From Blepharisma stoltei ATCC 30299 (Eukaryota; Protista; Ciliophora), in the NCBI GenBank assembly GCA_965603825.1, contig CBFDEM010000043.1:186001-250000 (forward strand): a stretch of 64,000 bases of DNA. Reading direction: 5' to 3'. The notes beneath the pieces were generated by a model that saw nothing but the letters and a program-made list of their open reading frames with translations, was not told where the DNA came from and ran no database searches. The position numbers were made by a program, and so were the translations under genes. This document shows positions 1-64,000 of this stretch, piece after piece (within the stretch, counting starts at the first letter, position 1; the number at the start of each line of letters is the position of its first letter).

Positions 1-615
1 CAGGTATCTCAGACTTTTAAAAACTGTGAAGCAGTAGCAGAAATTAACGGATTTAAGCTAGAAGAATCTGAAATGTGTGTTGTCTATTATGCAGGAGAAA
101 AGCCTGATATTGATGAACGCTATAATCCCTTCTGGGTTAAGCCTACAGGAATTCCGAGAAATTGTGCTTTAGAACTAGAATTTCATTTGCAAAAAGATAT
201 GCCTGCTTTTACTGCTCAAGAAACTGAATTAGAAGGATATGAGTTTAAAGCTACCATAAAAAGAAGAGAAATTAAAGAATTTACTTACTTTTATTGGTAT
301 TTGACCATAGAAAATGATGAAAATACAGAAGGGCTTATTGAAGCTTTGAAGGAGGAGCTAGATAGCTATTTTTCAGAGGTGAGAAGCAAATCGCCATCAG
401 TAGCAGAACAATTGTTAGGTGCTGAGCCTATTTCGGTAAAGATAGAGGACTATATAGCAGATTTAAGAATATTTTCAACACATCCAAATGATTATAAAAG
501 TGGGTGGCTGCTAAACGTGCCTTGTGCTTTTATTGATTCAGAAACTAATGGGATCTTGATATATGGGAGCGATCCTTTGCAGTTAGCCACTTATCATTTC
601 ATTAATAACTCTTAA
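1..615 (+). CDS. Hypothetical protein, 3' part (frame open from window edge)
   Basis: Frame 1 is open from base 1 to TAA at 613-615; no recognisable motif. Confidence 0.7.
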   Translation, partial: QVSQTFKNCEAVAEINGFKLEESEMCVVYYAGEKPDIDERYNPFWVKPTGIPRNCALELEFHLQKDMPAFTAQETELEGYEFKATIKRREIKEFTYFYWYLTIENDENTEGLIEALKEELDSYFSEVRSKSPSVAEQLLGAEPISVKIEDYIADLRIFSTHPNDYKSGWLLNVPCAFIDSETNGILIYGSDPLQLATYHFINNS

Positions 616-693
616 TGCAGAAATCACCAAATAAGTCAAAATAAAAATTCATTAATTTTCCTATTTGCCCCATTAATCACATTAGTAATCTTA

Positions 694-3390
694 ATGAAAC
701 ACAAAATAAGCGGGCTTGGAGCTTGGGAAGACTTAAAAATTCCTGCCATCAGCGGTCTCTGCAGCACAACTCAAAGCTTTGGCCTTGTCTGGCACCACTC
801 TGACGTAGTGTAATAAAAACTCAGCATCCTCGACTTCAAGCATATGCGAAGCATGCGTGCCCTCAGCACAGGAAATAATGGCGTTGACTTTGCCCACATC
901 TCAGGCTTTGCCTGCTTTCTAGTCTGCCAGGACAAGTTTCCTTCATCAATTACCATTTTTGACATAGCCTCCACCCAAACCAAAAAAGTTATTCTCCCTG
1001 GAAAGCTGAGATGCACCTATGTAGAACACATTGAGGTAAATTTTATATAGGATTTTGACTTTATAGTAGGGACTGACCAAGGGACAATCCTTATTTATTT
1101 AGATGGGAGTTTTGCGCAATGCAAAGAATTGACTGAGACTGAAAAAACAAGCGTCACTTGTATTGTAAATGATAATTAGAAATATGATATCAATAGTTTA
1201 GGAAGACTTGCAGCTGTAGGACTGGGGACTGGAGATATTGTTGTGGTTGAGCTTGATGAACTATCTGAGTTCCGACTGCCTGATTTTACACAAAAAGGTG
1301 GCAAAGTGACTGGAATTGACTTTATTGCGAGCGCCACAGGAGTCCTCCTAGCAGTTTTCAGAGAAGAGCCTTCTTCTTTTACAGTCACACAGATTGCAGA
1401 AGAAAATAAAATCACTGAAATTGCAAGAATTGACTACCCAAGATTTACCAGCCTCCTACAAATGAGCGTTTTTGAAAATTCTATGCTTTTTCTTGCAGCT
1501 TTATCAGGGACTGAGCTTGAAGTTTCTATTTACCATCCTGTAGTAAACCAAACTGAATTAATTATTTTAGACCAAAAAGAGTTTACTCTAGATGAACTGA
1601 ATTCTGTAGTAAATATAACAATCCCCGAAACTTCTATTTTTAAGAATAAAATTGAATTCGGGTGTGATCTCTGGATTTTAGGACGGGGAGGCTCAGAACT
1701 TCAAGTATTTCCTATTACATCGTCAGAGTCTGAAAAAATAACACAGAATTTGGTGACTTCTTGTATGGACCATACCATATGGCAAAAACCTGAGACGCTT
1801 GAAAGGATACTTGTGGAGTATGAAAAGGCAGGGATAAAAAGCCCGGCTTATTATCAAGATATGATGAACCCAGCAATTATATCAGTTTTAGTTAAAGAAA
1901 AAAAAAGTAATGTGGTCAGTGAATTTATGCTGAGAAAATTCCAAGACAGCTATTTACTCCCTGAAGAATATATATCAATAATAGAGTCCTGGCTGAAAAA
2001 AGATATGATTGACGTAGATGAAGAAGTAAAAACCCTTGTAATTGATGAATATCTAATATTAGAAAAACAAGGAAACGACTATTATCGAATTGTAAAGCAC
2101 GCAGAAACCATGCTTAGCCATTGCTATCAAATAAAAGATATTGCAGTTGCAATTGATATAAGGAAAAGTGATAACTCATATATTGAAAATGTCGTGCAAA
2201 AAATTCATGTATTGAAATTTATTTGCTGGATTTTAAGATCAGATGCTACACATTATTTAAAATTAGAAGGGTGGAACTGGAATGAAAGAAGGGCTAAACG
2301 AAAAGACTTTTTTGAAAAAGCAAAATTGCAGTATTCACAATCAAATACAGAAATCGGGCTGTTTATTGATAATTGGGTGAACAATAGACCGTTTCCTCCT
2401 ACAGTTGAGCAGTTAATAGATATTTTAAATGGGACTGACGAAAGGACTTTCCAAGCAATTTTTCAGTATCTCCTATTAGACCTTTCTGAGTATGCAAAAT
2501 CTGCTTATCACAGTGACCTCTCTGAAAACATCGACAGCAATTTAAATCTTTTTAAAGCCTCGTTCTTATTTAGCACTATAGAAAGCTACAAAATTTCAGG
2601 ATTCTGGCATCTAGATATGCTTTCTGACCCAAGCTGCTTTAAAATTACAGAAGACCCTGAAAAGCAATTTTTCTACCACGCAAAATCGTCGTTATAGTAA
2701 TTTTTATTCAGTTCTTTATCAGAAGCAAAAGATATATTGTCTATAGAGGAAAAGAAAAAAATATTAAAAACCTTCTACGAAACAGAAGCATATTCAGCTG
2801 CTTTACTTTGGGGAAAAACGTGTGGGATTGATTTAACTGACCCTGAAGTGGTAGAACTGATGCTTCTTGTATTTTTTGAAGGAAATATGTGGATCCAAGC
2901 TTTTAATTTCTTGAATGGGCTCAGCTCTTCACTTGTCGCTACAAATCATGGGATTGCACTATTTATTCACTTAATGGACTCTAAAAATAATTCTCAATAC
3001 CTTCCTTTTATTCCTTTCAAAGGCAAGCTTGAAGAGCTATTTTTAAGCCATTTATGCACGTTGCTGCCTCATATATATTCTTTTGCTTTGATATTTAGAA
3101 AGAGATATAGTGAACTGTTTAGGAAAGAAGGAATGGAAGAAAACGAGGGAATTGAAAAAGTCATTGGCTGCTTTAAAAATATTATTAAAGGAGTAAAAGT
3201 GTATGATAACTATGGAGACGAAATTCCAGTACAAACAAGCATATATAAAGCGCCAGAAAAAGGGAGAGAAAATCAAGAAAGTGATATGGAAATTGTGAAT
3301 TTAGAAGCCCCACATCCTGATGTAAGCAATGTATCAATTGAAGAGTCACTCAGACCTTCAAAGCTAGTATTTAGTCCAAATAATAAATAA
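694..3390 (+). CDS. ELYS/AHCTF1-like nucleoporin (N-terminal beta-propeller-like region plus ELYS helical domain); 4 tiny introns
   Basis: ATG at 694. Removing 15-nt introns 810-824, 1036-1050, 1165-1179 and 2697-2711 joins ORFs 844, 1243 and 2737 in one frame. The motif FPPT..LIDIL..AIFQYLLLDL..F..YKISGFWHLD resembles the ELYS domain (YPP..YLLLD..I.GFW.LD). Confidence 0.7.
810..824 (+). other. 15-nt spliceosomal intron
   Basis: gtaataaaaactcag; removes in-frame TAA codons; A at position 10. Confidence 0.85.
1036..1050 (+). other. 15-nt spliceosomal intron
   Basis: gtaaattttatatag; removes in-frame TAG; A at position 10. Confidence 0.85.
1165..1179 (+). other. 15-nt spliceosomal intron
   Basis: gtaaatgataattag; removes in-frame TAG; A at position 10. 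Confidence 0.85.
2697..2711 (+). other. 15-nt spliceosomal intron
   Basis: gtaatttttattcag; removes TAG TAA and joins ORF 1243 to ORF 2737. Confidence 0.85.
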
Positions 3391-3447
3391 TCGTTGGTAA
3401 ATCCTAGGTATTTGAATAATCCACAATATTTCCCCAATAATTATAAA

Positions 3448-4035
3448 ATGTTTATATTGCTATCATTACTAACCTTAGGCCTTGCCCAAGATAGTGATGC
3501 ATTGGCAAGAAGAACCAAGCTTGGTACTTGTCTTTTCCTGGTCCGTTCAAAGCTCTCTCATGACCAGGATGAGTTTGAGCCATTCTTCCAATCTTTTCCT
3601 CAAGAAATCTCAGACCTAGTGATGAACAAGGCAGTGGCCGACATGTTAAGTCAATGTATAGAAGATATTTCAGAAGAGGAAGCCAGGGAGCTTATGATGA
3701 AATTTCACAACAGTGAAGATCTTCCTGTCACTAATCATATCAAATTCGACAAAGAAGAATTCAAAGCAAAAGGAGACTTCCAGCTGACTCCAGAGCAGGT
3801 AAAGTTGTTTGACGAAATTAAGGAAGCACAGGAAAAAATTAAAGCAGCTGAAGGAGATTATGGACAAGAAGAAGACTTGAACCCTAATAGAGAGCCACTT
3901 CCTTTAGCTCACTTTGGATGGAGCTATATCCTCATAATTTTCGGAGTTTTTGGAGCATTTTTCTACTTCGCAATCAAATTGGTTTTAGCTGCAGACGCAC
4001 CTAAGAAGTCAAAGAAGAATAAAAAAACTAATTAA
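3448..4035 (+). CDS. Type I ER membrane protein (signal peptide, C-terminal TM, KKxx motif)
   Basis: MFILLSLLTLGLA signal peptide from ATG 3448; hydrophobic WSYILIIFGVFGAFFYFAI; ends KKTN (dilysine retrieval). Confidence 0.75.
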   Translation: MFILLSLLTLGLAQDSDALARRTKLGTCLFLVRSKLSHDQDEFEPFFQSFPQEISDLVMNKAVADMLSQCIEDISEEEARELMMKFHNSEDLPVTNHIKFDKEEFKAKGDFQLTPEQVKLFDEIKEAQEKIKAAEGDYGQEEDLNPNREPLPLAHFGWSYILIIFGVFGAFFYFAIKLVLAADAPKKSKKNKKTN

Positions 4036-4126
4036 ACTACTAGGATTTCATATTAAAATAGCCATTCAGTGAAGCTTAATCAAAGAATTCTAATATCATA
4101 CATTTAAGTAATTTATTAAATCTAAT

Positions 4127-5578
4127 ATGTTTAGACTCAAATCAAAAAGACTTACTAAAATTATTGGCACTTTGGATGAGGATGCCTTAATGTATGAAGA
4201 CAGTATTATTAGAGAAATGATTGAATCTGGCATAGACATAGTCCGCATTGAGCTCTTGCACCACAATTACAAATCATACTCAGCTCTTATAGACAGACTG
4301 TATTCTGTAGCTGCAAGCATGAACTCAAGCATAGCTACTTTGCTCGAAATCCCTGCAAATAATAGAACTCTTTGGGTTCCTTCTGATTACACAGTCGAAA
4401 AAGACAGAGAGCTTACAATTCTAGTCGGCAAAAGAGACGCCCAAGAATACAAAGAAAGTGAAGACGAAGACGAAAAAATCTTTATCAGCATCAATGTCCT
4501 AGGGACTGACATAATGGAAGGCCAAACCATCATTTTTGGCGACGAGGTCAGTGGAGAAATAGTGTCTGTCAATCCTGACGAAATTAAAGTCATCATAAAA
4601 AATGATGGAGTCATTTATAACAGGTCAAGAGTCTATATCAATGGCTCTTGCAAATACGCTATGAATTTTTCTGAAATGCAAATAAAACACCTTGATTTCA
4701 TTGCACAGACCAACGCTGATTTTATCACCTTTGTTTTCTCAAACGAAAACTTTAATGAAGAGTTAGCGTTTCTTCAAGAGAAGTTGAGAGGAAAAGATAT
4801 CAAAATTTTGTGTAAAATTGAAAAACAGCTGGAAAGTGAAGTTCTTTATGAGTTCATTGAAAAAACTAATGGAATTGTGATTGCAAGATACCCTATGGGA
4901 GCTGAAATGCCAATAGAGCGAATTTGTACTTATCAAAAAGAAGTGATTGCAGCATGCCGACAAAGAGCAAAACCAGTTTTAATCAGCGGCCATGTGCTAG
5001 GGAGCTTAAGAAATCTTCCATATCCATTAAGAGCAGATGCTTGTGACGTTTATAATGGAGTAATTGATGGTATTGATGGATTTGTGGTCTGCTCAGAAAT
5101 ACTTCAAGAAGATAACTGAAGAAATACCTTGGAAATGCTCACCAATATTTTGGCTACCGCAGAATCTTCAATTGAGTACCGGTCTGCGTTCCAAAAAATC
5201 TGGATTGCAAGCATAAAGCCAAGTATTGCAGAATCGATTGCATCAAGTGCGATTAAAACTTGTATTGAGCTGGAAGCGAATTATATTTTATGCTTAGCAG
5301 AGCATGGGAGAGCTCCAAGACTGCTATCAAAATATAAGCCACCTGTTCCTATTATTACGATTTCTAGCTTAATTAAGACAGTTCAGCAGAGCTTGATCCA
5401 TAGAGGGACAGTTCCAATTCTTGGGGAAAAATTGGACTATAAGCAAGCTTTAACAAATGCTGTTGAAATGATCAGGGCTAACACTGATCGCAATTGCACT
5501 GTGGTAGTAGTGACTGAGCTTTTGGACTCTGCTAAACACTTTAACGAACAAATGGGCGTTCTTACAATTGAGCAATAA
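4127..5578 (+). CDS. Pyruvate kinase-like protein with degenerate active site
   Basis: TKIIGTL, KIE, QKEVIAAC..AKPV, RAD.CDVYNGV.DG and a C-terminal PK_C domain (ESIASSA..RLLSKYKP). TGA at 5117-5119 read as Trp joins the two ORFs. Confidence 0.85.
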
Positions 5579-5644
5579 AATAATTAAGCCTTAGAATTAT
5601 GCATTTATTATATCTTAAGTTATATTATTTTATATAATTATATA

Positions 5645-6364
5645 TTACATCTCTGAGGATCTTCTCCTTACTGAATAAAGTGGGTCACTTCTTCTTATTT
5701 TTCTTTTTTCTTTATATTCTTCAAACGTCATTTCACTCTGTTCTCTTATTGCTTTGAATTCTTGCTTAAGATCTTTAAAAAATGTAGGTGCTTTTCCTCT
5801 CATTGATTTAAGAAGCTTGTCTTGGAATTCTCTTACAGGCATAATTGGCTTCAGTTTAATTGGCGGTAACGGAGACTTGTTTGGCTTCCTTTCAGATAAA
5901 ACAATTGGATTATCTGCAGCTGTTAATGAAAAAATGGTTGTATCTTCAGCTCGAGACGCTGATTTTCTTTCTCTTCGTTCTGAGTATGGCTTTGTCTTTT
6001 TAAATGGTTTTGTTTTATTTAGTAGACTTCTGATTTTGTCCATCTCATACTTTTTCTTTTCACGCTCTTGGATTATTAGGGAATGCTGATTACGGATTTT
6101 GGCTTCTTTCCTGGCTTTTGTGAAAAGGTCTCTTTCTTTTATCATTTTTCGCTGTTCTTTGACTTTTTCTTGGAGATCTTGGAATTTTTTGTATCTTTCT
6201 TCGAGTTCTTCTTTTTTGTGTTTGTAAGGGTAGAGTTCGTTGATGTCGATTTTTGATTTTTGGGGGTGGGAGATTGGAAGAGGAGCGGTGTCTGCTCTAA
6301 TGTATTTTTGAGCGAAGTTGTCAAATGAATGATTTGCAAAATTTCCTGCGAAAGGTCTCCACAT
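5645..6364 (-). CDS. Hypothetical basic coiled-coil protein
   Basis: 239-aa ATG-TAA ORF, K/E/R-rich. Confidence 0.65.
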   Translation of the reverse strand: MWRPFAGNFANHSFDNFAQKYIRADTAPLPISHPQKSKIDINELYPYKHKKEELEERYKKFQDLQEKVKEQRKMIKERDLFTKARKEAKIRNQHSLIIQEREKKKYEMDKIRSLLNKTKPFKKTKPYSERRERKSASRAEDTTIFSLTAADNPIVLSERKPNKSPLPPIKLKPIMPVREFQDKLLKSMRGKAPTFFKDLKQEFKAIREQSEMTFEEYKEKRKIRRSDPLYSVRRRSSEM

Positions 6365-7244
6365 TTTATATGCAATGCTGAAACGTTAGCATTTTCTTTA
6401 TTAAGAAATTTATAAAATGTATGCTATATGTCTTTAAAAGATAAAATCATTGGATTATTAGGTCATTTTTCGTTCAGTTTATATAAATTATAGCTAAAAT
6501 TTATAAGACTGGATGATACATGTATAGGTTTGACGTCCAAATATTCGTTTTACAATTTTCTTGCTCTTTTCTGTTAATAAAACAAAATTATAGCAAGTCA
6601 ATACTAAAAATATTATCATTAAAAGGTATTTTAGATAAATTCTTCCCCAATTTTAGCCAATTTGTCTGATTATCACGGAAAATTCTTTTGATTTTTTAGG
6701 TTTCTGAGGATAATTTTATGGAATGACATTTTTAGCCGAAAATCACTGTTTAAACTTAAAATAATGGCAATATATAAATTTTTCAGTCTCAAGCCAAACA
6801 ATTTAATTAAAATTTAATTTAGAATTTCTTTTATAATTAGGTTCTCAATACTCATAAGAAAGTAGAATATTTGAAGATAAATGTTTTTTCGCAGTTTTTC
6901 GCCAACTAAACATAAATCTTGCCATTTATAGCTTTTATATTTTAGCAGTTAATTTTCAGTTTTTTGTCTAGCAACTAAGAACTCAGCTACCAAAATCAAC
7001 TTCAAATAATAATCAGATTTTTGCTATAAAGCATCTAAAATAAAATCTATGATAGCTTACTAAGCAAATAATATTGATTAAAATTTATTTATAAACAATC
7101 TCTCCAAGATGAGGATAAATCTTTTACTTTTAATATGATTTCAAATAATTATTAATAAAACTTTATCACGCCATTTAAAAAAATGACTGGATTAATGTAA
7201 GTCGATTTCTGATACATATTTATTGGCAAATCTCATTATTATCC

Positions 7245-7715
7245 ATGAAGCTTCCAATCCCACAAGATATTCATCCTTCTATCAGCCTAATTCCAGAACT
7301 AACATGCAAATCATGCAGTTTATCATTTTTAACTGCTCAAGATCTAGCTCTTCACCAATCTGAAGTTCAAAAAGAACGCCTAAGAGAGCCAGGGGTTTTC
7401 GAAATTCCATCCAAAATAGAAAACCCGCAGCCTCCTTCTGATAAGTCGGAGCTCACCTGTTTCGAATGCTCGAAGATATTTTCTACCGAAAAAGGTCTCC
7501 ATCAGCATGAAGGCAAAATTCATAACTTCAGCAAAAGATCTTTCAAATGTCAAATTTGTTACAAAAAATTCAGGGATCAGTCAGCTCTGAAATTTCACTC
7601 TAGACAAGTTCATGAGAGAAGTACTAGAGTGAGCTGTGAAGACTGTAAACAAACGTTTTACAGCAAGTATGTTTTTGATAAACATCTGAAAAATTGCGCA
7701 ATCCAAGAATTATAA
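7245..7715 (+). CDS. C2H2 zinc-finger protein
   Basis: CKSC..H, CFEC..HEGKIH, CQIC..HSRQVH, CEDC..H. Confidence 0.9.
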   Translation: MKLPIPQDIHPSISLIPELTCKSCSLSFLTAQDLALHQSEVQKERLREPGVFEIPSKIENPQPPSDKSELTCFECSKIFSTEKGLHQHEGKIHNFSKRSFKCQICYKKFRDQSALKFHSRQVHERSTRVSCEDCKQTFYSKYVFDKHLKNCAIQEL

Positions 7716-7758
7716 CTAACAGTTTTTAAAAAACTTATAAAAATAATCTATGAATTAT

Positions 7759-9367
7759 TTACTTTTTCGTAGTTCTTTTTGCACCCTGCGCTTTATTGGC
7801 TTTAACAGTTGGTCCACGAGCTAGTTTCCAGTTCTGAAGTTGTCTTTCAGCCCTTGCTCTCAGTTCATCAACGCTGAGTGGATTTTCGTCATCGTCAAAT
7901 TCCATCCCATCCTCTTCTTCATCCTGAAGTACTGGTACTAAAAGCTGTATAGGTGCATTATTTTGCACCACCTGTGAGCCAAGCGCCATAACATTATTTA
8001 GTGCTGCAATATTAGCTCTATGCAGCATTGGGTCATCTTTCATAATAGCTTCAACTTGCAGCTTTTGAGCCTGAATTAATGCATAACTCTGTATAATTTT
8101 ATTAGCCCTCAGCTCAACCTCAGCCAAATACTTCATCATATTTGACTCAGTAAGCGCTTCTTCTTCCATTTCTTTAAGTAATGGCTCATCAGGGTCTAAA
8201 GATTGCAAAAAGCTTTTAAGCTGCTCTTTAATAAATGCAATAGTCTTCATTGACTCTTTAAGCCGCTGTTCATTAATATTATTTCTGAATTCCATGTTAG
8301 CGAGCCTTTCTTCCATTTTTTGTAGCATTCTTTTTTTAGAAGTATCAGTTAAAGCTCCCATTTGTTTATATCTAGAAATTTCTGACTTGATTTCTTCAAT
8401 CTGCTTTTCCAGCTGCTCAATTTCAGACGTCAATTCATTGACGAAATTCAAAAGAGCTGTATTTTTTTCTTCGTATCTTAAAAAGGCATCTACTAAATCT
8501 TGTAAAGACTCTACACCAGTCTCGGCTTTAATTTTGGCTAATGCTTCTTCATAGCTTTTGACAAGCTGCACACTTTCATTAGTTGACTGTTTTTCTGCTT
8601 CAGAAAGCTTGGTAAGGTTTCTGATTTTATATTCGTCTTCTGGGTTTATTTCAGTCACAGAATTTTCCATTAATTTTTCTTTTTCCCTTTGCTGGATAAA
8701 TTCTTTTTTCTTTTTTTCTTGTTCTATTTGTGCTATTAATTCGTTCCATTTTTGCTCGTATTCTTTTTGTTCTTCTTCGTTCTGTTTCTTTAGTTTTTCT
8801 AGATGTTGTAAGGCTTGTTCTCGATTTTTATAAGCAGTTTCTGCTGATGCGATTGCTTCAGCCATTTCGCTTCTTTTTTTATTGAGATCGTCCTGAAGTT
8901 TTTTGAATGTGGCTTCATAGATGTTTTTATCCTTTCTTAGCTTGTCAATTTCAAGTCTGAGCTGTTTGTTGTGGGAAACAGTTTGGTTGAATCGTTGGAC
9001 AGCTTTATCGAGACGGTTTTCAAGGATTCTTATCTCACGTGAGAGCTGTTTTTGCTTTTCTGCTGAGCTGTGAACACCTCCCATGTTTCTTCTGAGCTGG
9101 TTGACCATCTCTTGGTACTCAGAGATTTTTTTGTCAAGCTCAATTGATTTGGCTTTTTCTTGGTCAATTCGTTGTCGAAGAGTTTCAGGGAGGTCGAGGG
9201 ATGCATGGGTTGATCCAAGTAGTGGAGAAGATACATCTCTGAAAGTGGAGTCTTTAGCAGTCTTAGCATGCTTGGACTTCTGTGCTGGGGCGTCTAAGTA
9301 TTTTCGCTTTAATTCAGCTAAATCTTCTTCATCTGCAATATAACTTACAGTTACCAAGTTCTGACAT
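7759..9367 (-). CDS. Outer dynein arm docking complex coiled-coil subunit (ODAD1/CCDC114/CCDC63 family); 16-nt intron
   Basis: MGGV..IRILENRLDKA..RFN..N..LR.EID.LR and F..YEEKN..L.NFVNEL motifs. Probable true start ATG 9367 (MSELGNY) with intron 9333-9348. Confidence 0.8.
9333..9348 (-). other. 16-nt spliceosomal intron
   Basis: gtaagttatattgcag on the minus strand; links ATG 9367 to the main frame. Confidence 0.7.
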
Positions 9368-9414
9368 TTTAGATTATAGGTTTTTAAAATTTGCATTTTT
9401 ATTTAAAAGTTTAG

Positions 9415-10707
9415 CTACTTATTATTCGATTCAATCTTGCAAATTTCAGTCAGTGATGGCGTTGCATAATTAAATTGGAATACACAAAGATCAGAAAATC
9501 TTAAAATGTAAATATTTTTATCCTGGACAACTGGCGGTGATTGGCTTCACCAGTTTAATGTACCTTCAACAGGCATCAAAGATTGTTCAGTATCGTCATC
9601 GCCTATTAAACAAATATTTTTATTTTGAAAAATTATAATCCCATTTTCAATAGAAGCCAATGTGCATCCATGCTGGCTTAGAGGAAATTGCAATTGGATA
9701 CTTTGAACGTAAAAGTTGTCAAGGCTCACCATTTCTATGCTGAAATCTTTGTTTCCACCAGCGATAAAAATTTTATTCCCATGATGGCAAACGCCAGGAA
9801 GTTTTCTAGATAAATGAAGGTCTCCCATAAATTCCCAGCTAGATGTTATTATATTGTATCTTTCAAATGAAGTAATTTCACCTATTCCCATGCCTCCGAA
9901 AACATAAACAAAATTGTCAACGAAGATGCCAGAATGATAATATCTCTCATAAATCATATTGTTTCGGATTATTAATTCTTGAGTGTTAAGGTCTATTTCA
10001 AACACAGATTTGACAGCTTGCCCAAGAATTGTTGATCCTCCGCTAACAAGCACAGATCCAGGTAGCCCTACAATAGCAGAAAAAGCTTTGCTTTTCATAT
10101 TCTTTATCGTCATGACTTCTAATTTTCGCTTAGAAACATCATAAACCTTCAGCTTATCTTGCTTAATATGATATAGCTTTGCAGAGCCTATACTTGGTCC
10201 TACATATTTTATTTCGACCTCAACATTATCCCAAACATTTTCTAAATGAGGCACTTTTAAGTCAATGTCCACAAAATTCATCCTTTCTTCTACAAACTTA
10301 TTAAACTCATTTAGGTCAATTTGTTCGATTTTATTCACTATAGAATTCAGCTTTTCTAAAGTCTCCTCTTTCTGTTCTTCAACCTGTCTTAATATTATGT
10401 CAAGCTGGGATTCGAGATTTCTTATGATTGATGAAATTTTGGCTTTATAGTCCTCTGTAGCCTCATTTACGAATCTAATCTCTTCTTCTATTTTGGACAG
10501 AATTAGCTCTTTGTTCTGGCTATTTTTACCTAGCTGAGAGATTTCTAAATCGGAGATAATTGGTTTTTCAGAGATTGAAAGCTTCCGACTGAAGTGAGAA
10601 ATTTTAGGTAAGGCCAGTTTGTGGTTTTCTAAGCAGTCATTGCAGCACATGATTCCTGCACAGTAGCATTTCTCCACTGCAGCATTTGTGCAGATGTCGC
10701 AGTTCAT
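9415..10707 (-). CDS. B-box-like zinc finger + coiled coil + Kelch repeat protein
   Basis: N-terminal CDIC..CYC..CCNDC..H; Kelch YVFGG/FIAGG motifs. TGA at 9547 read as Trp extends to TAG at 9415-9417 (WWSQSPPV..). Confidence 0.8.
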
Positions 10708-10999
10708 TTTTATGAAGATAATTTGAAGAGGTAAAATGAATATCAGGATAAATGATGCTTTTATGGGAAATTAAAAGATTGAAATCATTATTATGGGATT
10801 TCTAAATTATCCTGATTTTTTTGTAATTATGTGTATTTACAATTTATGATGATTTTAAAAATTTTATTTTTATCAAAATAGATTTGCTGAAGAAAAAATA
10901 TTAATAATTATAGATAGCCGAATTATTAAATCAGAAAATTTTTAGCTTAGCATAATAAATTATCATATTATATATATTTATTTTCAAATAAAAATAAAT

Positions 11000-11626
11000 C
11001 TATAACAATCTGGCTGAACTGATAGAAAACTTTGGTGTATGCCATGCTGTTTGAGCTGTTTTAAAAGGTAAAAAATCTTGATAGCTTCTAAATCTTCTAG
11101 CCCTTGATGTTTGAGGCCTTGTAGGTGTTTCGGTCTTTATCTTCGCATACAATCGATCATGAATGACTTTATCTTTTTGATAAGTATCTTCATAGCTATA
11201 ATCCTTCCTTATTTCATTATATACAAGAGAAGGGTTTTTTTGATATCTTGTTGAATATGAAATTGAGAGAGATTTCTCAAAAGGTGAAGAAGGAATTGTT
11301 TCTTTCGTGCCTAATTCAGAGAAGGATTTCTTTTTTTCAGAAAGTTTGCTGAGAGGTCGATAGTCCTTATGCCCAATCCTTAGAGATAACGGTGACCCTG
11401 TCCTTAATCTTTTGAAATCAAAAACACTTTTCAAGCTTGAACTATTATTATGCAGTTTTGTTTGCTTGTCTAGAGTAAGGGTTTTTTTTGGAGATGGGCA
11501 GCTAAATGTTTTAAAGAAAGCTCCAGAAAACTGGTTTGATGAATGTTTTTTACTTTTGTTAACATGAAGCTCAAGAATTTTGCATGTGCATAAAGCTGTT
11601 TTTGTATCTTTATGGTTATTATTCAT
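11000..11626 (-). CDS. Hypothetical Ser/Lys-rich protein
   Basis: 208-aa ATG-TAG ORF. Confidence 0.6.
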   Translation of the reverse strand: MNNNHKDTKTALCTCKILELHVNKSKKHSSNQFSGAFFKTFSCPSPKKTLTLDKQTKLHNNSSSLKSVFDFKRLRTGSPLSLRIGHKDYRPLSKLSEKKKSFSELGTKETIPSSPFEKSLSISYSTRYQKNPSLVYNEIRKDYSYEDTYQKDKVIHDRLYAKIKTETPTRPQTSRARRFRSYQDFLPFKTAQTAWHTPKFSISSARLL

Positions 11627-11750
11627 TATTTATAAAAAAAGTTTTCATTTTAATAGAATTTTAAATTAAATTCAAGAGATTTACGCTGCTATTTGTTTCA
11701 TCTCCAAAAAATGTTTAATATTAACATAGAGTTTACTAAGATAATAAAAT

Positions 11751-12752
11751 ATGAGGCCAATACTCATCAGTTGCCACACAAGACCTGTGATCGCTGTTAA
11801 ATTCAATAAAGACGGCGACCTTTTCTTTACAGGAAGCTTTGATGGAAAAGTCTCAGTATTTTGGTCCGAGCCAGTTGAAAGATTAGGTACATTTGCCTGC
11901 GATGGAGCAGTAAAAACAATGACAGTCACAGAAGACTCAAAATATATCGTTATAGGCACAGCAATCAATGGCATTTTCATTTTTGAAGTAGAAACAGGCA
12001 CTAAAGTAAAAACAATAGAATTTTCATCAAAAATCCATGTGAGAGATGTTGAGTTCGCAATGGGCAGCCAACAATTCTTCATGATTAGCTATGAAAGTGA
12101 TGAAAAGAAGCAATCAGTGGTTTATATTTATGATTTTGAATCCGTGCTTAACAGAGAACAGCCTTCAAGGCGTGATTTGGTCAGAAGAGACCGAGATCAC
12201 TACTATCGAGGAGTTTGGGGATATCTTAACAAGACTATTGTCCTTGGAACGCAGAATGGAATTATTGACGTTGTTGACACAAAGACAGGTGAACTTTTAT
12301 TAAGCCACCGTGCCCATGTAAATCAGATTACAAGTCTAGCTTTTTCGCCAGACTTTAGCATGCTAATCACTGCCTCAAGAGATTGTTTTGCAAAGCTCCT
12401 TGACCCAGAAACATTAAAAGAAATAAGAGTTTTTAATGCTCAAAGGCCATTGAACAGCGCTGTGATTTCTCCATTAATGCTAAATGAAGGAAGTCCTAAA
12501 TATCATTGCTTGGTAGCTGGAGGTCAAGAAGCAAGAGATGTCACCACAACAGCGACAGATCAAGGAGGCTTTGAAATCACATTTTATAATATGATCTTTG
12601 AAAGAGAAATCGGAAGTGTAAGAGGCCATTTCGGACCTGTCCACTCTGTTGCTGTCCACCCTAGAGGTCACATGTTCGTGACTGGATCTGAAGATGGTAC
12701 TGCAAGAGTGCATATCCTTGACCAGGATTATTTCACTCCAGCTTATGATTAA
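11751..12752 (+). CDS. EIF3I: Translation initiation factor eIF3 subunit I (WD40)
   Basis: MRPIL..HTRP..VKFN.DGDL, GGQEARDVTTT and EIGSVRGHFGP..GSEDG signatures. Confidence 0.95.
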   Translation: MRPILISCHTRPVIAVKFNKDGDLFFTGSFDGKVSVFWSEPVERLGTFACDGAVKTMTVTEDSKYIVIGTAINGIFIFEVETGTKVKTIEFSSKIHVRDVEFAMGSQQFFMISYESDEKKQSVVYIYDFESVLNREQPSRRDLVRRDRDHYYRGVWGYLNKTIVLGTQNGIIDVVDTKTGELLLSHRAHVNQITSLAFSPDFSMLITASRDCFAKLLDPETLKEIRVFNAQRPLNSAVISPLMLNEGSPKYHCLVAGGQEARDVTTTATDQGGFEITFYNMIFEREIGSVRGHFGPVHSVAVHPRGHMFVTGSEDGTARVHILDQDYFTPAYD

Positions 12753-12867
12753 GCAAGGAAATAATTAATAGATACTACGAAAATTTTCATATATGATCTT
12801 ATAAATTAAATAAAAATTAATTGAAAGGTTAAACTTATTAAAAGATTCCATATTTATAAAATAATCG

Positions 12868-13362
12868 ATGAAGCTATTTGTCGCTTTTCTTTTTGCATTT
12901 CAGCTACTTATTTGTAATGCAAATTATGCTTTGAATATAAAATACTATAAATCTGCAGATAAGAATAAAGACGGAAAGCTCTCAGGGCACCAATTTATAG
13001 ATGCAACAATTCAAGCTATAAACTCAGCTGTAATTTTGAGGTAGGGAATGGAAAAAGATAAAGACATGATTGAAGACATAGCAATTGATTTTATGAATAA
13101 GAAAGGATTTTCAGACCAAAGCCTGATTCCTTTGGCAGAAGTTGAGACATGGATTTCTACAGGGGAATTTTTAAAATTTTTTAAAACTTGGAGGGAGGCA
13201 ATGTTCAAGGAGCTTATGAAAGCAAAAGAATATGACAGCAAAGATAAACTGTGGAGAGAGTCTGCCTTGAAGTCTCCAAGCAGCTATGGGTTAAAGTATA
13301 AGGACTACAAACAGTTAAAGCCAAGCCCACAGCTTAACCCTTCTAGAAAGCACGATTTATAA
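12868..13362 (+). CDS. Secretory-pathway EF-hand protein; 15-nt intron 13030-13044
   Basis: ATG 12868 signal peptide MKLFVAFLFAFQLLICNA; EF-hand DKNKDGKLSGHQF; intron gtaattttgaggtag removes an in-frame TAG; C-terminal KHDL resembles an ER-retention signal. Confidence 0.75.
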
Positions 13363-13479
13363 TAATTCGAATATTTAATTATTTATGACTTATATAATTT
13401 TCTTAATGATTCGAATATTGATTAATTAATAATATTTTTATCTGTGCTTAATAAAGATTAATAGAATTTAATAAGGAAT

Positions 13480-14115
13480 TTATAATGGATAATAATCTTG
13501 ATCAACGTTCACGCCGCAAACTGTTACATCACCGTTGAATTGCTTAATAGAAGGCTCATTCCATCCTCCAAATGGGGTGAAGTCTCCAAAGCTTGGCCAG
13601 TCATCATAGTGTGCATACCAAAGTGGGTATTGAGAAACACCAGTCCATCCTAAGCCTACAATGCTTTGCCAATTATAATAGTTTGTGTAGACACCTACAC
13701 TTTGCCCTTGGTTTACAAGCTCATTTGCCAATGCCAAAATAAATTGCTGATTAGTACCCAAGTCTGAGCTCCAAGACCAAGTTTCAATATCAAGCCAGAC
13801 CATTCCGTATCCGGTCCCGGCAATGTAATCAACTAAGGCATCAACTTGCCCAGCTGGGTCACCACAAGGAAAACAAGGGAATAAATAAACATCAGTGTGA
13901 TTCATTCCTCCGTCAATCGAATTTTCGATATTGTCTACGCCGTTAGGGTCAACACCTCCAAAGCTACAGTAGCCTCTCACAACTCCAAATGAATAGCCAT
14001 TTTGAGACATACAGTGAAAAGCATCGGAGCTCGTGTAGTCTGAAATATCAACACCCAGGACCGCATAGACAGCAGAAATTAAAAAGCATAAAACCAAAAG
14101 AGAAAGAATTTTCAT
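13480..14115 (-). CDS. GH25-type (protist-type) lysozyme, copy 1
   Basis: Signal peptide; GVDIS, DVYLFPC, WLDIE (DxE), LWYAHYD..FGGW..P.IKQF. Confidence 0.92.
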   Translation of the reverse strand: MKILSLLVLCFLISAVYAVLGVDISDYTSSDAFHCMSQNGYSFGVVRGYCSFGGVDPNGVDNIENSIDGGMNHTDVYLFPCFPCGDPAGQVDALVDYIAGTGYGMVWLDIETWSWSSDLGTNQQFILALANELVNQGQSVGVYTNYYNWQSIVGLGWTGVSQYPLWYAHYDDWPSFGDFTPFGGWNEPSIKQFNGDVTVCGVNVDQDYYPL

Positions 14116-14531
14116 TTTCTCAACAAATTTATTATAAAAGAAATTCCATTAAAAATAAAAACATTGTGATTATGGACAACTGCAACATTTTGATTTAATT
14201 TTTCTAAAAATATAATTAAAGCAGACAGATAATAATTTTATTTGAAGGATTTTAAAAAAATTGTCTGACTGTTTGGCGTCTATATATAAATGGCGTAAAA
14301 TGTGTACAGTAAATGGAAAATGCAAAATGTTTTTAATGTAGATTTGTGATGGGATTATTATAAAGCTAACTTTTCAGATTTATAAATCAATAAATTCTTA
14401 TTTTTTACAAGTTCTGACTCTCAAAATATTGGCGAATTAATTTTCTAATTAATGTCCAAAAAATCTTGATTTAAAAAATAAAGGAGAGCTAATCTCAATA
14501 AACACTGCTAAATTTTAATAAAAGAGTTTAT

Positions 14532-15164
14532 TTAAGGACGATAGTTCTGATCAACATTGACACCACAAACTGTTACATCACCATTGAATTGCTTAATAGT
14601 CGGTTCATTCCATCCTCCAAATGGGGTGAAATCTCCAAAGTTTGGCCAGTCATCATAGTGTGCATACCAAAGTGGGTATTGAGAAACACCAGTCCATCCT
14701 AATCCCACAATGCTTTGCCAATTATAATAATTTGTGTAGACGCCTACACTTTGCCCTTGGTTTACAAGCTCATTTGCCAATGTTAATATAAATTGCTGAT
14801 TAGAACCCAAGTCTGAGCTCCAAGAATAAGTCTCAATATCAAGCCAGACCATTCCATATCCGGTACCAGCAATATAATCAACTAAGGCATCAACTTGCCC
14901 AGCTGGATTTCCACAAGGAACACAAGGGAATAAATAAACGTCAGTGACGTTCATTCCTCCGTCAATCGAATTTTCGATATTGTCTACGCCGTTAGGGTCA
15001 ACACCTCCAAAGCTGCAGTAACCTCTCACGATTCCAAACGAATAGCCATTTTGGGCCATACAGTGAAAAGCATCGGAGGCAGTGTAATCTGAAATATCAA
15101 CACCCATGACTGCGTAGACTGCAGATATTAAAAAGCATAAAACCAAAAGAGAAAGAATTTTCAT
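14532..15164 (-). CDS. GH25-type lysozyme, copy 2
   Basis: Near-identical to copy 1; ATG at 15164 (MKILSLL). Confidence 0.92.
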   Translation of the reverse strand: MKILSLLVLCFLISAVYAVMGVDISDYTASDAFHCMAQNGYSFGIVRGYCSFGGVDPNGVDNIENSIDGGMNVTDVYLFPCVPCGNPAGQVDALVDYIAGTGYGMVWLDIETYSWSSDLGSNQQFILTLANELVNQGQSVGVYTNYYNWQSIVGLGWTGVSQYPLWYAHYDDWPNFGDFTPFGGWNEPTIKQFNGDVTVCGVNVDQNYRP

Positions 15165-15684
15165 TTTTCTCAACAAATTTATTATAAAAGAAATTACATA
15201 AAGAAAAGAAATGTTGTGATGAGGTATAACTGCTAATATTATGACTTTATTTCTTCTAAAACTACATTTAAATAAGACAGATAATAGCTTTATCAGCAGA
15301 ATTTTAAAAACATTGTTTGTCTATGCAGTTTCTCCACATAAATGGTGTAAAATAATTAGATAAATGGGAAATTTAAAAATATTTTCAAAATAGAAGTTTA
15401 TAAGATTTATGGAGAGACTATCATAAAGTTAATCCACAGGCTTATATACTAATATTTTTTACGGCTTATAATTATAAAACGATTTTTAAGGTGTATAAAT
15501 GAATAATAAATAAAATTTCTGCTCGATAATTATATTTTCTTCAATATGTCCAGCATCAAAATGCTAGTGGCTTATTTTAGCTTGAGAGTTTTGATATACA
15601 GAGCTTAATTTTTATTATTCAACTAATAATATCTTGATTAAACTATGCTCAATGAAGATCACAAATTTTAATAAAGGAGTTTAC

Positions 15685-16317
15685 TTAAGGATAATAGTCC
15701 TGATCAATTCCAACTCCGCATGCTGATGTATCACCATTGAATTGCTTAATAGCAGGCTGAACCCATCCACCAAACGGGGTGAAATCTCCAAAGCTTGGAT
15801 AATCATCATAGTGTGCGTACCAAAGTGGGTATTGAGAGACACCAGTCCATCCTAATCCCACAATGCTTTGCCAATTATAGTAGCTTGTATAAATGCCTAC
15901 ACTCTGCCCTTGATTTACAAGTTCATTAACCAGCGTCAGAATAAAATTTTGATTAGAAGCCAAGTTTGAGCTCCAAGCATAATTTTCAATATCAACCCAG
16001 ACATTTCCATATTGAGACCCAGCAATGGCATCAACTAAAGCATCAGCTTGTCCTGCTGGATTTCCACAAGGAACACAAGGGAACAAATAGACATCAGTGT
16101 TATTCATTCCTCCATCAATTGAGTTTTCGATATTGTCCCCAACATTAGGGTCAACAGCTCCATAGCTGCAGTAACCTCTCACAATTGCAAATGTATAACC
16201 ATTTTGAGCCAAACAGTTAAAAGCATCTGAACTTGTCAATGATGAAACATCCACACCAAGTGCTGCATAGACTGCAGAGATTGCACAGCATGAAACTAAA
16301 AGAGAAAGGAATTTCAT
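15685..16317 (-). CDS. GH25-type lysozyme, copy 3 (more diverged)
   Basis: GVDVS, WVDIE and LWYAHYD motifs. Confidence 0.92.
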   Translation of the reverse strand: MKFLSLLVSCCAISAVYAALGVDVSSLTSSDAFNCLAQNGYTFAIVRGYCSYGAVDPNVGDNIENSIDGGMNNTDVYLFPCVPCGNPAGQADALVDAIAGSQYGNVWVDIENYAWSSNLASNQNFILTLVNELVNQGQSVGIYTSYYNWQSIVGLGWTGVSQYPLWYAHYDDYPSFGDFTPFGGWVQPAIKQFNGDTSACGVGIDQDYYP

Positions 16318-16740
16318 TGTTTCACCAAATTATTGATAAGGAATATGATTGCCAAATGGAAATTTGGTATATTAGATGGCTGCTAAAATTATATGTTTAT
16401 TATTTTGAGATGACTCTAGTCAAGATAGCAGCTTTATTCAAAATATTTGTCTTAGTGGTACTTGCATATAAATGAATGATTGAAGAATGATTTGAATAAA
16501 GAGAAATGTGAAACGATTTTATGAATGATATGATTAAAAAGCTAGCTCCTCAGACTTATAATTCAATAAACTTCTATTGATAAAAATTATAGCTGATTTC
16601 AAGCTTATAAGTAATTAATATGGTGAATCTAAAATGTAAATATTTATTTTCTCTAAAAGTCATCATGATTTCAAAATAAATAATTTGAGCTGCATTTGAA
16701 AGATTTGTCTTATTTTAGTGTAAATTATTACGAATTACTT

Positions 16741-16993
16741 TATTTTATTTTATTTATCTAACTTACTGCTGATCTTCTCTCGATGCTCACCTTCTAATCA
16801 TCTTCAAAACTTCTCTCTTCTGTTTTTTCCTTCGTTATCTGTAGCAATTGGCCTAGCAAATTCCTGCAATAACTCCTGCAACAATTTCTTAAATAACTTC
16901 TGATTTAAAACTTAGTAGAGCTCCTAATTTCCTCAAACTCTTGCAAACAACTTATAAATTTGGTGTGAAGAAGCGCGATTGAATAAAAATAAA
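16741..16993 (-). mobile_element. ~250-bp insertion flanked by 19-bp direct repeats (5'-truncated retroposed fragment or IES-like segment)
   Basis: aaattattacgaattactt (16722-16740) vs aaattattacgaataactt (16994-17012); (AAAAT)n-like tail on the minus strand; coding-like interior. Confidence 0.5.
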
Positions 16994-17022
16994 AAATTAT
17001 TACGAATAACTTAATAAATATT

Positions 17023-17874
17023 TTAAATTATACTTTCTGGCTCAAGCTGTTCAATTCTTTTTTCTTGGAGGCTAAATTTGTAATAAATAGACTTGTAGCC
17101 TAAAAATCAGCCAAAGTAAATAGACTCTTGGAAATCTATATACGTATCGGCAGCTTCAAAGTAATTGTCAGAAGTGAGAGTCCAATTATTTTCATCTAAT
17201 TCTCCACTTTCGAAAATCCCGACCTTGTTTACAACAGCATAAACCCTTAAATTTACTGTGAATAATATTCTGTTCGAATATTTAGGAAAACTTATATTTG
17301 GTACTTCAGAGTAGCTTTCTATCTCTAAATCATACTTATATATGCATGTATGATTATTTCCGCAAATCAAAATAAATTCTTTATAAACCACAAGGGAGCA
17401 TCGATGACTTGCTATTGGGAGAAGAGGCAAGCAAGACCATCTATTTTCAACTAAATCAAATTTTTGGGCAAGATTGAGTGTACCCCACCTATTTGATCCT
17501 CCGAATAAATATACTGAATTTTTATAATAAATCCCTTTTGAGTTGTGGCAAGAAATGCCATCAGGAAGTTTCCTTTTGACTTTGAAATTTTTTAAATCTA
17601 TTATACAGGTAGCACCTGATAATGGAAAAGATCCGAAGCAAAAAAGCTCAGAATTTGGAAGCTGAGTTAAGCTTGTAGACGGTGATAACATAATTTGAGT
17701 CATGCACTCGACGTATCTTATACGATGGGCATCAATCTCATAGATGCAAAGAGAAAAGCCCTCTTTTGTGCTTCTAATCCCATAGAGACGCTTCAACTCA
17801 AATTCAGAAGTTTCATGCAATTTTTTTTGTTTTTCTGGATTGGAGTTTTTAAGTTTTGGTGTAAGCACTAACAT
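17023..17874 (-). CDS. Kelch repeat protein
   Basis: LFCFG and YYKNSVYLFGG..KFDL..NRW..L motifs. TGA at 17107 read as Trp extends to TAA at 17023-17025. Confidence 0.8.
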
Positions 17875-18600
17875 TTGTTTTTCTATTTAATATGGAATTG
17901 CTGATTTTCTAAATTAATATTTTCTTGCCTTAGAAAAAATACAAGAAAAAGTTTATAAAACAATCAAAATTTTTTATCGCTAACATGGTCCTATTGTTTA
18001 TTATAGATAATTAATAATCCAAAATAGACTTAATCTGCCATTTTGTAACTCTTAAAGAAAAACTTTTTATATAGAAATAAAAATCATTGAATTGATTTAT
18101 TTGCTTTTGATCGCATAACTATTTAAAGAAAAAATAATAAAAAATAACTAGATTCAATCAATTTGAAGAACTATTTAAAAAAATTAATTATAATTTTTTT
18201 GAGTCTTTATTTCCTAGACTTTACCAAGCTGAATAAAATTATATAACTTGCTTAGCCACATTGATAGCAATGGCCTGGATATTTTTAATGAATGCCTGCT
18301 AATTTAGGATAAAATTTAATAAATAAAAAAATCAAAATTATTAATCTTGCCTCTAAGAAAATTAACAGAGAGACAGTGACCTTAATTTTCCTATTTCTAT
18401 AATCCGTTTATTTCCTTCTATTATGTCATAGCAATTATAATTAAACATAAAAGCGCCTCATTTAAGAGATTTATTTTCTCACAATTAATATACATTAATT
18501 TTAAGCCGAGTTTAGACTTATAGCTTATTCATCATTATATATCTCATCATTAAAAATTTAACAGTTATAATAGATTTGATACCTTCTAAAACTAGAATAA

Positions 18601-21600
18601 ATCTATCTATCTATCTATTATCTATGCAATGCTCTCGGCATCGCTCAAGCCCTTATGGGCTCTTCTTTAATCACTCCGTTATTTTCCTTTGTCTAGCTTG
18701 ACCTTGTAACCTCTTGTTACGCTCCTCTTGATACCTTCACGACTTGTCCTTGAGTATATCCAAATGAAACCTCTTGATCGCACCATCCGCCAGCTGCACA
18801 ATGTCGTCCCTTCCCATCTCCAGGAGTCGCTTCACACATGCCTCATAACCTGCTCCATATAGCAGTACCTGTATCAGTCCTATAGCTTGTCAGTCGATGC
18901 CTGTATTGTCTAGTTGTGCCAGTAGCTCTTTCCTCTGCTTCAAGTATCTCGTGCATTCTACGAGTACATGCTCTTCCGATTCAAAGTTCCACATGTATCG
19001 CATGCCTCATTATGCGTCAGATGACGTAGCTTTGCATTGGCGTTACAGTAGTTAAAGCCTGCTCTCAGTCTATGTATGGCTCCTATTGCACAACCATTAT
19101 GTTGATTCACTGTGATGAATGTTGGTCTTCATGTGCTGTCTAGTCCTTCCAGGAGATGTCGATACAATCTTGTTGTCTTTTTCGTTTCATTCTCCATTCT
19201 AAGCACTGACTCCTTCAGGTTCAACTTCCTTGTGGCTTCAGCGATTTTTGCAACCCATTTTTTCTTTTCGATCGTGTCAAGTCTTGCCGCTTCTTGGAAT
19301 TCCTCTAAGTCAAGTAGCTCCATAGTTCTCCTGCATCTTTTTTCCCACGGTAGGAGCTCTTCTGCATTTATATTCCTCATCAGTGCCGCGAGCTGATCAT
19401 TCATAGTGTAGACTCTCCTTCTGAATCTTAGAAGCTGCATTCTCATATGGTTAATTAGGGTAATTCAGCCTATGTCCAACAAAGAGGCTTCCCTCGCAGT
19501 TCCAGTTGGTGCACGTAGTATAATCCGTGCAAGCTTCATCCTCTCGTTCTCCGCACATTTCAGTGTAGCCCCATTCCATTCGTACTGTGTACATTCATTG
19601 GCGTAAGTCGCTACTATTGTGGCACATGCTTCTGCAAGGATTGATCTATTCACGACAGGCATGCAGGACATGCTACTTAGTAAAACTTTGGTGGCTCTTC
19701 CAGCAGATTTTACTCTTTCTAGTGTTGCTTTGGCCTAGGCACTATCACTCCTTGAAGTTCCTATGACCTTCCCTAGGTACTTGAACTGTGGCAATTGCTT
19801 CAGCTGCTTTCCTTCTATTGTCACTGTTACTCTCGCTGGTTTGCCTGAGTAGTCCACTACGAACGATTTCTGCAGGTTTGCTTTAAGGTAGTACTTGTTG
19901 GCTCAAGTGTTGCATATATTCATAAGTTGTTGTAGTTGTGACATCGTGTGCGCCATGAGCACTATGTCGTCTGCATATAGCAGCAGGCCTAACTTCATTT
20001 CCCCCGATTTCAGTTCGACACCAACATCAGCGCTGCTTATTGCCCATGCCAGCTCGTTGGGAATCAGATTAAAACATATAGGTGATGAGCTTCCACCTTG
20101 CCTCACTCCTTTCTTTATTCTGATTGGGTCTGAGAGCCTATCATTCATGATTATGTTACTTTCACAGTTATTGTACATTGCTCCAATTATGCTAATGGTG
20201 TCTGTATTTACTCCTCTGCTGAGCATTACTTCATTTAAATCTGAGTGCCTTACTGTGTCAAAGGCCTTGCATATATCCAAGAAGCCACATATTATCCCTT
20301 TTTTGTGAGTCCTGCAGTGTTCTATCACCGTTTCTAGTCTATAGATTTGGTCAGCCGTGGACATCCCCTTCATGAATCCTGCCTGGGTTGGGTGCATGAT
20401 TGATTTGGCCTCTACCTCTAATGCGAGTCTGTTAGCAACAATTTTGTCTAGAATCTTATACGAGGTGTTGAGTAGGGTAATTGGTCTATAGTCATCAGGG
20501 GCTTTTGAGCCCAGCTTCTTCGGCAGAAGCACTACCAGCGCGCCCTTCATTGCCCTTGGAAGTCATCTCCTCTTCCATACATCTGTAATAATCCTCCAAT
20601 GTAGTTCTACTACTGTTTGTCCTCCGTATTTAATCAGCTCCGATGGTACTCCATCCGGACCTGTCGCCTTTCTGTTGCTGAGTGCCTTGATTGCCTCCTC
20701 TACTTCTTCCCTTGTTGGTGGCTTTGCTTGTGTGTCGACCGTTCAGTCCCAATCTCTGTCACCATATTGAGTTCTTCATCAATCCACTATTTTTCCTTCT
20801 TCCGATTTCGTGAATCTCGTTGGCCCATTTCTCATTGACTGTTTTATTCTTCTTGCCACTTCCCACATGTCTTTTGCGCTGGATACTGCTTTTCAATTTT
20901 CCTTTCTTTCAAGCTCATAAATTTTACCCTTTTTAGCTCTTTTTTGAATTCTTTCATCTGCTGTCTGTACTTAGCCATCTGAATTTTGTAATGTAAGTCC
21001 CCTTTGCCTTTTCTGAGACCTTTAAGAGCTTTTCATGGGCACCTCCTGGCTTCACCCAGCTTCTGCAATGCTCCTCTGCTCAAGATTCCTTGCTTTCTGT
21101 CTTCAGCTACACCCAATACGCTTTCTGCTATCTTGATTAGCCTCATGCATACGGTTTCATATATTTGGTCTGTTACTTCTATATCTCCATCTAATTCTTC
21201 CATTAAGCATCTGTCTATTTCACTCTGGTATAATTTGAGGAAAACAGGATTTTGCAGTCTGTCAAGTCGAATTCTCTTTCTTTTTTGTTCGTACGGCTTC
21301 AGTCCTCAGTTCCAAATTTTTACTGTTATGGGCAAGTGGTCGCTCTTAATTGGGCAATCTTCATTTACATCATAATCTATTATCTTGTCTTTCAACCCTC
21401 AATTCATTATAGCGTAATCTAGACAAAAAGCCCCTCCTGTTGAGTGCAGGTGGGTAGGTTTGTCTAGCTGTAACAGCTCCTGACCTCACTGCTTGCACAT
21501 CTCTCTAAGTCTTATCCCATTTTGGTTGGTTTCACTGTTTCACCATCCTCTGATATGTGCGTTGAAGTCGCCTAGCATTATTTCATGTTTGTCCAGCCCC

Positions 21601-22766
21601 CTGCTCCATGCTATTGCTTCGTACAGACCATTATAGAAGTCCTCTATCTCCATCATTTCACTTCCTTCCACGGGTGAGTATGCTTCAATTAGTGTAAATC
21701 TTTCTAGTTCCACCCCTATTACTCTACCTATCACAACTGTCCGCACTTCTCCAATCTCCATTTCGATTTCTTTATTTATTAGGATGCCCACACCTGCACT
21801 TCTTCCTGACCCTGGGCTTGTTACTCACTCATAGCCAGCAATCCTCGGGAGGTCTTCTTGGTCCACACAGTGGGTTTCACATAGTCCCATTATGTCTGGC
21901 GCAATTTCTTCAATGAACCTGCTCAGTTGCTGCTTCTTGTTCCTGGCCCCTTGTATATTCGCGTGAGAAAGTGTCTTGACCCTGGTTTGTCTTTCATGTC
22001 TGATTCTCTTTGCTGATGGAGCCCCAAATCCTGCTTCAGTCATGGTCCTCCTCTTTGGGAATTCCACAATGAGGCTACTATTCTTCATCCTAGCCTGTGC
22101 CGGCGCAACTTGTAGCGGTGGTATGACTCGTTGTGATGGTATGCTATGTAATGATTGCATATCTTGTAATGAATGGACAACTTGTATCGATGTCATGTCA
22201 TGTAGTGATGACTTGTCTTGCAGTGACTGCATGCTTTGTGGCGATGGCATATCTTGCAATGAATGTACACCCCGTATCGACGACATGTCTTGTAGTGGTG
22301 CCATAACTTGTATTGACGGTTTGGCCAGTTGTGACAACTTGTCATGCAATGATAGCATGACCTGTAGTGTCGGCATGTCCTGTAGTGGTTGCTTGGCTTG
22401 TACTATTGGCTCGACTTGCAGTATTGGCTTGTCCTGCATTGCTGGTATGTCCTGTATTGCTGACATGGCTTGCAGTGATTGCATGGTTTGTGGTGATGAC
22501 ATATCTTGTAATGAATGTGTAACCTGCATCGTTGGCTTGTCTTGTAATGGTGATATACCTTGTAATGAATGTGCAACCTGCATCGACATGTCTTGTAATG
22601 GTGGCATAGCTTGTATTGACGATATGATTTGTAATGTCGGATCATTGTTGCTACTGAAGTTGTCGTGCTTGGTGGCGCGACTTGTGCCTTTAGTACAGCT
22701 AGTTGCGCTAGTTAGATATGTGCCTTTTTTATTGCAAGCGTTGTTGTGACTGCTGCTGATTATCAT
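18601..22766 (-). mobile_element. Non-LTR (LINE) retrotransposon, single APE-RT-CCHC ORF, slightly degenerate
   Basis: APE (NIQG, LCETH, GDFNAH, LDY, SDH); RT (KATGPDG, DYRPITLL, QAGF, LDICKAFD, GVRQG, LYADD, FKYLG); CxxC..H...C knuckle; (TAGA)n tail at 18601-18624; higher GC than flanks. Lesions: frameshifts near 20890 and 18985, TAG at 19735-19737. Confidence 0.93.
22110..22640 (-). repeat. Degenerate 18-bp tandem repeat encoding (S/P)LQDMP-like hexapeptides at the LINE ORF N-terminus
   Basis: Six-residue LQ/IQ/MQ periodicity in ORF 21825-22766; boundaries approximate. Confidence 0.8.
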
Positions 22767-23372
22767 GATATACGATTTTTATTATTTTATTTTATTAAAT
22801 TATTTTTAAAAGAACATTTTAATTTTAAATTTTTAAATAAATAATGATAATTCAATTCAATTTTCTCCATTTCATATTTTAATGCTTTATATACTAATAG
22901 ATGCTTAAGATATTATATAAAGGTAATTAAAAACTTTGGTTTAAAGCTATAAATTATTGCAGGCTAACTATTGCTTTTGCAAAAAATTATATTTAAGAGA
23001 TTAATTTATTACTGTTAATATTTCTCTAATTAAAATATAAATGTTGGTTTATTACTTTAATGCTATATTGGTACTTAAATTTCAACTAATTTTCATATAT
23101 AAAATTATGGGAGACTAGCCAGATCTAGAGTGAAAAATTAAAGCTCATTAAATGTGATGTTTTCAGTAATTTATTATATTCTAAAATAATTAATTACAAA
23201 TTTAAATAATTTAGGATTATTCAGATTCAAGCCTATAAATTAACAAAAAATTTAATCAACAGCAATAAAAACTAATAATATTTTATCTAAGCTATCTCAA
23301 TATATTAAAACTGTCTAAATACTATATCAGCATTCAATTTTGAAAAACAACATAAAAAAATCGTAATTTATA

Positions 23373-25532
23373 ATGGAAAATTTACAAAGGCTTTGGTGGG
23401 ACGAAGAAACTATCCAAAATTATCATGTATTGAAAAAGTTCAACTATTGAAGACTTGAATTATCAGCTATTGCGATTATTCTGTTTTCAGCTGGGTATCT
23501 TATATTTGATTTTGAATGCTGAGGGTATGTAGAGCTTTGCCTTAAAATGGGTTTGGTTCAGCTTTTAATATATATCTCAGTTGTATTTTTCGAAAATAGA
23601 GGACCCTATATAAGAACTTTATTTGTGGTTGCTCTTTCGGAGTATAATTGCTTTATTTGGTGGCTCCTAGGGCAAAGCCAATATAAGTCAGCAAAATTGT
23701 TGCTGTCCAATGTTGCTCTTTCGTATACAAACATATTCGAATGGCCTTTTATATTAAGTCCATGAATAAGAGGATTTATTTTATTCAAACACTTAATTTT
23801 TTGGCATTATTATAGCTATTACTTCGAAGAAACAGAGGCTCAATATATGCCCCATTTAATATCATTTTTATTAATATGGCTTTGTGATCTATCCAACAGA
23901 AATTCAAGAAAAAGCTCATTTGAAAGATTTTTATCCAGAAAGAAGTTGGAAAGTGCTGAAAAAAGACTTAGCGTCATTTTTAATCTATTTCCTGATGGAA
24001 TTTTGATACTATCAGAGAACAAGTCGATTTTATATGTCAATGCCATTACTTCGCAATTTTTAGAATGCAGCCAAAACAATATAATTCCAACTTTATCAGC
24101 AATTGAGTATTGTCAAGGTAAAAAATATTCCCATTTATCAAATTCTAATAGACTTATTGATGATATCAATCTTGTGAAAAATTTGCAGCTTAATCAGCAA
24201 GTTGTACTGGGATTAAGCCAAACTGAGTCACATAACTTAGAATGGCGAGTACAAAAAGTTCTATGAGATGATCAAGAAGCAGCATTATTGACAATTAGAG
24301 ATGCAAACCACATAATTAAGTTGGAGCAGTCCATCTCTGACAACAAGCTTAAAAATATTTTATTAAGATCAGTATCTCATGAGCTGAGAACTCCAATAAA
24401 TGCTATCACATCTCTTTCAGATGCTTTGAAAACAGAATCTGAGGCTACTGGAAAAGAGAGTTTTAAAGAAAAACTTGACATAATTTCTGTGTCTTCAAAA
24501 CTTTTGCTTTCATTAGTAAATGATTTATTAGATTACTCTAAAATTTTAGCTGGGGCTTTTTCTATTCAAAAAAGAAGATGCTTACTAAGAAGTATTATTT
24601 ATGACTCAGTAAATCTAATAAAACTCCAAGCAGAAAAGAAAGGTCTTAAGTTAGTCACTAGAATTGATCCTATGCTGCCAGCATATGTTTTTACTGATCC
24701 TCTCAGATTAAGCCAAATTTTGCTTAATCTTTTGAGCAATGCTTTAAAGTTTACAATTAAAGGGAATATAGAAATTTGTTGTATTTTATCTTCAAAAGAA
24801 AAATTAAAAGTCATTGTTTATGACACAGGGATAGGAATTGAAGAGTCACGACTTTCTAATATTTTTAAGGAGTTCAACACACAAGTCAGTACGACGATCA
24901 ATCCATCAGGATGTGGACTCGGGCTATTTATTTCAAGCGCTATTGCTAAAAAACTTGGCTCAAAATCAATTGAAGTAATTTCAGAAGTTCAAAAAGGTTC
25001 TTCTTTTAGTTTTCTCGTAGATATCCAAGAAGAAGCATTAATAGATCAGCTACCTATTGAAGAAATAAACTCTGGAATAATTTCTGAAGATCTTCCTTTA
25101 ATGCAAATCAAAGATTTTAATAGACTTATTGAAAAAGAGTATCCAAGGGTGCTAGTTGCCGATGACAATGATTTTAATAGAATTGCTATTGGGGCCTTGC
25201 TTGTCCATTATGGAATTTCTTGTAATGAGGCCTGCACAGGGAAAGAAGCTGTAGAAAGTATCCAACAAAATGATCGGAAAAAGAAGCCTTATAAACTTGT
25301 TATTATGGATGGTAGTATGCCTGAGCTAAACGGCTGGGAAGCAACTAAAGTTATCCATCAATTATTTTTTGATGGAAAAATTGATGTCTTGCCAATAATT
25401 ATTGGGTATACTGCTTTCAGCTCTGAAGAAGAACTAACTTTGTGCACTGAGTCCGGCATGAAAGAGTGCTTAATTAAGCCTTGCAATCCTGATGTTTTAA
25501 TTAGTAAGGTGTTGCATTATTTAGCAACATAA
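23373..25532 (+). CDS. Membrane hybrid histidine kinase HK1 (TM-PAS-HisKA-HATPase-REC)
   Basis: One frame with TGA=Trp; SHELRTP H-box, NLLSNALKFT N-box, DTGIGI, GCGLGL, receiver DDNDFN..MDGSMP..TA..KP. Confidence 0.92.
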
Positions 25533-26042
25533 AAATGGAAATTCTGTAAAAGCACATCAATATTTAAAAATTTTGAAAATCCATGATTTTTGTATATTTA
25601 TAATTAAATAAAAATAAAAATTTTAATTATTTTGATTATACAAAAGCTTTGATTTTATCACTTATTTTGCTTGAAAACGAAAAATCTTTCAATTTTATTA
25701 ATAATTAGACACCAAATTAGCTATAGATATTGACATAAATAAAATGGTAAAGTCTTTTTATTTTACCATCTATTAAGAAATGAGCAAAGTTAAAGCTGAT
25801 CGGGAATTTTTAGAACAAAATTCGAATATTTTAAACTTATCTATAATAAATAGATCCATAATTGGGTATAATTAGCTTTCACTAATAATCAATTATTGCA
25901 GCTTTCCCTATTTAGTTTTAAAAAGTGCACCAAACCATAAGAAAATATGAGAGAGATCAAAATTTAATAAGAGAAAGCTAGATAATAATATCACGCATTA
26001 ATTCTTATAATAATTCAAAGGTCACTATATAATTTTTTTTAA

Positions 26043-28199
26043 ATGGATAGATTAAGAAATTTGTGACGAGAAGAAGACATTGGATGCCATTATCAAGTAT
26101 CAAAACACTTTGCTTTTTTCCATCTGGCTATATTATTAATCATGTGGTGCTTAAATAGTATTTTCGAGACCAAAAACTCTTTGTTAACTTTTTATTGTTT
26201 ACCAGTAATTACATTCCAGGGTTTATTAAGCTTATTGTTCAGATTTGCCGAAAGTAAATCTATGTCTACTAAATGCTTAGTCTCAATCTTCACATCGGAA
26301 TGCAATTTCACGGTTTGGTATCTTATGAGCTTTTATGAAGAAAATCAAAATAAAATACTATTTGCGATAGCATCTTTTGCTGGGCTAAATGTCATAGAAA
26401 TGCCTTTTATTAAATCTTTTTGGATTAGAGTGCTGCTGATTTTTAAGCATCATTTTCTGTGGCATTTTATTCCAAAATTCACTGGGAATAACGGGTCTGA
26501 TATTTATTCAGAATCCAATTTTATGCCAATTATCGCGATATTTTTATGTGAATGGCGTGTATATATGATGAGGGAAAAATCATATGAAAGATTCGTTTCG
26601 AGGGTAAATCTCGAAAAAGCTGAAAAAAGATTAAAGCTTATTTTTAATCTATTTTCAGACGGGATTTTAATAATTTCAGAGCAAAAAGAAGTCTTATTTT
26701 CGAATTTGAATTTGACCAAGCTTTTAAATTGTAGCATTGAAGAAGTGATTTCGTTTTTGACGAATACTGAATATTGCCAAGGAAGAAAACAGTCAAATTT
26801 ATCAAATACAAATAAGCTTATTGATGATATTAACCTTATCAGGACATTAGATATGAATCAAGAAATTAATCTCGGATTAAGCCAGCATGGAGATTTATAT
26901 ATAGGATGAAGAGGACAAAGAATTTTATGAGAAGAACAAGATGCAGTCCTTTTAACTGTAAGCAACGCTAATCATATTATTGAATATGAAAAAACAGTTT
27001 CAGATAGCAAGCTGAAAAATGTTCTTTTAAGGTCGATTTCTCATGAATTGAGAACGCCAATAAATTCAATCATATTTTTGGTAGAATCTATCAAAGAAGA
27101 GTATTCAGCATCAGGTAATGAAAAATTACAAAGCAAGCTGAATATAATTTCTGTTTCATCGAAAATCCTATTATCATTAGTTAATGATTTGCTTGATTAT
27201 TCTAAAATATTGGCTGGAATATTTTCAGCACAAAAAACAGATGTTTCGCTATGGAATTTTATTCATGAAACAGTTCAGCTAATTCAAATTCAAGCAGAAA
27301 AGAAAGGTTTGAATGTTTTCATAAGGATAGATCCAAATTTGCCAAGTCATGTTTTCACCGATCCTTTAAGACTTAGTCAAATTTTGCTTAATTTGCTAAG
27401 CAATGCACTTAAATTTACTCTAAAAGGCTGCATAGAGATTTGCTGCATTCTTGATAAAAATCAACAACTCAAAATTACTGTAAAAGATACTGGTATTGGA
27501 ATTACAAAAGATAAACTTAGAGATTTATTTAAAGAATTTGCAACACACTTTGATAGTGCTTTAAACCCAACCGGATGTGGGCTAGGTTTATTTATATCAA
27601 ACATTATAGCCAAAGAAATAGGTTCAAAAACAATTGACGTTAAATCAGTGCCAAACGAAGGTTCCATTTTCAGTTTTTCTATTGATATTTTTCGAAATTT
27701 CCCTCCAGCTCAAACGTTCATTGACGATGATTCTACATCAGATAATATTTTTGAAGAAAAAGCCTTAATAATGACCAAGGATTTCAATAAGGTAATTAAA
27801 AATCAATTTACTCAAGTCTTGATTGCTGACGATAATGACTTTAACCGCATAGTACTCGGAACCTTGCTTTCTAATTACAATATTCTTTACCACGAAGCAT
27901 GCTCAGGAAAACAAGCTGTAAAGTATGTGCAGGATATGGACGAAAAAAAGAAACCCTATAAGCTTATTATTATGGATGGTAGCATGCCTGAGCTAAATGG
28001 TTGAGAAGCTTCTAGGGCTATTCTTGACCTATATGCTGAAGGAAAAATATCCAGTCTGCCTATAATTATTGGATACACAGCATTTACATCAGATATCGAA
28101 TTATCACTTTGCATCAGGTCTGGCATGAAAGAGTGTATTATAAAGCCATGCAATTCTGAGCTTTTAATCAGCAAAATTAAGCATTATTTGCCAAGATAA
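26043..28199 (+). CDS. Membrane hybrid histidine kinase HK2
   Basis: Same motifs; continuous frame from ATG 26043 to TAA 28197-28199 with TGA=Trp. Confidence 0.92.
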
Positions 28200-28294
28200 G
28201 CTCAATAAATATTTTTTTAAAAATTAAAAATTAGCATATACAGCTAAATTTAGCAATTGATTTCTTTTTAAATGCTCTCTTATTCGTGTAATAA

Positions 28295-30460
28295 ATGGAA
28301 AAAGAAAGAAGGCTTTGATGGGAAGAAGAAGTGAATGAAAATTACAGGATTTTAAAAAAGGTTAATTACTCACGATTAGTTCTTATATCAATTTGCTGGG
28401 TATTTTATATAACTGGGACAATCTGGCTTTCTTGTGATTGAAGTGGCTATATAATATTTTGTGCGAAAATTTCATTTGCACAGCTTGTGGTATGCATTAT
28501 TATGGAGTTCTTAGAAAATAAAGGAGCATTTGCCAAATCATTTTTCGCGATTTTGCTATCAGAATTTTCTTGCTCTATGTGGTGAGTATTTGGAAGGGAA
28601 GCTTTTAAGTCTTCTGAGTTGCTGTTCTCAAATGTTTCTCTAGCTTATACAAATATATGTGAATGGCCTTTTATTCTAAGTCCTTTCTTTAGAATTGTAA
28701 TTCTTTGCAAACACGTATTTATGTGACACTATCACAACTATTATAAGTGGGGCTTCGATTTAAGAATAGAGGAAACAATGTCGCACTATTTATCAATTTT
28801 ACTTGTTGTGATGTGTGATTTATATATCCGAAATATAAAGGCGACTTCATTTGAAAGGTTCTTATCTCGTAAAAACCTCGAGAGGGCAGAAAAAAGGTTT
28901 AGTGTTATTTTTAACTTATTTCCTGATGGAATATTAATTCTGTCTGGAGCACACTCAATTTTGTATATAAATGCAGTTATGACAAGATTTTTAGGCTGCA
29001 GCAAAGATAGAGTAGTTCAAACCTTATCAACAATTGAATATTGTCAAGGCAAAAAGTACTCACATTTATCAAATTCAAACAAGCTTATAGACGATTTAAT
29101 ATTAGTTCCTAGCTTAGAAGTAAATCAAGAAGTAGTCCTCGGATTAAGCAAAATCCAAAATTCAAATCTAGAATTCCGGGCACAAAAGGTTCTATGGGAT
29201 GACCATGATGCGATTTTGCTAACTGTCAGAGACGCTAACCATATAATCAATCTAGAGCAGTCAATTTCAGACAATAAGCTTAAAAATGTCCTTTTAAGGT
29301 CAGTTTCTCATGAATTAAGGACACCAATAAACGCAATTACTTCTCTATCTGAAGCTCTTATGAGTGAGCCAGAAATTGTGCAAAATAAGAAATTTAAAGA
29401 AAATTTAAATATTGTCTCAGTTTCTTCAAAACTTTTGCTTTCTTTAGTAAACGATTTACTAGATTATTCAAGGATTTTAGCTGGAGCTTTTTCTGTACAG
29501 AAAACTAATTGCTTAATTCGAGCTATTGTACAGGATGCGGTGCAGTTACTGAAAACTCAAGCAGAAAAGAAAGGACTGATTATTTTTTCAAGAATTGATC
29601 CTCAGATGCCTGCGTATATTTATACAGACTCTTTAAGACTTAGCCAAGTTATTTTGAACCTTTTGAGTAACGCCTTAAAATTTACACTTAAAGGGCATAT
29701 TGAGATCTGCTGCTTATTAGTTACAAAAGGGGTAATAAAAATTATTATTAGTGACACAGGAATTGGCATAGAGGAATCTAATTTGCCAAATTTATTCAAA
29801 GAGTTTAATACCCATACCAATCAGACCATCAATCCAACTGGATGTGGCTTGGGGCTGTTTATTTCAAATATTATCGTCAAAGAGCTTGGCCCAAAGCCAA
29901 TTGAGGTCAGTTCTACTCTTGGTGAGGGCTCTTCGTTTAGTTTTTTTATAAATATTCATGAAGATGAGCTCGCACAATCCTATTATGAAGAGCTTCATAA
30001 TAATATAACCTCTGAAAATATTTCTCAAATCGTTCCAAAAGATTTCTCTAAATTGATAGAAAAAGAATATCCACAAGTGCTAATAGTTGATGATAATGAT
30101 TTTAATAGAATTGCAATTGGTTCTTTATTATTACATTGCGGTATTTTATATAATGAGTCGTATACTGGAAAAGAAGCAGTCAAAAAAATTCAGGAAAGCT
30201 GTAGAATTATGAAACCATATAAATTGGTGATAATGGATGGGAGCATGCCTGAGCTAAATGGATGAGAAGCAACAAAAATGATCCATCAGCTATATTTTGA
30301 TGGAAAACTCAGCAGTCTGCCAATAATAATTGGGTACACAGCATTTAGTTCTGAAGAAGAGCTAAATTTATGTATTGAGTCTGGAATGAAGGAATGCTTG
30401 ATTAAACCTTGCAGCAAAGAAGTTTTAATCAGTAAGGTGTTGCACTATTTATCATTATAA
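28295..30460 (+). CDS. Membrane hybrid histidine kinase HK3
   Basis: Same motifs; continuous frame with TGA=Trp. Confidence 0.92.
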
Positions 30461-30585
30461 TTTATATTATATTTATTAATATTAAAAATCAAGACTATTA
30501 ACTATAAAGATTTTTATTATTTACAAATTATTGTTACTTTTGAACTTATAAGATTTTTGTCAAATAATTTACATTAATACAATAA

Positions 30586-32750
30586 ATGGAAAATATACGA
30601 AATTGTTGGCGAGAAGAAGAAGTAAACGAGAAATACCAAGTTATCAAAAAATTCGCGTACACACTATTACTTATCATTTTTGTGGTAGTTGCATTCAATC
30701 TACTATGTGGAAGAAATCATGATCTGCTGCTTTCATATATTCCCTTCGATTTATTGCATATAATTGAATGCACAGCAATTTGATATGGGGAAAATAAAAC
30801 TGTTGCTGCCAAGTCATCAATTATTATACTGTCATCAGAATTGAACTCCACTATGTGGTTCCTAATGGGCGCTTTTATTTCAAAGGAAACAAATTATTTT
30901 ATGTGTTCTCTCTTTTGCCTCAATAAACTTCTTTGAGTGGCCAATTATTGAATCTTTTTGAATAAGGAGTTTTATCCTACTAAAGCACTTTTGTTATTCC
31001 TACTACATCGAGTATTTTACAGCAGGCTTAGATATCCTATCAATTGAAGCGGGGCTTTCACAAATGATTCTGGTTTTAATTTTTTTATTGTGCGAACCTA
31101 CTGGCGACAAACAAGAGAAAAGTCATTTGGGAAGTTTTCATACAGCAAAACTATAGAAAAAGCTGAAAAAAGATTAAGTTTAATTTTTGAGCTATTTCCT
31201 GATGGAATTTTGATAATTTCTAGTGACCATAAAATTTTATTTTCAAATGAAAATCTTATCAAACTTTTAAATTGCAGCCTGCAAGAAGTTATTCCTTTAA
31301 TAAATTCAATTGAATATAATGAAGGCAAAACATACTCTCAGTGAAATGTTTCAAATAAGCTCATAGATGATGTTAGCTTAATTCAAAATTTGCAACTTAA
31401 TGATGAAATTTTGCTTGGTATATGCCAAATTGGCCAGTGCAATCTTGAATGAAAAGGGCAAAAGATATCATGAGACGATGAAGATGCTATCTTATTAACT
31501 GTTAGAAACGTCAATAATTTAATCCAATTGGAGCGAACGATATCTGATAGTAAATTAAAAAATGTGATATTAAGATCGGTTTCACATGAACTCAGGACTC
31601 AATAAACGCAATATCTGACTTTGTGGAAGCTTTGAAAGAAGAGCCAGAAATTGCCTGCAATAGCGCTTTAAGTAGCAAGCTAGAAATTATTTTAATTTCC
31701 TCAAAATTACTTCTTTCATTAGTGAATGATTTGCTTGACTACTCAAGGATTTTGGCTGGGGTATTTTCAATAAAAAAGTCTAAATTTTTATTGAGAAATG
31801 CTATTCATAATGCAATGCAACTAATAAAAATCCAAGCAGAAAGGAAAGGCTTAAGAATTATTTCAAGAATAGACCCTGAGCTGCCAATATATATATTTTC
31901 AGATCCTCTAAGATTTAACCAAGTACTATTGAACCTTTTAAGTAATGCTTTAAAGTTTACTCTCTCAGGTTTTATTGAAATTGCATGCATTCCATGTGCT
32001 GATGGAAACATGAAAACCATAGTGCAAGATACAGGAATTGGTATTAAAGAATCTAAGATTAAAAATTTATTCCAAGAATTTCAGACATATCATCAGGAAT
32101 CTTTAAATCCAACTGGTTGCGGACTAGGTTTATATATTTCTAATATTATTGCTAAAGAATTAGGATCAAAATCCATTAAAGTGAAATCGAAAGAAAATCA
32201 AGGATCGTGTTTCAGCTTTTCGATTAATATTAAAGAGGATATCAAAGCATTAGAAAATAGGGAAAAAATAATGAAATACGATTATTCTTTGTCAGCAAAT
32301 CTTCTAGAAAATAATTTTCAAATAGTAATAAAAGATTTCAACGCAATAATGAAACAAGAATATCCAAAGGTATTAATTGTCGATGATAACGAATTTAATA
32401 GGATTTCGCTTGGGTCAATTCTTTTAAGCAACAATATATTGTATAGTGAAGCTTGTACAGGAAAGCAGGCTGTAAATAATATTGAAGAAATGAGCAAGAA
32501 GAAAAAGCCATTTAAATTAGTTATTATGGACGGAAGCATGCCTGAACTCAATGGCTGAGATGCAACAAAACAAATTTTTAATTTGCATGCTGAAGGTAAG
32601 CTTGATGATTTACCTACTATAATTGGGTATACAGCATTTACTTCTGATCAAGATATAAAAATGTGTATAGATGCAGGGATGGCAGACTGCATTATCAAGC
32701 CTTGCAGTTCTCAAGTCTTGATGAGTAAAATATTTGAATACTTGAAATAG
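30586..32750 (+). pseudogene. Hybrid histidine kinase HK4, frameshifted (pseudogene or assembly indels)
   Basis: Versus HK5: 2-nt deletion ~30891, 1-nt deletion ~31098, and 1-nt deletion ~31600 giving SHELRTQ-TAA (31603-31605). The kinase/receiver part is intact in another frame. Confidence 0.75.
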
Positions 32751-32985
32751 TGTTGAAATTTTGCTGAATAGTAATTTCACATTTTTATATTTACTAAATT
32801 TGTTATTCTTTTTATAAACTTCAGAAATCCATTTACTGCTTCAAAAAAGTCTTCTTGATTAAGATACTTGGAGATTTAGTTTTTAATTTAATGTGCTTAA
32901 ATTATTAAATAATCATAGTTATTTTATGTTATTCTCTTTTTAGATTATAAAGAAACTACTGTTGTGCTGAATGCCTTTATCTCTT

Positions 32986-33585
32986 TCTATTCTATTCTAT
33001 TCTATTAAATATAACAGTGCAGGCACTGTTGAAGCTCTTATGAGCTTTTAAACAATCAATCTGTAATTTTAGCTTGTTTTGGTTGTTGCTTCAGGTATCT
33101 GGTTGCATTCTCCTCTAGGTAGCATCAAGACCTATCTTTTAAAATCTCCACATGAAACTTCTTAATTGCTGCATCTGCTTTCCTTACCTTCGACAATTCT
33201 CCCATTGCAATAAGTCGCGCCACCTGTGTTTCGTATCTTGCTCCGTAGAGCACTACTTGCAGTCAGTCCATTTCCTGTCATTCGACTCCTACATCCATGA
33301 GCTGTTTTTGTAGTATCTGTCTGAGTCTATCATACTTCACACACTCCGTCATTACGTGTGCTTCAGTTTCTTCTACCCCACACTCGTTACACCTGTCATC
33401 CAATGCCAGGTGTCTCAGTTTAGCATTCGAGTCGCAGTAATTAAATCCAGCCCTTAACCTATGTATTGCTCCAATTGCATTTCCATTGTGCTGATTGAAC
33501 TGGACGAATGTTGGCTTAGCCGTTGCTGCCTTTATCTCTTTCATGTCACTTCACCTTTTACTTGCTAATTCGCACGCGCAGTGCT
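32986..33585 (-). mobile_element. 5'-truncated LINE fragment, same family as 18601-22766 but diverged
   Basis: NQHNG.AIGAIHRLRAGFNYC..NAKLRHL shared with the long element; CNECG..ETEAHVMTEC knuckle; (AATAG)n tail at 32986-33005. Confidence 0.9.
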
Positions 33586-34221
33586 AGTCCTTTTAGATGG
33601 TCTGAACTCACTATCTGAAAGTCAAAATGGTATGCTCCTTTCTCCACTCCAATAAGGTTATCTTAATGAAAAATTTAAGAAAGATTCTAGTCAGTTGGGT
33701 TAAAATATACCCAGAACCATATATCAGCTCTGAATAGCGAGACGGTGAATCGTCCGTTAGAACTTAACTGCCTCAGTCCAAGAACGGGCTCTCTTCTCCA
33801 GCACCTAAGAAGTGCCACTTCTCCCTACTTGGTCATAAGACCCACTTAAGAATCAATCCCTTTATTTTACGGATCGTTAGAGAAGTTTCAAACTCTAGCG
33901 TCCAGCCATTTTAAGTTTGTGTCTATTATTAAACCAATCTTAAAATAATATTCGCATAGATTTTTGGACATTATATCCTTTATATCATAAATTAATTATT
34001 AATTATGCGAATTAAATATAATAACTTTTTTAAATTTAGTTTCGAAATAAAACACTTATTATCCCCTTAGAACCCTATTCAAAGTAAGTGATTGCTATGC
34101 AACTACTTCGAAACTGCTCGAAATCTAAAAGCTCTATATTTTATAAATTACTGCCTAATTTGGGCATAGTATTGATTTTGCAAATTTATTAATGAATATG
34201 ATTTTTTGTAAAGAATTATAA

Positions 34222-36393
34222 ATGGAAAATTTACGTAGTTCTTGGTGAGAAGAGGAAGTAAATGAAAAATATCAAGTTATCAAAAATTTCGCATACACAG
34301 TATTGAAAATCATTTTATTCGTTATTGCATTCAACTTATGGTGTGAAAAAAATCACGATATGCTATTCACGTTTCTTCCATTCGACTTATTACATATATT
34401 AGAATGTATTGCACTTTGGTATGGAGATAATAAAAATAAAGCCATAAAGTCTTGAATTATAATACTATCCTCAGAGCTGAACTCCACTATGTGGTTCCTA
34501 ATGGGAGCTTTTATTTCAAAGGAGACAAAAATTATTTTATGCGTTCTCTCTTTTGCCTCAATAAACTTTTTTGAGTGACCAATCATTGAATCTTTCTGAA
34601 TAAGGAATTTTATCCTACTAAAACACTTTTTCTATTTCTATTACATCGAGTATTTTACTGTAGGCCTGGATTGCTCAGCAATTGAAGGAGGATTTTCACA
34701 AATGATTTCAATTTTTATTTTTTTATTGTGCGAACTGAACTGGCGACAAACAAGAGAAAAGTCATTTGGAAAGTTTTCGTATAGAAAAACAATAGAAAAA
34801 GCTGAAAAACGATTGAGTTTAATTTTTGAGCTATTTCCTGATGGCATATTGATAATTTCTAGTGACTATAAAATTTTATTTTCAAATGAAAATTTAATAA
34901 AGCTCTTAGGATGCAGCGCACAGCAGATACTTCCTTTACTAAATTCAATTCAGTATATAGAGGGAAAGAAATATCTGCAGTGAAATATATCAAATAAACT
35001 TATAGATGATGCTAATTTAATTCAAAATTTGCAGCTTAATGATGAAACTCTGCTTGGAGTGTGCAGAATTGGCGAATTTAATTTGGAGTGAAAAGGACAA
35101 AAAATATTGTGAGATGATGAAGAAGCCACATTATTGACAGTTAGAAATGTCAATAATTTAATTCAGTTGGAGCGAACATTATCAGACAGTAAATTAAAAA
35201 ATGTTATATTAAGATCGGTTTCACACGAACTTAGAACGCCAATAAACGCTATTTCTAATTTTGTCGAATCATTAAAAGAAGAGCCTGAAATTGCTTGTCA
35301 TGATGAATGGAATAGTAAATTAGACATTACCTTAATTTCGTCTAAACTACTTTTGTCACTAGTAAATGATTTGCTGGATTATTCAAGAATTTTGGCTGGA
35401 GTTTTTTCAATAAAAAAGTCAAAATTTTTATTAAGAAATGCAATTAATAATACAATACAATTAATAAAAATTCAAGCCGAAAGAAAAGGACTAAAAATTA
35501 TTTCAAGAATAGATCCTCAGCTACCTGTGTATATATTTTCAGATCCTTTAAGATTTAATCAAGTTCTTTTGAATCTACTAAGTAACGCATTGAAGTTTAC
35601 AATTTCAGGCTTTATTGAGGTTACTTGTTTATCATGCGCTGATGGAACTATGAAAACAATAGTGCAAGATACAGGAATAGGCATCAAAGAATCAAAGATT
35701 AAAGACTTATTCCAAGAATTCCATACACAATATCAGGAAACCTTAAATCCAACTGGATGCGGACTAGGTTTATTCATTTCAAATATAATTGCCAAAGAAC
35801 TAGGCTCAAATTCAATTGAAGTTCAATCAAAAGAAAGCCATGGATCATCTTTTAGTTTCATCATTGATATCAAAGAGAGTATCCATAATGGGGCAATAAA
35901 CAATTCAGAGACCTTAACATATGATGATTCTTTGTCAGAAAATCTTTCAGAAAATATTTTTCCAATAATAATAAAAGATTTTAATGCTGTAATGAAACAA
36001 GAGTATCCAAAAATTTTAATTGTCGATGATAATGAATTTAATAGGATTTCGCTTGGATCAATTCTTTTTAGCAACAATATATTGTATAGTGAAGCTTGTA
36101 CAGGAAAGCAGGCTGTAAATAATATTGAAGAAATGAGCAGGAAGAAAAAGCCGTTTAAATTAGTTATTATGGACGGAAGCATGCCTGAACTCAATGGCTG
36201 AGATGCAACAAAACAAATTTTTAATTTACATGCTGAAGGTAAGCTTGATGACTTACCTACGATAATTGGGTACACAGCATTTACTTCTGATCAAGATATA
36301 AAAATGTGTATAGATGCAGGGATGGCAGACTGCATTATCAAGCCTTGCAGTTCTCAAATATTGATGAGTAAAATATTTGAATACTTGAAATAG
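34222..36393 (+). CDS. Membrane hybrid histidine kinase HK5
   Basis: Continuous frame from ATG 34222 to TAG 36391-36393 with TGA=Trp. Confidence 0.92.
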
Positions 36394-37068
36394 TGCTGCA
36401 ATTTTGTTTAAATATAATATAAAAAAAATTTAAGAAAGATGCAAACATTGCTCGCAGATTATGTCAGTTATGAGTCAACTTCAAAAATAGGCAAATACAA
36501 GATATTTCTTTTATTCTTAAATTTTACTTCTGGTCTAATAAGCATTTCTCTTGTTTTAATTCAATAATGCATGAATTTGCAAAACTCCACAATTTCCCAT
36601 ATCCCCCACAACTTCCACCAACATCTCTATAATTTTACTAAAATCCTTTCACTTGGATGCTACATTAATTAATAGTCTACTCGAACTCTAAAAGTAGACC
36701 ATCAATAAGTACAGATCTTTCAAACCCTAAGACAACTGTTTCATGGGTTTCCTAATTTCATAAGTTTATCAAATCACTCAGATGATTCTTTAATTTTATT
36801 AGAAATAACCCTGTTTTTAATAATGGCAAATGCGAGATTAAGACTGCTCTTGTCAACTTGAAATTTGATCTGGCAGCTGATGTTGCTACCAACTCTACAC
36901 ATTATGCTTATGCATAATAATCCAGCCAATTTAAAAGCAGGCTAATAGTCTTGACGAATTTTTTAAAATCTAGATTCTTATAATTAGGTCCTCAAATATG
37001 AAATAATATTTACATAAAAATTTAAAAATTATAAAAAATTCCCTTAAATTATTAAATTCGTAATAAAA

Positions 37069-39228
37069 ATGGAAATTTTGCATCATTCTTGGTTCGAAGA
37101 AGAAGTAAATGAAAAATATCAAACAATAAAAAGATTTGCGTTTACCCTATTTTTGGTTATCGCAATAGCAGTTTCTATCAATTTATTAGCAGGAAAAAAT
37201 CATGATATTATTTTGGAATATCTTCCCTATGATTTATTACATATAGTTGAATGTATAGTTCTATGATATGGAGAAAACAAAAAAAGCCTTTTAAAATCAA
37301 GAATTGTAATAGCTGTATCTGAATTTAATTCTATTTTATGATTTCTAATGGGAACTACTAATTCAAAGGAATCTAAAGTTCTTTTATGCACCCTTTCTTT
37401 TGCATCGATAAACTTTTCTGAATGACCTCTTATATATTCATTCTGGATTCGGAGCTTAATTATGATTAAGCATATCTTTTTCTTTTATTATTTTGAATAC
37501 TTTACTGTAGGCTTGGATGTGATATCGGCTGAAGGAGGATTTTCTCAAATGATAGTAATTTTGATTTTTTTATTGTCTGAGCTCAACTGGCATCAGACAA
37601 GAGGGAAATCATTTGGAGAATTTAAGCACAGGAAAACTATAGAAAATGCTGAAAAACGACTGAGTTTAATTTTTGAATTATTTCCTGATGGAATTTTGAT
37701 AATTTCACATAACCATAAGATTTTATTTTCAAACGAAAACTTAATAAAGCTATTAGATTGTAATATACAGCAGGTAATTTCTTTGCTAAAATCAATTCAG
37801 TATATAGAAGGGAAAAATTATTCACAGTGAAATGGTTCAAATAAACTAATAGATGATATTAATTTAATTCAAAATTTTCAACTTAATGTGGAAGTATTAC
37901 TTGGTATATGCAGAATTGGGGTATATAATTTAGAATGAAAAGGGCAAAAAGTACTATGAGATGATGAAGAAGCTATATTATTGACGGTTAGGAATGTCAA
38001 TAATTTAATCCAATTGGAAAGAACAATATCAGACAGTAAATTAAAAAACGTTATGCTAAGATCAGTTTCTCATGAGTTGAGGACACCAATAAACGCTATT
38101 TCAAATTTTGTTGAATCATTAAAAGAAGAGCCAGAAATAGCTCGTCATAACGATTGAAACAGCAAGCTAGATATTACATTAATTTCATCAAAGCTACTCC
38201 TGTCATTAGTCAACGACTTGCTAGATTACTCAAGAATTTTGGCTGGAGTTTTTTCAATAAAAAAGTCCAAATTTTTATTGAAAAATGCTATTAATAACGC
38301 AATACAGTTAATAAAAATCCAAGCTGAGAGAAAAGGCTTAAAAATTATTTCACGAATCGATCCTGAAATCCCAGCATATATATTTTCAGATCCATTGAGG
38401 TTTAATCAAATCCTTCTGAACCTATTAAGCAATGCTTTAAAGTTTACAGTTTCAGGTTTTATTGAAGTTACTTGTGTGTCATGCTCTGGCGGAACTATGA
38501 AAACCATAGTGCAAGATACAGGAATTGGTATCAAGGACTCAAAGATAAATGATATATTCAAGGAGTTTAATACAAGCCACCATGGAAATTTAAATCCGAC
38601 TGGCTGTGGTCTGGGCTTATTTATTTCAAATATTATTGCTAAGGAATTAGGCTCAAAATCAATTGAAGTCCAATCAAAAGAAAATCAAGGATCATCTTTC
38701 AGCTTTTCTATTAATATAAAAGATGCTTTCCAAGATAACTTAGAGATAATGCAATATGATGATTCTTTTTCAGAAAATCTTCCAGAAAACAATTTTCCAA
38801 TCGTAATAAAAGATTTTAACGCTGTAATGAAACAGGAATGTCCAAGAGTTTTAATTGTCGATGATAATGAATTTAATAGGATTTCACTTGGATCAATCCT
38901 TTTTGGCAACAATATATTATATCGTGAGGCTTGCACTGGAAAACAAGCTGTAAATTATGTCGAAGAAATGAGCAGGAAAAAGAAGCCATTTAAGCTAGTT
39001 ATTATGGATGGAAGCATGCCTGAGCTTAATGGCTGAGATGCGACTAAAATTATTTTTAATTTGTATTCTGAAGGAAAAATTGATGATTTACCTACGATAA
39101 TCGGATATACAGCATTCACTTCTGATCAAGATATAAAAATGTGTATTGATTCAGGAATGACAGATTGCATTATCAAGCCATGCAGCTCTCAATTCTTGAT
39201 AAAAAAAATAATAGAATACTTGCAATAA
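37069..39228 (+). CDS. Membrane hybrid histidine kinase HK6
   Basis: Continuous frame to TAA 39226-39228 with TGA=Trp. Confidence 0.92.
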
Positions 39229-39660
39229 AATGTTGTTGGAACAAATCAAAATTTTGATATGATTTTTAATTAAAAAAAACCTTAAATAGCTTTTTAGTAA
39301 AATTATTATCAGAATTGAATAAAAAAAATTCTCGAAAATGGTGCAATTTTCATCATATAATAAGATAGTTCTTATTTACATTTGAATTTATTCAATATAT
39401 TTAGATAGCTGATCCTAAAATTTAGAAGGCGATCTTAATTAAAAATAATGAATATTTTCTTGTAATTTTTAAATAAAAATTTAAATATTCTTTTAAATCA
39501 ATTATATTTTTAAAGTTTTGCATCAAATTTAAGTCTTAAATGCTAAATTCAGCGACTAAGATCTAATAATATTATTCTTTTTCATAAAATTTACATAAAA
39601 CTATTAAAAAGCATCTTATCTTAAGAACTGAATTAACTGAACGGAGCAATAAAAAATTAA

Positions 39661-41823
39661 ATGGAAAAGCTACGAAAAAGTTGGTGGGACAATGAAGTTC
39701 AGGAGAAATATCAAATCATAAAAAGATTTCAGTATTTAAGATTTCCTTTTGTTTTATCGTTCTGGTTCACTATTTGGATTATCCAAAATCAATTATCAAT
39801 CCAATGCTTAAAATTAGAGCCTGGATATTATGTATATTTATCATCACAATTTCTTATATGTTTCTTAATACAATATGTGCAGAATAAAGACAATTTTTAT
39901 AAATCACTTCTAGGAATTGCATTATCCGAATACAATTGTCTATTGTGATGGATAATGGCAAGGGGTGATTTCAAAACCTCAAAACTCTTGCTCTCGAATA
40001 TTTCTTTGTCGTGCATTAACATTTGTGAGTTCCCATTCATAAAAACATCATTTTTCAGACTCTTAGTTTTAGCGAGACATTTAATAATGTGGCAATATAT
40101 AGACTATTACTCAGGAAGTATCGAATTAACACTTGATACTATGCCTCATTTAATGGCAGTTCTAAATGTTTTTCTTTGCGAAACTCAATGCCGCAGAGTT
40201 AAATTTTTTTCATTTGAGAGGTTTTTGTCAACCCAAAAATTAGAAAGCATGGAGAAAAGGCTCAGTGTCATTTTTAATCTTTATCCTGATGGATTAATGG
40301 TATTGTCACAATCAAATACTCTGCTGTATTCTAATGCAATTATCACAAAGTACTTAGGATGCAATACTGATCAGATTGAAAAGATATTGGTAACTATTGA
40401 ATATGCACAAGGGAAAAAATATTCTGAGTTTTCTGATTCAAGTAGGCTCATTGATGATATTAATTCTGTCAAAAATTTACAATTGAATCAGCAAGTATTG
40501 CTAGGGATAAGCCAGCTTGGAAATTTAAATTTAGAATGGAGAGCTCAAAAAGTCCTATGAAATGAAGAAGAGGTAGTATTGCTAACTGTGAAAGACATTA
40601 GTCATATCATAGAGCTAGAAAAATCTATCTCTGACAATAAATGAAAAAATGTGCTTTTGAGGTCAGTCTCTCATGAGCTGAGAACACCTATAAATGCAAT
40701 TTCTACTATTTCTGAGTCAGTAATGTACGACTCAGAAGTTTTACTATCTAAAAATTTTGCAACAAAATTAAATATAATTTCAGTCTCTTCAAAGCTTTTG
40801 CTTTCTCTTATAAATGACTTATTAGACTATTCAAGAATTTTAGCTGGATCCTTTTCTATAGTAAAATCAAAATTCCAGCTGACAAATACAATAAATACCA
40901 CTGCCCAATTAATTAAGCTTCAAGCAGAAAAGAAAGGGGTTAAGCTCACCATTAGGATTGACCCTCAAATTCCTGAGCATATTTATTCAGATCCTTTAAG
41001 ATTCAGCCAAATTTTGCTAAACCTTTTAAGCAACTCTCTAAAATCGACCATAACTGGGTATATCGAAATATGCTGCATTTTATGTGAAAAATGAAAAATT
41101 AAAGTAACAGTAAAAGATACTGGGATTGGTGTTGAAGAAACCAAGCTTATCAATATGCAAAAAGAATTTAAATTACATCAAAACCTTACAATAAATCCAA
41201 CCGGGTGTGGAATTGGTTTATTCATTTCAAACAAAATATCTAAAGAGCTCGGCACAAAACCAATTGAGGCAAGTTCTGTTATTGGCTTTGGATCATCTTT
41301 TAGCTTCTATGTTGACATTTCAGAAGAAAAAGCCATTGACGAGCTTAAATTTGACGATGATATTTCTGAATTTACTTCAGAAGAAATTCATCCAATTTCA
41401 ATAAAAAATTTCAAAGAAATTATCAGTGAATTTCCACAAATTTTGATTGTAGATGATAATGAATTTAATAGAGTTGCTTTAGGAACACTTCTAGCTAGAA
41501 AAGGGTATCTGTTTGATGAAGCCTGCACTGGGAAAGAAGCAGCAAGGAAAATTAAGGAAAATGATAGCAAATCAAAGCCTTATAAATTGGTTATAATGGA
41601 TGGGTGCATGCCTGAACTAAATGGTTGGGATGCAACAAAGCTTATTAATCAAATGTACTTTAATGGAAAACTAAATAGTTTGCCAATCGTAATTGGGTAT
41701 ACTGCTTTTAGTTCTGATGTGGAACTAGGAATGTGCATTGAATCTGGGATGAAAGAATGCCTTATTAAACCTTGTGACCCAGAGATATTAATTTCAAAAA
41801 TATCAAATTATCTTTCATCTTAG
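39661..41823 (+). CDS. Membrane hybrid histidine kinase HK7
   Basis: ORF pieces are all in one frame, separated by TGA only; variant N-box NSLKST. Confidence 0.9.
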
Positions 41824-42303
41824 CAATGAAATATTCAATTTAATATGTAATTAATTATTGTCTTTATATCAGTTATTTTATAAAGTTTTTAACAAAAACA
41901 ATTGGAGAATTTTTTTATTTAAATTTTTTGAATTTATTTAACTCGTGATCATTTTCTATTATATCTAATTGATTTAGTTTATAAGTTTTACTTTGAAATT
42001 TCAACGAAATTTCAAAATGGAAAAACTTTAAAAACGATTTTAAAGCTCTTTAAGCATGATAAGTAATTGTTAATTAATTAAAAAATATCTATTTATGAGA
42101 TAAATTTAACTTAATCTAGAAAATATTCCTTTCTTGTCCTTTTACAAAATTCAACAAATTTAAGTAAAAACTAAAAAAAGTCTTTATATAAAATTAATTA
42201 GATAATATTAGCATTTGCCAGCATAATAAAAAATTAAAATTCATCTGATTTTTTTGATAGGTACTTTTTTTATATTAATTTATTTACCAATATAAAATCA
42301 GTA

Positions 42304-44475
42304 ATGGAGAAATTACACAGAATTTGGTGGCAAGAAGAAGTAATCGAGAAATATAAAGTACTTCAAAAATTCCTTTATTCTCGTCTATTACTTGTCGTCT
42401 CGTTTTGGGTTGTTCTTTGAGTTGCTCAAATTGCAGTTCCTATTAAATGATTGAGGCTTGAGTCTATTCATTTTGTATATGGGATCTCTCAACTTGCCAC
42501 TTGTTTTCTTGTAAAATTAGTTGAAAATAAAGAGGAACGATGAAAATCAATTTTAGCTGTCATACTTGCTGAATGCAACTGTATTGGCTGGTGAGTAATG
42601 GGTTTGTATGGATACAAGTCTTCGAGGGTTTTGCTTTCAAATCTTTCGCTTACTTGCATAAATATTTGCGAGTGGCCTTTTATTCATGCTTCATGGTTAA
42701 GAATTTTAATACTTTGCAAGCATTTACTACTTTGACATTATATTGGGTATTATTATGGAGAAATAGAAAACACTGGAGATACAATGCCTCATCTTATGGC
42801 TTTTATGATCATTATTTTATGCGATAACCATTGTAGTCTTCAAAGGAAAAACTCTTTTGAGAGATTTATTTCAAGAAAAAATCTTGAAAATGCAGAAAAG
42901 AGGCTTAGTGTAATTTTCAATTTGTTTCCAGATGGATTTTTAATATTATCCAAAGAAAAGCTTATTCTTTATTCCAATCAAATTTTAACGACCCTTTTAT
43001 TGTGCAATTTGAACCAAGTAATTCAAAAACTCACAAGTATTGAATATTCCCAAGACAAAAAATATTCCCATCTATCAAATTCCAATAAACTTATTGACGA
43101 TATAAACTTGGTGCATAATTTACAAATAAATCAGCAGGTGATTTTAGGTTTAAGCCAATCACAAAACATGAATTTAGAATGAAAAGCACAAAAGATTTTA
43201 TGAGATGAAGGAGAAGAAGCAACCCTATTAATAGTAGCAAATGCAAACCACATCATTGAACTAGAACAAACCATATCAGACAACAAATTAAAAAATGTCC
43301 TCCTGAGGTCAGTTTCACATGAGTTGAGAACTCCTCTTAACGCTATTATTTCTTTATCAAACTCCCTTTCTAACGAAAGAGAAATCGCTATAAATAAAGA
43401 AATGAACACAAAATTAAACATCATTTCAGTTTCTTCAAAACTTCTCCTTTCACTGGTAAACGATTTATTGGATTATTCAAGGTTCTTAGCTGGTGCTTTT
43501 TCTATACAAAAATCAATGTTCTTGATAAGAAATGCAATATATGAAGCTGTACAGTTAGTAAAGCTGCAAGCCGATCAAAAAAAATTGAAAATATTTGTTA
43601 GGATTGATCCGAATATCCCTGATAGTTGCTATTCAGATTCATTAAGATTAAGCCAAATTTTGCTTAATTTATTGTCAAATGCTCTGAAATTTACATTTGA
43701 AGGATATATTGAGGTCTGCTGCTTATTAAATTCAACTGGCAAGGTGCAAATAATAGTAAACGATACTGGAATAGGCATTGAGAATTCTAGAATGTCAAAT
43801 ATTTTTAAAGAATTTAACACACTTACAAACCCAATAATAAATCCGTCAGGATGTGGACTAGGGCTTTTTATATCTAATTTAATTGCTAAAGAGCTTGGAA
43901 ATGAGCCAATCAAAGTTCAATCAGCTCCAGGAAAAGGATCATCTTTCTGCTTTTTTGTTGATATTTTTGAAGAAAACCCATCTATCGAAAATGCGAATTT
44001 TGAAGAATTACCTGAATATTTAGTACCAGAAGAGGCACCTTCTATAAAAATTAAAGATTTTAACGAATATATAGAAAAAGAATATCCAAAAGTTTTAATT
44101 GTTGATGACAATGATTTCAATAGAATTGCTCTTGGAGATTTATTACGTCATTATGGGATTTTGTATGATGAGTCTTGCACTGGAAAGCAAGCTGTAAAAA
44201 AAGTAGAGGAAGCTAATGGAAAGAATAAACCATATAAAGTCGTCGTGATGGATGGCAGCATGCCTGAATTAAATGGCTGAGATGCAACGAAATTGATTTA
44301 TCAATTGTTTTATGAAGGAAAGATTCTGATTTTGCCTAGCATTATTGGATATACTGCTTTTACCTCTGAAATGGATATTTCACTATGCATAAATGCAGGC
44401 ATGAAAGAATGTCTGATAAAACCCTGCAATCCAGGAGTTTTAATTGAAAAAGTATCAAAATACTTATCTTTATAA
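42304..44475 (+). CDS. Membrane hybrid histidine kinase HK8
   Basis: ATG 42304 (MEKLHRIWWQEE), continuous with TGA=Trp. Confidence 0.92.
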
Positions 44476-45181
44476 AAACTTGATGAAAAAATTATAAATC
44501 TAAATTTTTATAGGATTATAAACAAACCAACTATTTGGACACTAAAAAGTGCGGCCTACGCTGGGATATGCTGAGTAAAAATGGCACGTGACCTTCCTAA
44601 ATTCTTTTCTCTTTAAATTCTGGCAAACTCACCTAGCCCAATAACCAGCTCTCTGGGCTAGAGTCACCCTTTGTCAGCTTCTTTGATCATCCAGATAAAT
44701 GAATACTATGTGAGATATAAAAACAGTCTAAAGATCTGGTAGGAGGAGAAAGCATTCGGGGATAAATATAATTATCTTTTCGTTAAGGCATCACCAAGCA
44801 CTAAAGCCTACTCCAACCAGCTAGCAAAGATACAAAACTTTCAGCATATAGGGACAGGTCTTACCCACTCCAGTAATTCGTCCTCCATTAGCATCATCAT
44901 CCTTAAAAAAATTATAAGGATATCCCAGTTCATTATGTAAATAAAATTTACTATTACCGCTTCTGCTTTTTATATTGCAAAATGGCCATTTTATATTATG
45001 AATATCGCATAATTTAATAAACCTAATTCAAAGTGTATTAACTCCTTTATCACCTTGCCGCAAAAGAATTAATAATTATAAATTTTTGATAAATTATGCT
45101 AATTAAGAACTTATATCAAAATACTATAATTTTAATATAGACATGGCATTCAAACAATAATAAATAAAAAATTCTGTAATT

Positions 45182-45676
45182 ATGAAAGACTCACCGATTT
45201 TTTTCCAAATTAACACGACACAAAACGATTCCACTGAAAATGACATGAGAGGAGGTTCCTCGTTAGGTGACCTCCCTTCAAAATTTTCAAAGACTTCTTC
45301 AAAGTATGTTATCCAACCAAAATCAAGTAGCAAAAGAAATAAATCCAATAAAGGGTGTGCTGTTTTGCCATATAACGAGATCCATAACCAAGTAATTGAT
45401 GAAGATATCGAAGAAGAACGCAAATTCAATCATGCAGAAACAGTAAGAGCGAAGCCAAATGATACTATATTCAATGAATTAATTAACAGAAGCAAAACAA
45501 TGACAGATCGCCAAGAAAACAATAAGAGGAATGTAAAAGTATGCAAATGCAAGAGATGTGGCAGGCTTTCTTTCATTGAAAATGATGTCTGCTTTTACTG
45601 TCACCGCTCAGCAAGCTCAAACTGGAAGTCATTAGTTTTTTCATCAATTATTTGCTGCTGCTGGTGCGCAAGCTAG
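45182..45676 (+). CDS. Small protein with C-terminal CxxC-x10-CxxC zinc ribbon and CCCW tail
   Basis: CKRC..IENDVCFYC..CCCWCAS; paralogue of 46605-47138. Confidence 0.8.
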   Translation: MKDSPIFFQINTTQNDSTENDMRGGSSLGDLPSKFSKTSSKYVIQPKSSSKRNKSNKGCAVLPYNEIHNQVIDEDIEEERKFNHAETVRAKPNDTIFNELINRSKTMTDRQENNKRNVKVCKCKRCGRLSFIENDVCFYCHRSASSNWKSLVFSSIICCCWCAS

Positions 45677-46604
45677 TATATTTGAATAATTTAAAGTTTA
45701 ATAGCTTTTCATGTTATTTAAGTAAGTGTTTTTCCTAAAATTAGATGTAAATCATTTATTGAATGACATTTAATTGACTGCGAAAATGTTATCTGATTTC
45801 AAATTATATTGGGTTATTATCGTTCAGCTTCTTCATAAGAAAGATAATTAGTTAAAATTTGTGCTCGATAGTAACCAAATGAGCTTTAAGATTACCTCTT
45901 CAAACTTGATAGACACTAAGATTCAAGTATACATTTCAAGCTAATCCAAAGTTCAGATAATGAAAAATGTTTACTCGAATGATTTATTTATCGCAGCAGG
46001 AAATAAAAAAATTATTGCGGTACAGGCACTATAGTAAAGTGCACTTTGATAAAATTTACAAGAATTCATAGATGGCATAATCAAAATTATTTTAAAATAA
46101 CAATCTATCTATGCTTAAATAATAAACATTATAAGAAGTGAACGTCTCAAAATTATTGTATTTGGTATGATGTTGACAAATCAACAATGAAGCCAATTAT
46201 AGGAAATAGCTGCTGATTGGGTCCATTACTAGCTAGACAAAAATTACTCAATTATTTACAAGCCCAGGATCAATATTTAATAAGCTCATCTTGCAGTTGA
46301 AGATTATAAACTTTACTCTTATTCAATCTCAAATTTTATACTAAAAATTTAGCTGATTTTAAAACTTATTCACTTGTTGAAAAAATTCAAAAATTTAAAT
46401 GCATATCTTAATTACCTGCCTAACCGGCTGCCATATTTCTTCACATAAGCTTAATGTGATAATTTTTATCATCAAAATTTATGAGCCTAAATTATTTTTG
46501 CGCCCATCAGATTTATATTAATTTATTACATCCATTTTAAGTTTACAAATCCTTTAACCTTTTAGTAAATATTAATTGTTTAAAATATAAGAATCCGTAA
46601 AAGC

Positions 46605-47138
46605 TTACGTGCAAAGCCAGCAGCAGCAATAGGCAGATGCACGCGCAAAAGATTTTAGGTATGAGCTCTTGTTGCAAACAGTTTTACAATGACAACAAAT
46701 GTCATTTTCTATATATGAAAGTTTTTTGCATTTCCCACATTTACTAATTCTGACTGTTCTTGGTCTTGCTTCTTCGTGGTGATTTCTTGTAGTTTTACTA
46801 TGGGTTATAATCGTTTCCAGCTTATCACTTGACCTTTCCCTAAACGTTTCTGCATATACGAGCTTATGCTCTTCGTCTGGTTTTTCAATGAGATTTTTAT
46901 TTTCGCTATTTATATATGGAACAACTGCATTCCCCTTGTGAGATTTAATATTTCTATTTTCAAAAATTCTTGGCGAATTTTTTTTTGACTCAATTACATA
47001 TTTTGCAGAATTTTTTGAAAATTTGTGGTTATGCTCGGTAGGACATGGGTGTGCTTCTGAATTGATTGTATTGGAAAGATTCTGCTCAAAAGTTGGCACC
47101 GTGGTGAGCTGATTATGATTAATGATTGGATCTTCCAT
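46605..47138 (-). CDS. Paralogue of 45182-45676 (zinc ribbon, CCCW tail)
   Basis: Shared KFSK.S.KYVI, KG.AV.PY, AET.R, SKT, CxxC..S.IEND.CxxC and CCCW. Confidence 0.8.
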   Translation of the reverse strand: MEDPIINHNQLTTVPTFEQNLSNTINSEAHPCPTEHNHKFSKNSAKYVIESKKNSPRIFENRNIKSHKGNAVVPYINSENKNLIEKPDEEHKLVYAETFRERSSDKLETIITHSKTTRNHHEEARPRTVRISKCGKCKKLSYIENDICCHCKTVCNKSSYLKSFARASAYCCCWLCT

Positions 47139-47338
47139 GATTAAAGTTATATTTTCTATTATTGAAAAATATGAAATTTGAACGAGATTTGTGTAAAATA
47201 AATACTAAATATTTAATCAATTAAATGATTTTATTTGAAGAGCTTATATAAAAATTTTTGCATCCAGAAAATTCATGTCAAATTTCCTTCAAGACTTCCA
47301 TTTTTGCAGATTTTAAAGGCTTTTTTTTATCAAAAAAT

Positions 47339-49495
47339 TTATATGGATAAATAGTTAGTTATTTTATTTATCAAAATTTCAGAATTACACGGTTTTATAA
47401 TGCATTCTTTCATGCCTGACTCTATACAAAGTGATAGCTCTGCATCTGATGTAAAAGCTGTATATCCAATGATTACTGGTAAATTATCAATTTTTCCACT
47501 AGAATATAAACCTAAAATATTTTTTGCTGCCTCCCAACCATTTAGCTCAGGCATGCTTCCGTCCATAATAATTAACTTATAAGATTTCCTCTTTTTATTC
47601 ATCTCTAATACTTTTGTAATAGCTTCCTTTCCTGTACAAGCCTCATTAAATAAAATTTTATAGCTTGAAAGTAATGATCCAAGAGCTAATCTATTAAAAT
47701 CATTGTCATCTACAATTAAAACTTGTGTGTTTTCTTCTTGTAAAAGTCTATCAAAATTGCTTATAGTTAAGTTGAGTTTATTTTCTTTCGGAATTTCACA
47801 TATGGTTTCATTTTCGAACAGCAAGTGACCTTGTGTGTTTTGATCAAAAATATTTACACAAAAGCTAAAGCTTGATCCTTTATAAACTTTAGACTTAACT
47901 TCAATAGAAGATCCTAACTCTTGAGCTATAATATTTGATATTCATAGCCCAAGCCCACATCCAACAGGATTTAAATCTTTGTCTAAATATGTGCCAAATT
48001 CTTTAAATAAATTTTTCATTTTTTCTTCTGAAATCCCAATTCCAGTGTCTTTAACCGTAATTTTTAACTGATTTTTTTCATTTAACATACAGCGGATTTC
48101 AATTGATCCTTTTAATGTAAATTTTAGAGCATTGCTTAGCAAATTCAATAAAACTTGGCTAAGTCTCAGTGGGTCTGTGTGTACATTTATTGGTAATTGA
48201 GGATCAATTCGGGTGAAAATTTGTAAACCTTTTTTCGTTGCTTGAATTTTGATGAGCTGAATGACTTCATAAATACTATTCCATAAAGCAAAATTTGATT
48301 TCTGAATTGAAAACATACCAACAAGGACTTTGGAATAGTCAAGTAAGTCATTAATAAGAGATAGGAGATGGTTTGTTGAAACCGAAATTATATTTAATTT
48401 TTCTTTCCAAGGATGGAAAGGTGAAATCTCAGGATCATTTTTTAAAGATTCAGCTAATGATTTTATTGAATTTATCGGAGTTCTAAGCTCATGAGAAACA
48501 GAGCGTAAAAGGACATTTTTCAATTTATTATCAGATGTTGTCTTTTCAAGCTGAATAATGTGATTCACATTACTGACAGTTAAAAGTATCCCATTCTGCT
48601 CTCCTCATAGCACTTTTTGTGCCCTTCATTCTAAATACGTTGCCCCACATTTGCTTACCCCTAAGCTTATTTGCTGATTCAATTCCAAAGAGAGGATTAT
48701 TTTTACATGCTCAATAATTTTATTTGAAGGCGACAGCTCAGATTGCTTTCTTCCTTGGCAATATTGGAGATCTGAAATAGTCGGTATAAGTTGGGCGAGC
48801 TCACAGTTCAAAAGCCTTAATAAATTTTCATTTGAATATAAAATTTCATTTCTTTCTGAAATAATTAATATACCATGTGGAAATAAATTAAAAATCAAAT
48901 TCAGTCTCTTCTCTGCATTTTCTAGATTTCTCCTCGATAAAAACCTTTGGAAAGATCTCATCATCATACGCTCACAACGAATTTCACAGAGACAAGCAAC
49001 TAGCAATGAGACAAAATGGGCATTAGATGCAAAGTTAATTGAGATATTTCCCATAAAGTACTTACCATAATACCACAGAAAAAAAAATTTTGCTACTACG
49101 AATATTCTCAGCTTGGGACATGCAATAAAAGGAAGTTCGCAAAAGCCAATAGTGGCGAATGAAATGATAGAAAATATTACTTTGCTATCTTCTTCAACTT
49201 CATAAATACTTATAAACTTCCATATGAAGCAATTATACTCCGAAAATAAAATTGCTACTAAACACTTTATGTTAGAATTTCGGTGCTCAAATGAAGCTGT
49301 AAAATGACATAGTAGTCAGTGAACCCCAGCCAGAATAAAAAATAGGATTGAATTTTCGTTTCTGAGAAACTGAAAACAAATAACTAGACCTCAAAGCGGT
49401 ACCAATATTCATTGGAGGCCAAATGAGATTTTTTTAATCATTTGAAAGGTGCCGTTTATTTCTTCCTCCCATCATAGCTCTTTCATTCTATCCAT
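47339..49495 (-). CDS. Membrane hybrid histidine kinase HK9 (inverted)
   Basis: ATG 49495 (MDRMKELWWEEE); one frame to TAA at 47339 with TGA=Trp. Confidence 0.92.
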
Positions 49496-49669
49496 TTCAG
49501 TAATTTATACTCAATTTATTATAAATTTAACTACAGCTTTTCATAGCGATACTTCTTTTCGTATCCTATATTTTATAATATCAAAACTTTTTTAAAATTC
49601 TGCTCCTTCCAAAATGGCTTTCAATTAGAAAATCTTTAATCAAATATCCATTTTATATAGGCCTTAAAT

Positions 49670-50980
49670 TTATTTTGCCTGCTTAATATTGGTTTCATCT
49701 GATGGACTTTCAATTCGCCACATATCTGTAATTCTCCAGGTTGACTGTTGATTTGCTGAGTCTTTTAGCGTCACTTCTTCATGTAATCCAAATTTTTCTC
49801 CCCAGCAAACTCTGTCTTTCATTCAAGAATTATAAATATATGCAATGCCATTCTTAACAGCAACATAGCAGCAATGTGCGAGTGGTAAATCGTCTCTGAA
49901 GAATTTGCCAAGTTTTACTATAAATTTATTATCTTTTGACTTTTCTTTTATTGAGGCTTTTTTGTTATAGATAACTAATTCTAGCTTGCTAGTAGTAAGT
50001 GCAGGGATCCAGCTGTGGTCGTTTTCTTGAAGAAGTGGATTTGGTATGGCTTCGTTATTGTCAATAGCAGCTGCTATTATTGCACATTCCCTACAAGTGG
50101 CTTCATTTGCAGGTTGTAAAGGTCTGTCCTCAATATTTATTTTTTCTTCGCTGGCTTTAACTTTTTCTAATCATCCCTTGTTGAATACATTTTCACTTGG
50201 TTGATTATCAATTGAAGCCCATAGGCAGTCAGATTTTTGATCATTATGAAATTTATCAAAGTAATACATCAAAAGCCACCCAGAAAAATAAGTCTCAAGT
50301 CTAGAATTTATAGATAATTTGAATTTTTCTAAAACTCCAGATATCTCTCATGGAAGTGTCGATTTTGATCTTTTCAATGATAAAAATTTATGAGTTTGAG
50401 ATGGTGAATTCCCTACTGATTTTATATGAAATTCTTTGGTAGAAAATACAAAGCAAACTTCAATTTTTCCTGTAGGATTTTTACAAAATCCAAGTATTGC
50501 TTGGCGACTTTTCATGGATTGCCTTGAATTCACATAGATAAGAATTTCGTGATCTGAGAATAATTGCTTGGATTTTTTGAATTGCCTTCAGGATTGGTCT
50601 TCTATGAATTTTAAGCCAATTTCTTCGAGATTATCCCTTTGAATAAATTCAACACGAAATTGTGTTTGTGAAGGAATATTAAAGATGGATTCTTCAATGT
50701 CACCATCGTTGTCTGTATATGAGACATTAGATACGTCATCAGGAATATGGTGAACTTTACTTAGCTTAAATGCTGGAAAAGAATTTAGCTCTGGAATGAC
50801 TGATTTAAAAAAGATTTCTTTAGATTGGGCATAAATATAAGCACGAGAAGGCCGTTTTGCAATCCTAATTGATGGATGATTCTTATAAATTTCGGTTTTG
50901 CCTTGTATCTGATCTTTCTTGACAGAGGGTAAATCTTCTTTTCTCTTAGAGCCTATCTCTGTCAAGTTTTTAAAATTCAT
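49670..50980 (-). CDS. 436-aa protein with a putative C-terminal papain-like cysteine peptidase domain
   Basis: Open with TGA=Trp from ATG 50980 to TAA 49670-49672; QPANEATCRECA..AHCCYVAV..YIYNSW pattern. Confidence 0.7.
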
Positions 50981-51257
50981 TATTTCACAACCCCCCCTTG
51001 AAAATTTATTTTAAAGCTTCAGTATTTCTATCTTAAATGCCAGCTAGATGGAATTTCTTTAATGATTAAAATTAAACTATTTAAAACTTGCATTATTAAA
51101 TAGTTATTAATAAGCTATGATCTATTTTCTAAAATTAATTAATAACTATCTAAAAAACTTGTATAGCTAAAGCATTTCTATAAGCATATTAAAATTACAT
51201 TGCTCAATTATTTAACTGTTTTCCTTATTAATTTCTCGTTTTTTACACCCATGTCTC

Positions 51258-52313
51258 TTATTCTAAATTCACAAAATTGCATGGAAATATTCCAACTTTA
51301 TCTCCAGTTTTTCCAAGTCATCAGCCATCATCTTGTTGCTTCAAAACAACTATTTTATCATCAACTTTTAAGTCAAGTTCTCCAGGATTTTCAGCTTTAT
51401 AATTAAAAATTGCAACTGCTTGAGCCGCATTTAGAGTTTCTGATGGAGAAATATATTCATTATTAAACTCTTGAAATGATGCTGTCTTCCTAAATGCGTC
51501 AATTTCTTGAGTTTCCCCAGTGGAAGGAGATGGATTTAACGACAGTCCTATTAAAAAAGCATCCAAGTTCATTCTTGGTATCCTTTTTGATAGTTCTTCT
51601 ATACTGATATTATAACCGCATATTGCTTCTTCAATATCTCAATAAGAAGTCTCAGAGATTGACTGAGGAAAAGTGCTATTAAATTGATTGCATTTTACGG
51701 ATAGCTTTTCAAGCATTTGTTTTACTGAATCAATGAAGTTGATTACTTCCTGTTGAGTTTCTTCTAATTCTCGTCTTAAGTTTAAAATTTCTTCATTTAG
51801 TCTTTGGTCATACTCAAAATGTTCAGATTTCATTATTTTATTTTTCGATCTTAATCTCTCAATCTCTTTTCTTAAAATAGCCATATCATCTTTGTGTTTT
51901 TCTCCCATAACTTTTACTTCCTCTTCTAATTCAAGGTTTTTTGCTTTTAAACTCCTGTATTTATTTGTCATAAGTGACAACCGGCTTATATAGCTGCCTT
52001 CTAAATTTTCGGTATTTTGAAGAGGCCTCTTTTTAAATAATTTTTCATGATCATCATATGGTGATGCCCTGGATTTTAATAGCGTTGAAACTTTTTTGTG
52101 CGTCGGGGTATGTGATTTTCTATTTACATCAGCTAAGCTTGAAGCTCGTATTGAGTGCCGTTTTTTTGTTGCTGTGCGATACCCTGGAGCTTGGGTTATT
52201 ATATCATCTAGTTCTTCTTCTGTGATAAATTTTGGAAGCTCGATTTTGTGCCTGGATTTCATGCTTCTTTTAAAAACTCTGGTTTCAACTTTAAACGATT
52301 TTTCGCTTGCCAT
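51258..52313 (-). CDS. Coiled-coil + C-terminal SH3 domain protein
   Basis: AVAIFNY.A..GELDL..DDG-TGA-TGA-LG..GIFPCNFV: the SH3 WW is encoded by two TGA codons; TAA at 51258-51260. Confidence 0.9.
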
Positions 52314-52497
52314 TTATAAGCTATTTAATAATGATATTGCTTATGGTGAAAATTTTATTATTGCTAAAATTCTCTATTCTTCGATTATCTGAAGTAAATA
52401 AATTTATGAATTGTTAATGCAATGGATTCGTAAAAGAGAGGAGAAAATTTGTGCTAATAATGAAACTTATATGCGGCTGTGCTATTTTCTTATATAA

Positions 52498-55182
52498 ATG
52501 AAATTCTCTTTGGTTAACAGTTTCATTGAGAAATATAGTCAACCAAATTTTGATAATTTTTATGAAGAAAATGAGTCAAAGCTGGAATTTTTAGACAAAG
52601 AAATTTCAAAATTACAGTCTTTAGTAGAAATTTTGAAATTTAGCAACATTCCAATAAGAAAAGAAGAAAAAATATCCAAGGATAGCGATCAACCTTTGAT
52701 TGATAATATCAACAATATTCCAATAAATATACAAAATTTAGATTCCGCTAGTCTGAACTATTTTAAGCAATATCAGCTCACACCTAACGAACTTTTATCA
52801 AATCTAAGTGCTTCTTTTATGAAAAATATCCCAATTTGATTATCTAATATCAATACTCTAAAAAACTCTTACCTTAACATATTAGACTGGAAAGTTTTTC
52901 AAATAATGAGCACTTATTTGATCCTTTACTTAAGCCCTGAACTTCAAGAGCAGCTTTTTAGCATAATATTGCTTTCCAAAGAAAACCCAGAGCTTTCTAT
53001 CGCTTCCAGCAATGCGATATCTATTTTAAACTCAATTGGTTTTTCATTTAGAGATAAAAATCTAGAGAATGTCAATATTCCTAATGCAGATTTGTCCGGC
53101 GCTTTGTTGATAAATACAAATTTTCAAAACAGTAATCTTAGTGGTGTCGATTTTTCTCACTCAAATTTATTTTCTGTAAGTTTTGATGACTGCAGAATGG
53201 AAGATGTTACATTAGACAAAGCATCTCTATTTAAAAATCTTGAAAAAAATGTAAGGGCGATGGGAATCTCTCCATGTGGAAAGTTTATAGCAATAAATTT
53301 TTGACTTGAGAACGAAATAAAAATATTTAGCTTCGAAACAAGGGAAATGATAAAGGTGATACAGGTAGATTATGAGGTTAATTCTATTGTATTTTCGCAG
53401 TGTGGAACGTATTTAGCATATGGGCTAATAAATCCAAAGGTTATTTTGCTTGATGCAAAGTCAATATTTTGCCCAGGAGAAAAAATACTAGTTTTGCAGA
53501 CTATTAATACCAGTGATAACTATGTAATAAAACTTGTGTTTTCAAAATCCTCCACATTTCTTGCAATCTTTACAAATAAAGCTATCAGAATATGAAACAT
53601 TGAAGAAAATTCCATGCATACATCTATAAATGACATAAATAATCCTGTCTGAATTGGATTTTCGCCCTCTAAAAATGATTTAGCTATGGCAAATTGAGAT
53701 GGATCATTATCAATCTGAAGAATTATAACCCCGAGAAATTCTGATAAAAACAAAAAATTGAAGACAAAATTCAAAAGAACACTAGTTCAGCAAGCATCAA
53801 TTGGTGATTCTATCAAAACACTCGAATTCACCCCTTGCTCAAATTTCCTGATCTTCGAGACGTCAAAGTCAATAAGTATGTGAAGTCTAGAGCACCAGGA
53901 CGTAAAGGTTTTAGTTAGTTTTGAAATGAATACTTTATGCTCATGAGTATTAACACCTGATGGAAATTTTATTATTTATTTTTTACTTAATAGAATTTAT
54001 GCCTACAATATTGAAAAACAAAGCATCAGCTTTCAATATAATGCTAATTATATGAGAAAAGCACCAATTCTCAGATATTTAAACAAATTGCTATTAATTA
54101 TAGACGATTCTCAGTCCATGTTTTTAATAAATGTAAAAGACTTAGAAAACCATAAAGATTATGCTGGACATACAAGTGGGGTACAGAATGTATCTTTTTC
54201 TCCTTGTGGTAAATATATGCTCTCTGTAAGTAACTGAGGAGTTGGTAAGAAATGGAATATAAAATCAAAAAAGGTTGAAGTAGATCAAAAAATTAATTAT
54301 TGGAGTTTCGATTTGCTTAAATACTCTCCTTGTGATAATTACCTAATTGCAAATAGACTTTCTAAAGTTGCAATTTTTAGTGAAAATATACAATTAGACT
54401 ACTTTATTAATACAAATACAGATTATGGTGTAACAGCTTTATCAAACGATGGTTTGCTTGCAATTGGAGGTAGGAACAATAAACTCGATATTTTTGATAT
54501 AAAAGCAAAGAATCTTTATTTAAGCCATTGTAAAGATGAAAAAGATTTAATTTCAGCTTTATGCTTTTCTCCTTCTAATGAGCTTATCGGGATAGGGACC
54601 ACTTCAGGGAATATAAAAATATGATATATAGCAAGCAGGCTTGAATTTGTATATGGAAACCAGATTAACACATATAAAATAATTTCTGTTCATTTTTCGC
54701 CATGTGGGAGATATTTTGCTTGAACTGTAGAGACATTTAACAAAATTTATGTTCTCGATCTAAGAATTCGGAATATCAGGTCTTTTGAAGGAACTAAAAA
54801 TAGCGATTATAGCTTAATAAAATTTTCCTTATGTGGTGAATTTGTTGCAAGTATAAACAAGAAAGGAAATCTTCATATCTGGGACGTTAATAAAGGTAAT
54901 TTAGTTGTGGAGCTAAAAGGGAGTTTAGCTGGAATTCTTGATTTTGAGTTTTCGCGATGTGGGAAATGAATTGTTACAGGAAGCCTTGATAAAACTGTAA
55001 AGCTCTATAATTTTGAGGAGATTAAAAATATGGTAGGAAGCCAAAATAATCCAGAAATTTATCATAAAAGATCATTTATTGAATGATCATCAATGAATGG
55101 AGATTTGATAGGATCAAATATATCTATAAGGAGAGCTTCAATTAGCAAAGAAAATAAAGAAATTTTAAATAAATTTAGATAA
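52498..55182 (+). CDS. Pentapeptide-repeat + WD40-repeat protein (NACHT-WD40 family architecture without NACHT)
   Basis: ASSNAISILN..NLENVNIPNADLSGA..NLSGVDF pentapeptides; repeated FSPCG WD40 units; one frame of 894 aa with TGA=Trp. Confidence 0.85.
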
Positions 55183-55315
55183 CTATGGACATTTTCAACG
55201 GTATTTCAAATAATTCTAAGTGTCAGGGTTGCTGTATTAATGTAAGGCATTTTCAAATTAATAGTGATATATTCCAAGCAGATTTTCAAAATATTTTTAT
55301 TTATAAATCTTTATT

Positions 55316-56638
55316 CTATAAAGTTATATCTGCCGGAACTGTCTCCAGGAAACTTATGTTTTTCGTATTTTTCGATCCCCTCTTAGATCCTCCATTTACA
55401 TCCAGGCCTCCAAACTTGCAGCCCTTTCCCATCAGTTCTACCTTTCCTCGCTTACTCAGAATTACTAGCTTAACTTGCGAATCCATTACCACCGAATCCT
55501 TAAAATCTTCATGCTTATTTTCTCCTTCTTCACAATCATCATCTACAAAATCGTTTTCTTTATCCTCTTCTTCCAGTTCTGTAATATCGCTTTCGCTGAC
55601 TTCGGTTTCCATTTCCCACAAGTCAGATTCTTCTTTATTTATTTTTTTATATTCTTCAATAATTTCTATATCAACTTTAGGACAGTTTTTAACTGTAATT
55701 TCGTTGATTTGAACATTATTTTCTTCTCTTTCTTCTTCTTCATCTTGTGTTTCTACGTTTTCGATCGGCTGAATAGTTAAAATTGGATTACTCAGCTCTC
55801 TCATTATTGATTTTAGGTGTAAAAAATCTGGTCTATCACATTCTTTTACTTGAAGCATATGAAATAGCATCCCGCGGATTGCTTCACTGTAATTTAGGTT
55901 ATCAATCCTTTGGGTTATTATTTCTTGGGACTTAGTATTGAGTCCGCGAATGCTTTTTAGAGATGCCATTCTCAAGAAAGTCAATCCTAGAGAAAAAACA
56001 TCATTTTTAAACATGTTGCAATGAACGCTAGTTTCATTACCGTTCATTTGGAAATCAATATAGCTTTTAGCGCAGATTGGAGAAAAGTAGATTGGGGTCC
56101 CTACTAGAGTTCTCGTACAACTGCCAGAAAATGAATCTTTTTTTGACAACCCAAAATCTCCAATTTTGAAATCAGTGTTACTGCTCATGAAGATGTTTTG
56201 TGGTTTGAGATCTCTGTGGCAAATCTGATTAGACTGTAAGACACTTAGAGCATCGATCAAACCGTCTGAAATATTGTAAAATTCGTCGTTTGATCAGTGC
56301 ATCTTTTTTCTCTTACGTCTTTTAATTTCGTCTTCGAGGTCTCCATCTGGGAAATATTCCATTACAATACCAAATCTGAAAAAGTCTTGCTCATGCTCGA
56401 TGAAACAATCTTGCATCTGACAGATGTTCTGATGCTGGGCACTCGCACTTAATAGTAGCTTGGCTTCATTCAAAGCTTCTTGAACTAGGGCAAACTTAGG
56501 GGATGTAAATGTCTTCAGACAGATATCTGAAGAATTTCTTCCCTTTTGCCTAGCCTTATAGATTCGAATGTTATTTTTTTTGCCTTTAGTGCTGATTACA
56601 TCTAGAATTTCAAAGTCAGAAATGCTTAAGCTTGACAT
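55316..56638 (-). CDS. Ser/Thr protein kinase (NEK-like) with acidic C-terminal tail
   Basis: ICLK, IVMEY..GDL, HRDLKPQN, KIGDFG, VGTPIYFSP, DVFSLG; TGA at 56294 read as Trp joins the two ORFs. Confidence 0.9.
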
Positions 56639-57282
56639 TTATTATTACAAATTTACGTGGGCTGTTATGAAGATTTGGCTAATTTTCCACCAGTGAAATG
56701 TTCTCTGAGAAAGAAAATAATTTGGCATGATTGCTTAGAGGTGCGAGGAAAGGAAAAGAAGAAAAGTATTTTTTTGTGGAGTCTAATTTAAAAGGCAGAA
56801 CCATATAAAGGAAATTAAAATTTCTGTCCATTTCTTAATAAAAATTTATGATAGAGTGGTGAGATAATAATTATGGAATTTATTAGTGATTAATCAAATA
56901 ATAATGATTATTTTTTGAAATAATAAATTATGAGAATTTGGTAAAATAATTAGGCCAAGAATTAATAAACCTCATCAGAATTTTAGTCTCTATCTGAATT
57001 ATTACGAACTTACGCACACTGTTCATGATATTAGCAAGAAATGATCATGAAAATAAAGGAAAAATGCTTACAAATTGATAGAAAAGAAATTTATTATAAC
57101 TGACAATAAAAATGAATGAGAAAGGTAATAAAGCAATATAAATTAAAAGCCTTTTCAAAAGTTTTAAATCTGTTTAAATAAAAAAGCAGCTCTATCACTA
57201 AGTCTTAAATATAAAAACATAATAACCAAAATTAATACTAAATTTATTTTTATCGCAACAATTATGCAAAATATTCCATTTT

Positions 57283-58272
57283 ATGAGTACAGTAAGGATC
57301 CTTTCTACTTGCGAATCTATATTAGAAGCATTAGACAAATCAATATCTCTTAGCCACCTTCAGATCAAAGCAATGTACAACTCAATGATCGGAGGAATTA
57401 TAACAGACCCTGCATTTATGACAATTCCTATAGACGACCACATGGTTCATAGAGGCCATGTTGTGTTCGACACAGTATCTATCGTAAACGGTCGAGCATT
57501 CACATTACAGTCTCATGTAAATAAAATTATAAGAGCTGCAACCAACGCCAAAATAGAACTGCCTTTATCAAAAGAAGCAATGAGCTCATCATTAAAGCAG
57601 CTTGCAGCATCAGCAGGGCTAAGGTCTTGCAAAATAAAGTATTGGATTTCGGCAGGACCTGGAAGCATGTTTATTCAGCCTTATCCAGGGATGTCAGTCT
57701 TCTACGCAATTGTGCTTGAAGGTGATGCAAGAAATGAAAATCAAGATATTTCAAAAGAATTCACAGTTAATATACCTTTAAATCCAAGATTTTTAGAAAC
57801 TATGAAATCAACAAATTACTTATTTAATGCATTGTCTCAGGTAGAATCAAAAGAGAAAGGGGGATTTATGGGGATTCAAAAAACACAGGAAGGGTATATT
57901 GCGGAAAGTTCCATATGGAAAATTGGATTTGTGCTGCCTGGAGGCAGATTTGTGATTGCTGCAAATAAAGATGATGCTCAAGATGAAGAAGATCAATTAA
58001 TATTAGCACATGCAAATGAGCTTTTATCACAAGGAAAACTATCTTCAGTAGGTAAACGCAAAATCCATATAGACGAAGCCAAAAACTGTGAAGAAATGTT
58101 TCTATCTATATCTGATACAATAAGGCCAGTTCTAGAATGGGATGGAATGCTCATAGGCAATGGAACAAGAGGGCGCATTTCACAAGAACTAATCGATTAT
58201 CTTCAGCATGATTTTGCTAACCCTGATCTATCAGAAAGCATTCCATACGAGCTATATGAAGCGACTCCATAA
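57283..58272 (+). CDS. PLP class IV aminotransferase-like (D-amino-acid transaminase/ADC lyase, plant DAAT-like)
   Basis: IPIDDHMVHRGH.VFDT, YWISAGPG, MKSTNYL, GYIAE, WDG..IGNG. Confidence 0.85.
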   Translation: MSTVRILSTCESILEALDKSISLSHLQIKAMYNSMIGGIITDPAFMTIPIDDHMVHRGHVVFDTVSIVNGRAFTLQSHVNKIIRAATNAKIELPLSKEAMSSSLKQLAASAGLRSCKIKYWISAGPGSMFIQPYPGMSVFYAIVLEGDARNENQDISKEFTVNIPLNPRFLETMKSTNYLFNALSQVESKEKGGFMGIQKTQEGYIAESSIWKIGFVLPGGRFVIAANKDDAQDEEDQLILAHANELLSQGKLSSVGKRKIHIDEAKNCEEMFLSISDTIRPVLEWDGMLIGNGTRGRISQELIDYLQHDFANPDLSESIPYELYEATP

Positions 58273-58316
58273 AATAATAAAAATTGAAATTAATTTGGAG
58301 CCCTTATAATTAATTA

Positions 58317-59594
58317 ATGGACCCGATTGCAAAAAACCCTATCTCGATATTGAATGAACTCGCTATCAACAACAAAATAAAATTCCAATTTGAAATCAAG
58401 CCTAAAGGTTCAGAATTCGAATGCGTTATTTACCAAAATAATAGAGCAATCAGCAAAGGTACTGGAAGAAAAAAGCAAGATGCCAAATTAAAAGCTGCTG
58501 AATCCGCACTGGATATCATTGCAAATCTACCTTTAAATTCTCGGGATTTCAAAGAAAAATTTAATTCAAATGGCCAAAACTCTAAAGAAAACCTAAAACA
58601 AATCCCAGCAAATGAAATGAAAAAAGAAAAAGCTCAACCGCCTGAGGAAGAGAAAGTAATAGAAAGCCCAGCCCAGGTCACTAATGAAGAAGAAAATGAA
58701 AAAAGGGCTAATAGGATTATTTCCAGTTTTTCAGAAAATTATAATGAATACATGGAAAATAAAATAAAATTACTGGAATTAAGCTATGACGATATGATTG
58801 ATATGCAAATAGTAAGCGAAGAGATAAAGGAAATAGAAGAAGAATTAAAATGTGAAGGAATTAATTTATTACATCCAGCAGGGAGCTTTGTTATGAGTAT
58901 GATAAGAAGGAATCATATTGAGATAGATTTAATAGCAGAGGTAACTTCAAAAATTGGTGCGTTAAACTACAACTTCATAAAGGGGATATGGATGAAATTA
59001 TTGATTTTAAGGCAAAGAACATTGGAAGCTAGACAAGAATTTAACGAAAATCCTTATAAATCTTTTCATCCTACCAAAACAGTAAATATTAGTCTTCAGC
59101 CAGAACTGATTGAAAATATTGAAAATACATATATGTCCAAAGATTTGCCCTATATATTATTATCTAAAGAGCGTGAAGGAAATAGCTCAATTTATGTCAG
59201 AATATTTTTTTATGATGAAACTAATATAAGTTCAGCTTTAGCACATTATCGCTTATATGAAAAGAAACCTTTAAGCAGCGTAAAGTCAAAATGCTGTAAG
59301 CTATTGAGACATTGGAGGGATCGTCTCAGATTGAAAGGTATGCCTATAGAACTACTTGATTTATTAGTAGAAGAATTTATAAATGAAAACACTACTGGGC
59401 TGGCATTTAGAATCATTATGGAACGCATCGCAGGTGGAATATTTTTCCCAGAATCTTCATTTAGTTGTAATGATCAAAATTATGGTAAATTACTTGAAGA
59501 GTGGTCTTTAAGATCTAGAATTGAAGTTGCAAAAGAGGCTAGCAGAACTTTAATTCATCTTATTCAGAATAAAATTGATATGATTTTAGACTAA
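58317..59594 (+). CDS. dsRBD + DZF-like (NF90/NF45/ZFR family) protein
   Basis: N-terminal NPISILNE..GTGRKKQDAKLKAAE dsRBD; PAGSF..EIDLI, SALAH, LDLLV and FRIIMERIAGGIFFP resemble the DZF domain. Confidence 0.7.
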   Translation: MDPIAKNPISILNELAINNKIKFQFEIKPKGSEFECVIYQNNRAISKGTGRKKQDAKLKAAESALDIIANLPLNSRDFKEKFNSNGQNSKENLKQIPANEMKKEKAQPPEEEKVIESPAQVTNEEENEKRANRIISSFSENYNEYMENKIKLLELSYDDMIDMQIVSEEIKEIEEELKCEGINLLHPAGSFVMSMIRRNHIEIDLIAEVTSKIGALNYNFIKGIWMKLLILRQRTLEARQEFNENPYKSFHPTKTVNISLQPELIENIENTYMSKDLPYILLSKEREGNSSIYVRIFFYDETNISSALAHYRLYEKKPLSSVKSKCCKLLRHWRDRLRLKGMPIELLDLLVEEFINENTTGLAFRIIMERIAGGIFFPESSFSCNDQNYGKLLEEWSLRSRIEVAKEASRTLIHLIQNKIDMILD

Positions 59595-59702
59595 TTAATG
59601 ATTTTAATAATTGAAATAATGAAAGAAATTGATGATAAATTTGATAGGTAGATTTAAAATTAAATATATTTTTAGGCGTATAATTTCTAGAAATTTGATA
59701 GT

Positions 59703-59841
59703 AATTTATCAAAGCGTTGATGCATATACAATAAGCCATATTTCAATTTAATAAGCGTTGATGCATATATAATAAGCCATATTTCAATTTATTAAGCGTT
59801 GATGCATATACAATGAGCCATTTTCAATTTATTAAGCATTG
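59703..59841. repeat. 41-bp tandem repeat, ~3.3 copies
   Basis: aagcgttgatgcatatacaataagccatatttcaatttaat at 59712, 59753 and 59794, partial at 59834. Confidence 0.9.
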
Positions 59842-60054
59842 CTATAATATAGTTCTTATCTATTTAGTATCTTTTATGAAAGGCATCTATCTTTAATTTG
59901 GGCATAGATAAAATTTATTTAGTGTTAATCATAGGTTATAGCACTTATGATCATTTGACTATGTCTCCATGCTATATTTTCAATTATTTATTCTTAAAAT
60001 CTCTTCTTATAAATATCATCAAAATTTAATTACCTCAAATATCTAGAAAGATGA

Positions 60055-60780
60055 TTATTTATTAACCACAATCACAACGCCTTCAAACATTAAGATTTCA
60101 TTTCTCCTATCCATCTCAGTTACAATTTCTCTCAATCTTTCCACAATTCTATTATAGTTCTCTTCACTTTGCTTCTTAATTCCAGCTAAATGTGGAGTAT
60201 CTAAATAACACTGGACTGATTCTTCAATTCCAATAGGTCCCATTGGAGAAGCTGCATAAAAATAATGAGGATTTTGAAACCCAACTTCTGTTGCCATTCT
60301 CATGGTTTCATGAGCGTTATTTAAGTAAAAATTAGATCTTTTTTTAGCGAAATTCTCTCCAATAACTTCTCTACAAGCTTGCTCAAAATAGCCAAGAGCT
60401 GTTGAGTTTTCTTCCCTTCCCCATACTGAAAAAATTGCAGTTCCTCCAGGAGCTAATACACGATAAGCCTCTCTTAGCATTGCACTTGCATCAGGGACCA
60501 GCATCAAGGAGAGATTTGCGACATATCTGTCAAAGAAATTGTCTTCATAAGGTAATGCATCATTTGAAGCTTGTGCAGTATGAGTTCTAGGCAATTGACG
60601 CTGATTTACTTTTGCTATCATTTCGTCACTTATATCGCTAGCCCAAATCTCTGCGTCAGAGGGAAGATGATTGAGCAATATTGGGACTCCATTTCCAGTT
60701 CCACATGCAACTTCACAGACTTTGTGAGCATTTGATAGATTTAGAGCAGGAATTAGACATTGATAAAGCGAAGTTGACAT
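60055..60780 (-). CDS. Class I SAM-dependent methyltransferase (UbiE/Methyltransf_11-like); 5' end uncertain
   Basis: EVACGTG motif I, SDIS..M, LPYEDNFFD, LREAYRVLAPGG. Confidence 0.88.
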   Translation of the reverse strand: MSTSLYQCLIPALNLSNAHKVCEVACGTGNGVPILLNHLPSDAEIWASDISDEMIAKVNQRQLPRTHTAQASNDALPYEDNFFDRYVANLSLMLVPDASAMLREAYRVLAPGGTAIFSVWGREENSTALGYFEQACREVIGENFAKKRSNFYLNNAHETMRMATEVGFQNPHYFYAASPMGPIGIEESVQCYLDTPHLAGIKKQSEENYNRIVERLREIVTEMDRRNEILMFEGVVIVVNK

Positions 60781-61053
60781 AACTTCGACTGAGCTTGCAT
60801 ATTTAATAAAATTTTTATCAGATAAGGATATTAGTTAACAGACTCAATTTGTCTCACCTCAAATATCTTTTCCATTAATTTTTAACTCTATTAAACCCTT
60901 TATTCAAATTTACTTCATAAGAGATTATTAAACTAAAACTATGAAACAGCTTTGTCATATTAGTAATAAACTTTTATTGAGTTAACAGTTTTTAAATCCA
61001 TTGCCAAGCAAAAGATATTTATTCGTCTCCATTGAACATTTTATAAAAATTAA

Positions 61054-62493
61054 ATGCCTTCATCAATTTTTTCACAGGCAGAAACTCTCAAAGAGAGCCA
61101 TTTCTGAACTTCTATTAAAAGCTCAGACTGTGAAGAATTTGGTGAAATTGTATATTATGGACCACTTAGCCGGATAAGTCCTTCAGGCAGCTTATATGAA
61201 AGCAATTATTATTTAACCAGTAAAAAGATTATTTATTTCCAGCTTTCAGATGACATCATCAAATTGTCTAATTTAAGCTGGAAAGTCATTGAGCCTTATA
61301 TAGAAGAAGGAAATCCCAGGAAATATGGTTTCAGGGTTTCCAATGGAATTTCTTGTAAATATTTTTACACTAAATCGTCAGAAGATCTTGATAAGTGGCT
61401 TGATCATTTATCGTATGCAGGAATTATGACTGATATAGAAAATGATTATCAATTTCTTAAGCAAATTGGTAATGGGAGCTTTGCAGCTGTTTATTTAGCT
61501 AAAGATTTAGATACCAAAAAATTTTATGCAATAAAATCCATAAGCAAAAACATTGTCCAAAACAGCAAAAATAACTTTGAGCAGACTATTCGTGAAATAG
61601 AAATCATGAGGCAGCTTGATCATCCGAACATTGCAAAGCTTCATAAAATATACGAAAGCCATAGTCACATCCATTTAATTATGGATTACATTCCTGGCAG
61701 CACTCTTTTACAGAGAATCATTTCAAAAGGCCCACTATCAGAAGAAAAAGCAATAAAATTTATAGAGAAACTACTAAGAGTTTTGAGGTATTTAGGATCA
61801 AAAAATATTGTACATAGAGATATTAAGCCAGAAAACATTTTAATGGCAGATGACAACGATGATACTAATTTTAAATTAATCGACTTTGGGCTGGCTTGCG
61901 TCGTAAGCGGAAAACTTACAGCAAGCTGTGGCTCACCTGGCTATGTAGCTCCTGAAATTTTAAGGAAAATCCCTTATGACTCAAAAGTTGACGTTTTTAG
62001 CGCTGGGATTATTCTTTTTATTTTATTGTCTGGAAGATCTCCATTTTCTACGGGGTCTCCGAAAGAAACCCTCACAAAAAATAGAGACTGTTTTATAAGC
62101 TTTTCAGATAAGTATTGGGGTAATATATCAAGACAAGCAATAAATGTAGTTATAAAACTAACCCAAGCCAGTCCTTTATTAAGGCCTTCTGCTAAAGAAG
62201 CCTTATCTTATGACTTTTTTAAAGGAATCAATAAGGACTCTGCAACTACGAGAAGCAGTTTGATATCACCACCTAACTCTGCTGGCCTTGTAAATATTTG
62301 GCCTAAGAGTTATTCACCTGTAGAAAAAGTTGATTTAAGAAAAAATAGGATATCAACTGATAAAAATAAGCTTCCAGTTTTAGGTGAAAAACATAGGTTG
62401 AGCTTGAGGCATGCAAGCACACCTATGCTGAATAATGTGAAAAGAGTGAAAATGATATTAAGAAGTGATGCAGAAACTCCAAAATTAAGATAA
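61054..62493 (+). CDS. CAMK-group Ser/Thr kinase with N-terminal PH-like region
   Basis: ATG 61054 is in frame via TGA=Trp; GNGSFA.V, AIK, HRDIKPEN, DFG, CGSPGYVAPE. Confidence 0.9.
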
Positions 62494-62991
62494 TCCTATT
62501 TTATTATTTAATTGGTAAATTTAAAGCTTTAAGGCTATTGTTTAAATCATTCTGAGTGATTTTTTTGTGATTTCAATTTGAATTATTTTTATTTAAATTT
62601 CATATTAGCGTCATAAATCGTAATAAATTGCTATATTGATGATTAAAAATAGAGTTTAGGGTACTTGTCTTACACAGTCTTAGTTTGATAGGCATCTTGA
62701 AACTATAAATTATTTTCATTTGGCTTTTAAAAACAGCCACAAAGATAATGCCGTTTAAAAAAGGGTCAATTAGAATCAGCAGTGTCTTATTCACTCTGTA
62801 TATTTTGGCAATCATAATTTACCAAAAATTTTTTGATAGTTTGATATTTGGTCTTTAGAATAGTTAGAATAGGTAAAATTATCAGACAAATAATCTGATA
62901 AGAAGTCAATTCCCCAATAATTGCTTAAATATTAAAATGTCCAAAAATAGTTATGCACTAATACTAAGTGATTTATTAGCAAGATACTTAC

Positions 62992-63993
62992 TTATGAGCT
63001 ATTATTACCAATCGATAATAGACGATCAGTATCTGTATATGCTAATAATAAAAAGTTTTTGGTATCTTCTTGATCACCAGCAAAAATATCCTGCAAAATT
63101 TCCTTAAATCTCCTTCATTTCTCGCAACAAAGCTCACTATGATTTAGCTCCTCACAACAAGAAAAGTTGTAAAACGAACCACTATAATTGTTATCTTTGA
63201 AAACTATTTCAAGGTAACAATAAAATGCTGTTCTTATGTACTTAGAATCAAATAAACATTTCAAGCAGTCGCTATTATATGATTTAAATCTTGATCCAGG
63301 AACTTTGATATTTAGTTTTTTAAAGTCTTCGTCATGATATGTAAGGCAATAAGTAAGAACATGTAAATCATAAAAATTATTCTTTGTTCGCTTTATTTTC
63401 TCATGATTTTTGCAAACGGAGCGAAAATCCCTTATTAAGCATGGCTTTAGATGCTTTAGAAGTGGATGAGTTAATGTTGATACTCCGTTTTCTTCTATTC
63501 TTTGTTCAAATTTTTTCATAATTTCATACAAGTCTTGCCTTTTCATATTTATTGGATAATTGCTTTCAAATTTTACATTTGTAGAATCATAATTTTGACT
63601 TTCTTCTTGGGAAATTCTACTTTTTTTTGCTGGTTTTACTCTAAAATTGGACTTTCCTCTGCATCTTTTCTTTTTTATCTTTGACTCTTCCCCAGCAGCA
63701 GTTTCCGATCCTGCTAAATTTATTTTTCCTTCACTTTCTTTCTGCTTCTCATTTCTGCTTTCTTTAGAAGCAGTTTCTCTTGTTGAAGCATTTGAATCTG
63801 TTTCAAATTTATTGAATTTATTCGCAACATCTAACAAACGAAAAAAATCAATTCCTCCTTCCCAGTCACTCTCGTGTATTTTGTCATCGGGGAAAATTTT
63901 AAAGGGATGCGATGATTTCTGAGTAACTTGTGGAAATGCATCTTGATTAGTGCTACATTTAATTATATTTTGAGGGTTTAGAGCTCCACTCAT
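62992..63993 (-). CDS. Hypothetical, likely nuclear protein with C-terminal CC-x4-H-x3-C motif
   Basis: KIKKKRCR NLS-like; FKSYNS..FSCCEELNHSELCCEKW; TGA at 63115 read as Trp extends to TAA 62992-62994. The start could lie beyond the window. Confidence 0.7.
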
Positions 63994-64000
63994 TGATAAA

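Follow-up and report, generated by a model that had tools for sequence, protein, structure and literature searches.

A tandem cluster of hybrid histidine kinase genes in Blepharisma stoltei with a predicted six-helix membrane sensor domain

Gene content of the array

Positions 23373-49495 of the window (the whole stretch of Blepharisma stoltei DNA analysed here, 64,000 nucleotides in length) hold a genuine tandem cluster of eight intact hybrid histidine kinase (HK) genes and one broken copy. An earlier interpretation made from the letters alone, the sequence-only reading, had described nine genes of ~720 aa, eight on the + and one on the - strand; the positions and strands are borne out by the ORFs and the DNA alignment of g4, and eight genes are intact (718-723 aa), but the fourth is frameshifted. 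With UGA read as Trp, uninterrupted ORFs begin on the + strand at the first coordinate given for g1 (23373..25532; 719 aa, with six transmembrane helices, coil, PAS, HisKA, HATPase and REC), g2 (26043..28199; 718 aa, with the phospho-His at 334 and the receiver Asp at 645), g3 (28295..30460; 721 aa, also recognised by Pfam), g5 (34222..36393; 723 aa), its sister g6 (37069..39228; 719 aa), g7 (39661..41823; 720 aa) and g8 (42304..44475; 723 aa), and on the - strand at 49495 for g9 (47339..49495; 718 aa). Intron-bearing genes were left unjoined in this analysis.

That the full proteins are invisible under the standard code was confirmed in a translation check, where the ORFs fell into pieces without UGA=Trp. 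Both the standard code and a reassignment of UAA/UAG were rejected since full ORFs appear only with UGA=Trp, and TGA columns align mostly with Trp across the family alignment. Our translations are identical to public B. stoltei annotations, with g1, g3, g7 and g8 equal to the public proteins P0005, P0004, P0003 and P0002, respectively; P0010, the public annotation of g9 (542 aa), is without the g9 sensor domain.

The array does not comprise nine intact genes because g4 (30586..32750, + strand), which is closest to g5, carries three frameshifting deletions, i.e. 2 nt near 30891, 1 nt near 31098 and 1 nt near 31599, the last of these inside the H-box. Its final ~350 nt share 97% identity with g5. 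Compared in unrepaired form and through DNA alignment only, g4 is probably a young pseudogene; reading the breaks as tiny introns was rejected, given that bases are missing relative to g5 and g6.

The array is further broken up by a retrotransposon fragment and two small genes unrelated to the kinases. The fragment (33038..33583, - strand) is the 3' part of a non-LTR retrotransposon ORF, matching at 50-67% at the amino acid level an element at 18958-20970. The small genes, at 45182..45676 (+ strand; Cys pairs and a Cys-rich C-terminal tail) and 46605..47138 (- strand; likewise with a Cys tail), are paralogues, and the second has relatives in an HK array on contig C63 and at one further site (C53). 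Treating them as obligate HK partners is unsupported: two HK arrays and one further site carry such genes, compared with ~63 HKs.

Family, domain architecture and divergence

The birth-and-death expansion proposed from the sequence is supported by ~63 paralogues in the genome (range 62-64 in three genome searches), many of them in tandem clusters, by broken copies, including further HK fragments on C63, C1 and C34, and by a duplicated sister array on C63 that shares flanking genes with the array studied here; g1 and g8 are sisters of the C63 genes at 207k and 212k, respectively. The family has relatives in other heterotrich ciliates. They are present in a Fabrea salina transcriptome, and the 55 matches to the sensor profile are Blepharisma or ciliate-like proteins whose clusters include Fabrea, none of the 55 being identified as Tetrahymena or Paramecium. 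Stentor has 44 HKs (10.1101/168187), and Tetrahymena a large lineage-specific hybrid HK family of 70-83 members, mostly with multiple hydrophobic helices and an N-terminal domain of no known family, and some with PAS (PMC6324907, PMC1557398). The Tetrahymena expansion is like the B. stoltei family in being large and of hybrid type, in the multi-helix N-terminus of most members and, for some of them, in having PAS. Expansions of ciliate HKs are hence already published and the array itself is ordinary gene-family evolution; as far as we searched it, the literature gives neither a fold nor a ligand for the sensors of these expansions.

All intact array proteins share one domain order: a six-helix membrane domain, a coiled coil, PAS, HisKA, HATPase and a receiver. 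As stated in the sequence-only reading, HisKA (PF00512), HATPase_c and Response_reg are present, each above the Pfam cut-off, and the phospho-accepting residues are conserved, with the H-box His and the receiver Asp in 55/55 family ORFs, the N-box Asn in 55/55 and the receiver Lys in 54/55. Pfam and the family alignment identify the N, G1 and G2 boxes of HATPase_c as well as the acidic pair, phospho-Asp, Ser/Thr and Lys of the C-terminal receiver. The "PAS-like region" is a PAS domain both by profile (WalK PAS, E 4e-6) and by fold (Foldseek E 5e-5, probability 1.0), while it falls under the Pfam cut-off when Pfam is used alone; in g8 the coil and the cytoplasmic PAS domain cover residues 190-325 (42871..43278, + strand). 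By sequence criteria the array proteins are hybrid HKs, and their activity is predicted.

Among the eight window genes the sensor is, as had been noticed, more divergent than the kinase and receiver, with a mean identity of 32% compared to 54% for PAS, 68% for HisKA, 63% for HATPase and 65% for the receiver. This is partly because gene conversion, which homogenises kinase/receiver segments between neighbouring genes, acts on the 3' modules. The per-domain dN/dS comparison suggested earlier agrees with a faster-evolving sensor, but gave no domain-level positive selection: the sensor is under purifying selection, with dN/dS of 0.1-0.54 at the domain level over all sister pairs (dS often being saturated), and its value of 0.31 compares with 0.32 for the kinase-receiver linker. 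The copies are old, with dS from 0.2 to >2.

The sensor domain and its predicted fold

In g8 the six-helix membrane domain and the signalling coil comprise residues 1-205 (42304..42918, + strand), and the predicted model places the helices at 2-44, 54-72, 78-102, 105-126, 130-151 and 161-204. Family-conserved residues in the g8 sensor are W8, W9, K81, E90, K139, H140 and W144. The N-terminal motifs listed earlier hold in part: Glu90, the mid-membrane Glu, is near-invariant (54/55) and is kept family-wide together with Lys139 and Trp144, but the sensor cysteines are not, the Cys of "SE.NC" being subclade-specific (16/55), and the acidic residue of "lCE/D" is mostly Asn (38/55). The outer loops are the most variable part and the cytoplasmic halves and the coil the most conserved, a pattern that is equally normal for unselected membrane surfaces.

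The N-terminal domain had been called unassignable, which stands with respect to sequence but not to fold. No consistent match was found in Pfam or PDB sequence/profile searches, nor any Pfam HMM match in 97 aligned members, where the Pfam set used may miss some MASE/6TM_PilS models; the sensor profile also gave no match to a degenerate HK-like protein at C23:609k. The AlphaFold model of the sensor (pLDDT 95.7) is predicted to have the six-helix fold of adenylyl cyclase (AC) membrane domains and ImcA, with short loops, a matching packing and a sixth helix that runs on into a coil, an assignment at the level of fold only. Among 48,161 chains, only ImcA (Z 11.4), AC9 (11.4) and AC5 (8.8) reach Z≥8, each alignment spanning ~190 of the 205 sensor residues, and after rescoring AC9 (Z 13.7, rmsd 3.7), AC8 (11.6) and Rv1625c (7.8) are found within ranks 1-11; according to the warning of the tool, helical bundles can give rise to scores close to Z 11-14. 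Foldseek E-values for AC8, AC9 and ImcA are 0.36-0.9, and an atlas shape search returned one eukaryotic cluster at TM 0.64 with all others <0.5.

The likeness to AC9, AC8, AC5, Rv1625c and ImcA lies in the predicted fold and extends along the entire domain, the coil that follows helix 6 included, whereas identity to AC/ImcA domains is ~10% with rmsd 3.7-5.5 Å, and class III ACs have a cyclase output where the B. stoltei family has a histidine kinase. The genome carries ~40 cyclase genes. By language-model features only, the nearest named clusters are the bacterial sensors MASE8/6/7/2/11 and 6TM_PilS (scores 0.89-0.95).

Proposed signalling and alternative readings

The earlier expectation of signalling through HPt is supported by at least one HPt gene (C48:358482) and at least three other receiver proteins in the genome, including a receiver-only protein (C52:293307) and a receiver-kinase (C51:572648). 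CqsS is also a hybrid kinase and signals through the HPt protein LuxU. The ligands of this 6TM histidine kinase are lipophilic, and its sensor can take the place of an AC anchor (PMC4821796). The quorum-sensing kinases CqsS (Vibrio) and LqsS (Legionella) resemble the B. stoltei proteins in that six helices with short loops form the sensor and a histidine kinase in the cytosol is attached to it (PMC4821796), but in B. stoltei a PAS domain is inserted and there are dozens of paralogues instead of one; the likeness is one of architecture, and no CqsS structure was among the structure matches of the sensor.

Our preferred reading, with a probability of roughly 0.6, is a local cluster of a ~63-member membrane hybrid HK family, in which lipophilic or membrane input would pass via the six-helix sensor into a shared phosphorelay. 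Each dimer would sense an input in or at the membrane, which may be a small lipophilic molecule, a lipid state or a partner protein. Helix 6 would continue into the coiled coil, the signal passing from there through PAS to the kinase, and phosphate would move from His to the receiver Asp, to the shared HPt and to a few response regulators, the single-domain receiver and the receiver-protein kinase being candidate outputs. The route of signal and phosphate follows what is established for two-component systems and the example of CqsS; with one shared HPt and few response regulators, many varied inputs would converge on few outputs. An AC-like six-helix fold, if correctly predicted, points to small membrane-soluble signals, and the family may plausibly form a "receptor repertoire" whose members differ in ligand. 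The far-reaching form of this idea, that heterotrichs have ~60 CqsS/AC-type receptors, each tuned to different small membrane-soluble molecules and served by one HPt, is tentative; bacterial signals, metabolites of prey or predators and the small-molecule pheromone gamone 2 are possibly among the ligands.

A less probable alternative gives the six-helix domain the main role of an anchor, a dimerisation unit or a scaffold for partners, with the actual input entering via PAS or partner membrane proteins; what sets the paralogues apart would then be their expression or location, not their ligand. What AC membrane domains do is not yet settled, and a role in binding interactors has been described for them (PMC12414865); in ImcA, regulation by a partner protein depends on the membrane region (PMC10904736), and both the presence of PAS and the similar dN/dS of sensor and linker fit such a role; the near-invariant Glu and the Lys, His and Trp kept across genera nevertheless exceed the needs of a plain anchor, and ~63 divergent versions have been retained. 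That the conserved residues within the membrane bind a metal or haem, making the proteins redox or metal sensors, appears improbable. E90, H140 and E/Q123 are conserved, and for Rv1625c a metal-binding pocket has been proposed by simulation while haem inhibits mammalian ACs (PMC12414865), but His140 is present in 40/55 without a second conserved His, and E90/K139 are more simply seen as a buried Glu-Lys pair. The Glu/Cys/His metal site suggested at first is weakened as far as Cys is concerned because Cys is not conserved family-wide (C93 in 16/55, C122 in 8/55).

Least credible is the view that the array consists mostly of redundant copies in drift or was produced by the assembly. Such a view could draw on the broken copy, the fragments elsewhere and the retroelement fragment within the array; against it, the copies are distinct as well as old and under purifying selection, the array on C63 is flanked by the same genes, and several DNA runs hold 92-99% of the sampled words of 28295-32750, although some of them may be the source of the assembly. 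In possible RNA runs, which may be DNA, 57-70% of the g3-g4 words are present.

Reports of HK expansions in ciliates go back to 2006, but they assign the sensors neither a fold nor an input. Grouping the sensor with the AC/ImcA fold provides a ready assay, given the published CqsS-Rv1625c chimera design, and the single HPt detected offers one knock-down point through which the entire pathway could be tested in either Blepharisma or Stentor. Moreover, the family supplies many natural variants with which to ask whether six-helix domains are receptors and, if the receptor reading is true, it would represent a eukaryotic chemoreceptor family built on a domain whose role in mammalian ACs is not yet settled.

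The array and its genes

The array at 23373-49495 of the window (C43:186001-250000) is real, and was partly misdescribed in the sequence-only reading. Blepharisma stoltei reads UGA as Trp and has introns of 15-16 nt (PMC9942806); as predicted, ORFs of ~720 aa appear in the array only when the window is translated with UGA=Trp, TGA codons of aligned family members face Trp far more often than any other residue, and translations of g1, g3, g7 and g8 (array genes numbered g1 to g9; g9 on the - strand, the others on +) are identical to public proteins. Nine intact genes had been claimed; eight are intact (718-723 aa), while g4 (30586-32750, +) is broken: compared with g5 as well as with g6, it has lost 2, 1 and 1 nt near 30891, 31098 and 31599. 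It has zero in-register stops, a dN/dS of 0.11-0.18 against g5, somewhat more private amino-acid changes (33/60 vs 16/57 in g5, p=0.06) and a retrotransposon fragment directly behind it; on its sequence, g4 is likeliest a young pseudogene. Between 28295 and 32750, 92-99% of sampled words are present in several DNA runs and 57-70% in four runs guessed as RNA (no proof of expression), which speaks against a gross assembly artefact. The public annotations of g9 (P0010) and of the gene at 207k on contig C63 (P0008) begin downstream and miss the sensor domain largely or completely.

HisKA, HATPase_c and Response_reg pass the Pfam cut-offs in the array genes. Every one of the 55 uninterrupted family ORFs has the H-box His, the N-box Asn, the G1 Asp and the receiver Asp; the phospho-His and Asp had been read as conserved from the start. 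Although it scores below the Pfam cut-off, the suspected PAS region is PAS both by profile (WalK PAS, E 4e-6) and by fold (model pLDDT 92.9, resembling PAS structures at E 5e-5).

Elsewhere in the window are three tandem genes for secreted lysozyme-like proteins of ~210 aa (13480-16329, -), which we take to be GH25-type. A non-LTR retrotransposon-like element with an RVT_1 domain (18958-22778, -) lies in a GC-rich stretch, with a repeat-rich ORF ahead of it; such elements have been reported from this genome (PMC9942806). Two small genes, paralogues of each other, have Cys pairs and a tail rich in Cys; they lie at 45182-45676 (+) and 46605-47138 (-), and three more copies or fragments are found in the histidine kinase (HK) array of C63.

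Family size and duplication history

Searches of the genome (41.46 Mb, 64 contigs) with the sensor, the kinase core and HisKA each gave 62-64 loci, mostly in the same places and many in tandem clusters. Since the searches converge, almost every HK of the genome has the array architecture, and the sensor is found on HKs of this architecture only. Six divergent members (L034, L050, L052, L053, L054 and L056), left out of the local alignment, are interrupted at one and the same site in the N-box by an intron of 15-16 nt; the window HK genes lack it. A HMMER search of 1.84 billion proteins with the sensor family gave 55 matches. These were Blepharisma proteins, clusters that include proteins of a Fabrea salina transcriptome, and others encoded on gene-dense eukaryotic contigs; no bacterial match was identified among them.

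In the tree (where rows P0017 and P0040, labelled 'other', are B. stoltei genes) the window genes belong to a single subclade of 14 genes (support 100) that also takes in three C63-array genes, and g1 and g8 each pair with one C63 gene. Both arrays have the small Cys-tail gene, with a kelch-like gene upstream and a kinase gene downstream (61054-62493 in the window, 65% identical to G000:C63:244255). The flanking genes indicate that the regions are duplicated segments, and thus that the array is older than a segmental duplication.

Predicted fold and divergence of the sensor

The sensor (residues 1-205 of g8, whose numbering we use) was thought unassignable to any known family; this holds by sequence, with no match to Pfam families or to sequences of solved structures, but not for the predicted fold. 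The AlphaFold2 model (97-row alignment, mean pLDDT 95.7) has six helices, the sixth extending as a coil. Only three of 48,161 representative chains reached Z≥8, namely ImcA (11.4), AC9 (11.4) and AC5 (8.8), each alignment spanning ~190 of 205 residues; the rows that follow (Z≤7.4) are mostly partial helix matches. In the rescored Foldseek list ranks 1-11 are adenylyl cyclases (ACs) and ImcA (top AC9, Z 13.7, rmsd 3.7), although Foldseek's own score for AC8 was TM 0.63 with E 0.36. Independently of structure comparison, the language-model neighbours are MASE8, 6, 7, 2, 11 and 6TM_PilS. The ImcA membrane domain has six helices (PMC10904736), and the AC anchor can be exchanged for the 6TM sensor of CqsS, a histidine kinase with a lipophilic ligand (PMC4821796). 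The model thus suggests, with a probability of roughly 80%, an AC/ImcA-type six-helix fold. The likeness is one of fold, and sequence does not establish common ancestry.

The sensor was correctly seen as more divergent than the kinase and receiver (identity among window genes 32% vs 63-68%). Mean dN/dS over seven sister pairs with usable dS was 0.31 for sensor, 0.17 for PAS, 0.11 for kinase, 0.32 for linker and 0.08 for receiver. Synonymous divergence is uneven: neighbours on C1 (639k/649k) and C34 (198k/201k) have different codons for 38-47% of shared residues within the sensor, against 6-7% over the linker-receiver end (p 1e-15 and 9e-9). The last ~350 nt of g4/g5 are 97% identical, and the C33 pair (479k/482k) has a near-identical HisKA tract. 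Conversion-like tracts thus lie at the receiver end in three of these four neighbour pairs and in HisKA in one; none was seen in the sensor. These patterns indicate that gene conversion evens out the output modules, which widens the contrast noticed at first.

Proposed relay and possible input

At least one HPt gene is present (G000:C48:358482; L068:1396-2076), and at least three other receiver proteins: a single-domain receiver (C52), a receiver joined in one protein with a NEK-like protein kinase and other domains (G000:C51:572648; L069:681-3101, -), a putative relay output, and a degenerate HK-like protein (G000:C23:609k; L067:1638-4226, -). The last has a membrane region that does not match the array-family sensor profile, a PAS-like part, a kinase core without a recognisable H-box, and a receiver. 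The HPt has a long charged tail that closes with a CaaX-like Cys-Glu-Ile-Ile, a hint that it may be prenylated and tethered to the membrane. What the sequences show is the architecture, the conserved chemistry, how the genes were duplicated and that relay partners are present; beyond this, we envisage that the sensor would receive an input at membrane level, that the signal would travel along helix 6, the coil and the PAS domain into the kinase, and that phosphate would then move from His to Asp, to HPt and on to a few regulators.

What the sensor does may be read in other ways. The six-helix domain could be an anchor or scaffold. Alternatively, its conserved residues could form a metal or haem site, as a proposed intramembrane Glu/Cys/His set would allow. 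W8, W9, K81, E90 (96%), K139, H140 and W144 are kept across genera; Cys93 and Cys122 are subclade traits. With both termini presumably cytoplasmic, E90 and K139 would lie at similar mid-membrane depth and could with equal probability form a buried ion pair or a ligand site.

The array might also be a product of drift; every domain-level dN/dS value in the seven sister pairs is below 1. Variability is highest in the outer loops and lowest in the inner halves and coil, the trend also reported for the AC8 surface (PMC12414865). Gamone 2, a small amino-acid derivative (PMC10892320), is a testable candidate ligand only, and no finding ties it to the array genes. The family is less likely than not to be a ligand-specific receptor repertoire.

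In Tetrahymena the HKs number 70-83; almost all of them are hybrid, and most have multiple hydrophobic helices and lack a known N-terminal domain (PMC6324907; PMC1557398). Stentor has 44 (10.1101/168187), so that the HK expansion is known in kind. What B. stoltei adds is the probable fold of the sensor, the apparent convergence of the family on one HPt and the pattern of conversion.
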